A stretch of DNA of 64,000 nt from Mobula birostris (GCF_030028105.1 NC_092374.1:90424491-90488490); one strand, 5' to 3'; shown: positions 1 through 64,000, counted from the stretch's first letter. Notes: a model not told the origin generated them from the sequence alone. Made by a program: numbers and translations.

Positions 1-254
1 AGGACAGTCATCATTCGGGACATGCCCTCTTGGCATTGCTACCATAGGGGAAGAGATACAGGAGCCTGCAGACGCACACTCAATAATGAATCATTTAGCA
101 ACAGCTTCTTCCCCTCTGCCATCAGATTTCTAAACGGCCATTGAATCTATGAACACTTTTCATCACTTCTTACATAATTTTATGTATTGCACTGTACTGC
201 TGCTGCAAAAACAAAACCAAGTTTTGTGATGTGTGAGTGATGATAAACCTGATT
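1..254 (+). mobile_element. Rex1/Babar-like LINE 3' remnant
   Basis: Decayed HHPGHALF..LP.GRRYRSL..F.NSFFPSAIRFLN coding end followed by a tail ending 'gataaacctgattctgat'; same module recurs many times in the window. Confidence 0.7.
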
Positions 255-777
255 CTGATATGGGTCTCGATTGTGGACTGAGATTGGGAAGGGGGCCAGG
301 AGAGGGGAATAATGTTTGGGAAAGGGGGAAGGGCAAGGGGAGGGAGCAGGAACCATCAGAGTGACATTCTGTAATAATCAATAAATCAATTATTTGGAGT
401 CAAAAAGAGTTTGGCTTGTGTCTCACAACATATGCCAATGACATTAAATGTGATTCTGATACTGGGGTAGGAAAGCTCACCAGGAAGGGCGGGCTGAATA
501 CCGAATAACATGACCCTCTGAGTGTGGGGGGGGGGTCAAAATCCTCCACTAGGAAGCTCCCACCCACCCACATTGAGGACAGGGGGGTCTGTTGACACTG
601 GGATCTGGAGCAACACACAAAGTGTGGGAGAAATTCCATGAGTCAGATAGCAACTGTGGAGGGAAATGGACAGTCAGCATTTTGGGCTGATACCCCTATC
701 TGTTCTAGCCCAACCTGTTGTGTTCCTTCAGTGTTTTCACCCTCACTGAGACCATGAGTTCAAGGAGCAGTGTAGGC

Positions 778-1247
778 CGGGGGCCATGGTCGAGTGGTCG
801 GTGACTTGGGCCGGTTCCCCCACCGAACTTAGTCTGGTGAGGAGGATGTGAGGACACCCAGCAGGACTAAAAAAAAAGACCTGACAAAGGGTGGATGAGC
901 TCCTTGTGAGCCAATGGCCATCTTCCGTGGAAGAGATTAAAGTCTCACCATGTATCTGCGAATCATATGCTATGCACCTAGTTAGGAGAGATATGATGAA
1001 CTTGGGCGCGGCACCGTGTGCCTGGACCTGCCCAAGGCCTCCGCCAAAGGAAGGGCTGAGCTCGAAGAAGCGGCTGCAGCTGGAGGCCAACACGGCCTCG
1101 GGCTCCAGTTCAGCAGGCGGTGCCAAGGCGGCCAGCAAGAACAAACTGGAGGAGAGGCTGTACTCGGTGCTGTCGCAAGATCGAAGAAGATGGAGGTGCA
1201 TAGCCGCCAACCCTGGATTCGGGATGGCACCCACTGACTGACTGACT
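778..1247 (+). mobile_element. SINE-like element with A-box-like head and RTE-like 3' tail, carrying a foreign insert
   Basis: 'tggtcgagtgg' A-box-like motif near 787; tail reads MMNL/SQDRRRWRCIAANP (LINE-end-like) and ends in (ctga)n at ~1233-1247. Confidence 0.5.
1007..1172 (+). pseudogene. CYHR1: Circularly permuted fragment of a CYHR1/ZFTRAF1-like coding exon
   Basis: 1013-1042 encodes [10 protein letters not shown]; 1044-1172 encodes PKEGLSSKKRLQLE...[12 protein letters not shown]. Recalled vertebrate CYHR1 reads [25 protein letters not shown], i.e. the opposite order. Confidence 0.75.
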
Positions 1248-1248
1248 G

Positions 1249-1595
1249 TAGGCCACTCATCAAATCAATTCTGTTCCACCATCAAATTATGGCTGATTTT
1301 TACCCAACTCCATTCTTCTTCTTTTTCCCTATGTCCCTTAACTACCTTATCAATCTCTGCCTTAAGTACACCCAGCGACTTATCCTCCTCAGCCATCTCT
1401 GGCAATTAATCTCACCACTTTATGGCTGAAGAAGCTCCTCCTCATCTCAGTTCTAAAGGGACACCCTTTCATTCTAACTCTGTGCCCTCAGACCCAAGAC
1501 TCTCCTACCAATGGAACTATCCTCTCCAATTCCACTCTATCCACGACTTTCAGTAGATTCCCCCCTCGTCCTTCCGAACTCCATCAAGTACAGGT
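1249..1595 (-). mobile_element. CR1 LINE 3' fragment
   Basis: Same 3' module as other CR1 copies (GHR.RMKGCPFRTEMRRSFF..VV on minus strand). Confidence 0.7.
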
Positions 1596-1871
1596 CCGGA
1601 GATGTCAGACACTCCTCCCACATCAAGCCTTGGGCTCATTCCCGTGAGCCTCCTCTGGATCTTCCTTGTATTCCTCGCCCCTTGCTCAGGGACAGGGACA
1701 AGATTCCTTGGCCTTCTCATTGCTACCATGAAAGAGGAGGTACAGGAGTTTGAAAACATTTTAGGGACCGTTTCTTCCCCCTCATCCATCAGATTTCTGA
1801 GCGGGCAACAAATCCATGTAAGCTACATCACTTTGTTCTCTTTTTACGCTACTTTTTTAATTTAATATATA

Positions 1872-3373
1872 CAGTGTCTGCAAAAAGTATTAAACCCCTT
1901 GGAAGTTTTCATGTTTTACTGTTTTACAACATTGAATCACAGTGGATTTAATTTGGCTTTTTTTTGATGCTGATCAACAGAAAAAGACTCCTTCATGTCA
2001 AAGTGAAAACATCTCTACAAAGTGATCTAAATTAATTGCAAATATAAAACAAAATAATTGATTTCATGTATATTTATCCCCCTTTAATATGACACACCAA
2101 ATCATCACTGATTTTAGAAGTCACATAGTTAGTCAAATGGAGATCTGTTTTTGGAGACCTGTGTGCAGCTAAGGTGTTTCAATTGATTGTAGTAAAAATA
2201 CACCTGTATCTGGAAGGTCCAACTGCTGGCGAGTCAGTTTCCTGGCAAAAACTACACTGTGAAAACAAAAGAACACTCCAAGCAACTCACAAAAAAGTTA
2301 TTGAAAAGCACAAATCAGGAGATGAATACATGAAAATTTCCAAGTCACGGAATATTCCTTGGAGTACAGTTAAGTTAATCAACAAGAAATGGAAAGAATA
2401 TGTATGGCACAGCTGTAAATCTGCCTAGAGCAGGCCGTCCTCAAAAACTGAGTGACTGTGAGGAAGAGACTCATGACCAGGAGTTACAAGCTTCAGTGGC
2501 TGAGTTGGGGGAGACTGCACATTCAACAACTGTTGCCCAGGTGCTTCACCAGTCACAGCTTTATGGGAGAGTGGCAAAGAGAAAGCCACTGTTGATAAAA
2601 AAAAGCTCACATGAAATCTCAGCTAGGGTTTGCTAGAAGGCATGTGGGAGACTAAAGTCAATTGGAAGAAGCCAAACGCCGCACATAATCAAAAACACAC
2701 CATCCCTATCGTGAAGCATGGTGGTGGCTGCATCATGCTGTGGGGATGCTTCACTGCAGCAGATCCTGGAAAGCTTGTGAAGGTGGAGGGTAAAATGAAT
2801 GCGGCAAAATACAGAGAAATCCTGGAAGAAAACCTAATGCAGTCTATAAGAGAACTGTAATTTGGGAGATTTGTTTTCCGGCAAGATAATGACCCCAAGC
2901 ATAAAGCCAAAGCTACACAGTAATGGCTTAAAAACAATGTCCTGGAGTGGCTAAGACGGGGTCCAGACCTCGATCTAATTGCAAATTTGTGGCTGGACTC
3001 GATCCCCATGCAATCTGACAGAGCTTGAGCAGTTTTGTAAAGAAGAATGAGGAAGCATGGCAGTGCCTAGATGTGCAAAGCTGTTAGAGGCCTATCCACA
3101 CAGACTCAAGGCTGTAATGGAGGTGTTTCTACTAACTACTAACTTAAAAGAGGGTGAATACTTATGCAATCAATTATCTTGTGTTTTATATTTGTAATTA
3201 ATTTAGATCAATTTGTAGAGATGTGCTTTTACTTTGACATGAAAGAGTCTTTCTATTGACCAGTGTCAAAAAAAGCCAAATTAAATCTACTGTGAGTCAA
3301 ATCTGTAAAACAATAAAATATGAGAACTTCTGGGGGCTGGGAAGAGGGCATTGAATACGTTTTATAGGCACTG
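1872..3373 (+). mobile_element. Tc1-like DNA transposon, degenerate
   Basis: TA|cagtg...cactg|TA ends; ~200-bp inverted repeats; broken transposase frames (GRPQKLS, KHGGGCIMLWGCF, QDNDPKH, PDLDLIANLW); internal deletion near the first catalytic D. Confidence 0.92.
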
Positions 3374-3387
3374 TACATTTCTAAGAA

Positions 3388-3745
3388 TGGTGGGGTGCAG
3401 ATATGTCTTTACCAAGGGAGGTGTAAGGCGCTCCTTCCCTCCGTTAGCCTGCAGGTCACCCTTGGGCAAGGTGTAGGAGCTGTTTAGCCCCCAGTCAGGG
3501 TCATGTGAAGCCAAGGGAGCAGGTGGTACATATCACAAGTCCTGGTTATGTGACCACTGACGCCAGGCAGACAATCTCTGAGGAATGTTGACAATGGGTG
3601 GGGTCACCCATCTTGGAAAGACACTGCCCAGAAGAAAACAATGGCAAACCACTTCTGTAGAAAAATTGCCAAGAACAATCATGGTCATGGAAAGACTTTG
3701 ATCAGCTATGTCATATGAGAAGGCACATAATGGTGATGATGATAT
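3388..3745 (+). mobile_element. SINE family A (ends ggcaaaccacttctgtagaaaaattgccaag...(gat)n)
   Basis: Similar copies at ~22310-22680, ~43785-44165 and ~49432-49740 (all minus). Confidence 0.75.
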
Positions 3746-4087
3746 TTCTTATTATAATTTATAGATTATTATTATGCATTGCTCTATACTGCTGCTGCAA
3801 AACAACAAATTCATAACATATGCCAGCGATATTAAACCTGATTCTGACTCTGATTCAGGAAGGAGGTAGCTTTTCTGTACACTTTCAAGATCAGTACAAT
3901 GACTGAAGGTCCAACAAGATCAGGCAATGCATTTACCTATGCCCCTGTTACCATGTTGAGATAAATATACAGTGTATATCTTAATCCCCTCCACTTTCTT
4001 CCCTAGTAATAATGATGGGAGCCAACAGGAGAGTAACTGCAGGAGGGCCTCACCCTCGACGAGGAAGGAGTGACCATCGGTCTAAGG

Positions 4088-4170
4088 CAGGGGCCCCTAA
4101 CCTGGGATCTATGGTCCACTTGGTTAATTGTATTTGTCCATGGCATTAAAAAATTTGGCAATCCCCAGTC
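4088..4170. mobile_element. Small hAT-type MITE, decayed
   Basis: caggggcccctaacc ... tttggcaatccccag imperfect terminal inverted repeats. Confidence 0.45.
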
Positions 4171-4244
4171 TAAAGAGACAGAAGTAATTATAGCACAATG
4201 ACAGATTGTCAAAAGCAAAGATGGAGAGGAGAGAAGGTCTACTT

Positions 4245-4470
4245 TCCTCTCCTATCAGATTACTTCCTCTTCACCCCTTTATCTTTCCCACCGACCTGGC
4301 TTCACCTGTCACCTTCTAGCTATCTTCTTTCCCCTTCCCCCACCCTCACTTTTTTATTCTGGCATCTTCTCCATTCCTGAAGAAGGGTCTCAACACAAAA
4401 CGTCAACTGTTAAGTCATTTCCGTAGATGCTGCTTGACCTGCTGAGTTCCTCCAGCGTTTTGTGTGTAAC
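4245..4470 (+). mobile_element. Penelope-derived non-autonomous 3' segment with degenerate hammerhead
   Basis: ctgaagaagggtctcaacacaaaacgtc followed by gatgctgc..gacctgctgagttcctccagc tail shared by many copies. Confidence 0.65.
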
Positions 4471-4611
4471 GCTTAGGAGGCCAAGGATTGCCAAGCTGCC
4501 TTGTCCTTGTGGAAATCCAAGGTCATGAGCAAATTTCTTCACCCAGAGAGCCAGCGAGGCAAGGAGGGAGTTCACTGGTGTTGGCCGCCCTATCCCTAGT
4601 AAACTGCCAGC

Positions 4612-4912
4612 CTCTTTGACAAACATCTATAAATGCACAGTGCAGAGCATCCTGCCGGACTGCACCACAGCCTGCTATGGAAACGCCAATGCCCAGCAAC
4701 AGAAAGTTCTACTTCTTACAGTCCAGTACGTCACAGGCAAATTCCCCCGTACCACCACCAAGTACATTTACAAGGAGTGCTGCCATTTGAAAGCAGCATC
4801 CATCATTAAAGACCCCCACAAATCCAGGCTATGCTCTCTTCTCACTACTACTATGGGCAGGAGATACAGAAGCCTTAGGTCCCACTCCACCAGGTTCAGG
4901 AAAAGTTATTAA
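4612..4912 (+). mobile_element. Rex1-like LINE C-terminal fragment
   Basis: ORF 4616-4912: YKCTVQSIL..C.TACYGN ... SIIKDPH ... GRRYRSLRSHSTRFRKSY. Confidence 0.75.
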
Positions 4913-4913
4913 G

Positions 4914-6140
4914 ACCATAAGACATAGGAGCAGAATTAGGTCTTTCAGCCAGTCAACTCTGCTCCATCATTCTATCATGGCTGATTTATACACCTCTCAG
5001 CTCCATTCTCCTGCTTTCTCCCCATAACCTTTGACAGTAATCGAGAACCTATCAACCTCCACTTTAAATATACCCAATGACAACCTCCATAGCTGTCCAT
5101 GGCAATAAGTTCCACATATTCACCACCCTCTGGCTTAAGGAATTCCTCCTCATCTCTGTTCTAAAGGGACGTGCTTGTATTCAGAGGCTGTGCCCTCTGG
5201 TAGTAGACTCCGCTACTATAGGAAACATCTCCTCCATGTCCACTCTATCTAGACCTTTCAATATTTGATAAGTTTCACTGAGATCCCCTCTCACTCTTCT
5301 AAATTCCAGCGAGTACAGGACAAGAGCTATCTCGCGCTCATCATTAAGTTAACCCACTCATTCCCCTACAGCCATCAACTAGCATTAATAATTTCACTCA
5401 TCGCATCACTGAACTGATTCCACAACCTACAGACCCATTTTTAAATCAATTACAACTCATGTTCTCCGTATTATTTATTATTTGCGATATCTGTCTTCTT
5501 TTGCACATTGGCTGTTTGTCCAACTTTGTTTGTGAATAATTTTCATAAATTCTACTGAATTTCTTTATTTTCCTGTGAGTTCCCGCAAGATAGTGAATCT
5601 CATGACAGTATATGGTGACATACAAGACCATAAGACCATGAGCCATAGGAACAGAATTAGGCCATTCAGCCCATCGAGTCTGCTCCACCATTCTATCATG
5701 GCTGATCCCGGATCCCACTGAACCCCACACACCTGCCTTCTCACCATATCCTTTGATGCCCTGACCGACCAGGAAACCTTCAACTTCCACCTTAACTATA
5801 CCGACCAGCTTGGCCTCCACCACAGTCTGTGGCAGAGCATTCCACTGATTCACTACACCCTGGCTAAAAAAAAAATCCTGCTCACCTCTGTTCTAAAAGG
5901 TCACCCCTCAATTTTGAGCTGTGCTTTCTAGTTCTGGACACCCCCACCATAGGAAACATCCTCTCCACATCCACCCTATCTAGTCTTTTCAACGTTTGGC
6001 AGGTTTCAATGAGATTCCCCCCCCCCCCCCCAATTCAGTGTGTACAAGCCCAAAGCTGCCAAATACTCCTCATATGTTAACCCCTTCATTCCTGGAATCA
6101 TCCTTTTGAAACTCTTCTGGACTCTCTCCAATGACAACAT
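4914..6140 (-). mobile_element. Two CR1 3' fragments (~4914-5365, ~5622-6140) with intervening Rex tail
   Basis: NQWNALPQTVVEAK...GIKGYGEKAG; tails begin aagaccataagacc. Confidence 0.7.
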
Positions 6141-6934
6141 GCGTACTTTGATAATATTGTACGTTTACTTTGACTTTGTCTTTCAAGCAGGTAGGGTGAA
6201 CACGCACTGTGTTCTTCATAGGGGTGAGGAATTCAAGAAATGGTGGGCATAGGCTTGAGATGAGATGGGAGGGAGTTAAAAGGGGAGCTGAGGGACAATG
6301 TCTTCACCTAGAAGGTGGTCAGCATACAGATCGAGCTGCCGCAGGGAGAAGTTGAGGCAGGTGCACTGACACCTTAAACAAAGGACGATGCACCTCGGGT
6401 CACAGAGCACAGAAACAGGCCCTTCAGCCCATCAGGCTAAGGCCAGTCTTTTTGCTCATCTACCCACATTAGGACCCGATCCTCCTGGGTGTTCTCCCAA
6501 ATGCTTCATAAATGTAGTGGTTGTGGCAGATTGTGTCACAATAGGTAGACAGTACACAGGGAGATGTGGCAATTGGTAAAATTCCACTTTCCCCAGAACA
6601 GTTAAATCATCAGGCTCTGAACCTTAGATGACAGCATCACTCACCTCAAATCTGAAACTGCTTCCACAACCTTTAAGCGCCCTACAACTCATAATCTTGA
6701 CATTTATTGCTTGTTTATTTATTTTCATTTCTCTTTTTCTTTATATTTGCACAGCCTGTTGTCTTTTAAACATTGGTTGTTTGTCCGCCTTGGTTGAGTG
6801 CAGTTTTTTCATTGACTCTACTGCGTTTCTTTGCACTTACTGTGCCTGCCCACAAGACAATGAATCTCAGGGTAGTACACAGTGACATATATGTAGTTTG
6901 ATAATAAACTTACTTTGAACCTACTGGTGCAATT

Positions 6935-7460
6935 CTACACTGCCATCATAGAGAGCATCTTCACATCAGCTATTGCTGTCTGGTTTGACGCAGCATTCTC
7001 TCACAGTGTATGAACACTACAGCCAACTGTCAGGTCAGCAGAAACGGTCATTGGCTGCAGTCCACCATCACTGCAGGACTCATCTGTGTCCAAGATTAAA
7101 AAAGCAGGCAGAAAAAATCAATACGGACACTACCCTCCCTGCAAGCTGCTTTTTCCAAAAGCTCACTTCTGGAAAACACGATAAGGCTATTAAAAAAACA
7201 AAACTTTTTCGCCATCTTAAAACTTTCTACCCTCAGGCAGTTAATATGACCTATCATTCTAGTTAGTCCCCCACACCCATCTGTACTGTGCTGTAAACAC
7301 CACTTTTAACTACAATTTATAATGCTGTTTTCATTGTAAATAAATGCTGGGATTTAGTATTTATGCCCATTTTATTCCATATCCATACTTTAGGCTCCAA
7401 CTTTACTTTTATATAATTCCTTATAATTGTTGAACATTGTTGTTTTTGTCACCAGTCATG
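6935..7460 (+). mobile_element. Rex1-related LINE 3' fragment
   Basis: Related copy at ~19130-19470 (minus); decayed YTAIIESI..SAIAVWF. Confidence 0.55.
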
Positions 7461-8261
7461 CTCTGACCAAAACACCACAGTCCTAATATATATAAAAAAG
7501 TATATGGTGAATAAAGTTGTTCCTTGATATGAGCCAAATGCGGAAAAATGGGACAAACTTAGATGGACACCATAGCACTTCCATGTTATGATCCTGCAAC
7601 CTCCCCCAAAAGGCTTTCCAACTTTGACCCATGCAAGGAACACTCTTCGTTCAAAAGTAAAGTCTGCCTCCTCTCCTCTCTCAACTACAGAATTCCCGCA
7701 GACCAAATGCAGAATTTGGATTGGAGATGTTCCAAATCTATCAGTCTCCCGGTCTTGCCGTCTTCCCGTTACTATCCGGAACCGAGCCCGCAGGATGCGT
7801 GACGGGACAGCGCAGTGAGGCAGACGGGAGGGTGGGGACAGAGGCTGTGAGTCAGATCCCTGGGGAAACTGATCAATCACGGATTATGCAGAGCTGGGAG
7901 GTTCGGGAGCAAGGTGACCGAGCGGTTGATATCTGAGTCGCTGCAGTCCTTTCGAGTCGGGCGTTATTTTTCAGGCGTTGGCGCTGGCTAAGATCAGCAT
8001 TTATTGTTTACTCCTTACTGCCCTCGAGGATGTGGGGTCGAGCCACCTCCTTGATCCTCTGCTGTCCTTCTGTCGCTCCCACTATGCCTTTGGGGAGGGA
8101 TTTCCAGACTCATGCCGCAAGAGCCTCCGGTATACAGGTAATTGCTTGTGTCTTGGATAGGCCTACAAGCTACTCATGCGACAGCAACAACTCCCCATTT
8201 ACGTAGCAGGAGATGTGTGAGAGTAGTCAAAGAGGTATGATCACACCAAACTTGGCAGCAA

Positions 8262-8860
8262 GGTATAAGATCACAAGACACAGAAGCAGAATTAGGCCAT
8301 TCTGCCCATCAAGCCTGTTCCACCATTCCATCATAGCTGATTTATTATTCCTTTCAACCTCATTCGTCTGCTTTCTCCCCACAACCTTGACACCCTTATT
8401 AATCAAGAATCTTTCAACCTCTAAATACACTCCATGACTTGACCCTCACAACCATCTGTGGCAATGAATTCCACAGATTCACCATTCTCTAGCTAAAGGA
8501 ATTCCTCATCTCTGTTCTAAACATCCCGAACATCTCTATTCAAGGAACATCTTTATATACTGAGGCTGTGCCCTTTGACCCTAGACTCCCCCAGTACAGG
8601 AATCTTCCTCTCCACATCCACTCTGTCTAAGCCTTTCATTATTCGATAGGTTTCAATGAGATCCCCCCCCCCCCCCATTCTTCTAAACTCCAGCAAGTAC
8701 AGGCCCAGAGGCATCAAATGCTCCTCATATGTTAACCCTTCCATCCCCAGGATCATTCTCAAGAACCTCCTCTGGACCCTTGCCAATGCTGGCACACCCT
8801 TTCATACATAGGGGGATAAGGAAACCGAAGCCGCTCACAATATTGGTCTGACCAGTAATG
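8262..8860 (-). mobile_element. CR1 LINE 3' fragment
   Basis: ORF 8553-8795 VQRRFLRMILGMEGLTYEE...GDLIETYRIMKGLDRVD. Confidence 0.8.
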
Positions 8861-9929
8861 TTAAGTCTTAACATTACAACCTTGCTCATGTATTCTAATA
8901 CAAGAAGTGATTTCAGGCTCATGAACGAAAAACTGGGAAAGAGAGATAGAGTGTTATGGGTGAGAGGGGGAGAGGGGAGAGCCATAGCAAAGGAATTCAG
9001 CTCATCAGGCAGCATCTATGAAGGGGAATAAAACGGTTGACATTTCAGACCGAGACCCTTCAGCAGGAAAGGGAAGAAGCCAGAATATGAAGGTGGGTGG
9101 AGAGCAGGAAATAAGTACAAGCTGGCAGGTGATAGGTGAGACCAGGTGAAGGGGAAGGTAAGTGGATGGGCGGGCCTTTATTGCATGGCCCACTCTCCTC
9201 TCCTATCAAATTCCTTCTTCTTCAGTTCTTTACCTTTTCCTCAGCTTCTTACTTCACCCCTCCTTTTCCACATACCCACCTTCCCCTTCACCTGGTCTCA
9301 CTGGCCAGCTTGGACTCCTTCCACATCTCCCCCACCTTCTTATTCTGGCTTCTGCCCCCCACCCCCAACTTCCCTTTCAGTCCTGGCGAAAGGTCTGGGC
9401 CTGAAATGTCAACTGTTTATTCATTTCCGTAAGTGCTGCCTGACCTGCTGAGTTCCTCCAGCACTTCGTGTGCTTTTCCAGCACCCGTGCCTCTGGAAGG
9501 AATTCATTATGTTGAGGGTGAGGTAGCTGTATCCGGTGTGATACTTCCACAGTGGAATTGCCTGAGGTCACAACGATCTCCGGTGACCGTGAAAAATCGA
9601 TTAATTGCCCCATTCGTAAATTAAACCACACGCAGACAAAATGACAGAGCGACTGGCGAGCTGTTCCTCCACATTAAGCTCCACAGTTGGTGCGTTACTG
9701 ACCTTGCCTGGTACCCAGGCGCGTGGCAGTCACAAGCAGCCAATTCCCATGTCTGAACACCATCCGGGCGCATTGCATCACCCTGCCCCATGCCCCTCCT
9801 GGGTACCCGGCAAGGTCAATAAAGCACTCGCTGTGTAATGTGACCTTGTGATCCCCTCTCCACATAGCCTGGCATATTCCAGTCCTTCGCCCTCAATGCC
9901 GGGCTCCAACCAGCCAACACTACTACTCC

Positions 9930-12010
9930 TGTTCCCCCTTCTCCCTCTCTCCCCTCCTGGTGCCCTGTCACACACCCCGCTGCCCCTCCCTCCACTCAAC
10001 ACCTCCTCCTGTCCCTGCTTCCCTCTCCCTTAGGCTCCAATTAGCCTCCCTCTCCAAACCTCTCATTCTCCCTCCTCACCATTGATCACCACCTCCCCAG
10101 CCCTCAGTTTCATTCTTGCGCTCCCCACTTCCTTCACACTTCTCAACCTCACCTATCACTCTCCTTATCCCACTCCCCTCCCTCCCCTTCCCCACAGTCT
10201 TCCCCACCCCTTACTACTCCCCCACCACTGACATCCCTTCCCTGGCTCCTCTCCCCACCCCTTCTCCTTCCCCACAACGTCCATACCCCTCAGTCCCCAC
10301 TCCCTATCTGTTCAACTGCTCCACTCTAACTGCCCCCTCGCAACCTAACTCACCCGGTCCCCAATGAAAATTTCTCCAACTCTTAATACCTTCCTGCACC
10401 TCAACACCCACTCACTACTCTCACCTACACCTCCTTCTGCCCCCTCCATCCGTTCACGCCCTGCCTGCCATATCTCCCCAACTCCTCCCTCACTCTTTCC
10501 CTCTCCTCTCCCCTCCATTCCTCCCCACCCCTCACCCCTCTCCCCCTCCCCCTCCGTCCAATCACGCCCTTCCTGCTATATCTCCCCACCCCTCACCAAT
10601 TCCTCCCTTCCCCCTCCTTCACTCTCTCCTCCCTTCCATCCAGTCACGCTCATCCCTCACTCTTTCCTTTCCTCTCCTCTCCGTCCAATCACGCCCTTCC
10701 TGCCATCCCTCACATCCCTTACCAACTCCTCCCTTCCCCCTCCCCTCACTCTCCCCTCCCTTCCATCCAGTCACGCCCTTCCTACCAACCCTCCCCCACC
10801 CCCACACCCCTTCCCTACTTCTTCCCTCCCCACCCCTCAATCTCTCCCCTCCATGCACTCTCCCCACCCCTCCCCTACTTTTTCCCTCCCCACCCCTCAC
10901 ACCCCTCCCCTACTTCTCCCTTCCCCACTCTTCAGTCTCTACCCCCCATCCAGTTACGCCGTTGCTACTACCACTCCTCACCTCCTCCGTCCAATCACGC
11001 CCTTCCTGCCATACCTCCACACCCCTCCCCTACTTCTTCCTTCCCCAGTCCTCAATCTCTCCCTCTCCCCTCCTCTCTGTCCAGTCACGGCTTTCCTGCC
11101 ACCCCCCACCCTCCCCGCTCCTCCCTCTTCCCCAACTCCCCTCCGTACCTCCCGGTCTTCCGATCGGTGTGAAATGCCTTCTCGCCGCTGCAGTCTGCAG
11201 CTCCCGCAGCCCCTGCAGAGAAAGCGCTCGGCCCGCCCTCCGCAGGCCCCGCTCCCCACACCAGGGGCGGGCAGCCAGCGGGAGCTGGAAACACCACTAT
11301 TCATCAGTCAACCCCTCTGCCAGTCTCCGCCTCCCTCTCCCTCTCTCCGCCGCACCCGTTATCCCCCACCCCCGCTCCTTTCGACTGCATGCCCTTCCCT
11401 TCCCTTCCTCTCCCCACATTCTCTTATCCTCTCCGTCCGTACTAGCTGGATCTCTCCTACTGACCCCCCCCCCCGCCCCGTCCATCCCCCATTCCTTTTT
11501 CCTTGGGCTCTCTCTTTCTTTCCCCTCCCCCCTATCTCTATTCTGCTTTCCCTTTCTCTCCCTATCCCTCTTCCCTCCCTGGCTTTCTGTCACTCCCCAC
11601 TCTCCCTTTCCCTCTGTATCAATCTCTTTATCTTCCTCCATCACCTCTCCCCCTCTATTTTCCTGTATGTCTTTCTTCCTCTCTGCCTCTCCATCCCTCT
11701 TTGTCTCCCTGCCCCTCTCTTGCTTTGCTAATCTCCCCGTTCTCCCTTCCTGCAGTATATCCAGCTCCTTCACCCCTCCTTTTCCCGTATTTCCCCATTA
11801 CCATCACTCTCTCTCTAAACCTCTCCTTTCTGTATCTCACCATCTTCTGCCCCCTCTATCTTTGTCTCTCTCTTCCTCCATCTGCCTCCTCTCTCTTCAC
11901 ATCTCTCATCAGTTTCCTCTCGCTCTCCATGGTCCTGCATCACCCTCCCCTGCCTGCCCTTTTCCATCTCCCTCCTGTCCCTGTCGCTGTACCCACCCTC
12001 CTCCCTGCTC
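9930..12010. repeat. Polypyrimidine/polypurine low-complexity tracts flanking a GC-rich core at ~11140-11360
   Basis: Almost pure C/T on + strand; explains the Pro/Ser-rich 455-aa and 351-aa pseudo-ORFs. Confidence 0.9.
11149..11330 (-). other. Candidate GC-rich exon of an unidentified minus-strand transcript
   Basis: CpG-rich unique core; donor-like GAG|gtacgg at 11149/11148; acceptor-like tttccag and ctctgcag inside. Confidence 0.25.
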
Positions 12011-12125
12011 TGCCTGACACTGTCCTTAAATGCCTGGTTTTCCTCAAGCTGAAGACGTACTGCACTGCAGACTGCAGTAATGAATGCGAGTGTCTGCAGG
12101 GTTGCCGTGTTGCCCTGGCACTCAC

Positions 12126-12260
12126 CGTCTAAAGGCCCCGCTGAAAATGGTCTTGCTGCCTGCTTCTGCCACTCCAAGGCCAGCCTTTCAACACGACTGA
12201 TAAACCAGCCTTGGTGACGTATGATACAGAGTGACTTGCGCATTTTCATTTTCGCTGTCG
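12126..12260 (-). other. Candidate coding first exon (MKMRKSLCIIRHQGWFISRVERLALEWQKQAARPFSAGPLD)
   Basis: Open frame from ATG to strong donor ACG|gtgagt at 12126/12125 (phase 1); no homology recognised. Confidence 0.3.
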
Positions 12261-13921
12261 TGTTGATTTGGGGGAGGGGGTGGGGACACTGGAAGATTAA
12301 TTTTGAATTCAAACAAACGGATTGGATATGGATGGTCAAATATACCGAAATGTAATATTGAAATCTCCGAACCAGAAGCATTGAAATCAGATTTATTACC
12401 CCTGACATTTTCCCTAAAAATTGTTGTTTTGTGGCAGCAAGAGATAAAAATTGCTGTAAATAAGTGCAATATTACAAGGTAGTACTCATAGGTTCATTAT
12501 CTGTTCAGATATCTGATGGTGGAGGGAAACCAGCTGTTCCCCTCTGCCATCAGATCAGAGTAACAATCAATTTGTCCTCCTTTCATGTGTGCACTGAAGA
12601 AAGACAATGAACAATCCTGAATCTGTAAATGTCATCTTTTTACACCTCGCAATAGTGATGGCTGGGATTCTTTCAATTTGGGAACCGCTGTCTTTTCACT
12701 TGTTCGACATTTTAGTGTATTAGTCCATGTTTTCCTGCAGATTTTAAACACAGTCTGTCAGGCCCCTTGGCCCATCACATTCGGTGCCTATTTCATTAAC
12801 CCCACTGACCAGCACCTCAATAATGGTGTCTCAAGAAGGTGGCATCATCACCGAGGGCTCTCGCCACCCGAGATGTACCAGATTTATTTATCACAAGTAC
12901 ACTGAGACGTACAGTGAAATATGTTGTTTGTGGTGCAGCCCAAGGATGTGCTCGCAAGTGTGGTCACACATTCCGGCACCAACGAACTACCCCACCACGT
13001 TTGGCAGAACAACACAGACCATACCAAGCGACGAAGCAGCAGCCAAACAACCCTCCCTCCCTCCCACCCACCCATGTCTGCAGTCCTCTCAACCCAGGGC
13101 AGGCCATCTTCGGCCTCGAGCCATTCCGGCACCAGTGACTGCATACCTCACTCAGTGTTCCACAGGACAGCACAAACAAAGCAAGATGCCAATGGCAAAA
13201 CACGCACTCGTCCCTCCCACCAGCTCACTCGCACAGCCAGTCCCTGGATAGGCCACCGCCGGGCTTTGAGTCCTTGTTCTCAAAGTCACACAGTCAATGG
13301 GCTCCAACTTCGGTCTTCAGCCCATTGAGCCACAGTTCTGGCCTTCGGGCATCAACTCCCAGACCCCTAGGGATCTCTGACCCTGGTCTTCTCGTAACTA
13401 CCTCCAGGGAAGAGGTACAGGAACCTGAAGACCCACACTCAATGATCCATAAACAGCTTCTACCCACCCCCCACCATTGGATTTCTGAATGGTCCATAAA
13501 ACCCTTGACACTACCCCTTCTCTTTGCCATTCCCCACCCTCCCAACCTACTCCTCACCCTCGCCTCCTTCCCCTTATTCTCTCCTATCAGAGCTCATCCT
13601 TTTCCGCTCCTTCCCTCTTCCACCTATCAAATCCCAGCCTCTCACTTCATTCCCACTCCACACCTCCCTCTCACTTGGCCTGTGAGCTTATACTCCTGCC
13701 CCTCCCCATAGCATTTTATTCTGGCTTCTGCACCTGCCTCACCTCACCTCACTGTCCAGTCCTGATGAAGGGTTCGGGCTTGGAATGTTGACTGTTCATT
13801 TCCCTCCACAGATGTAGCATGGCCTGATCAGTTTCTCCAGCATTTTTAGTGTGCAATACTACCTTGCTATTCCTTTTATCTGCACAATTAATTTAGTTGT
13901 GTAACTTATAGTAATTCTCTA

Positions 13922-14470
13922 CACTCAGTGGCCATTTTACAAGGAACCTCCTGTACCTAATAAAGTGATATCTGAGTGTTTGTTCATGGTCTTCTGCTGC
14001 TTAGCCCATCCACTGCATGGTTCAATGTGTTGTGCGTTCAGAGATGCTCTTCTGCACACCACTGCTGTAACATGGTTATCTGAGTTACTGTCACCTTCCT
14101 GTCAGCTTGAACTAGTCTGGCCATTCTCCTCTGACCTTACCCATTAACACGGCGCTTCCACCCCCAGAACTGCCCGTCCCAGAACGTTTTGTTTTTTGCA
14201 CCCTTCTCGGGAAACTTTAGAGACTGTTGTGCATGAAAATCCCAGGAGATCAGCAGTTTCTGAGATGCTCAGATCACCCTATCAAGCACCAACAATCACT
14301 CCATGAACAAAGTCAATTAGATCAGAATTCTTCCCCATTCTGATGTTTGGTCTGAACAACAACTGAACCTCTTGACCATGGCTGCGTGCTTTTATACGTT
14401 GATTTGCTGTCACATGATTGGCATTAGTGAGCAGGTGTACAAGTGCACCTAATAAAGAGGCCACTGAGTC
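13922..14470 (-). mobile_element. Non-autonomous Tc1-like element
   Basis: TA-flanked TIRs cactcagtggcc... / ...ggccactgagtc; remnant N-terminus MGKNSDLIDFVHGVIVGA; second copy at 61379-61927. Confidence 0.8.
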
Positions 14471-14796
14471 TAACTTTGCACTATGACTGCAAAACAACAA
14501 ACTTCATGATACATACAATAAGTCAGAGATAGTAAATCTGAGTTTGATTCACCTGTTCTGTAGCTTCCCATCCCTTGGCAATGAGAATACTTCCTAAATT
14601 TTGGGAGCGTCTTTGCCTCCACTAATCCCTCAGGCAATAAGTAGTGGGTTCCAGAACCCCCTGGGTGAAAAATTTCTCCTTGAAATCCCCTCTCTAAATT
14701 TACAAGGATGTTGTCAGGACTTGAGGACCTGAGTTATAGGGAAAGGTTGAATAGGCTAGAATTTTATTCCTTGGGGTGCAGGAGGAGGGAAATCTT

Positions 14797-15550
14797 ATAG
14801 AAGCATAGAAACATAGAAAATAGGTGCAGGAGTAGGCCATTCGGCCCTTCAAGCCTGCACCGCCATTCAGTATGATCATGGCTGATCATCCAACTCAGAA
14901 CCCTGTACCAGCCTTCCCTCCATACCCCCTGATCCCTTTAGCCATAAGGGCCATATCTAACTCCCTCTTAAATATAGCCAATGAACTGGCCTCAACTGTT
15001 TCCTGTGGCAGAGAATTCCACAGATTCACCACTCTCTGTGTGAAGAAGTTTTTCCTAATCTCGGTCCTAAAAGGCTTCCCCTTTATCCTCAAACTGTGAC
15101 CTCTCGTTCTGGACTTCCTCAACCTCGGGAACAATCTTCCTGCATCTAGCCTGTCCAATCCCTTTAGGATTTTATACGTTTCAATCAGATCCCCCTCAGT
15201 CTTCTAAATTCCAACGAGTATAAGCCTAGTTCATCCAGTCTTTCATCATATGAAAGTCCTACCATCCCAGGAATCAATCTGGTGAACCTTCTTTGTACTA
15301 CCTCTATGGCAAAGATGTCTTTCCTCAGATTAGGGAACCAAAACTGCACACAATACTCCAGGTGTGGTTCTCACCAAGGCCTTGTACAACTGCAGTAGTA
15401 CCTCCCTGCTCCTGTACTCGAATCCTCTTGCTGTAAATGCCAGCATACCATTCGCCTTTTTCACCGCCTGCTGTACCTGCATGCCCACCTTCAATGACTG
15501 GTGTATAATGACACCCAGGTCTCGTTGCACCTCCCCTTTTCCTAATCGGA
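14797..15550 (-). mobile_element. CR1 LINE, 5'-truncated, fairly young
   Basis: ORFs 15330-15575 and 14895-15158 (TRGHSLRIKGKPFRTEIRKNFFTQRVVNLWNSLP); (ctatgttt)-type tail. Confidence 0.88.
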
Positions 15551-16494
15551 AGGTGTTCAAAGATTCAAAGTACATTTATTATCAAAATACATATGCAGTA
15601 TACAACCCTGAGATTTGTCTTCACACAGACAGCCACAAAACAAAGAAACACCATGGAATCCGTTTAAAGAAAAACATCAAACTCCCAATGCCGAAAAGAA
15701 AGAACAAATTGCATGCACAGCAAGAAAAAAGAATGAATGAAAAACACAGAGTAGAAAACGGCAAATCACAGAGACATCGAAAGAGTCCAGGTATATTCCG
15801 TTCAGCTCAGTTCAGTTCAATCCAGCGCCATGTCTCTCGCTATCTGCAGGCCACAGCACCAGCCCGCCTCGATCAAGATAGCACCAGGACAGCAACAACA
15901 AAAAACTGAGTGTCCAGAAACCAGAAACACGGCATAACGTGAACTACAGAGTCCATTCCACAGCCAACGTCAATTAAACTTTGCCCAAAACCCATGCAGT
16001 CTGGCACCATCCTCCGGCAGCATCAAGGAAGAGAGAGAGAAACCATCCAACCGTAGACAGATCATCTCACTCTGGGATCAGTGAGTGAGAGGGAAAGAGA
16101 GAGACTGTTCGTATGTAGATGAAGGGGATAATCAGGGTAAATACATGCAGGCTTTTCCCCCTCAGGTTGGGTGAGTCGAAAATTAGAGGCCATGGGTTTA
16201 GAGCAATATGCAAAATGTATAAAGGGAACACACACATACACAAAAGACAATGGGGGATCTGTGGGTAGATATCAACTGCGGAGAGGAATAAACAGTTTTC
16301 TTCATACAATGGACGAAACTGCTGATTCGGAAAAGGCAGACAGTGGGAGTGTGTGTTTCATGATAAGGAAGAAGCTTCTGCCCCGATTCATTTCAAATCG
16401 TAGTCAGAGTTTTCAGTCAGGCTTGTTTGAAGAAATCCCTGCCCAATTAGCATCACCATATACCCTGTAGCACCAGAGGTCCCAGCACACTAGA

Positions 16495-16990
16495 CCTTGA
16501 ACGGAAAATCCTACAAAATAGCACCATCCATCATCGGGGGGCCACCATCATGCAGGTTATGCTCTCTCTGCTCGCTGCTACCATCGGGGAGAAGGTACAG
16601 GATCCTCAGGACTCGCACCACCAGGTTCAGGAACAGTTATTACCCCTCAACCATCAGGGTCTGGAACCAGAGGCGATAACCTCACTTAACTTCACTTGCC
16701 CCATCGCAGACCTGTTCCTTCAAGCTATGGACTCACTTTCAGGGACTCTTCATCTCACGTTCTCAGTTATTGCTTATTATTTATTATTATTATTATTATT
16801 ATTTTTTGCTTTTCTGTTTAACATCTTGTTGTCTTTTGCACTCTGGTTGTCCACCCTGTTGGTGCAGTCTTCCAATGATTCTATTATGGTGACTGGTTTT
16901 ATTGACTATGCCTCAAGACAACGAATGTCAGGATTGCATGTGCTGACACACATGTGCTTTGATAATAAATTTACTTTGAACTTTTAGACC
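16495..16990 (+). mobile_element. Rex1-like LINE 3' fragment
   Basis: LLPSGRRYRILRTRTTRFRNSYYPSTIR; tail gataataaatttactttgaacttt. Confidence 0.78.
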
Positions 16991-17309
16991 TTGAACTTGG
17001 CTGCCTGACCTGCTGAGTTCCTCCAGCATTTTGTGTGTGTTTCTTGCATTCCCAGCATCTGCAAATTTTCTCTTGTTTGTGATTGGAAATAACCCTGCAA
17101 GTCAGACGGCATCTGTAGAGAGAGAAACAGATGATATTTTAGGGGCAAAGCTTCTAATACCTGAAATCTTGACTGTTCTTTTTTTCCATTAATGCTGCCT
17201 GATGGTGAGAATTTCCAACATCTATTTTTATTTCCTACTACATATGCTACTTTTATACACCTCTATCAAGTCCCCCCTCAGCCGCCTCTGCTCCAAGGAA
17301 AACAAACAC

Positions 17310-18620
17310 AGCATAACTATTCATGATATACATTAATGATTTGGACTGAGTTTAGCATATCTAAGTTTGCTAATGACACTACATTAGGTGGAAAATCAAA
17401 TTGTACAGAGGATGAGGAAGGTCAGCAGGGAGATATAGATAGGTTAAGTGAATGGACAAGAGTCTGGCAGATGGAGTACAATGCTGATAAATATGAGATC
17501 ATCCACTTTGAAAGGAAAAATAGAAGATTAGATTACAAACACGAGAAAATCAAGAGGAACACACACAAAATGCTGGAGGAACTCAGCAGGTCAGGCAGCA
17601 TCTATGGATAAGAATAAACAGCTGATGTTTCAGGCCGAGACCCTTTGTCAGGACTGAGTGGAAAGAGGGGAGATGTCTGAATTAAAAGGTGGGGGGAGGG
17701 GAAAGAGGCTAGCTGAAATGTGTTAGGTGAAGTCAGGTAGGAAGGAAAGGTTGGAGAAGAAAAGGCTGGAGAAGAAAAAATCTGATGGGAAAGGAGTGTG
17801 GACAATAGGAGAAAGGGAAGGAGGAGGGGACCCAGGGGAAAGTAAAAGGGAGGTGAGAAGACGTAAAAGGCCAGAGTGGGGTATGGAGGATTAGATTATT
17901 ATTTAATTGGTGAAAGATTGCAGCATGCTGCTGTGCCAAGGGACTTGAGAGTGCTTGTGCATAGATTGCAAAAGATTGGTTTACAGGTGCAATAGGTTGG
18001 CAAGAAGGCAAATGGAATGTTGGCCTTTATTGTATAGGGACTGAATTTACAGCAGGGAGGTTATGCTGCAATGTACAGGGTATTGGTAAGGTCACACCTG
18101 GAGAACTGGGTAGTTGTGGTCTCATTGCTTGAGGAAAGATATACCGGCTGTGGAGGCACTGCAGAGGAGATTCACCACATTAATTCCAGAGATGAAGGAG
18201 TTAACCTATGAGGAGAAATTGAGTCCCCTGGGACTATACTTGCTGGAAGTCAGAAATATGAGAGGGGAACTTACAGAAACATACATTATGAAAATGATGA
18301 TAAGGTAGTAGCAGGAAAGTTGTTTCCACTGGTAACTAGAGGACATAGCCACAAGATTCTGGAGAATAGATTTAGGATGCAGATGAGGAGAGACTGCTTT
18401 TCCCACTGAGTCGTGAATCTGTGGAATTCTCTGCCCAGGGAAGCAGTAGAGGCTTCCTCATTAAATGTATTTAAGACACAGTTAGACAGATTTTTTGCAT
18501 TGCAGGGGAATTAAGTGTTATGGGAAAAAGACAGGTCGATGAAACTGAGTGCACGGCCAGATCAGATATGAGCTTAATGGGAAAGATGATCTAATTCTGC
18601 TCCTAGTTCTTAAGTTTTTT
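17310..18620 (+). mobile_element. CR1 RT/3' fragments interrupted by a Penelope-derived segment (~17555-17900, minus)
   Basis: SKFANDTTLGG, WQMEYNADK, LQRRFTTLIPEMKELTYEE. Confidence 0.75.
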
Positions 18621-18889
18621 TTAAGTTATCCAGTCTCTCCTCATAGCTAAGGAGTTTCATCCTAAGGTAACATCCTGGTGAATCTCTGCAACCTCTCCAG
18701 TATAATCAAGGATCAGCTTTATCCGCCATATTCAGGAAATTTGCTGAAGTGTGTTGGTGCGACATGCAACAACAAAAAATTCCATTATCATAAAGAGTAA
18801 AGAATTATATAAAATATAAATTTAGAGGTCTAAGTACAGATATGGAATAAAATGTGCATAGATACATAAATTGTTCCTCCCCGAGCCTT

Positions 18890-19062
18890 GTGACGCATTG
18901 GGCGGCAACCTTGCAGTTTCTTTAGCATTTTGTTTTTTATGAGGCCAAGTTGCTAGCTCGATGCTGGATGGAGAGTGTGCAAGGAGCCGGACAGATCCAA
19001 ACCTGGGATCACTCGCCTCGAAACCCGGTATGGAAATCAATATACCACCAGTCGGCGCAAAT
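18890..19062 (-). mobile_element. tRNA-derived SINE family C
   Basis: Related + strand copy at 60655-60815 has B-box-like gtgttcgaatc. Confidence 0.55.
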
Positions 19063-20429
19063 ATGTAAATACCAGCATCCATTTACAATGTAAAAGGCAT
19101 TTTAAAAAAAATGGTTTAAAGTGCAGTGCGGTGATGGGGGTAATAGACAGAAGGGGGAGTGGGTTAACTAGGATGGTCAATCAGATTGACTGACTGGGGC
19201 AAGAAGCTTTTAAGGTGGCGTGAAGTTTTTGTTTTAACAATGCTCTCGCGCTTTTCAGAAGTGAGCTTTCAGAAAAGGCAGTTTGCAGGGTGGGTAGAGT
19301 TCGCCTTGATTTTTCCACCCACTTGTTTGTCCTGGACACAGACGAGTCCTGCAGTGATGGTAGACTGCAGCCAATGACCTTTCCTGCTGACCTGACTGTT
19401 GGCTGTCGTTTCTGTATATTGTGCGAGGATGCTGTGCCAAACCAGACAGTAATAGCAATCACGCCCTTTGGGCTAAAACTCTGTAAATCAGTTCCAGTTT
19501 AAAATAAACAACTGCTTTGAGCACCAGCATTTAGAGAGCAAGGTGATTTTTTTTTCTCTCTCTCTTTCTCTCTCAGAACAAAGGCTAGGAGGGTTCCTTG
19601 ATTATGTTGGCTGCTTTCCTGGGGCAGTGGGAAGTGTAGACAGAGCCAGTGGTGGAGAGGTTGGTTTCTGTGATGTGCTGAGTTGTGTCCACAAGCCTCT
19701 GGAGTAATACATGCAAAATGGTGGAGGAACTCAGAGAGTCAGGCAGCCTTCTCCATGGTTTCGGCTTGAAATATTGCTCCTGACCTGCTGAGTTCCTGCA
19801 GCGTTTTTGGGCGTGTTGCTCTACATTTCCAGCATCTGCATCGATTTCTCGAACTTCCGCTAATTGGCCCCACTTCCTCTCCTTCACCATTCCTTATTCC
19901 TGTTTCCCTCACTCACCTTAGCTCCTTACCTGCCCATCACCTTCCTCTGGTGCTTCTCCCCCTTCCCTTTCTTCCATGGCCTTCTGTCCTCTCTTATCAG
20001 ATTCCCCCCTTCTCCTGTATCTCTTTCACCAACTAATTTCCCAGCTCTTTACTTCGCCCCCACCCCCTCTCCCAGTTTCACCTATCACCTGCCACCTTGT
20101 ACTTCTTCCTCTGCTCTCCCCACCTTTCCACTCTGACTTCTCCCCTTCCTTTCCAGTCCTGATGGAGAGTCTCGACCTGAAACATCAGCAGTTTACTCTT
20201 TTCCATAAGATGCTGCCTGCTGAGTTCCTCCAGCATTTTGTGTGTTGCTTTGGATTTCTAGCATCTGCAGAATCTCTTGTGGTTATGATTCCCAACTCTC
20301 AGCAATTTCTTGCGGTTTTAGGCAGCATAGTTGCCATATCAAGCTGTGATACATTTCGAAAAGATGCTTTCTGTGGTGCATTGATAAAAATTGGTGCAGG
20401 TCAACAAAGACTTGCTGAACTTTTTACCC

Positions 20430-20945
20430 TCCTAATCCCCGTATCTAAGGAAGGATGTGTTGGCATTGGAGAAGGTCCAGAGGAGGTTGACAAGAATGAT
20501 CCCGAGAATTAAAGGATTAATGTATGAAAAGCATTGAATGACACTGAGTCTGTACTCACTGAAGTTTATAAGAATGGGTGTTTGGGGAAATTGCATTGAA
20601 TATTGAAGAACCTAGATAAAGTGGGCGTGGGGAGATAAAGTTTCCAATAGTAGGAGAGTCTAAGACAAGGAAGCACAGCCTCAGAGTAGGACGCTCCTTT
20701 AGATCAGAAATGAGGAGGAATTTCTTTAGCATGAGGGTGTTGAATCAGAGGTATTCCTTACCACAGATGGCTGTGGAAGCCTAATCATTACCTCCAGTGG
20801 CTGTTGATAGATTCTTGAAAAGTAAGGACATCAAAGGTGTCAGTAAGGACATTAGAAGATTGGAGAATGGGTTTGAGAGGGAAATTAGATCTAGAACAGA
20901 CTTGATGAGCTGAATGGCCTAATTCTTCTCCTATATTTTATGTCC
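20430..20945 (+). mobile_element. CR1 3' fragment
   Basis: LEKVQRRLTRMIP..RGHSLR..RSEMRRNFFS. Confidence 0.7.
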
Positions 20946-21264
20946 TTATGCTCTCCTGAGGAAGTGGGAGCACTGTTGAGGTTTCATCACAAGAGAGTCA
21001 ACGTGCCTGGACTGGTGCAAATTATTTGGTGATATTTACACCGAAGAACTACAAAGTTTTGTATCATCTCCACATCAGCACCATTGGTACAGACAGGGAC
21101 ATGCGCTCAGCCTTGCAGAGGGAGCTGGGCAGTGGCTCCCGTTTCACTCTGCCAGAGTGATCTACAACCCGATGGAATGAAGAATGAATTCTCCAACATC
21201 TGGTAACCAGAATGGCACAATTCTGCTCCCATGTTCTATCCTCCAAGAGGACTACAACAAGGGC

Positions 21265-21658
21265 TTCGAAGCTTGCGTGCCTCAATGACCCAGAGAGCTT
21301 GTTGGCTGGAGCCAGGGCTTTATGATTTGGCTCTTGGTAGGGTCACCCATGCCAGACAGGTCAAAGGATAGAGGCCAGGTTAAGTGGTCCACTGGTCCTC
21401 CAGTTCTGGGGGTTCAGCTCATGGCTAACAACCCTGATTGGTAAAACAAAAATTATTATGGAAGCAGTAATGAAGAGTCTTCCTACATCTGAGTGTGATG
21501 GTATTCCTGAGTCTCCACCAAGGACTTGCATGACTAACAGTAGTGAAAACCAAGAGGAAGCTATAGTCACGATGAAGGAAGCCCTGAACACCACAAGAGA
21601 TGAAGGGTCTTCATTGCTGCCAGAAGCACCAGGGGCATGACTGGCAGTAAGTAAATAA
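21265..21658 (+). mobile_element. Internally deleted RTE-like non-autonomous retroelement
   Basis: 5'UTR-like agggtcacccatgccagacaggtcaaagg; LINE-end-like 3' part; (agta)n tail. Confidence 0.45.
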
Positions 21659-22689
21659 GTCTTATGTTAGTTTGGGTAGGTTATTGTGCAATGGAAAGGA
21701 AGCAGAGAATACAGGTGAGTGATATGCTTTAACTGGAGGAAGGGCAATTAATGTTAGCAGGCCAAGAGCTGACCTCGTAGAAGTCTATGACATCATGAGG
21801 GGTATGGATAAGGTGGCTAGTCAGTCTTTTCCCCAGGGTTGGGGAAGGCACAGATAAGTCGGATGAGACCTGAGAAGCACCTTCTTCACACAAAGGGTAG
21901 TGAGTACCTGGATTGAGCTGCCTGAGGAAGTGGTCAAGGCGGGTACAATTGCAGCATTTAAGAGGCATCTGGATAGGTACACAGAGGGGCTTGGAGAGTT
22001 TTGGGCCAAATCGGGCCATTGGACTAGCAGAGAGGATGCTGTAGCTGGCATAGATGAGTTGGGCTGAAGGGCCTGTTTCTGTGCCGTTGAATCACTGACT
22101 CTATGGCTCTAGTGGAGCGCTCTGAGTCACTGGTTTTATTATAAATGACATCAATCTTGTTTTGGAAGTAACGTTTCAAATTCTGCAGAATCAGGTTTAT
22201 TATCACTGGCACATCTCAGTAAATCTTTTGCATTGCAGCAAAAGTAGTAACAAATAGTAATAAAAAATTACTATAAATTACAATAAGATTATGTAGAAAA
22301 AAATTATCATCATCAATTTTCTGCCGTGTCATATGACATAGGTGATCATGGTCTTATGACTATGACGGTTCTTGGCAATTTTTTTCTACAGAAGTGGTTT
22401 GCCATTTCCTTCTTCTGGTCAGTGTCTTTACAAGATGGGTGACCCCAGACATTATCAATACTCTTCAGATTGTCTCCCTGGCGTCAGTGGACTTGTGATG
22501 AGCACCAGCTGCTCATACGGCCATCCACCACCTCACCACCTGCTCCTATGGCTTCAGGTGGCCCTAATTGGGGGGGGGGGCACTGAGCAGGTGCTACACC
22601 TTACCCAAGGGTGACCTGCAGGCTAGCGGAGGTAAGGAGCGCCTTACACCTCCTTTGGTAGAGATGCATCTCCACCCTGCCATGCAAAA

Positions 22690-23610
22690 ATAAGTCATGC
22701 CAAAAGCAAAGCAAAGTAGTGAGGTAGTGTTCATGCGTTCATGGACCATTCAGAAATTGGAAGGAGGAGGGGAAGAAGCTGTTCCTAATGTCTTAGGGCA
22801 CCTGTATCTCCTCCCTGATGCAAGTAATGAGAAGCGGGCATGTCCTAGATGGTGGGGGTCTTTCATGATGGACGCTACCTTCTTGAGGCATTGCCTTTTG
22901 AGGATGTCCTCGGTGGTGAGGAGGTTAGTGCCCATAATGGAGCTGGCTGAGCTTAGAAACCTGTGAAGCTTTTTCTGATCTTGTGCAGTGGTCTCTCTAT
23001 GGGGATTGTGAAGTAAGAAGCTAGAATCTCCATCGTACATCTGTAGAAATTTGCTAGAATCAATTAGAATCAGAATTAGTTTTAGTACTACTGGTATATG
23101 TTGTGAAATTTGATTTTCTGAGGCAGCAGTAAATGCCAATACATAGTAATAAAAATTGTAAGTTACAATGATTATATGCAAAAAAAGAAAATTTAATTTA
23201 GTAAGTAGTGCAAAAAGAAGGAAAAAAATTCTGAGGTGGTGTTGATGGGTTCATTGTCCATTCAGAAAACTGATGATAGAGCGGAAGAATGAGTGTGTGT
23301 CTTCAGGCTCCTCTACCCCTCCATGATGGTATCAGTAAGAAGAGAACATGTCTTGGACGATGGGGGTCTTTAATGATGGAGGCCACCTTTTGGGGGAGTC
23401 CTGGATGCTGTGGTGCCTCGTGCCCATGATGGAATTGGCCGAGTTTAGAAAGCTCATAGCCTTTTCTGATTTTGTGGATTGGCGTCTCCATACCAGACGC
23501 TGATGCAAGCAGTCACAAAGCTCTCTATGGTACATTTCTAAAAATATGCAAGATATTTTGGCGACATAATGACGTTCCAAACTCTTAATGAAATGTAGCC
23601 ACTGGCATAT
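22690..23610 (-). mobile_element. Two Rex1-like 3' fragments
   Basis: CLKKVASIMKDPHHLGHARFSLLASGRRYR; KVASIIKDPHRPRHVLF. Confidence 0.75.
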
Positions 23611-25739
23611 TTCAATTATATAGGCAGAGAGATTACTGAACCGTGTAGATGTATGCAGGAGCTAATTTAGTGTTGTGGATGAAAGTGAAGCTCTTGCAGA
23701 GAAATGTTGTGAGATTAGAGTGTTATCTAAATGGTTAACAGAAAATGCAGAATTAACGCTTGTTAAAATCTGCAGGTCAGGGAGTCTCTGAACGGAGAGC
23801 AGCATATTTAATATCTCAGCTCCCATAAAATAAGCTGAAATATTAACATCTGCTATTCTTCTGATATCACGAGTATTACTGAATATAGAACTTAGATCAG
23901 TATAAACACATTGATTTTTCTAACCTGGCAATTTCTTCCCCCTCCACCTTCCCTTCTCCTCGCAGGTCCATCGCCTACCTCCTGTGTCCCCCTTCTCCTT
24001 CCCCTTCTCCCATGGTCCATTCAGCTCTTCTATCGGATTCCTCCTTCTCCAGGCAGTCACCTCTTCTACCTATCGCCTCCCAGTCTCACCTCTCACCTGG
24101 CAGCTTGTACTCATTCTCCTTCTCATTCTGGCTCGTTCCCTCTTCCCTTCCAGTTCTGACGAAGGGTCTCGACGTGAAGCGCTGACTGTTCATTCCCTCG
24201 AGTTCCCGCAGCGCACTTTGTGTGTAACACAGCATAGGAACAGGCCCTTTGGCCCGTCATATGCATTAAAATTAATTGTCTTTTGCCATATAATCTCATT
24301 TCCCTCCAGTTGCTGCACCTTTTTAAAAACCACTGTGGTGTCTGTTTCCACCACCCTCCGTTAAAAAAAACTTGCCCCGCACATCTCCATTAAATTCCCC
24401 CTCCCCTCGCCATACATGCTAATTTTCTAGTATTTGTCATTTTTACTCGGGGGGGGGGGGAGATTCGGACTGTCTATACGATCTAAAGCTCCCATAATTT
24501 TATAAACTTCTATCAGCTTCTTCTCCTCTGCCATCCGATTTCTGAATGGACGTTGTACACATGAACACTACCTCACTACTTTTTTATTCCTATATTTTAT
24601 ATTACTTATTGAACTTAATTATTTAATATACATACTCACTGTAACTCCGTTTTTTTTGTCTATAATTATGTATTGCATTGTACTGCTGCCGCAAAGTTAA
24701 CAGATTTCACGTTACCTACCGGTAATATTAAACCTATCAGCCAATGTCCCTGCAGAGAAAACAGCCCAAATTTGCTCAGCTTCTCCTGATAACTTCCCCT
24801 CTAAACCAGGCAGCACCTTAGTGAATCTATCGGTTTCTGGAGAGCATCCCATCTGAATGCATCACAGCTACAGTGTCCCGAGGAACGGTCTCGGCACAAA
24901 ACATCGACTATTTATTTACTCCTTTTTATAGATGCTGACTGGTCTGCTGAGTTCCTCCAGCATTTTGCGTGTTGCATCTGCAGATTTTCTCGTGTTAGGT
25001 ATTACTGTCATTTTTACACATTTTTTTTACCGATCGCAAGAACAATGCTGGACATTAAGAATTCAAAGTGTATCACATCAGCGAGTTGCTCGTTAGCGGA
25101 AAAAAACTGGAAGGAGCTGGACTTGGATCGTGCTGCCGCCTGCGACCGACATCCGTCGGAGGAATCGGTGCGCGAAGGAGGCGTGCAGTCTTATAGCGAG
25201 CGAGCAATCGTCTTAGTTGTTTTTCCTGTGAGCGCAAGACTCTGTTGACATTCTTAATTTTAGATTCTGCAAGTCCGATTCATTGATATCGGCGGGGTAA
25301 GATGCATGGCCTCGGTCGTAGCGAGCGCAGAGTGAGAAAATCTGCAGGTGCTGGACATCTCAGCAACACACACAAAATGCTGGAGGAACTCAGCAGGCCA
25401 GGCAGCATCAATAGGGGGAAAAAGGTACAGTCGACGTTTCGGGCCGAAACCCTTCGGAAGGACTGGAGAGAAAAAAAAACAACTGAGGTCAGCATCTATC
25501 ACAAACTCGAGAAAATCTGCAGGTGCTGGAAATCCAAGGCTAATAGATGCTGCCTGGCCTGCTGAGTTCCTCCAGCATTTTGTTTTGCTCAAGCCGCGGT
25601 GTCGCCTTTTCACAGCCGTCCAGGAGACAGGCCTAAGATTGTGTTCGACTGCAGACTTCTGCAACTCAAGGTCTTGGAGTTTATTTCGCGTTTGTATTTT
25701 ACTGACATAAGTACTTTGAGATCCGTTATCTGCAACACG

Positions 25740-25950
25740 GCAAGAGGAATGAAAAGCGCACATTGCTGATTGACAGGAAGTATACAGTGCGCATGGTAAG
25801 TTCTCTTAGTGGAGGTCCTGTGTGAGCTGTTCTTAATTGGCTGGAAGTCCAGAAGCCGGAAGTTCGCGGAACGGCGTGTCTTTTCGTTTCACCCCTCCGT
25901 GGAGGTCGACTGCGCCATCCATGGTATCTGACTCTGGGGTTTGGGTTCTG
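25740..25950 (+). promoter_or_regulatory. CpG-enriched promoter / alternative first-exon region of the IgSF gene
   Basis: ETS-type caggaagt (25774) and ccggaagt (25856), attgg (25836), tgcgcatg (25788), TCT-like tcttttc (25879); donors ATG|gtaagt (25795) and CTG|gtgaga (25950). Confidence 0.55.
25921..25950 (+). CDS. IgSF gene, candidate coding exon 1 (MVSDSGVWVL); alternative is ATG-only exon end at 25793-25795
   Basis: ATG plus phase-0 donor gtgaga; compatible with phase-0 acceptor at 43592. Confidence 0.4.
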
Positions 25951-27160
25951 GTGAGAGGGGTTACAGCGGGATGGTCTGGGGCGCTAGGGAGGTTGTTGTG
26001 CAGGCGTGGAAACCGACAGGATGGGTCGTGTGGCTTTATACTTCCAGTCAAGATCAGGTTTCGGGTTTAACAGCCGTAAAACGTGGGATATATGAACTCC
26101 GAAGAATTTGCTGGAAAAACTTGGTGGGTCGGCTAGCACCTCTGGAATGAGAGAAACAGAGGGTGAAAGTCCCTGTTGCTCTCTCCCGTAACTTTCTTCT
26201 ATTGTACTTGGTAAGGACCAAGCGATTTAACAGTTTCAAAACCTCCTTGTAACGTAAAAATACTCCTGGAGTAGCACTGTCGTTATTCCGGAGCTCACTA
26301 CCTCCCACGATCTCGTCCGCGGTAAACTCGGAGGAGAAGTGTTCAAAATCAGTTTCGGCATCACTACCTATATGGCGCAAAATTTGAAGTTTCAGGCCAT
26401 GTTGGTGATGGGTGCGGCAAGTTCAGGAAACCTTCATCCACCAGAGGCCTGAAACCCACGTAGATAACTTCACTCACCTCAACTCTGATTACGTTCCACA
26501 ACCTACGGAATTCCATAACTCGTACTCTTAGTTATTTACTTATTTATCATTACATTGGCACAGATTGTCTTCTTTTGCACATTGGTTGTCAGTCTTTGTA
26601 GTTTTTCTGTATCTGCTTGTTCTGTGAATGCCTGCAAGAAAATGGACCTCAGGGTAGTATAGTATATGGTGACATATATATTCTTATAGGTCACATATGT
26701 TTGTCACTATATACTACCTCGAGATTCATTTACTCGAGTGTGTTTATTCTGAACTTTGAAGATGTCCTGAATTGGAAGGGTGCGAAAGGATACCCTCCAA
26801 GTCATCACTCACCTACAGATGTAACCTCTGCCCAGCATCCTCTTAACAATCAAATTCAAGGTTTATTCTTATGAACCAAAATTCATTGTTTTGTGGCAGC
26901 AGTCAGTGCAAAGATGTAAAATTACTATAAATTACAGAGATTAGTGCTGAAGAGAAATAACAAGGTAGTTTTCATGGAGTGTTCAGAAATCTGATGGCAG
27001 AGGGGCAGAAGATGTCCTTAAAACATCAAGTGAGGGTCTTAAAGCTCTTGTACTACTCCCATAATGGTAGATGCATGAAAAGCACATGTCCTGGATAGTG
27101 AGGGCCTTTAATTATAGATGCTGCCTTCTTGAATGTGTCCTTGATGGCAGAGAGACCTAA

Positions 27161-27870
27161 GGCTGATTTATACTTGTGTGTACTAGTTTACGCCGCAGCC
27201 TACGCAAGTGGGCTACGCCGTTGTGAGCATTTATACTTGTGCGTTGGTGTGTCTGTGTCGTTTTGCAATTCACCGCCCAAATGCTAGTTGGCAGTGGGGT
27301 TTCTATGCCACTGTGTTGAGTTTCTTCGTGTTGAAACTCAACACAAAGAAACTCAAACTTCAAACAATGGCAGTTGAAACTGAAGGAGGGTGAATTTTCT
27401 GTGCTTGTCCAGCCACTGAGAGACATGGACGAGGAAATGCATTTCAGATATTTTCGGATGTCAGCAGGTAGGTTTGACGATTTGGTTCATCGTCTCCAAC
27501 CATTTATTTCGCATCAGTGTATGTACAGTATACTCAGAGAATGGCAATCACCATTCGAGTTTTAGCTTCAGGTGGAAGTCAACAGGCTGTAGCAGTTAGC
27601 TACAAACTGGCATCAAGCTCAGGGTCCTCCGTAATTTTGGAGATCTGTAAAGCTTGATGGAAAGCATTGCAGTCAGAGTTCCTTCCCTGCCCTTCAGTTG
27701 CCCAATGGGACGCTATTGCAGCGTAGGAGGAAATGTGATGCTACCAAGCGGACCAATCATAGTTGTGGTCTGCGACGCCACGATGCATAGTTACATTTTG
27801 GGAGAGGTGTGCATAGGCTACAGCGTAGGGTTCGCGGCTACAGCGTACATTTGATGCATAAGTATAGACT
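27161..27870 (+). mobile_element. PIF/Harbinger non-autonomous element with transposase remnant
   Basis: TAA flank; TIR ggctgatttatacttg / cataagtatagact; [16 protein letters not shown] and [13 protein letters not shown]. Confidence 0.8.
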
Positions 27871-29255
27871 TTAAGCCCATGATGGAACTGGCTAAGTCTA
27901 CAGACCTCTGCAACTTTTTGCAATCCTGTGCACTAGGAATCCCATACCATGTGCTGATGGAAGCAGTCAGAATGCTCTCCACTATACATTTATAGAATGT
28001 TATTAGACGTTGATGATATACCAAATCTTGTTAAACTCCTAATGAATTGCCTAGAGTTGGGGGAGGTAAGGGAGGTCTTTAATAAATACCGTACTCCAAT
28101 GTTCACCACAAAGAGGATCTTGTAGCGCACAACAATTAACTGAGTGGATCAGTCATAAACAAGAGAAAATTTGCAGTTGCTGGAAGGCCAAGCAACACAC
28201 ACAAAGTGTTGGAGGAACTCAGCAGGCCAGGCAGCATCTATGGAAAACAATATAGTTGATGTTTCAGGCCAAGACTGAAGAGACTGCCCAAGACGTCGAC
28301 TATACTTTTTTTCCCACAGGTGCTGCCTGGCCAGCTGAGTTGCTCCAGCACTTTGTGTGTGCTGGGTGGATCAATCAAAAGCACATTTATTTGACTTGCT
28401 GCAAGGGAAGACTAGCGCTGCACAAGAGCCAGTGATAGCTTCAAAAAAAAAGTCACAACAGATAAAACAGTTCAAGGACAGGGTATATTCTGTTATTGTA
28501 TTTTGGCATTCTTCTAGTAATGCATCTGTGGGTCTACAATTTGTCAAGAACTTGGGCTCTATCAGCATAATGTTGCACAAAAACTATTAGTAAACCACTC
28601 TGGTACAATAAAGGTCCCATTTTGTTGCAGATAGAAATGCCATTTTGTTACTACAAATAAAGTGGATTTCCACATTCCATCTTTTTGTCATTTCATGACA
28701 GACTACATTTCACTAAATAACTACTTGAAACATACAGATATTTGGATATAAAGCAACGATGTTTAAAAACCCTACACAAAATTCCATTTTCACCTGTCCA
28801 CTTAAAAGACTAACAACCATTATTAAGCAACACACACACACAAAATGCTGGAGGAACTCAGCAGGCCAGGCATCATCTATGGAAAATAGCTCAGTGGACG
28901 TTTTGGGCCCGAGTCCCTTTGGCAGGACTGGAGAGAAAGAAAAAGATGAGAAAATTTAAAAGGTGGGGGGAGGGGAGAGAGAAACACAAGGTGATAGATG
29001 AAACCGGGAGGGGGAGAGATGAAGTAAAACGTTGAGAAGTTTACAGGGCTGGAGAAAGGGGAATCTCATAGGAGAAGATAGAAGGCCATGGAAGAAAGGA
29101 AATGGGGAGGAGCACCAGAGGGAAGTGATGGGCTGGCAAGGAGATAAGAGGGAGAAAATGGGATGGGGAATTGGGGGGGGTGGGGCATTACCAGAAGTTC
29201 GAGAGATTGATATTCATGACATCAAGTTGGAGGCTACCCAAATGGAATATATAGA

Positions 29256-29556
29256 GGCATCCATTAGTCCTGCGAGACCATGGATGTGCACCTGGAAAGT
29301 CTTCACTCTCCAGGGCGCAGGCCTGAGCAAGGTTGTATGGAAGACCAGCAGTTGCCCATGCTGCAAGTCTCCCCTCTCCATGACACCGATGTTGTTCAAG
29401 GGAAGGGCAAGGGCCGATACAGCTTGGCACCAGTGTCGACGCACTGTGTGGTTAAGTGCCTTGCTCAAGGACACAACACGCTGCCTCGGCTGGGACTCGA
29501 ACTCACGATCTTCAGATCACTAGTTGAATGCCTTAACCACCTGGCCACGTGCCCAC
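29256..29556 (-). mobile_element. tRNA-headed SINE family B (CORE-like centre)
   Basis: A box tggccaggtggttaa, B box gagttcgagtc, gtgtccttgagcaaggcacttaa; TSD tggaatata. Confidence 0.85.
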
Positions 29557-30418
29557 ACTGGAATATATGGTGTTCCTCCAACCTGAGTGTGGCCTTATCG
29601 AGACAGTAGAGGAGGCCATGGATTGACATATCAGAATGGGAATGAGAAGTGGAATTAAATGAGCGGCCACTGGGAGATCCTGCTTCTTCTGGCAGTAAGT
29701 GCTCGGCGAAATGGTCTCCTGATGTACGTTGGGTCTCACCAATATATAAAAAGCTGCACCAGACACAGTACATGTCCTCAACAGACTCACGGAGGAATTC
29801 TCGCCTCACCTGGAAGGACTGTTTGGGGCCCTGAATGGTAGTGACGAAGGAGGTGTAGCACTTGTTCCACTTGATCAGTGGGGAGGGAACGATCCCTGCG
29901 GAAAGCAGGAAGTGGGGGTGGGGGGGATGTGCTTGGAGGTGGGATAGCATTGGGGATGGTGGCAATTCCAGAGAGTTAGGCGCTGGACGCAGAGGCTGGT
30001 GGGGGTGGTAGATGAGGACAAGAGGAACCCTATCCCTGGTAGGGTGGGGTAAGAGCAGACATGCGTGAGATGGAAGAGATGAGGTTGAAGGCACAGTTGA
30101 TGGTGGAGGAAGGGAAACCTCATCCTGAGAGCAGATGCGGTGGAGAAGGAGGAATTGAGAGAAGGGGGTGGCATTTTCACAAGTAACAGGGTGGGAAGAG
30201 GTATTGCCGAGGTAGCAATGCGAGTCCATAATAGACATTAGTAGGTAAGCTGTTTCCAGAGATTGAGAATGGGGAGGGGGGTGTCGGAAATGGAACCGGT
30301 AAATTTGAGGGCAGGGTGGAAGTTGGAGGCAAAGTGATGAGCTCCTCATGGGAGCAGGAAACAGCACCAGTGCAGTCGTCGATGTTGCGTAGGAAAAATG
30401 GGGGCAGACACCACTGTA

Positions 30419-32982
30419 TTTTTTTTTATTTCAAAATATACTTTATTCAAAAATAAATATATACAATAAACCATTCAATAACTTTTCATCCTTTACATAC
30501 GTTTCCATTATAGTCAGTACATATCCGTATTTATAGCCACCCACGTGGCACTCCAGTAGTTCAGCTTACCATATCATTGTTGAGGGGTACACTCCCCGCC
30601 CACCGACCCCTCCCACTCCCACGGGTGGAGAAACCTATACTGTGGTCCTTCCCCACCGGGCCCTTGCGGTGGCTGCACCGAGTTTCAGTGCGTCCCTCAG
30701 CACGTACTCCTGCAACCGAGAATGTGCCAGTCGGCAGCATTCTCCCACGGACATCTCCATGTGCTGGTAGATCATCAAGTTTCGGGCTGACCAAAGAGTG
30801 TCTTTCACCGAGTTGATGATCTGCCAGCAGCACTGGATGTTGGTCTCCGTGTGCGTCCCCGGGAACAGCCCGTAGATCAGAGAGTCGTCTGTTACGCAGC
30901 TGCTGGGGATAAAACGTGACACTAGCCCGTCCATCCTCCTCCACACCCTCTTTGCGAACTGGCAGTGTGCAAAGAGGTGGGTCAAAGACCTCCTCACTGC
31001 AGTCCTCCCGTGGGCAGTGGGGTGCGGAGACGATGTTCCGAGCGTACAGGAGGGCTCTGACTGGGAGGGCCCCTCTCACCGCCAGCCAGGCGAGGTCTTG
31101 GTGCCTGTTGGTGAGATATGGCGATGAGGCATTTTGCCAGATGAACTGGACAGTCTGCTCAGGGAACCACCCCACTGTGTCCATCACGTCCTTCTCCTGC
31201 AGTGCCTGCAAGATACTACGTGCCGACCACTGCCTGATGGCTCTGTGGTCAAAGGCGTTCTCCTGGAAGAACTTTGCTATGTAGGACAGGTATGCCGGCA
31301 ACGACCAGCTGACTGGGGCGTTGCGCGGGAGTGGGACCAGACCCATCCTTCATAGCCAGGGTGACAGGTAGAACCTGGGCACATAGTGGTACTTGGTGCC
31401 CACATACCTGGGTTCTACACACAACCTGATGCAGCCACACACAAAGCTGGCCATCAGGGTGAGGGCGACATTGGGGACATTCTTGCCCCCGTTGTCCAGG
31501 GACTTGTGCATGACGGTCCGTCTCACCCGCTCCATCTTGGATCCCCAGATGAATCTGAAGACGGCTCGGGTGATTCCCAAGCTGTAGGAGCGGGGGACGG
31601 GCCAGACCTGCGCCAAGTACAGCAGCCCTGAGAGCACCTCACACCTGATGACCAGGTTCTTGCCCGTTATCGACAGGGAGCACCCTCCCCACAGTCCCAG
31701 TTTCTGTTTCACCTTGGCAGTCCGCTCCTGCCAGTTCGTGTTGCACGCCTCAGCCCCTCCGAACCAGATCCCCAACACCTTCATGTGGTCAGACCTGATG
31801 ATGAAGGGGACACTGGATCTGTAGTGCCAGTTGCCGAAGAGCATGGCTTCGCTTTTCGTGCGGTTGACCCTGGCCCCCGACGCTAGCTCGAACTGTTCAC
31901 AGGTGCCAATCAACCTGCGAACTGACCTCGGATCAGAGCAGAAGACGGTGACGTCGTCCATGTACAGGGAGGTTTTCACTTGGATCCCTCCACTGCCTGG
32001 CAGCGTCACCCCTCTTATGCCCTCATCCCTCCTGATGGCTTCCGCAAAGGGTTCTATGCAGCAGACAAACAAGACAGGGGAGGGGGGACAGCCCTGCCTG
32101 ACTCCAGACCTGATGGGGAAGCTGTCTGTTTCCCACCCGTTGACCTGGACTGCACTACGGATGTCTGTGTAGAGCAGTCTAATCCAATTCCAGATTCTCT
32201 CCCCAAATCCCATTTTGGAGAGCACGTCCGCCATGTACGTGTGCGATATTCTGTCGAAGGCTTTCTCCTGGTCCAAGTTGACCAGGCAGGTGTCCACCCC
32301 CCCCCCCCCCCCTGTCCTGCACGTAGGCGATGGTGTCCCTCAGCAGCGCGAGGCTGTCTGAGATCTTCCTGCCCGGTACAGCACAGGTTTGGTCTGGGTG
32401 GATCACCTGTCCTAGAGCAGACTTGACCCTGTTGGCGATAGCCTTGGACAGGATCTTGTAATCCACATTCAGGAGAGAGATGGGTCTCCAATTTCTAATG
32501 TCCTCCCTTTCCCCCTTCTGCTTGTAGATGAGGGTGATGATGCCCTTCCTCATGAACTCAGACATACTGCCGCCAGAAGCATAGCGTTGTACACTTCCAG
32601 CAGGTCTGGGCCCATCCAGTTCCACAGAGCCGAGTACAACTCAGCCGGTAAGCCGTCACTTCCGGGAGTCTTACCCAACCCAAAGGAACGGATGGAGCCT
32701 GTCAGCTCATCCAGGGTCAGTGGCTGATCCAGACTCTCCCGCTTGCCGTCGTCTAAGACCTGCGTGATAGACGACAAGAAGTTGCGGGAGGCTGTGGATT
32801 CTGTGGCCTTTTCATCGTACAGACCGGCATGGAAGGACTTGCAGATCCTCAGTATGTCAGTCTGTGAGGACGCGACTGAGCGGTCCTCTTCCTTAAGGTT
32901 GTGGATCACAGAGCTCCCCCGTGCACCTTTTGGAAGAAGAAGCGTGAGCACGTCTCGTCCTGCTCCACGGTTTGGACCGATT
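30419..32982 (-). mobile_element. Tx1-clade (L1 group) non-LTR retrotransposon, 5'-truncated ORF2
   Basis: NWRPISLLNVDYKILSK, LDQEKAFDRISH, GVRQGCP.SP, YMDDV, C-terminal CPREDC..HLFAHC knuckle; poly(A) at 30419; TSD ggcagaca(cca)ctgta; a few frameshifts and one stop. Confidence 0.93.
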
Positions 32983-34742
32983 GGCAGACACTGTAAGCTT
33001 GGAACATAGACTGTTCCGTGTAGCTGACAAAAAGGCAGGCATAGCTGGGACCGATGTGAGTGCCCATGGCTACACCTTTAGTTTGAAGGAAGTGGGGGGA
33101 AGAGATATAGAACTACTGTACTCCCATCCAACCTGTAGAAAAAGCCTGGGCCTGCTTACATTTACCCTGTCTATACACCTCATCATTTTGTTTATCTCTA
33201 TCAAATCACCTCTCAAATCCTCTACATTTTAATAAATTAAGATCCGACCTATTCACTCTTACCTTATAACTCAGGTAATCCAGATCCAGCAACATCCTTG
33301 TAAATTTTCCCTGTACACTTTCAACCTTATTTATATCCCTCCTGTAGGTAGGTGACGAAAACTGCACACAATACTCCAAACTAGGCCTCACCACCAAAAT
33401 CTTGTAGAATTTCAAAGTACCATCTCTGGTACTTAATACTGTATTTTCATTTATGAAGGCCAATGTGCTAAAAGCTTTCTTAACAACCCTATCTACCTGT
33501 GACACTACTTTTAATGAACTATGGACCTATATTCCTAGATCCAATCTACTGCACTCTGGCCCTACAGTTCACTGTGTAAGACTTGCCCTGGTTGGTCCTA
33601 CTGAAATGCAACACCTCTCAGTTGTTTGCATTAAAATCCATCTGCCATTTTTCAGCCATTTTCCAGCGGATCCAGATCCATCTGCAAGCCATGGTAGCCT
33701 TCCTCACTGTCCACTACACTGCCAATCTTGGTGTCATCTGCAAACTTGGTGATCCAGTTAACCACATTACCATCCAGATCATTGATATAGATGACAAACA
33801 ACAAAGGACCTAGCACCAATCCCTGCAGCACTCCTCTTGTCATAGGCCTCCAGTTAGAGAGGCATCCATCTACTACCATCCTCTGGTTTCTCCCACAAAG
33901 CCAATGTCTATCCCAATTTACTAACTCATCTTAAATGCAGAGAGTCTGAATCTTCTTAACCAACCTTCCATGCGCATTCCTTGTCAAAATGCCTTGCCTT
34001 CATCAACTTTTCTGGTAACTTCCTCAAAAAAGTCTTTAAGAACTACCACATACAACTTTACTTCAATCAGTCCATGTCTATCCAAATACTTACATATCCG
34101 GTCCCTTAGAATACCTTCCAATAACTTTCTCAGTGCTGATGTCAGGCTCACCAGCCTATAATTTCCTGGTTTATGTTTAGAGCCTTTCTTAAAGAATGCA
34201 ATAATATTGGCTATCCTCCATTCCTCTGGTACTTCTCCTGTCACTAAGGATAATTTAAGTATCTCTCCTGGGGCCCTGGCAATTTCTGTACTTACCCACA
34301 GGGTCCAAGGACCTCAGGACAGCAAACACCTTCTCCTCTGTAATCTGTATAGGGTCCATGACCTCACTGCTGCTTTGCCTCACTTTTATAGACCCTGTGT
34401 CCGTGTCCTGAGTAAATACAGGTGCAAAAAATTTATTTAAGATCTCCTCTATCTCTTCTGGTTCTGCACATAGATTATCATTCTTATCTCCCAGAAGACA
34501 AATTCTGTCCCTTATGATCAGTTTGCCCTTAATGTATCTGTAGAATTCCTCGGGATTCTCCTCCACGTTTGCTGCTAGGACAAACTCATGCCTTTTTTAG
34601 CCCTCCTGATTTCTTAAGTGTTCTCTTGCATTTCTCACACTCCATAAGCACCTCATTTGTTCCTACCTTCCTGTATCTGCTATGCACCTTTTTTTTCTTA
34701 ACCAGGGTCTCTATATCGCTTGAAAACCAAGGCTCTCTACAC

Positions 34743-35318
34743 CAGGGGTCCCCAACCGTATTTGCACCGCAGACCGGCCGACGGGGGTGGGGTTTCAAGT
34801 AGGGTTGCCAACTTTCTCACTCCCAAATAAGGGACAAAAGTAGCAGTCAAATACGGGACACTCGTGTTTACCCCGAGAGAGACTATCATGACCATGAAGC
34901 CTTGTGCGGGCACCTGCGTGCGCATGCGTGACGCGCGCATACGTGACGTGTGCGTGCCGATTTTTTTCTCCACAACACACATAAAAGTTGCTGGTGAACG
35001 CAGCGCGCCAGGCAGCATCTCTAGGAAGAGGTACAGTCGATGTTTCGGGCCGAGACCCTTCGTCAGGACCCTTCGATTTGTTTTTCTCCACAATCGGTTT
35101 TGGCTTAATCTTCCCGATTCTGTTAAGTGAAACTACACTGTACATACATTATTTCTACTTTATATAGGCTGTGTATTTATCATTCCTGCTTTTACTATAC
35201 GTTAGTGTTATTTTAGGTTTTATGTGTTATTTGGTAGGTTATTTCAAGTTCAACAGTGCGTGACAGGGAATGAGGAAAGGTGCAGCTGACTCATCAGCCC
35301 GGTGGTTGAGGACCACTG
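34743..35318. mobile_element. hAT MITE containing further insertions
   Basis: TIR caggggtccccaacc / ggttgaggaccactg; 8-bp flanks ctctacac / ccctgcac (6 of 8 match). Confidence 0.7.
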
Positions 35319-35373
35319 CCCTGCACTTGTTAGCTTTTCTGACAGGCACATACAGGCTTTGTACTCTCAAATG

Positions 35374-36575
35374 ACACACATCAAAGTTGCTGGTGAACGC
35401 AGCAGGCCAGGCAGCATCTCTGTGAAGAGGTACAGTCGACGTTTCGGGCCGAGACCCTTCGTCAGGACTAACTGAAGGAAGAGCTAGTAAGAGATTTAAA
35501 AAGGGGAGGGGGAGATCCGAAATGATAGGAGAAGACAGGAGGGGGAGGGATGGAGCCAAGAGCTGGACAGGTGATAGGCAAAGGGGGATACGAGAGGATC
35601 ATGGGACAGGAGGTCCGGGGAGAAAGACAAGGGGGGGGAACCCAGAGGATGGGCAAGGGGTATAGTCAGAGGGACAGAGGGAGAAAAGGAGAGAGAGAGA
35701 AAGAATGTGTGTATATAAATAAGTAACAGATGGGGTACGAGGGGGAGGTGGGGCATTAGCGGAAGTTAGAGAAGTTGATGTTCATGCCATCAGGTTGGAG
35801 GCTACCCAGACGGAATATAAGGTGTTGTTCCTCCAACCTGAGTGTGGCTTCATCTTTACAGTAGAGGAGGCCGTGGATAGACATGTCAGAATGGGAATGG
35901 GATGTGGAATTAAAATGTGTGGCCACTGAGAGGTCCTGCTTTCTCTGGCGGACAGAGCGTAGATGTTCAGCAAAGCGGTCTCCCAGTCTGCGTCGGGTCT
36001 TGCCAATATATAGAAGGCCACATCGGGAGCACCGGACGCAGTATATCACCCCAGCCGACTCACAGGTGAAGTGTTGCCTCACCTGGAAGGACTGTCTGGG
36101 GCCCTGAATGGTGGTAAGGGAGGAAGTGTAAGGGCATGTGTAGCACTTGTTCCGCTTACAAGGATAAGTGCCAGGAGGGAGATCGGTGGGGAGGGATGGG
36201 GGGGAGGAATGGACAAGGGAGTCGCGTATGGAGCGATCCCAGCGGAAAGCAGAGAGGGGGGAAAGGGAAGGATGTGCTTAGTGGTGGGATCCTGTTGGAG
36301 GTGGCGGAAGTTATGGAGAATAATATGTTGGACCCGGAGGCTGGTGGGGTGGTAGGTGAGGACCAGGGGAACCCTGTTCCTAGTGGGGTGACGGGAGGAT
36401 GGAATGAGAGCAGATGTGCGTCAAATGGAGGAAATGCATTTAAGAGCAGAGTTGATGGTGGAGGAAGGGAAGCCCCTTTCTTTAAAAAAGGAGGACATCT
36501 CCCTCGTGCGTTCACCAGCAACTTTGATGTGTGTTGCTTGAACTTCCAGCATCTGGAGAATTCCTTGTGTTTAGG
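35374..36575 (-). mobile_element. Young 5'-truncated Penelope-like element with inverted tail
   Basis: Uninterrupted GIY-YIG frame 35756-36082 (VIYCVRC..CGLLYIGKT.RRL..RFAEH..E..LI..LGSLQPDGMN); 15-bp TSD ttgtactctcaaatg; inverted tail copy at 36508-36575. Confidence 0.92.
35434..35469 (-). ncRNA. Minimal type I hammerhead ribozyme motif
   Basis: AGTC-CTGACGA-A-GGGT(CTCG)GCCC-GAA-ACGT-C-GACT: intact core, stems I and II, palindromic stem III. Confidence 0.8.
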
Positions 36576-37199
36576 TTGTACTCTCAAATGTTTGTTTTTA
36601 AAGGCTTTCCACTTTCCAAGTACACCTTTGCCAGAAACTAGCCTTTCCCAATCCACACTTGTGAGATCATTTCTGATACGATCAAAATTCACCTTTCTCC
36701 AATTTAGAACCTGAATCTGTGAACCAGATCTATTTTCTTGCAAATTTTTTTGATGCTAATGGCATTATGATCACTAGATGCAGAGTGTTTCCCTGCACAA
36801 ACTTTTGTCATTTGCCTTGTTTCATTCCATTGTAGCAGATCAAGTATTGCAGACTATCTCATTGGGACTTCTATGTCCTGATTAAGGAAGCTTCCCTGAA
36901 CACGTTTGACAAACTATCCTATCTAGCTCTTTTATAGTATGGGTGTCCCAGTTAATATGTGGAAAGTTAAAATCACCTACTGTAACAGCTGTCTGTGATC
37001 TCTATGTAAATTTGTCCCTCTAATTCTTGCAGGCTGTTCGGTAGCTTGTAATATAACCCCATTAACATGATCATACCTTTCTCATTCGCAGTTCCACCCA
37101 TAAAGCATTCATAGACGAGTTCTCTGGTCTGCCATGACATTTTCCACGACAAGTGACATCACCCCTTCTTCTTCGGTCCCTCCCGCTCTACCACCCGGG

Positions 37200-39060
37200 A
37201 CATGCCCTTTTCTAATTGTTACCGTCAGGGAGGAGGCACAGAAGCCTGAAGGCACACACTCAGCGATTCAGGAACAGCTTCTTCCCTCTGCCGTCCAATT
37301 TTTGAATGGACATTGAACTCATAGTCACTGTCTCACTACTTTTTTATTTCTGTTTTTGCACTATTTATCTAAGTTAACTATTTAAAACATACACATATCT
37401 ATTTGCCATAATTCAGTTTTTTTTCTATATTTTATCATGAATTGCATTGTACTGCAGCTGCCAGGTTAACAAATTTCACAACATACGCCAGTGATTACTA
37501 AACCTGATTCTGAACCTTTCTGATTTTCTGCTACCTCGATGGGAAAGTTGTTGAAAGGATGTGGCCTAATGCAGGCAAATGGTATTAGTGTAAATAGGCG
37601 TCACGGTTGACACCTACCCCAGTGGGTTGAAAGGGCCCATTTCTGCGCTCCACAATTGTATGCTAACCTGGTTACTGGGTTTCAAGGTGAAGCTGTAGAT
37701 GGTACAACAGTAACCCATACTACACTCCTGCGCTGCCACAATCCAAGCTGAGCTGAGCTGGAGATGGAAAGTGGATTGCATCTCTAGGGACATGTTATGT
37801 GAAGGCCAGGAAAGGGACACAGTAAATCACAAGCACAAGAGGTTCTGCAGCTGCTGGAAATCCAGAACAACAAATTATGTGACTGCTCTATGGGTGTCCT
37901 ATAAGACTAGGAGCAGAATTAGGCCATTCAGTCCGTCAGTCTGCTGCTCCATTCCATCATGGCTGATTTATCATTCTTCTCAACCCCATTCTTCTGCCTT
38001 CTCCCTGTAATCTTTGACCCCTTCCCCCTTACTAATCAAGAATCTTGTCTACTTCACTTTAAATATACCCAATGACTGGGCTTCCATAGCCACCTGTGGT
38101 AATGTTCTGTAGAAAGTGCAGCTATACTGAACTGAGAATTTATTTTGAACATCACGCCTAGTAATTATGTTGCCGGAATATGCTAGCAGCTTGAATGGAA
38201 GTGATTTGGTGAAAGGAGCATTCTGTCTGTCTGAAACTCTATGGTAGTTTATAAATAGGGTAGGCAGTCAGGGTGTTTTATCCCCAGAATAGAAATGTCA
38301 AAAACCAGAGGGCGTGTTTTTAAGGTGAGAGTGAGAAGGTTTAAAGCAAGTGTGAGGTGCAAGTTTTGGATATGGCCCAGTCCATCACAGATAAAGTCCA
38401 TCGAGCACATCTACATGAAACGTTATCGCAGGAAAGCAGTTAATAATCATCAGGACCGCCCACCACCGAGGTCATGCTGTCTTCTCACTGTGCCTCAGGA
38501 TTTACACCACCGGGTTTAGGAACATCTGTAATCCCTCAATCATCAGGCTCGTGAACCAAAGGAGATAACTTCACTCGCCCCATTATTGAAGTGTTCCCAC
38601 AATCAATGGACTCACTTTCAAGGAACCTTCGTCTCATGTTAATGATGTGTATTGTTTATTTATTTATGTTAATTATTTCTTTCTTTTTCTATTCGCACAT
38701 TGTTGTCTTTTGCCCACCAGTTGAATGTCTAAGTTAGTGCGTTCTTTCATCGAGCCTATTGTAGTTATTTTATTATGGATTTACTGAGTGTGCCTGCAAG
38801 AAGGGTCAGGATGGGAAACAGTTTCTTCCCGTTAGGCTTCTGAACTCCCTGCCGCATCACGTTTGAAGTGTCACCAGTTAATCTGTTCTGAACCTTACAA
38901 TATTTAATTTATGCCCTTTACTTTGTTTATTTATGCATAATTCATCTGTAGGTTTTATCCTAACTTTCCTAAGTTACTGTGTGTTATGTGTACAATTGTG
39001 CTTTACGCCGTGGTTCGGAGAAATGTCATCTCGTTTGACAGTATACGTGTATATACTTAA
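37200..39060 (+). mobile_element. Cluster of Rex1-like 3' fragments and a CR1 3' piece (minus, ~37900-38110)
   Basis: gattcaggaacagcttcttccc... tails; aggagcagaattaggccattca. Confidence 0.6.
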
Positions 39061-39379
39061 ATGACAGTAAACTTGACTCGCCTGAGGGGAAAATATATTG
39101 ATGTCTTTGAGGGGTGATCTAAACCCATACCTTCCAAGCCATGCCCTCTTCTCGATGCTGCCATTAGGTAGGAGGTACAGGAGCCTCTAGAATCTAGATT
39201 CTGGATAAACAACTTAAGGTTCGACCACACCTTCTTCCCCCCTGCCATCAGGTTCTTGAACTGACCCTCAAGAAGCCTCACACTACTTCGGACTATTTTT
39301 CTGTTGGAGAATTCTTAAAGTAAAGCTCGATACCCGTGATATGATGGAAAGCCCACGTGTGCGGAACTCTGAGTAACAA

Positions 39380-40185
39380 AGAAATCAGCAAGTGCCACGC
39401 CTGCCCCTACAACTCCTCCCTCACTGCCATTCAGGGCTCCAAACAGTCCTTCCAGGTGAGGCAACACTACACCTGCGAGTTGGTTAGGGTCGTCTACTGT
39501 ATCCCCAGAGTGGCCTGCTGAATATCGGTGAGACCAGACGTAGATTGCGAGACCGCTTTGCTGAGCACCTACACTCCATACACCAGAAGAAGTGGGATTC
39601 ACTGGTGGCCACCCATTTTAATTCCACTTCCCATTCCCATTCCGAAATGTCAGTTCATGGCTACCTCAACTGCTGTGATGAGGCCGTACTCAGGATGGGG
39701 GATCAACACCTTATATTCTGGGTAGCCTCCAACCTGATGGCATGAACATTGGTTTCTTGAGCTTCCGTTAATTGCCCCCCACTTCACCATTCTCCATTCT
39801 CATTTCCCTCTCTCACTTTATCTCCTTACCCACGCATCGCCTCCCTCTGGTGCTCCTCCCCCTTCCCTTTCTTCCATGGTCTTCTATCCTCTCCTGTCAG
39901 ATTCCCCCTTCTTCAGCCCTGTATCTCTTTCACCAATCGACTTCCCAACTCTTTACTTCACACCCCACCTCCTAAATTTCACCTGCAACCTACTACATTG
40001 TATTCTTTCCTCCCCTCCCCCCACCTTCTTACTCCGACCTCATCATTTTTCTGCAGTCCTGGTGCAAAGTCTGGGCCTGAAACATCGACTGTTTACTCTT
40101 TTCCATAGGTGCTCCCTGACCTGCTGAGTTCCTCCAGCATTTTGTGTGTATTACTTTGATTTCCAGCATCTGCAGATTTTCTCTT
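39380..40185 (+). mobile_element. Degenerate Penelope 3' fragment (GIY-YIG plus tail)
   Basis: RDRFAEHLHSIHQKK...VATHFNSTSHSHS; decayed hammerhead at ~40063. Confidence 0.85.
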
Positions 40186-40329
40186 GAGTGTGTTTATATC
40201 TAGTAGCAGACAAGTGAGCGAAAGCAACACCCCCTCCCGCCCCCATTCGCAAGACAAAAAGTTGTTTTGTGGCTCATCTGTCTACCCATGTCTTGTATGT
40301 GCAGCTGTGTTATCTCCCTAAGGAATAGT

Positions 40330-41310
40330 TGCGGCCAGCACATTGAATTAGAATCAGGTTTAATATCACTGGAACACATTATGAAATTTGTTAACTTTAT
40401 GGCAGCAGTACAGTGCAATACATGATAAATATAGAAAAAAGATCAATCAGTTACCATAAATATATTTAAAAATAGTTAACTCAAACATAGACAACAGGAA
40501 TTCTGCAGATGCTGGAAATTCAAGCAACACGCATAAAAGTTGCTGGTGAACGCAGCAGGCCAGACAGCATCTCTAGGAAGAGGTGCAGTCGACGCTTCAG
40601 GCCGAGACCCTTCGTCAGGACCGTCCTGATGAAGGGTCTCGGCTTGAAACGTCGACTGCACCTCTTCCTATAGATGCTACCTGGCCTGCTGCGTTCACCA
40701 GCAACTTTTATGTGTGTAACTCAAACATAGTGCAGAAACGGAAATAATTTTTTAAAAAGTGAGATAGTATTTGCGTGTTCAATGTCCATTTAGGAATCGG
40801 TTGGCAGGGGGGAAGAAGCTGTTCCTGAATCGTTGAGTGTGTGCCTTCAGGCTTCTGTACCTCCTACCTGATGGTAACAGAAGGCATGTCCTGGGTGATG
40901 AGGGTGCCTTTCTGAGGATGTCCTTGAAGATGTCTTGGATACTATGGAGGATGATGATACCATGATGGAGCTGACTAATTTTACAACTTTCTGCAGTTTC
41001 TTTGTCCCCCACCCCATATCAGACAGTGATGCTGTCTGTCAGTATGCTCTCCACAGTACATCAATAGAAGTTTTCGAGTGTTTTAGGTGACAAACCAAAT
41101 CTCCTCAAACTCCTAATGAAATAATGCTGCTGTTTTGCCTTTATAGCTGTATCACTATGATGGGACTGGGTTAGATCCTCAGAGATATTGACACCTAGGA
41201 ACTTGAAATTACTCACTCTCGCCACTTTTGATCCCTCTATGAGGATTGGTTCGTGTTCCCTCGTCTTACCCTTTCTGTAGTCCACAATCAGCTCTTTGGT
41301 GGTACTGATG
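40330..41310 (-). mobile_element. Rex1-like LINE fragment interrupted by the Penelope palindrome
   Basis: FKFLGVNISEDLT; KAHTQRFRNSFFPPANRFLNGH. Confidence 0.8.
40491..40717. mobile_element. Palindromic Penelope-derived mini-insertion with two divergent hammerhead motifs
   Basis: ~95-bp inverted arms about 40622; 13-bp TSD aactcaaacatag (40478-40490, 40718-40730). Confidence 0.88.
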
Positions 41311-41375
41311 TTGAGACTTAGTTATGTAAACTTGTGACTTAGTTGGGAAAATACAGGATGTCCACAATGTCAGGT

Positions 41376-41683
41376 GTGGGCACGTGGCCAAGTGGTTAAG
41401 GCATTGGACTAGCGACCTGAAGGTCGTGAGTTCGAGCCCCAGCCGACGGAACGTGTTGTGTCCTTGAGCAAGGCACTTAATCACACATTGCTCTGCGACG
41501 ACACTAGTGCCAAGCTGTATGGGTCCTAATGCCCTTCCCTTGGACAACATTGATGTCGTGGAGAGGGGAGACTTGCAGCATGGGCAACTGCTAGACTTCC
41601 ATACAACCTTGCCCAGGCCTGTGCCCTGGAGAGTAAAGACTTTCCAGGTGCAGATCCATCGTCTCGCAAGACTAACGGATGCC
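41376..41683 (+). mobile_element. tRNA-headed SINE family B
   Basis: A box tggccaagtggttaa, B box gagttcgagcc; TSD (cc)acaatgtca. Confidence 0.88.
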
Positions 41684-41951
41684 ACAATGTCATAAAGCTT
41701 TAGCAATATCCAGTTCTTTTAACCCTGATTTTCTTTTTCTCGCTTAACTTGCACAAGTGTCATTATGCCTATTTTGTCATGTAAATTCTGGAGAAACCAT
41801 GTGAATTTAAGTTTATCTTAACTTGTGCTTGTCTGTAATCTACAGTGCTGCTTGCTACTGCAAAAAAAAAGATTCTCATAGCATTTATACCCTGGGCATA
41901 AATTTAAACAATGGCAATTGCTTACAATAATAAGCTTAAATGAAAGTTATA

Positions 41952-43503
41952 CAGGTGTCCCCCACTTTTCGAACGTTCGCTTTACAAAACCTCACTGTTA
42001 CGAAAGACCTACATCAGTACCCCGTTTTCACTTTCAGAAGGTGTTTTCACTGTTAAGAAAAAAAAATCAGCGCGCGATAAAAGGCACCGCACGCCCTGAG
42101 CAGCCGCTCTCCCCCGGATTCTCGCCGGCGTTGCTTAAACGCGTGCCTGTGAGCAGCCGTTTGCAAGATGAGTTCCATGGTATCTGAAAAGCCTAGAAGA
42201 GCTCATAAGGGTGTTACACTTAGCGTAAAACTAGACATAATTAAGCGTTTGGATCGTGGTGAACGAAGTAAGGACAACGTGAGTTTGGCTTGTGGAAGCT
42301 GACGAACATGATGTTGAAGAGATTTTGGCATCCCATGACAGATGAAGAGCTGATGCAATTAGAAGAAAAAAGGATAACTATGGAAACCCAATGAGTAATG
42401 ATAAAGTACGACTTTAATTTTGAAAGGGTACATCAGTTTAGGGGATATTTGCAGGATAGTTTGAGTCCTCACAAAGAACTGTGTGATAGAAAAATGCGCG
42501 AGGCTCAGCAGTCAAGCAAGTCTTCCACATCAGCCACAGCAGACGACGAACCTCGACCTTCGACATCGAGGCGGACAGAGATAGCAGATGAGCTGCCTGC
42601 TCTAAAGGAAACAGACGATGATGAGATGACACCCCCGTGTCCCACCACCCCAACCCCCAGGCCACCGTCAGATACCGATTCGTGGAGAATGCAACGGTAG
42701 CTGGGAGGCACACAGCACTTCTTTAAGAAAAAAGCCGAAATAAACATGCTAATTAATTAGGTGCCACCGACACGTAATTGTCGGCCCAGATCAGAGACGA
42801 CGCAATCGGAAATCGGCACTGATCTGGGCTGACAATTACGTGCCGGGTGGCACCTAATTAATTAGCATGTTTTTTTTGGCTTTTTTCAAGATGTGCTGTG
42901 TGCCTCCTGGCTACCGCTGGACCCTTGCATGCTTCGCAGCAATGTGTCGCTTGGCGGCCTGGAGGGTGGGGGCCACTGCACCACCCCAACTCCGGTTCAG
43001 CCTAACACACCATCATCCATGTGCTTGGCGCTGTCTTCCGGATTCTCGTAAGTGATACTGCACTGTACATGCATTATTTCTACTTTATACAGGCTGTGTA
43101 TTTTTACGTGTTATTTGGTATGACTTGGCAGCTTCATAGCTTAAAGGTTACTGGAGAGCGCTTGCGCCATGTTTTTCCCACCTGCGCTTGCGTGAGATTT
43201 TCTGCCGACAGGGCTTGCGTGAGATTTTCACTACGGAGAAGAGTTCAGTAATGATTGTGGAAAAATATTTCTACTTTATATAGGCTGTGTATTTATCATA
43301 TCATTCCTGCTTTTACTATATGTTACTGTTACTTTAGGTTTTATGTGCTACTTGGCATGATTTGGTAGGTTATTTTTGGGTCTGTGAGCGCTCACAAATT
43401 TTTCCCATATAAATGAATGCTAATTGCTTCTTCACTTTACGACATTTCAGCTTACGAACCGTTTCATAGGTACACTGTACCTTCAGATGGTGGGGGAAAC
43501 CTG
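41952..43503 (+). mobile_element. Tigger/pogo-like DNA transposon, internally deleted
   Basis: TA|caggtgtccccc ... gggggaaacctg|TA; remnant TLSVKLDIIKRLDRGER (CENP-B-type HTH) near 42210. Confidence 0.85.
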
Positions 43504-43591
43504 TACCATGAACAGTAACTCATATTTGTGAATGTCTTTTTGAAGATAATTTCCTGCTGTTACATGATGTCCCTTGCCGCTTTAGTTTCAG

Positions 43592-43661
43592 GTCCAAGGT
43601 GTCCTCTTCTATGCTTCTCTTGCTGCAAAAGTGCTGTGTTTCAGTGCACTCGTCAGTGAAG
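43592..43661 (+). CDS. IgSF gene, signal-peptide exon (VQGVLFYASLAAKVLCFSALVSE)
   Basis: Acceptor tttcag|, donor GAAG|gtaaga; phase 0 to 1; hydrophobic; joins in frame to 45051. Confidence 0.65.
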
Positions 43662-45050
43662 GTAAGAATCTGACCTACACCTAGGGGACAGGAGTCTACC
43701 ACACGGCTCTTCAAACCTTCCTCAATCCAAATGTATTGTAGCTAAGCTGATCTTTAGCCTCACCCTGATCATTATCCCTATGTTCATTTATTTCTTAATG
43801 TGCCATGTCAAATGACGTAGGCAAAGATGATTGTTCTTGGCAAATTTTCTTCAGAAGTGGTTTGCCAGTGCCTTTCTCTGGGCAATGTCTTTTTAAGATG
43901 GGTGCCACCCCCCCCCCACCTATTATCAATACTCTTTGGAGATTGTCTGCCTGGTGTCAGTGGTCCCATAACCAGGACTTATGATATAAAACCATCCACC
44001 ACCTGTTCCCACGGCTTCACGTGACCCTGATCCAGGGGGGTGGGGGGGTGGGCGGGGGTGGTGCTAAGCAGGTGCTACACCTTGCCCAAGGGTGACCTGC
44101 AGGCTAGCAGAGGGAAGGAGTGCCTTACACCTCCTTTGGTATTGATGTATCTCCAGCCTGCCACCCAAAATCCCTATGTACCCTTGATAATAAAAGGGGC
44201 CAAGAATCAGTCAAAGACTTGATAATTTGGGATTCTCTGCTGAATGTGGTTATAATATTCCAAACATTTGAGAAAAAGAACTCCTAATTTCTGCCTTAAA
44301 TGAGTGATTCGTTATCCTGAGACCAGACCTCTAGGGTCAGATTACTTCCACTTGGTGAATGTACTCATAATGTCTATCCCGTAAAGCTTCTTCAGAATTT
44401 TGTTCTGCTGCTGTCAGGATTTGTTCTTCTCTGCTCCAAGGGCAGCAAGGAATGCTCCCTTCTTTGAGAAATTTGCTCTGTAGATAGAGAAATGTTTATA
44501 ATTTGGAGTCCAGGATGCTTTCTTTAGAATGAACCTTCAGCTGTCCTAATACTTGTCTCCAGTCTGAACTCTTATCTCCGCTCCCCCTCCCCCAGCCCAG
44601 CTCTCCCATACATCTTGCTCCTGTGTCCGGCAGCTTGTTCTCCTTCCCCTCCCTCCATCCACCTTACTCTGGCTCCTGCCCCTTTCCTTTCCAGTCCTGG
44701 TGAAGGGTCTCAGTCCAGAACGTCAGCTGTTTATTGCTTCTTGGATGGTCCCTGGCCTGCTGAGTTCCTCTGGCATTTTGTGTGTGTTGCCGCAGATTTC
44801 AAGCAACTGCAGGGTCTCTTGTGTTCATGAACCTTGTGGGTTTGTCCAACGGCTGAGTTTTCTGCGTGTCTTTGGATCCTACCAACACTGTATTGCTGTG
44901 TGCAGGATGGTACCACGTGCACATTAGCAGCCATATTTCCACCTTAAATTGACACTGCATCTCTTTGGGATGGTGTGAACTTGTAATGGATTTTATAGAG
45001 ATGCAAGCCTGTTTTTTTGTTTCTCATCACCCCCCCCCCCCCACACACAG

Positions 45051-45392
45051 CTACAGTTCAAACTATATGCACCCCAACACAGATTGCCACCCGGGCCAAT
45101 TGTGGGAGCACCACAGTACTTCCCTGCCCATTCACAGTTGAAGGAGAGGGAATGGAGGTAACCTGGCAGAAAAAGAAACCTCTGTTGGTGGTCTACATAT
45201 CAAACGATTTGCCGAAAAATCAGTACAGGGGCCGGACGACGATGCAACCAGGTTGGAACAAAATGGGAACAGCCAATCTGACTATCCACGACCTCAGAGT
45301 GGAAGACATGGGAACCTACGAATGCAACATCCGCCTGAATTCAAATTCCAGAAGCAAATCTTGCTCCACGGTAACCCTGAAGGTAGATCCAG
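45051..45392 (+). CDS. IgSF gene, V-set Ig domain exon 1 (B7/butyrophilin-like features)
   Basis: cacag| and CAG|gtaaga, phase 1-1; VLPC, VTWQK, YRGRT, ANLTIHDLRVEDMGTYEC, TVTLKV. Confidence 0.92.
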
Positions 45393-46278
45393 GTAAGAAT
45401 TCAACCTTGGGCTCATAGGTTCTTGATTAGTAAGGGTGTCATAGATAACAGGAAGAAGGCAGGAGAATAGGGTTGAGAGGGAACATAAGTCAGCCATGGC
45501 AGGCTCAGTGGGGCTGAATAGCCTAATTCAACTCCTATGTTGTATGGTCTCACTCCTAAGTTGAACAAATGGGATGCACATGTAATGAATCTTGAAATGG
45601 TGTCGCTTCGGACTCAGACTATAACATTGAAACAGCGATCTGTTCGTCTTCCCTCTTGCTGTGGAAAGGGTGACACCTCTCTCCCTTGTTATTGAGAGGT
45701 AGAGAGCCCGGGGCATGTCGAAGGGCTGGGTGAACTATGGTTTTTGTTGGATTCTCTGTGGGGGCTTTGCTATTGCTAACTTGATGGGTGGTGGGTGGTG
45801 GGTGCTGATGCTTGCTGCTGGAACGGGGGGCAGGGGGGGCGGGTGGAGAGAGGCTTTGGTGTTCTAATGTTTCTCTATCATTCATTCTTTGGGGCTTTCT
45901 GTTTTGTGGGCGTCAGCAAAGAGTAAGAATTTCAGGTTGTATGCTGTATGCATTCTCTGATATTAAATGCAGTGAATTGTGTACACAGAGGCCTCATCTC
46001 CACTCTAGTGGCTTGACTGAATGTTGACAGTGCAAGGTTTACGCGGAACCTCCTTCAATGTCTCCCACACAGTCATGAGCTCAACTGGCAGCTGGCTGTT
46101 CCCCATGTCTGATCTTCACCATTACAGCCTTTGGGATTGGTTCTGTATGTTTGTGTGTGTCTTTGTAGCTTTCTCGGACTTCCAATGGACTGTTCTTGCC
46201 GTCAGCATGCAGTAGAGTCATTTGATCAGCCAGACCATAGGAGGTCTTGTGTCTGTGTATTACATGTCAGGCAGAGTG

Positions 46279-46844
46279 TGTCACAACCAGGGGTTGTTTT
46301 TCATTTCTTTTGCCAGTACCTGGACTGTCTTTTCTCAATGTCACCTCGTGGGTGTGCATTATCCTTGGATTGTTTACCTTTTATGTCTAATTGTTTGTCT
46401 TTGGACGAGCTCTGGGTTTTCACTTTGTTTTACAGGTGTCTCATTTGGGATCATGGGAGTTGTTAATCTCTTTGTTTTTATTACTTTTGTTCAACTTGGA
46501 ATAATTTAATTAGTACGGTGTTGTCAATGTCTTTCAATGTAGTTGCTGTCTTTGGGGATTATTGCTTTGTCTGGACATCTATGTTGTCTGATTGCTCCAG
46601 AATTCCTACGTGCTCCAGGGGGTATTTCAGGGAGGCTTGCCAATGCCTCTTTGTTGGGTCGTTGTGGTTCCTTGTCGGGTGAAACTCAGACCAAGTTCTT
46701 CCGTGAAGCAGGAGTGCTTTCAGCTCGTCAAGATTCCATGTAGTTTGCCTGAGCTCTTTTTAGTTTTTCTACTTAATTTCTGTGATAAGTCTTTAGTTTG
46801 TTTGACTTGCTGAAGTCTCTGTGATTCCTGCACTTGAGTTCACA
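46279..46844 (-). mobile_element. Candidate LTR-like repeat, copy 1
   Basis: tgtcac...aca ends; diverged direct copy at 48669-49167; no clear TSD. Confidence 0.35.
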
Positions 46845-47779
46845 ATAGTTCTCATCCCTTCTCTGTTCATCGCCTTCCTCTGGTTCCCCTCCTCCAGCCC
46901 TTCCTTCCATGGTCCACTGACCTCTCCAGTTGGATTCCTTCTTCTTAAACCCTTTATCCCTTTCATCTAATCTCCCAGCTTCAAAACCCTCCCCCAACCA
47001 CCCACCTTTCCTCTCACCTGACAGCTTCTACTCCTCTGCCCCTTCCTACCCACCTTGTATTGGTCTCTACCCCTTCCTTTCCATTGCCGATGAAGGATCT
47101 CGGCCCCAAATGTCGACAGTTTATTCCCCTCCATAGATGCTCTCTGACCTGCATTTTGATGTGTTGCTCAAGATTTCCAGCACTAAAATGGACACTTGGG
47201 CAAGAATCAGAAAACACATTGGAAAGGGCCCAATTCAGGTTTACGCTTACCACTCCACCCCCTCTCCATCTGGCAGTATGGAGCGAATATTCAAGATATG
47301 GGGGGGGGTTAAAGATGTACATCTATATGATGAGAGGCGTTGATCGTGTGGATAGTCAGATAACTTTGTGGGCCGAAGGGCCTGTATTGTGCTGTAGGTT
47401 TTCTGTCTTTCTATGTTCTATCTGCTGGTATTTCTGTCCCAAAATCTTGTCTATATCCTGCGATTCTGCCCCCTGCCACACGGTGGTGCTGGCTGTTGGA
47501 CGGTCCCTCGGTGACCAGTTCTCCTCAAGTTCACTCGGGGACTCCCTCAGGGTCACGATGCACAGACACTGGGGATTGCTACTTGTCCTGTGAGCGGGCT
47601 GCATTGTTGTAATTCAATGAAATCTTTCTTCAGAGTTTGCTAGTTCAGCAACCGGGGAACCCTAAATGTTCCTACTCACTGCGCAATGACTACAGTATGT
47701 ACCACTTACAAACTGCATTGCAGTAGCTCACTCAGTCTATGGCCGCAGAACCACTGGTTGGTCCGTAGGCCAAGAAAAC

Positions 47780-48180
47780 TTGCTTTCTATCTCCCATACT
47801 TCCTCTCTCCTTCTTTCTCACTCTTTGTTCTCTGTCTCACCCTCTCTATCAATCCCTCCCTCTTTCCCACAATCTCTCCCTTTCTTTCTCTGAATCTATC
47901 TCTCTTTCCTTTGTCACTTCTTTGCCCTATCTTTTTAAACCTGCACTCTCTTTCATTTTCTGCTCCCTCTAAATCTTTCTTTCTCTCTATCTGTCTATCT
48001 CTAAATCATTTCCTGCCTCATCTTTTCTCTTCCTAAATCTCCCTCCCTTTCTCGTTTTCTCTTTTTCATTTTCTGTCCCCTTTTCTAAATATTTTCTCTT
48101 CCTCCCTTCCTCTCTACCTTTCACCTTTTTTTCTCCCTTCCTCCTTCTCTTTCTAAATCTCTCTCTTCCTCTCTTGTTTG
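47780..48180. repeat. CT-rich low-complexity tract
   Basis: Almost pure C/T with taaatc spacers. Confidence 0.85.
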
Positions 48181-48668
48181 CCATCTCTGTGTCCCGTGTA
48201 GTGCACGGGAATTGGAAATTAGCGCTTACCTCTAACTGCCCCTCAAGAATGTGAGGGGTAAGGGGTGGGGTAGCGGTGGGAAGGGATGAGCTGTGTCTAT
48301 GAGGTGCTGCCGTCCTTCTGGTGAAGGTTCGGTCAGGGAGAGAGTCCTGGTATCTGGACTCGGTGATGATGAAGCAACAGCGGGATACTTCACCAGAGGG
48401 CGCAGGGGTGAGAGAGGGCGAGAGAGAGAGAGAAACCTTGTGGTCAGCAGCTACTATCTGAGCTGTGCCCTCTTCTTGATGCTGTCGTCAGTCAGGAGCA
48501 CAGAGGTCTGAAGACCCACATCTCAAGTTTCAACTTCTGCCATCAGATTCCTGAAACCACTTGCAAATCCGTAATTCTGCTACAGATTCTATTTCCCTCA
48601 ATTTGCGCTATTGTCATTAAGTTTATTTTTGTTTCACCCTGTACTATATTTTATGAATAATTCATGTT

Positions 48669-49167
48669 TGTCACAACCAGGGACCGTTTTTTGGTCAGTT
48701 ATTTTTTTGTGTCAGTTGCTATGTGGTTTGTATTTGCTCAGTATCAACCCATGGGTCTGCATTGTCCTTGGAATGTTTACCTTTTATGTCTAATCGTTTG
48801 TCTTTAGACGAGCTCTGGGTTTTCATTTTGTCTCATTTGTGATCATGGGGATCTTTGTATTTATCACTTTTATTCAATTTGTGGTAATTGAATTAGCACT
48901 TTATTGTCAGTGTCTGGAATTCCTTCATGTGTATTTCGGTGGGGGGGGCACGCCACCCCCTTCTTTTTGGGTCATTGTGATTCCTTGTCATGTGAATCTC
49001 AGATTGAGTTCTTCTGTGTATCGTCAGTGATTTCTGTTCATCAGGATTCTGTATAGTTTGAGCTCCTGTTAGTTTTTCTGGTTAATTTATGTAGTAAGTC
49101 TTTAGTCTGGTTTGAATTGCCGAAGTCTCTGTGACTCCTGCAGTTCAGCTCGCCACCGCTCCTCACA
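48669..49167 (-). mobile_element. Candidate LTR-like repeat, copy 2
   Basis: Shares tgtttaccttttatgtctaat.gtttgtcttt.gacgagctctgggttttca with copy 1. Confidence 0.35.
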
Positions 49168-49767
49168 GTATGGTTCAGCTGCCCGTGTTGCCATGTTATA
49201 AGTATTACTGTTTTGAAAAGCAGTTTCTGAAGCCAACTAAGAGATTAATTTGGACCTGGGGGAATAGTATCATGGTATCTTTGGGGCAGTCTCTTAGAAG
49301 ACTACATTCTGAACCCAACCAGAAAGCTGGCTAATACTAGACCTGGATAGATTACTGATTTTAAACTGTACTGTTAGTGTAAATGTGTGGTTGATGGTCA
49401 ACATGCACTCGGTGGGCTGAAGGGCCTGTTTGTTTACCTGCGATAGACAGCCCACCTTTCTTGCCCACTGTGGTGGTTTGGCATTGCCTTCCGGGCAGTG
49501 TCTTTACAAGACAGGTGACCCCAGCCATTGTCAATACTGCCTGGTGTCAGTAGTTGCGTAACCAGGGCTTGTGATATGCACCGGCCACTCATATGACCAT
49601 CCACCACCTGCTCCCATGGTTTCATGTGATCCTGATCTGTTGGGGGGAGGTTGCTAAGCAGGTGCTACACCTTGCTCAAGGTTGACCTGCAGGCAAATGG
49701 AGGCTACACCTTCTTTGGTAGAGATGTATCTCCACCCCCACATTCACCCAATTATACCCTGGATGGC

Positions 49768-50345
49768 ATCTGCTAGTCTCGTGAGACCATGAATCTGCGC
49801 CTGGAAAGCCTTGCTTCAGTCTCTCCAGGGCGCGGGCCTGGGCAAGGTTGTATGGAAGACTGGCAGTTGCCCATGCAGCAAGTCTCCCCTCTCCATGACA
49901 CCGATGTTGTCCAAGGGAAGGGCAAGGGCCAATACAGCTTGGCACCAGTGTCGTCGCAGGAGTTGCCAGAACGAGGTTGAAGGCAACGTTGGACTGCCTT
50001 AGGGATTCCCAGCTCCAGATTTGTCCTCAGGGTTTACTCCCGAAGCCTTTCCCATGAGTGGGTATGGCCACAAGGCAGTGGTGGTTTGAAATCAGAGTTT
50101 TCCCTCTCTGATGGACTGTCTTCCCAGGCTGACGAGCTCCATCTACCCGAAGCACTGGTTTTAAGGCACCAGGACCTGCCTTCGCCCCTTCTCCTGTCAG
50201 TAGAAACAGTTCCGCCGGGCTTAGAGGCTAAGCCACACAAGAAGGCCAGGAGCTGGACTTGGTTGTCAGAGGCTATTTGAGGCACATGCCGTGAGGAGCA
50301 CTTTTAGGTAGTGGGAGCTTGTCCCCACTACCACTCCTCGGCTTG
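49768..50345 (-). mobile_element. Non-autonomous retroelement with hairpin head and the family-B SINE 3' module
   Basis: Head ggtagtggg..cccactacc; 3' ~200 bp matches SINE B; related element at ~59195-59745 (+). Confidence 0.55.
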
Positions 50346-50384
50346 ACAACCTTGGAACCCAATTATACCCATGTCAGCAATTAA

Positions 50385-50505
50385 CCTTCTAAATCTTTGG
50401 AATGTGGGAGGAAACCGGATCACCAGGGAGAACATACAGACAGCAGCAGGAATTGAAATCAGCACACTGGCACTGTAATAACATTACGCTAACCACTGCC
50501 CGACC
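50385..50505 (-). mobile_element. V-SINE/HE1-like fragment
   Basis: Minus strand cagtggttagcg ... atgttctccctggtgatccggtttcctcccacattccaaaga. Confidence 0.55.
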
Positions 50506-51074
50506 CACGTTCTGATAATGAAGGGCACACCAAGGTAGGCGTGCTTGTGATACCTTGGAAGTCAGGGCGAAAGAAAAATGGCACAAAGACTAGAGTTTTT
50601 TAAATTTAGCAGCAGTTTCGCAAGTGTGAAAGTAGAGCAGTAAGAAATAAACTAACAAATTGGGTTAAGGGATCATGACTCAGTGGCAAACATTTAAGGG
50701 GATCTTAAATTTCAAAACTGAAAGAATAAACATATTCCAAGTAGAGAGAGCATTTCAGAGGAGGATTCACCATCTGTTGTAACTAAGAAAAATTAAAGAC
50801 AGTGTCTCAGACTTGGAGATAAAAGGGGTATGTCATTGTCCAAAGTAATGTAACACAGCATCAGACTGACTTGAAAATTAATGGTTCAATGGTTCAATTT
50901 AATATCAGAGAATATAGACAGTAGACAACCTGAAATTCTTACTCTCCAGACATCCATGAAACATCCACGAGAGGGAAAAAAAGCACTGAAGTCCCCTTCC
51001 CCCTCCCAAGCACAATCAGGCCACATTTTATGAGTAATTAATGCAGAAAAACAGGTATTGCGACTGTACTTAGC

Positions 51075-52170
51075 AAATCTATAGGACAGTAACTGCATAC
51101 AGGATCAACGAACAACAAACTCTGCAAACGCAAATAAAAATAAATATCAGTAAGTAACGAGAGAAAATAAAACAAGATTAAACAGTGCTTAATGTGAGAC
51201 CATCTGTTGTGGGAACACCAGAAATAGAATGAGTGTCATTATCCCCTTTTGTTCAAGAGCCTAATGGTTGAGGGGTAGTAACTGTTCTTGAACCCGGTGG
51301 TGCAAGTGCTGAGGCTCTTGTATCTTCTGCCTGGTGGCAGCAGCAAGAAAAGAGCTTGGCCTGGGTGGCAAGAATCTTTGATGATGGATGCTGTTTTTCT
51401 ACAGCAATGTTTCACGTAGATGTGCTCAGTGGTTGGGTGGACTTTACCCGTGATGTACTGGAGGATTTTCTGCTCAAAAAACATTGGTATTTCCATACCA
51501 GGGCTTATTTCAGCCACTCAGTACACGTCAACCACACATCTATAGAAGTTTATCAAGGTTTCTGATGACATGCCACATACTCCTGAGGAAATGATGGGTC
51601 CAGGACAGGTCCTCTGAGATAGTGACACCCAGCAATTTAAAGTTACTGACCCTCTCCACCTCTGACCTTCTGATGATTACTGGCTCATGGACCTCTGGTT
51701 TCCCTCTCCTGAAGTTTACAAGTAGTTCCTGCAGTTCCTTTGGCTTGTTAACATTGAGTGAGAGGTTGTTGTTATTAATCCGCTCAGCCAAATTATGAAT
51801 CTCCCTCCTGTATGCTGATTCATCACCCCACCCCCTTTGATACGGCCCACAACAGTGGTGTCATCAGCAAATTTGAATATGGCATGGAGCTGCACTTAGC
51901 CACACAACCATAGGTGTAAGCCCAGGGGCTAAGCACACATCCCTGTGGTGCTCCTGTGCTGATGGAGATTGCAGATGAGATGTTTTTGTCAATCCGAACT
52001 GACTGGTTTCTGCAAGTGCAGAAATCTGGGATCCAGTTGCACAAGGGTGTATTGCAGACCAGGTCTTGTAGTTTATTGATTAGTTTAGAGGAGAAGATGG
52101 TGTTAAATATTGAGCTGTAATTGACAAAGAGCATCCTGATGTGCGTATCTTTGCTGTCCAGGTGTTCCAG
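51075..52170 (-). mobile_element. Rex1-like LINE RT and 3' fragment
   Basis: [56 protein letters not shown]. Confidence 0.85.
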
Positions 52171-52174
52171 GATT

Positions 52175-53750
52175 AGACCATAAGATATAGGAGCAGAAGT
52201 AGGCCATTTGGCCCATCGCATCTGCTCCGCCATTCAATCATGGGCTGATCCAATTCTTCCAGTCATCCCCACTCCCCTGCTTTCACCCCATACCCTTTGA
52301 TGCCCTGGCTAATCAAGAACCTATCTATCTCTGCCTTAAATGCACCCAATGACTTGGCCTCCACAGCCGCTCGTGGCAACAAATTCCACAGGTTTATCAC
52401 CCTCTGACTAAAGTAATTTCTCTGCATCTTAGTTCTAAAAGGATGTCCTTCAATCCTGAAACTGTCCCTCTTGTCCTAGAATCCCCTACCATGGGAAATA
52501 ACTTTGCCATATCTAATCTGCTCAGGCCTTTAACAGTTGGAATGTTTCTATGAGATCCCCCCTCATTCTCCTAAACTCCAGGGAATACAGCCCAAGAGCT
52601 GCCAAACATTCCTCATACAGTAACCCTTTCATTCCTGGAAACAGTCTCATGAATTTTCTCTGAACCCTCTCCAATGTCAGTATATCCTTTCTAAAATAAG
52701 GAGCCCAAAACTGCACTTATAGAGCCTCAGCATCACATCCCTGCTCATATATTCTATACCTCTAGAAATGAGTGCTAACATTGCATTCACCTTCTTCACA
52801 ACAGACTCAACCTGGAGGTTAACCTTTAGGGTATCTTGCACAAGGACTTCCAAGTCCCTTTGCATCTCTGTATTTTGAATTCTCTCCCCATCTAAACAAT
52901 AGTCTGCCCATTTATTTCTTCCACCAAAGTGCATGGCCATACACTTTACAACATTGTATTTCATTTGCCACTTCTTTGCCCATTTCCCTGAACTATCTAA
53001 GTCTTTCTGCAGGCTCTCTGTTTCCTCAACACTACCCGCTCCTCCACCTATCTTTGTATCATCGGCAATTTAGCCACAAATCCATTAGTACCATAGTCCA
53101 AATCATTGACATACATCGTAAAAAGCAACGGTCCCAACACCGACCCCTGTGGAATCCACTGGTAACCGGCAACCAGCCAGAGTAGGATCCCTTTCTTCCC
53201 ACTCTCTGTTTTCTGCTGACCAGCCAATGCTCCACCCACGCTAGTAACTTCCCTGTAATTCCATGGGCTCTTATCTTGCTAAGCAGCCTCATGTGCGGCA
53301 CCTTGTCAGAGGCCTTCTGAAAATCCAAGTACGCCACATCTACTGCATCTCCTATGTCTACCCTGCTTGTAATTTCCTCAAAAAATTGCAGTAAGTTTAT
53401 CAAGCAGGATTTTCTTTTCAGGAAGCCATGCTGACTTTGGTCCATCTTGTCATGTGCCTCCAGTTACTCCGTAATCTCATACCTAACAATCAATTCCAAC
53501 AACTTCCCAACTACTGATGTCAGGCTAACAGGTCTATAGTTTCCTTTCTGCTGCCTCCTACCCTTCTTAAATAGTGGAGTAACATTTGCAATTTTCCAGT
53601 CATCCAGTACAATGCCAGAATCTGTCGATTCTTGAAGGATCATCATTAATGCCTCCACAGTCTCTCTAGCTAGTTTCTTGAGAACCCGAGGGTGAATTCA
53701 TTCAGGTCCAGATTTATCCACCCTCAGACCATTAAGCTTCCTGAGCACCT
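52175..53750 (-). mobile_element. CR1 LINE fragment (RT to 3' end)
   Basis: NYRPVSLTSVVGKLLE, SQHGFLKRKSC, YLDFQKASDKVPH, PQGSVLGPLLF. Confidence 0.9.
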
Positions 53751-54402
53751 CAGACATCCCACCCTGCAAAAACTCATTTCAGGGAGGTAGCACCATCAAT
53801 TTGCGGGAGACTCCCGGAACTTCCGGGAGAGGTGGGATGTCTGCAATAGAGTAGCTCCTTAGCAGCTAGCCAGCTAGTTTAAATAACGTTATCTATGCTA
53901 ATGAACGAATGACACCTGTTAAACTCACCTCAACACGTCTTTTACAGTCTTAACCCACCATGAGCAATAGAAAAGTCACTGTTGCAAACAATGCAGTGAG
54001 CAACATTGTCATTATTTTTGACCCCTATTAGGCAGGGGTACACTTTAGTGTAGTCTGGGGTGACGTACGTTTTATATTTTCTTTTTTTTTTTGGAACACT
54101 CTGCCATGGCGTGCTCTCGCTCTCTCGTGGTCGCTCTCGCGCTCTCACTTGCTTTCTCTCTCGCGCTCTTGCTTGCTTTCTCTCGCATGGTCTCTCTCTC
54201 GTGGTTGCTCTCGCGCTCTCACTTGCTTTCTCTCGCTTGCTCTCTCTTTCGTGGTTGCTCTTGTGCTCTCTCTTGCTTTCTCTCACTCGCTCGCTCTCAA
54301 AAAAATTGATTTCCGTGATATTGTATATAACTTGCAGGCATCAGGGAGCCACTCTTCATATGCAGGAGACTCCCGGAACTTCCGGGAGAGGTGGGCTGTC
54401 TG
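53751..54402 (-). mobile_element. hAT-like non-autonomous element with zinc-finger remnant and 6-bp TSD
   Basis: TIR cagacatcccacc / ggtgggctgtctg; TSD gcacct; AHCIVCNSDFSIAHGG on minus; third TIR copy ending at 53843; CT-rich tandem repeat 54110-54298. Confidence 0.65.
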
Positions 54403-54639
54403 GCACCTTCTCAATCGTAATTGAGTGAAGAGACAATGAAGGCGACATGTGCTTTGGTCGGCAAATTGGTGGGGATCCAAGTCTTCACTGAGACGGAAGC
54501 TGATATGCTTCAACAGCAGCCTCAAGACACTTCACTGTGGATGTAAGTGCCATTGGATAATTGCCATTGAGGCAAGGTTAAGATGGCGGCTGAGTACAAT
54601 GCTCCAATGGTCAACGTCTTCTGATAGACCACAAAACAA

Positions 54640-55330
54640 TTTATTTCACCTTCATGTCTCTTATGCCTGTTTTTCATCTTGAATGTGGTTCTGGAACTGT
54701 TGGAGCTTGTGATTTGCAGTCTGACGATTGTTTGGGACATCCAGCACTCTGCAGTCTCCAAGAGGATTCCGGGACGCAGAGGCAGCAAATGCAAGCCTCG
54801 TGGCGAGGAGGCTGTGAGCCGATATTTGACTCCATTTTGCTGATTAAAGCTTCCATGGTTCGCTGATTAAAATGATGAGGGAGATTGAAATATCAAGACT
54901 TAATTTCGCTGAGTAAAGCTTCCATTGTTCGCTGATTAAAGCGGCAAGGGAGATTGAAACATTGAGGCAAATGCAGGTGGTGAGCGCTGTCTGCCTGCTT
55001 TTTGATCGCTAATGGGATTGTTCTGATACTGCAGAGAGGAAACTGTGTGGCCTGCTACTGTGCCCAAAGTTTTCTGCGTTTTGGATATGGATTATGGACT
55101 TGTACTATGGCCAATGGACTTCTTTTTCTCAGTCTTATAGTTATTTAAATTTTCTGTTTTTCACCCGATCTTTCTCATCTTATTTTCCTGCGGAAAGGGG
55201 AATTTGGTGGTTGATGTTTATGTTTCTTTTTTTTTGTGCGGAGGAGGAGGGATTTGGGGGTTGATGATCTTTCTTGGTTTGGTGGCTATCTGGAGAAGAA
55301 GAATTTCAGAGTTGTTTCCTTTGATAGTAA
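54640..55330 (+). mobile_element. LINE-type 3'UTR remnant with internal ~65-bp tandem duplication
   Basis: gctgattaaagcttcca..gttcgctgattaaa twice; ends (tgaacctt)2. Confidence 0.45.
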
Positions 55331-56477
55331 ATGAACCTTTGAACCTTTAGCACAGATCATCAGTACTCCATCCCGACTGAATGCTTTCCTTGGATTCACT
55401 CTCCGTCATTTTCAGAATCTGAGACCAAAGGATCATCAGGGGACATGGGGATGAGCAATGGTTCCTCCCTGTTCTAGTGGCCAAAGTGAGCATAGAAGGC
55501 ATTAAGCTCATCTGTAAGTGAAGCTCTGCTCTTCCCTATGTCACCAGATTTAACTTTGTAGGAGTTTTTGGCATTCAAACCCTGCCACTCTTGCCGTGCA
55601 TCCCTCTTTAATTCCAGTCTACTCCGGAATCTCCACTTTGCCCGTGAGGTGGCTTTCCGGAGATCATACCTGCACCTCTTGTAGGATTTTTGATTTCCTT
55701 AGAACTCCTCCCACACTAAGGAGGAAAGTTTATGAGTATGAGATTAAACAAAACAGAAATGTAAGAATGGATAACTAGGTTGAGTCATAGAATCCTACAG
55801 CATGCAAGTAGGCCTTCAGCCCAATTCATGCATGCCAACTATGTTGGCCAGTGAGCTAGTCCCATCTGCCCACATTTGGCCCCTAGCCTGCTGAAACTCC
55901 TATTTGTGTACTTAACCAGATGGCTTTTAAATGTCGTTAATGTGCCATGACTTCTGGTGGCTCTTTCCGAATATGCACCACCCTCTGCGTGAAGAAGCAG
56001 CCCCTGATGTCCCTTCTAAATCTCCTGCTTCTGATCTTAAACCTGCTCCCTTTTAACAAAGTGACCTTTGGTCATTTTAAAAATGTGCCCCAGGAATCAG
56101 CAATAGGAAGCAAAATGGAGGCAGCTGGGGAAATTTGCAATCACCAAGAAAGTGGTGCTGAGCAAACTGTTAGAGCTACGTGCTGACTAGTCCAAGGATC
56201 CTGGTGAACTTCATCCTAGGGGGCTTGAAAGAAGTGGCTTAACACAATAGCTGAGGTACTAGTTCTGATTTTCCAGCATTCCCTAACTAATGAGAAGACT
56301 CCATTAAGATTTGAAAAATCAGAATCAGGTTTATTATCACCGACATGTGTGACATGTGTGTGAAATTTGTTAACTTAGCTGCAGCAGCAGTTCAATGCAA
56401 TACATAATATAAAAAGATTTAAAAATTATACAGTAAATACGTGTGTGTGTGTATATATATATATATATAATATCAAA

Positions 56478-56778
56478 GGCATCCGTTAGTCTTGTGAGAC
56501 CATGGATCTGCACCTGGAAAGTCTTCACTCTCCAGGGCGCAGGCCTGGGCAAGGTTGTATGGAAGACCAGCAGTTGCCCATGCTGCAAGTCTCCCCTCTC
56601 CACACCAATGTTGCCCAAGGGAAGGGCATTAGGACCCATACAGCTTGGCACCAGTGTCGTCACAGAGCACCGTGTGATTAAGTGCCTTGCTCAAGGACAC
56701 AACACGTTGCCTCGGCTGGGGCTCGAACTCACAACCTTCAGGTCGCTAGTCCAATGCCTCAACCACTTGGCCACGTGC
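56478..56778 (-). mobile_element. tRNA-headed SINE family B
   Basis: Highly similar to 41376-41683; (AT)n/(GT)n tail at ~56444-56470. Confidence 0.88.
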
Positions 56779-57459
56779 TTATATATTGAATAGATTAAAA
56801 ATAGTGCAAAAGTGGAAATAATATATGTTTTTAAAAAGTGAAGTAATGCTCATAGGTTCAATATCTATTTAGGAATTAGATGGCAGAGGGGAAGAAACTG
56901 TTCCTGAATCGCTGACTGTATGCTTTCAGGCTTCTGTACCTCCTTCCTGATGGTAACAACAAGAAGCAAATAGCAAAAGTAACCATTACTCAAAGAGAAG
57001 GGAAACCAAATTCTAATTAGTTTAACATCACGGAAAATATTAGAAACTCTTATTAAACTGTCATAGCACGGTACTTTGAAAAATTGAAGGTAACCACACG
57101 GAGTAAACATGGTTCCTTGAAACGGGATTCACATTAGAACACTTGACTGTTCTCTGAATAAATAAATAATACGCTGTGGATCAAGGGGGAACTGCCAGAT
57201 GAGGGTGGATGTACTATTCTTAGATTTCCAGAAGGCATTTAGTTAGGGGCTGTCTCAAAGATTACTGCAGAAAATAAAAGCTTGTGTAGGAGGGAGCATA
57301 TTAGAATGGTTAAAAGATGATCTTTATCTTTGCTTTTTCTGAATGTTTCCACAAATATTAATAAGAAAATTTGTTGAAGGTAAGTGTAGGTCCTGAATAA
57401 AATTGTTATTTTCCTTGTAGTTTTAACTTTGCTATGTATGTGCTTGAAATTTTGTAGAA

Positions 57460-57581
57460 TCAGCATCAGGTTTAATATCACCAGCGTATGTCATGAAATT
57501 TGTTTTTGTGACGGTGGTACAATGCAGTACCTGATAATGAAAACCGAATTACAGTAATTATATATGTATATAGTGTGAGCG

Positions 57582-57615
<34 letters not shown>

Positions 57616-58150
57616 GAGTTAATAAGTGGTGAGATAGTGTTTATGTATTAGATGTCCATTCAGAAATCAGATGGCAGAGGGGAAGAAGCTGTTCCTCAAA
57701 CATTGAGACTGTGCCTTCAGTCTCCTGAACCTCCTCCCTGATGGTAGTAATGAGAACAAGGCATGTCCTGGGTGATGGGGGGGTCCTTAATGATGGACGC
57801 CGCCTTTTTGAGGTGTCACTCCTTGAAGATGTCCTGGATGCTGGGGAGGCTAGTGCCCATGATGGAGCTGACTGAGTTTACAACTCTCTGTAGCTTATTT
57901 CGATCCTGTGCATTAGCAGCCCCCTCTCCCCACACGCAAGCACACACAACAGTGATGCAACCAGTTAGAATGCTCTCCATAGTACATCAGTAGATATTTG
58001 CGAGTGTCTTTGGTACCAAACCAAATCTCCTCGAACTCTTAAAGAAGCATAGCTACTGTCCTGACGCTTTTAGTAACTGCATCAACATGTTGGGCCTGGG
58101 ATAGATCCTCAGAGATGTTGACACCCAGAAACTTGGAATTGTTCACTCTT
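57460..58150 (-). mobile_element. Rex1-like 3' fragment containing (GC)6(AC)12 microsatellite
   Basis: atgatggacgccgcctttttgagg module; microsatellite at 57579-57614. Confidence 0.75.
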
Positions 58151-58874
58151 TCCACTTCTACCTATGCATGTAGTTGTTCAGTGAATTTGCCATTACTTAT
58201 GGTACAGTTGCTTCTGTATTTTTTTCTAGAAACCCTGTAGTTTTCAGTAGCATGTGTCTTGCCTCTTGAACCTGGCTATGTTATAGGTTAATTGTTAACA
58301 CTGGAATTTTTGGTTATCTTTAGTCTGAGTATGAAATGACTGTGACTACATTTTCCTTTCCTTTTGTTCTGTCAGCTGCTGCGTCCAGCCCATACCCCTC
58401 TGAGCCCCGCTCCTGCACCTACCTATCTAAGTGTTTGTTAACTGATACTGGTGTACCTGCCTCAGCCATTCATTCCATGTACTGCCCACCCCCAGTGAAA
58501 AGTTACCCCTCGAGTCCCTTTTGAATCTTTTCCCCTCTCAAGCTAAATCTGTGTCCACTTACCCAGGAGAAAAGACTTTTACCACCCTCCTTATCTAATT
58601 TTAAACACTTCTATAAGTTTTCTCCTTATTCTCCCACGTTCCAAAGAATAAAGACCTAGCCTTCCAACCTCTCCCTATATCGATTTCTTTTCAAAGTATT
58701 TTATGGACTTTCTTCTCAAAGCATAATTCTGTCTCTTGTATTTTGAGCAAGAGGAAAATATTACTGAAAGATTAGGATGTTTCAATAAAGAATAACAGGT
58801 CACATTGAAGGCAGTATTGGACATACCTAAAGTGCAGTGGTAAACCAGGTGAAACTCCTTGCAGGGTGAATATA

Positions 58875-58941
58875 CGGTACTGTACAAAAGTCTTAGGCCC
58901 ATATATATTGCTAGGGTGCCCAAGACTTTTGCACAGTACTG
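58875..58941. mobile_element. 67-bp Tc1-type MITE
   Basis: TA-flanked 23-bp TIRs cggtactgtacaaaagtcttagg / cccaagacttttgcacagtactg. Confidence 0.7.
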
Positions 58942-61000
58942 TATTTGTCGACATGGAGTGGAGGGTGAGATTCTAAATCTGGCGGGAGCAAAGGGTGTTG
59001 GGAATGCGAGGGTGGAATGCCGCGGGAGGGCTTTGGGACAGAGGAGTGCCAGGGGGCGGCACGTGTACAGACAGGCCCAACCTTGAGACACCAGGCAAGG
59101 TCATTTGAATCCAAACAGTTGGTTTATTGATTGTTACAGAGTGTCTCTCTGGTGCTTTCCGCTCCTTCGCCTCTTCCCAACCGTGATTCCCCTCTCCCTG
59201 CCGGGGGTGGTAATGGGGCCAAGATCCCACTGCCTATTAAATGTTCTTAATGGTGTGCACCTCAAATAGACTCCAGCAATCAAGTCCAGTTCCTGGCCTT
59301 CACGTGTGACCTGGCTACTAAGCCCAGCGGACCAGTTTCTGACAGGAGAAGGGGCAAAGGCAGGTTACCGACACCTTAAAACCTGTCGCTTTGAGCAGAT
59401 GGGGCTCATCAGCCATGGTTGGCAGCTGTTCTAGGAGAAGAAAAACTCTGATCTCAAATCTCCGCTGCCCTGCCCATGGGGAAGGCTTTGGGAGTAAAAC
59501 CCCAAGGGGAAAAGTCTGGAGCTGGGGTCCCTAATACAGTTCAACATTGAGTTCAATGCTGACTGGCAACTCCCGCAACGCCGCTGGTACCAAACTCTGC
59601 CGTTCCTTTGGGTTCATCAAATGTGTGAAGAAGGTGAGTTTGCTACGTGGGCAACAGCTTGCTCTCCATATCATACTGCCTAGGCTTGCATATCTAAACA
59701 GCTAGGACACAATATCCATGGCCAACTCTGACTGACCAAGGCCTCAAGAGTAGGTGGGAGAAGCTGAAGGGTATATGAGAGACAGTGAGTTTGTTACAGA
59801 GGAGTAAGTCGGGAAATGGCATTGTTTTGAGAGCTGGTATAGACCCTAGCTGTAATAATGTGCCTAAGACTTTTGCACAGTACTCTATGTTCACCAGCGT
59901 GCAGTAAACAAGTTGCATGATTTCATATCTAAGGACAGATTCATTAGAAGCCTTCAAAAGTCCATTGAATGGATATTTAGAGAGAGTAACAAAACAGTGA
60001 GATGGGGGCAAATGGAAGATTATTTGAAGGAGTCAGTGTATCTGCTGGCCTTCCTCAACCTCCGTACGATTAGTGGGGTAAAAGTGTACCTCCATGATGA
60101 ACATGTTTACTCGCAATCTCTGTGTTGGAGGGTGAGTACAGCATGAACTTTCATCCCTCAAAATTGCAATGGAAATTGATAGGATTGTTGCAAAGGTGGA
60201 GGGTGTTTCTTCGGGGGATTGAGTTCAAGAGCTATGAGATAATATTGCAGACCTATAAAGCCCTGGTTAGACAACATCTTGGAGTATCGTGTGCAGTTAT
60301 GGTTGCCTCATTATAGGAGGGATGTGGAGGCTTTAGAGAGGATGCAGAAGTGATTTACCTTGATGTTGCCTGCAGTACAGAGCAAGTCTTATGAGGATAG
60401 ATTGAATGAGCTTGGACTGAAGATGCATGGATAGAATGGACACCCGCATGACACAAGTGGCTAATACGAGATGGCATAATTTCAAGGTGATCAGCGGGAG
60501 GTACTGTATGTCAGAGGTGTTTTGTTTTAACACTGTGTGTGTGTAGATTGCTCTGCCAGGAATAGTGATACAGGCAGATACATTAGGCGCATATAAAAGA
60601 CCCATAGGCGCATGAATGTTTGGAAAATTGGAGGATTATGTGGGAGGATTATTTGCCGGCCGGTGGCAAAGTGCCATCTGCACTGGACTTTGAGGCGAGT
60701 GGTCCTGTGTTCGAATCTGGCCAGCTCCTTACACGCTTTCCAACCATGTTGGGTTGAGTGTCAAGCTAGCAACTTGGTCTGGTAAAAAGAAGCAGACAAA
60801 AAATGCTCCAGAACCAGCAAGGTCCCACCCAATGAGCCACAAAGCGTGGAAAGGAGCAACAACAACAAGAGACCTTGGGGCAGATGGATGAAAGGAAAAT
60901 GGAGGGTTACCTGGGAGGGAAGGAACTAAAGGTAGGTTGAAAGGTGGGCACAACATCGTGGGCATGTTGCTGTATAGTTATGTGTTCCTTTCATCCTTAG

Positions 61001-61327
61001 GTGAAAGAGATGTCTGGGCAAGCTCCACAGAGGTCACAGTAAGGGCAGGGGAAGATCTAATCCTCCACTTTTCCCACAATCTGAAATGTTTTACATCTAA
61101 TCTACACCTAACCTGGATGCAAGGCAGAAACTTGATTACTACCATGAGCATTGGCCAGGAGCCACCTGTAAAAGAGATCCCTGGTGTTTTGGCCAGCTAT
61201 GCAAGTGGAAATGCTACTCTGCTGCTAAAAAACATCTCAACTTCCCAAGCAGGAAACTACGCAAGTTGCTTCAAAGATTCCGCCTCCAAACAAGAATGCT
61301 GTGCAGTCTCAAATGTCATCGTTGCAG
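61001..61327 (+). CDS. IgSF gene, second V-like Ig exon with non-canonical cysteines
   Basis: ccttag| and CAG|gtaact, phase 1-1; VTVRAGEDLIL, LTWMQ, GNATLLLKNISTSQAGNY; H at the B-strand Cys position. Confidence 0.82.
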
Positions 61328-61378
61328 GTAACTTGGAATAGTCTTTTCTTCAGAATCGGGTTTATGATCACTGGCATT

Positions 61379-61927
61379 CACTCAGTGGCCACTCTATTAG
61401 GTGCCTCTTGTTGCCACCTTATTAAATTTGTGGTCTTCTGCTCCTGGAGCCCATCCACTTCAAGGTTCAACGTGTTGTGCATTCAGAGATGCTCTTCTGC
61501 ACACCACTGTTGTAACATTTGGCTATTTGAGTTACTGTCACCTTCCTGTCAGCTTGAATCAGTCCGACCATTCTCCTCTGACCTCTCTCATTAACAAGGC
61601 GTGTTCACCCCACAGAACTGCCGCTCACTGGTTGTTCTTCTGTGTGTTTTTCATACTATCCTCTGTAAAGTCTAGGAACTGCTATGTGTGAAAATCCCAG
61701 GAGGTCAGCAGTTTCTGAGACACTCAAACCCCGCTGTCTGAAACCAACAGTCATTCCACAGCCAAAGTCACTTAGATCACATTTCTTTCCCATTCTGATG
61801 ATTGGTCTGAACAACTGAACCTCTTGACCATGTTTGTATGCTTTTGTGCATAGAGTTGCTCCCACATGATTGGCCAATTAGACATTTGCATTAACGAGCA
61901 AATACCTAATAAAATGGCCACAGAATG
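61379..61927 (-). mobile_element. Non-autonomous Tc1-like element (second copy)
   Basis: TIR cactcagtggccactctattagg; MGKKCDLSDFGCGMTVG..LSVSETADLLGFS. Confidence 0.8.
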
Positions 61928-62469
61928 AATGTCAGAAAGTATGTTGTTTTGCAGCAGCAGTGTAGTGTAAGACAAAAAAAATACTGTGAGTTCCAATAAA
62001 AAAAATTATAAATAAATAGATAAGTAGATAAATAACTAGTGCAGAAAGAGGAATAGTCAGGTGGTGTTAAGGGTTCATCGACCATTCAGAAATCTGATGA
62101 CAGGGAAGATGTCTCTTCTCAACAGAGATGAGGAGGAATTTCTTTAGCCGGAAGCTGGTGAATCTGGAATTCATTGCCATGGACAGCAGTGGAGATCAAG
62201 TCATTGGGTGTATTTAAAGAGGAGGTTGGTAGTTTCTTGATTAATTAGGGTGTCAAAGATTAGGGGGATGAAGGCAGAAGAAGTTTAGAGGGATAATAAA
62301 TCAGCCATGATCGAGTGTTGGAGCAGACCCAATGGGCTGAATGGCCTAATTCTGTTTCCATGTGTAATAGAAGAAGCTGTTTCTAAAATGTTGCGTGTGA
62401 GTCTTCTGGCTCTTATACCTCTTCCCCCCCACCCCACCCCGATGGTAGTATTGGCAATAGTGATCATTC

Positions 62470-62935
62470 TCCATAAGACACAGGAGCAGAATTAGGCCAT
62501 CTGGTCCATCGAGTCTGCTCTGGCATTCAGTCAAGGCTGATCCTTTTTCTCCCCCTCCTCCTCAACCCCATTTCCGAGCCTTCTCCCCATAACCTTTGAT
62601 GCCATGTCCAATCAAGAACCTATCAATCTCCACCTTAAGTAAACCCAACAACCTGGCGTCCACATCTGCATGTGGCAACAAATTCCACAGATTTGCCACC
62701 CTTTGGCTAAAGAAATTTCTCCGCATCTTTGTTTTGAAAGGGCGCCCCTCTATCCTGAGGCTGTGCCCTTTTGTGCAGGAGTCAGTAGAGGCTACCCCAT
62801 TAAATATATTTAAGACACAGTTAGATAGATTTTTGCCTAAATTAAGTTATGTGGAAGAGGAAGGTAGGTGGAGCTGAGTCCATGACCAGATCAGACATGA
62901 TCTAATTGAATAGTAGAGCAGGCTCAACAGGCCAG
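62470..62935. mobile_element. CR1 3' fragments in opposite orientations
   Basis: Minus piece ~62470-62772 joined to plus piece ~62773-62935. Confidence 0.6.
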
Positions 62936-63218
62936 CTGGCCAACTCTTGCTCCTATTTTTTTCTGTTCTTACAAGGACTGGTTTGACCGGTACATCAGCA
63001 CTGGGAAGATGGGTACATGTTTGGGGAGTGGGGGGGAATAGATAGCAGAGTGGGAGGGGTCAAAAGATTCCTGGTGTCTAATGGGGGGGCACTGGGGTGC
63101 TCTCCAGGAGATAAAGCCATGCTTCTGCGTCGATTCTCTGTAAATGGGTAGAGTGGAAATGGGGAACTCAGAATTTAAAGTGCCTGAGTTTTCATCCAGT
63201 CTTTCTTCTCTCCAACAG

Positions 63219-63316
63219 AGACCTGGAGCGGCACAGAACCAACTCTGATTCACAGTCACTACATACTAACCTCACTACTGGTGGTTCTGTTCGGCTGTGT
63301 GATGACTCTGTCATAA
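63219..63316 (+). CDS. IgSF gene, terminal exon (ETWSGTEPTLIHSHYILTSLLVVLFGCVMTLS*), GPI-signal-like
   Basis: Acceptor ctttcttctctccaacag|; phase 1; hydrophobic stretch runs to TAA at 63314-63316. Confidence 0.7.
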
Positions 63317-64000
63317 TCGGGAGATCTAGAGGAAGCCTGTGTAGTTTCTCTCCAGCCTGTGAAGTTGGAGTCTTGGAACACTTGGTATATTGTGCCATCT
63401 GAATTATATCATTGTGTTAAGTGCATATCAAGTGTAAGACTCATTGCATCTAGTGGCATGATCTTGGAGGTGGTGCCCACTCCCCAGCCAAACTTTAGCA
63501 CTCTTGTTTGGGTGGGTGCTGCGTGTTGTGTCCCCTGTGTAACATCAGTACCCCGAAATAACACTCTCCTCCCACCAAATTTAGTCATGTCCTCATGACT
63601 TTTAAATAACTCACCAACCCTTCCTGCAGACACAAAAACCCAATCCAGGTACAAACAGTGACATTGCTCCCCAAACAGTAGACCTCATGCCCTGTTCCCC
63701 AGGCACTACACAGGCCAACTTATCTGGGAGTTTCCTAATCTTCCGAGACCTCCGTACCCCCTCACCTAAACCCTTTAGGCTCAGACTCTACTGGGGATAC
63801 CTCGGGTCTCCTTACCAAATCCTCTCTCAATCTCTCACTCATGCCCCCACTACAACCCTCTCACCTGACTCAGTGGGAGAAGAGCCAGGAGCCTCTTCAT
63901 CCAACAAGGGGAAGTTAGCGAAAGGCAGCATGTACCACACCTCCATCTCACCATCCGTCGAACATATATGCTTCCCCTTTTCCTCTACCGGTAGCTGCTG

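Follow-up and report, generated by a model that had tools for sequence, protein, structure and literature searches.

The window, i.e., the whole stretch of 64,000 nucleotides of the Mobula birostris genome that we analysed, holds one real, transcribed gene, which probably encodes a protein of about 281 residues, made of a putative signal peptide, a V domain, a diverged V-set domain and a GPI-type signal. Its 5' exons lie at 21.6-25.9 kb (or at about 43.0 kb) and its 3' UTR extends past 63.5 kb, so that the gene covers more than 37 kb. The leader (putative signal-peptide) exon (43586-43661, +, phase 0 to 1) is followed by the V-set exon of domain 1 (45051-45392, +), the divergent V-like exon of domain 2 (61001-61327, +) and the terminal coding exon (63219-63316, +). 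The latter encodes a stalk with S-G-T, an 8-residue polar spacer and 18 uncharged residues, and ends with a TAA codon at 63314-63316. These last three exons have GT-AG borders and phase 1-1. In the 281-residue model, the sequons listed by the initial annotation fall at residue 102 for NLT in domain 1, and at residues 211 and 218 for NAT and NIS in domain 2. A search of the window for further Ig exons, in which 163 collected proteins served as tblastn queries, matched nothing but the exons of this gene and the 5' exon at 21.6 kb.

The splice joints between the last three exons and the terminal stop were observed in RNA. Reads were mapped to the exon 4-5 region of the window, and four runs gave informative contigs. 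The GT..AG joint between 61327 and 63219 is present in all four (one contig per run), and domain 2 is covered at a depth of 252-728. In runs X2 and X5, the contig sequence preceding 60999 is that of the 3' end of the V exon, which is thus joined to 61001, and the intron upstream of 61001 is nearly empty. The contigs run without interruption from the stop codon into the 3' UTR (63317-63553, +), ending at 63387 (X1), 63449 (X4) and 63553 (X5), with weaker contigs to around 63930. None of the RNA joints listed for the exon 4-5 region departs from exon 5. A scan for polyadenylation signals found neither AATAAA nor ATTAAA between the stop codon and the end of the window, and the end of the 3' UTR was not found. 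The initial annotation had joined the three exons in one gene, with the two V exons together and the exon at 63219 in use. These joints, together with the identity to the public model described below, bear out the proposal on these points. Its lack of an additional exon for a transmembrane segment (TM) and tail agrees with the contigs, which read through the stop. The differences in the X5 contig match the M. hypostoma substitutions T133M, S220T, A228T and S268L. Hence, a second species expresses the same structure.

The gene is already modelled by RefSeq in the M. birostris genome, as the 5'-partial, "CXADR-like" protein XP_072115571.1. The CDS of this model spans 20,308 nt, i.e., 43009-63316, and our exons 2-5 are 100% identical to its residues 14-293 (residues 14-38 for the leader exon). 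The window model is identical to M. hypostoma LOC134346906 at 273 of 281 residues. The initial annotation did not recognise any orthologue. This has to be corrected, because database searches identified orthologues of around 265-315 residues in 13 other species of sharks and rays, a family already modelled in RefSeq. The same layout was found in Mobula hypostoma, Hypanus, Hemitrygon, Pristis, Heptranchias, Heterodontus, Stegostoma, Rhincodon, Chiloscyllium (two species), Hemiscyllium and Cetorhinus. These searches detected no orthologue outside sharks and rays. For domain 2 plus tail, a local HMM search against all collected proteins gave weak generic Ig matches only, and a region-restricted database search matched rays only; such blanks are not proof of absence. 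Literature searches found no description of this shark/ray family. The databases list the gene under uninformative or misleading names: CXADR-type in M. birostris, Hypanus and Hemitrygon, 'uncharacterized' for most shark orthologues.

The locus was compared at the DNA level with that of Pristis, which is collinear with the window and has exons of identical length (342, 327 and 98 nt). The dN/dS between the two is high (0.65), a point that weighs against our main reading. The Pristis orthologue is adjoined by a SPRY/SOCS-box gene, which is separate, lies on the opposite strand, and is absent from the window.

Judged from its sequence, the N-terminal domain 1 belongs to the B7/butyrophilin type of V domain, with CD276 as its closest relative. 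It was matched by the Pfam V-set profile (E=1.4e-12). When the family profile was compared with solved structures, the best of the 60 matches listed was CD276, with both of its V domains (~6e-9 per domain), followed by JAML, pIgR, BTN2A1, VTCN1 and PD-L1. The likeness to B7 and butyrophilins put forward in the initial annotation was thus recovered, and so was its V-like second domain. Domain 2 is a divergent V-set, not an IgC. The Pfam V-set profile matched it in five of ten members (best E=1.6e-6), and its own profile aligns weakly, over the full length, with the V domains of CD276, MOG and BTN. The top matches of the whole model in the fold search are V-V tandems (scFv, JAML, pIgR), and the ESM look-alikes of domain 2 are V-set clusters. 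The fold searches (Swiss-Prot models, PDB and AFDB clusters) returned generic two-Ig matches only, with TM-scores below 0.5. Domain 2 of Mobula has lost both canonical cysteines and has kept three cysteines that are invariant in the family. The CDS of this gene has no IgC, no TM plus tail, and no B30.2 domain.

The tail has the classical layout of a GPI signal, i.e., small residues from omega to omega+2, a polar spacer of around 5-10 residues, a hydrophobic end of 10-20 residues and no tail beyond it. In Mobula, the candidate omega site S-G-T is followed by eight polar residues and, after the last charged residue, by an uncharged, mostly hydrophobic stretch of 18 residues that runs to the stop. 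A rule-of-thumb check on nine family members, by which we predict GPI attachment, found the tripeptide S-G-T or S-G-A, or N-G-T in the case of Stegostoma, then 8-10 spacer residues and a hydrophobic run of 13-18. The tails of the remaining members, which were judged by eye, show the same pattern. The tripeptide of Pristis, S-D-M, has a poorer omega+2 residue. The hydrophobic run has 13-14 residues in sharks and 16-18 in rays, and it ends the protein in every full-length orthologue (at most two residues from the end in Rhincodon). This conserved end agrees with the layout first described for the manta protein: signal, V, V-like, short stalk, and a tail-less end of 18 hydrophobic residues.

Several 5' exons could provide the start of the protein. 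An alternative 5' exon (21600-21646, +; MKGLHCCQKHQGHDW + CA followed by gtaagt) was found by tblastn with residues 1-33 of a collected protein (E ~1e-4 to 2e-6), and it matches the first coding exon of Hypanus isoform X1. It is conserved in stingray-type rays and has no counterpart at the collinear position of Pristis. Its reading frame does not agree with that of the V exon in Mobula, and splicing it to 43586 gives an ORF of 77 codons only. An ATG at the extreme end of a 5' exon (25793-25795, +; cgcATG followed by gtaagt) is the sole start that reproduces the RefSeq protein of M. hypostoma (M + FQVQG...). The CDS of that model (MFQVQG...) spans 36,779 nt, compared with 37,524 nt for 25793-63316 here. 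This ATG sits in a weak CpG-rich zone at around 24-26.5 kb, with a CpG observed/expected ratio of 0.64-1.08. The initial annotation had placed the 5' end of the gene at 25793, a coordinate that fits the M. hypostoma start, but its start exon (25921-25950, +; MVSDSGVWVL followed by gtgaga) has no support. That exon is in frame with either leader acceptor (giving 288 or 290 residues) and is used neither by a database model nor in the RNA evidence. The count of 288 residues also fails, since it needs the acceptor at 43592. We rejected this acceptor, the top score in our scan, because 43586 is the site implied by both RefSeq models. In Pristis, the downstream one of the two acceptor sites appears to be used. 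We also scanned the sequence upstream of the V exon for a signal peptide encoded by one exon, which gave no good candidate. XP_072115571.1 itself begins with an exon piece (43009-43047, +; TIIHVLGAVFRIL followed by gtaagt) that has no in-frame ATG, and there is a TAA at 43003; this is why the model is marked partial.

The ancestral ATG lies in the leader exon, at 43611-43613. The distance from this ATG to the end of the exon is 51 nt in Mobula and 49 nt in Pristis. This net change of +2 nt puts the ancestral ATG out of frame in Mobula. The frame switch is seen relative to Hypanus, by comparison of frames, and to Pristis, by nucleotide alignment. In the new frame, the leader (VLFYASLAAKVLCFSALV, then SEA|T) is hydrophobic and signal-like, and the structure model has a helix there, at residues 5-30. 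The long-ORF protein of Mobula is thus a predicted one, and the RefSeq model of M. birostris has no start codon.

Since the leader change leaves the ancestral ATG in a different frame from the Ig exons, the Mobula gene might be transcribed and yet translationally crippled, either as a young unitary pseudogene or through a weak or non-AUG start. The ORFs that open at ATG 43611 (53 codons), at the exon at 21600-21646 (77) and at an ATG in the RefSeq 5' exon (71) are short, as this would predict. The switched frame of the leader, the partial mark on the M. birostris CDS and the pyrimidine at -3 of both candidate in-frame ATGs point the same way, as do the three non-synonymous versus one synonymous differences between the two Mobula species in exons 4-5 (8/281 residues differ overall). 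We nevertheless regard this reading as unlikely. Exons 3-5 are open over 255 codons in both Mobula species, and the mRNA is abundant in the contigs (at the depth given above), whereas transcripts with a stop in exon 3 would usually be expected to undergo nonsense-mediated decay. An in-frame ATG abutting a gt at 25793-25795 is used by the RefSeq model of M. hypostoma, and the leader is still signal-like in its new frame. By a rough count, the divergence between the two Mobula species is also lower at non-synonymous sites (~1.3% per site) than in introns and UTR (~2.2%).

A functional protein could be held in the membrane in another way, if the C-terminal hydrophobic stretch were kept as the anchor of a type I membrane protein without a cytoplasmic tail. 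The uncharged end of rays, with 16-18 residues and a mean hydropathy of 2.1-3.2, is barely long enough to span a membrane, and residues 258-280 form a single helix in the AF2 model. Runs of 13-14 residues are too short for a membrane-spanning helix, and this is the length found in sharks. A plain anchor would also have no need for the small tripeptide (mostly SG[A/T]) found 8-10 residues upstream throughout the family, and at most two residues follow the hydrophobic run in any full-length member. We therefore favour the GPI signal and judge the tail-less anchor improbable. It is far less probable still that the gene is an orthologue or member of the CXADR (CTX/CAR/JAM) group, as RefSeq labels its M. 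birostris, Hypanus and Hemitrygon forms. The fold search does include CXADR and CLMP, at its highest identity (22%). However, the membrane span and the cytoplasmic tail are both absent, domain 2 is V-like rather than C2, most shark orthologues are named just 'uncharacterized', and CAR is not among the 60 profile matches listed, where CD276, JAML, pIgR and butyrophilins rank first.

Under the GPI reading, the precursor would enter the ER, lose its hydrophobic end by cleavage at S-G-T and receive a GPI lipid in its place. The ectodomain, glycosylated and made of two domains, would then be displayed on the outer leaflet and have no cytoplasmic portion. Its B7-like V domain, the one farther from the membrane, would engage a partner on a different cell, as a ligand, counter-receptor or adhesion molecule. 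Any signalling would run via the partner or via raft co-receptors, and a phospholipase could shed the protein. A role as an immune ligand, decoy or adhesion molecule, as first suggested, may be envisaged. More tentatively, sharks and rays might have a restricted set of B7-like ligands of V-V-GPI type, instead of V-C-TM, within a local cluster of lipid-anchored B7-like genes, and the manta gene might have survived the leader frameshift by taking up a new exon, 18 kb upstream, that supplies the ATG as its one codon. This is a possibility to which we give somewhat less than even weight. In bony vertebrates, no counterpart of such ligands was detected.

Fishes commonly have lineage-specific IgSF genes. 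The gene is a modest case of this kind, already modelled in public annotation, and it does not open a long-standing question. It adds a conserved but unstudied surface molecule, by prediction, to the immune or adhesion repertoire of cartilaginous fishes, and it exposes the RefSeq label 'coxsackievirus and adenovirus receptor-like' as misleading. Two points make clean, testable cases: the GPI anchoring of a B7-type V domain, and whether a start codon was rescued or lost once the leader had shifted frame.

The known systems each resemble part of this protein. CXADR and CLMP have a two-Ig ectodomain of similar length, with 22% identity in the fold alignment. Yet, CXADR consists of V-C2, a TM and a long tail, none of which is present in the manta protein, and the name therefore fails. 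JAML also has tandem V-type domains; it gave the best two-domain profile match (E=1.7e-12, in two stretches) and is among the top fold matches. It differs by its TM and signalling cytoplasmic tail, which the manta protein lacks, and the identity is only 14-17%. The B7 proteins and butyrophilins (CD276/B7-H3, VTCN1/B7-H4, PD-L1, BTN2A1, BTN3A) share the V-set type of domain 1 and have phase 1-1 domain exons likewise. Unlike the B7 family, the manta protein has no membrane-proximal IgC, because its domain 2 is V-like, and no TM with cytoplasmic tail: the stop, which is crossed by RNA contigs, comes directly after the hydrophobic stretch. Butyrophilins differ in the same two respects and by their B30.2/SPRY domain, absent from the manta CDS. 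In contrast to both groups, the family of the manta gene was found only in sharks and rays. Thy-1, CD48, CD58, the IgLONs and CEACAM5-8 are GPI-anchored IgSF surface proteins. They and CD160, which is described as mainly GPI-linked (PMC6127213), have the build predicted for the manta protein, i.e., a signal peptide (putative in the manta protein), one to a few Ig domains and a small/polar/hydrophobic end without a cytoplasmic part. No sequence kinship with them was seen beyond the Ig fold, and the GPI link of the manta protein is a predicted one. Whereas these proteins carry a single V or a V-C2 pair, the manta protein carries a V-V pair.

The gene model is right from the leader exon onward. 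The forward-strand leader exon (43586-43661, 76 nt) ends in phase 1 at a strong donor, and is followed by a phase 1-1 set with clean GT-AG borders: the V exon (45051-45392, 342 nt), the V-like exon (61001-61327, 327 nt) and the tail exon (63219-63316, 98 nt, TAA at 63314-63316). These exons, 2 to 5 of the model, are identical to residues 14-293 of RefSeq XP_072115571.1 (Mobula birostris, 293 aa), which is named "coxsackievirus and adenovirus receptor-like, partial" and has a CDS spanning 20,308 nt (43009-63316). Compared with the 281-aa protein assembled from the window, XP_062904810.1 (281 aa), the orthologue in M. hypostoma, has eight differing positions and no gaps. The sequons claimed initially, NLT, NAT and NIS, are all found, at residues 102, 211 and 218 of this protein.

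Four RNA runs (X1, X2 and X4 from organism A, and X5) were aligned to positions 58000-63999. In each of the four, one high-depth contig (252-728) shows a GT..AG joint 61327/63219 that skips 1891 nt, confirming that the exon at 63219 is used. Upstream of exon 4 the intron is almost without contigs, and in X2 and X5 contigs the 30 nt preceding 60999 match the 3' end of the V exon. One transcript therefore carries the V exon, the V-like exon and the tail exon, and the two domain exons belong to one gene, as the initial annotation had it. With the V exon as query, the sampled-word share in X1, X2 and X4 was that of the exon fraction; with exon 4, shares and exon fractions were 0.59 vs 0.57 (X1) and 0.21 vs 0.22 (X4), and the X2 share of this stretch was larger (0.38). 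An X1 contig also includes 74 nt that precede the leader exon. The X5 sequence departs from that of the window exactly where expected from the M. hypostoma substitutions T133M, S220T, A228T and S268L, and the same structure is therefore expressed in two species.

Exon 5 is the terminal exon. Contigs run unspliced beyond the stop, to 63387, 63449 and 63553, and none of the four runs listed a joint from exon 5 to further coding exons within 58000-63999, in agreement with a gene lacking additional transmembrane or cytoplasmic-tail exons. We found no AATAAA or ATTAAA between the stop and the window end (63317-64000); weak RNA contigs reach about 63930, and the 3' UTR probably extends beyond the window.

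Other signals were observed in the window. A single X5 contig (depth 105, shorter arm 30 nt), and no contig of the other runs, shows a GT..AG joint between exon 4 (at 61001) and a cryptic exon at about 59560-59633 (+) that ends in ...GTGAAGAAG/gtgagt; the latter may be a minor alternative exon in repeat-rich intron sequence. The intron stretches 58800-59600 and 61400-62800 have contig depths in the thousands and many odd joints, a pattern typical of transcribed interspersed repeats and separate from the two-V gene. A long C/T-rich low-complexity tract (10000-12100, GC 0.59, GC skew -0.74) holds proline/serine/leucine-rich open frames of 460-549 codons that are almost certainly not genes. The ORF listing also gave open frames at 2100-2860 (+) and 51800-53700 (-), which resemble transposon remnants (Tc1/mariner-type transposase, ...HGGGCIMLWGCF..., and LINE reverse transcriptase).

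RefSeq identity and RNA joints thus largely upheld the exon structure proposed initially, but not its start exon. In Hypanus and Pristis the start is an ATG within the leader exon (MLLLIQVLC... and MRYSILLLLC...), 49 nt from the exon end (counted in Pristis DNA, inferred from the protein for Hypanus). The counterpart ATG in the window (43611-43613, +) is 51 nt from this end, i.e., the Mobula leader exon has a net shift of +2 nt relative to both. Its first half (FRSKVSSSMLLL) agrees with Hypanus in one frame and its second half (VLCFSALV) in another, and the M. hypostoma protein has the same shifted frame. The ancestral ATG is therefore out of frame, opening an ORF of only 53 codons, which closes within the V exon. 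An upstream exon at 21600-21646 (+; MKGLHCCQKHQGHDW then CA/gtaagt), 4 kb upstream of the start proposed initially, shares 13 of 15 residues with the exon where the Hypanus isoform X1 coding sequence begins; it is also out of frame (77-codon ORF), and is absent at the collinear Pristis site. The RefSeq M. birostris 5' exon ending at 43047 (+) has a TAA at 43003 and no in-frame ATG, which is why that model is "partial". The ATG/gtaagt at 25793-25795 (+) is in frame, gives 281 aa, and fits the RefSeq protein and CDS span of M. hypostoma. The MVSDSGVWVL exon (25921-25950, +) is in frame too (288 or 290 aa) and found no support; as a start it is wrong or unproven. CpG is weakly enriched at 24-26.5 kb, as would suit a promoter in that zone.

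The proposed "V, V-like" layout, with no IgC domain, was borne out by profile, Pfam, fold and ESM results. The V exon matches Pfam V-set significantly (E=1.4e-12), and the exon of domain 2 alone matches Ig domains only weakly (V-set, E=0.056). V-set was nevertheless the best Pfam match of domain 2 in 5 of 10 family members (lowest E=1.6e-6), and the domain 2 profile aligned over its full length to the V domains of CD276, MOG, BTN2A1 and BTN1A1 (E about 1e-2 to 1e-5). The best solved relatives of the family profile were both V domains of CD276/B7-H3 (about 6e-9 each), followed by JAML, pIgR, BTN2A1, VTCN1, BTN3A and PD-L1. In the AF2 model (pLDDT 80) domain 2 has nine strands, the best whole-model fold matches are V-V tandems (scFv, JAML, pIgR, IGSF3), and the ESM look-alikes are V-set clusters. 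Both canonical cysteines of Mobula domain 2 are replaced (LHFS, YASC); the family has three other invariant cysteines at positions 170, 230 and 241, as well as Cys44 in the V domain.

The initial annotation recognised no orthologue, but exhaustive searching with the V exon as query retrieved proteins of about 280 aa sharing the V domain, the second domain and the C-terminal end. Thirteen other species have annotated orthologues of 265-315 aa built in this way, mostly named "uncharacterized protein". They include rays (M. hypostoma, Hypanus sabinus, Hemitrygon akajei, and Pristis pectinata, whose model has an N-terminal extension) and sharks (Heptranchias perlo, Heterodontus francisci, Stegostoma tigrinum, Rhincodon typus, Chiloscyllium punctatum, C. 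plagiosum with a shorter, 201-aa model, Hemiscyllium ocellatum and Cetorhinus maximus). About 18 conserved blocks occur in collinear order in the Pristis locus and the window, and the exons for V domain, V-like domain and tail are of identical length in both (342, 327 and 98 nt). The upstream neighbour of the Pristis orthologue is a 263-aa SPRY and SOCS-box gene (383-2620 of the locus, -), of which the manta window holds no counterpart. Identity between rays and sharks is only 27-37%, and the Mobula-Pristis comparison gives an overall dN/dS of 0.65, with 0.76 for the V domain, 0.57 for domain 2 and 0.59 for the tail. The gene is fast-evolving, like many immune surface molecules. Outside sharks and rays, the matches from database searches were confined to generic V-domain similarity, in multi-V proteins of fish, turtles and lampreys; the family thus appears restricted to sharks and rays, a blank search being short of proof. 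Already in public annotation, it is undescribed in the literature we searched.

The window protein ends in V-A-E-T-W-S-G-T, E-P-T-L-I-H-S-H, then 18 residues that are uncharged and mostly hydrophobic, and the stop, i.e., with the 18-residue end without cytoplasmic tail noted initially. Across the family, a small-residue tripeptide (S-G-A/S-G-T in most members, N-G-T/N-S-T in carpet sharks, S-D-M in Pristis) precedes a polar spacer of 8-10 residues and a hydrophobic run of 13-18, after which nothing follows except two residues in Rhincodon. Small residues, a polar spacer and a terminal hydrophobic run are the classical components of GPI-attachment signals, and the family is quite probably GPI-anchored, judging from this layout. 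The main rival is that the hydrophobic end is a tail-less membrane anchor, but the runs of sharks, at 13-14 residues, are not long enough to cross a bilayer. It is also unlikely that translation of the gene is crippled in mantas: in both Mobula species exons 3-5 stay open over their 255 codons, mRNA is abundant in the contigs, and amino-acid divergence is somewhat below silent-site divergence. One Heptranchias isoform carries another sequence in place of the tail, perhaps as a soluble form or through mis-splicing.

The initial interpretation is therefore supported in part: its start exon found no support, and the sequence comparisons point to a B7-like V-V protein that evolves fast, is restricted to one lineage and has an end of GPI type. 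The V domains are by descent nearest to the B7/butyrophilin group, although the protein lacks the IgC domain and the transmembrane segment with tail that define that group. It does not correspond to the definition of CXADR/CTX behind its RefSeq name. JAML shares its V-V build, but only JAML has a transmembrane segment and tail. In working mode, the closest systems are predicted to be GPI-anchored IgSF ligands and adhesion molecules such as CD48, CD58, CD160, Thy-1, IgLONs and CEACAMs.
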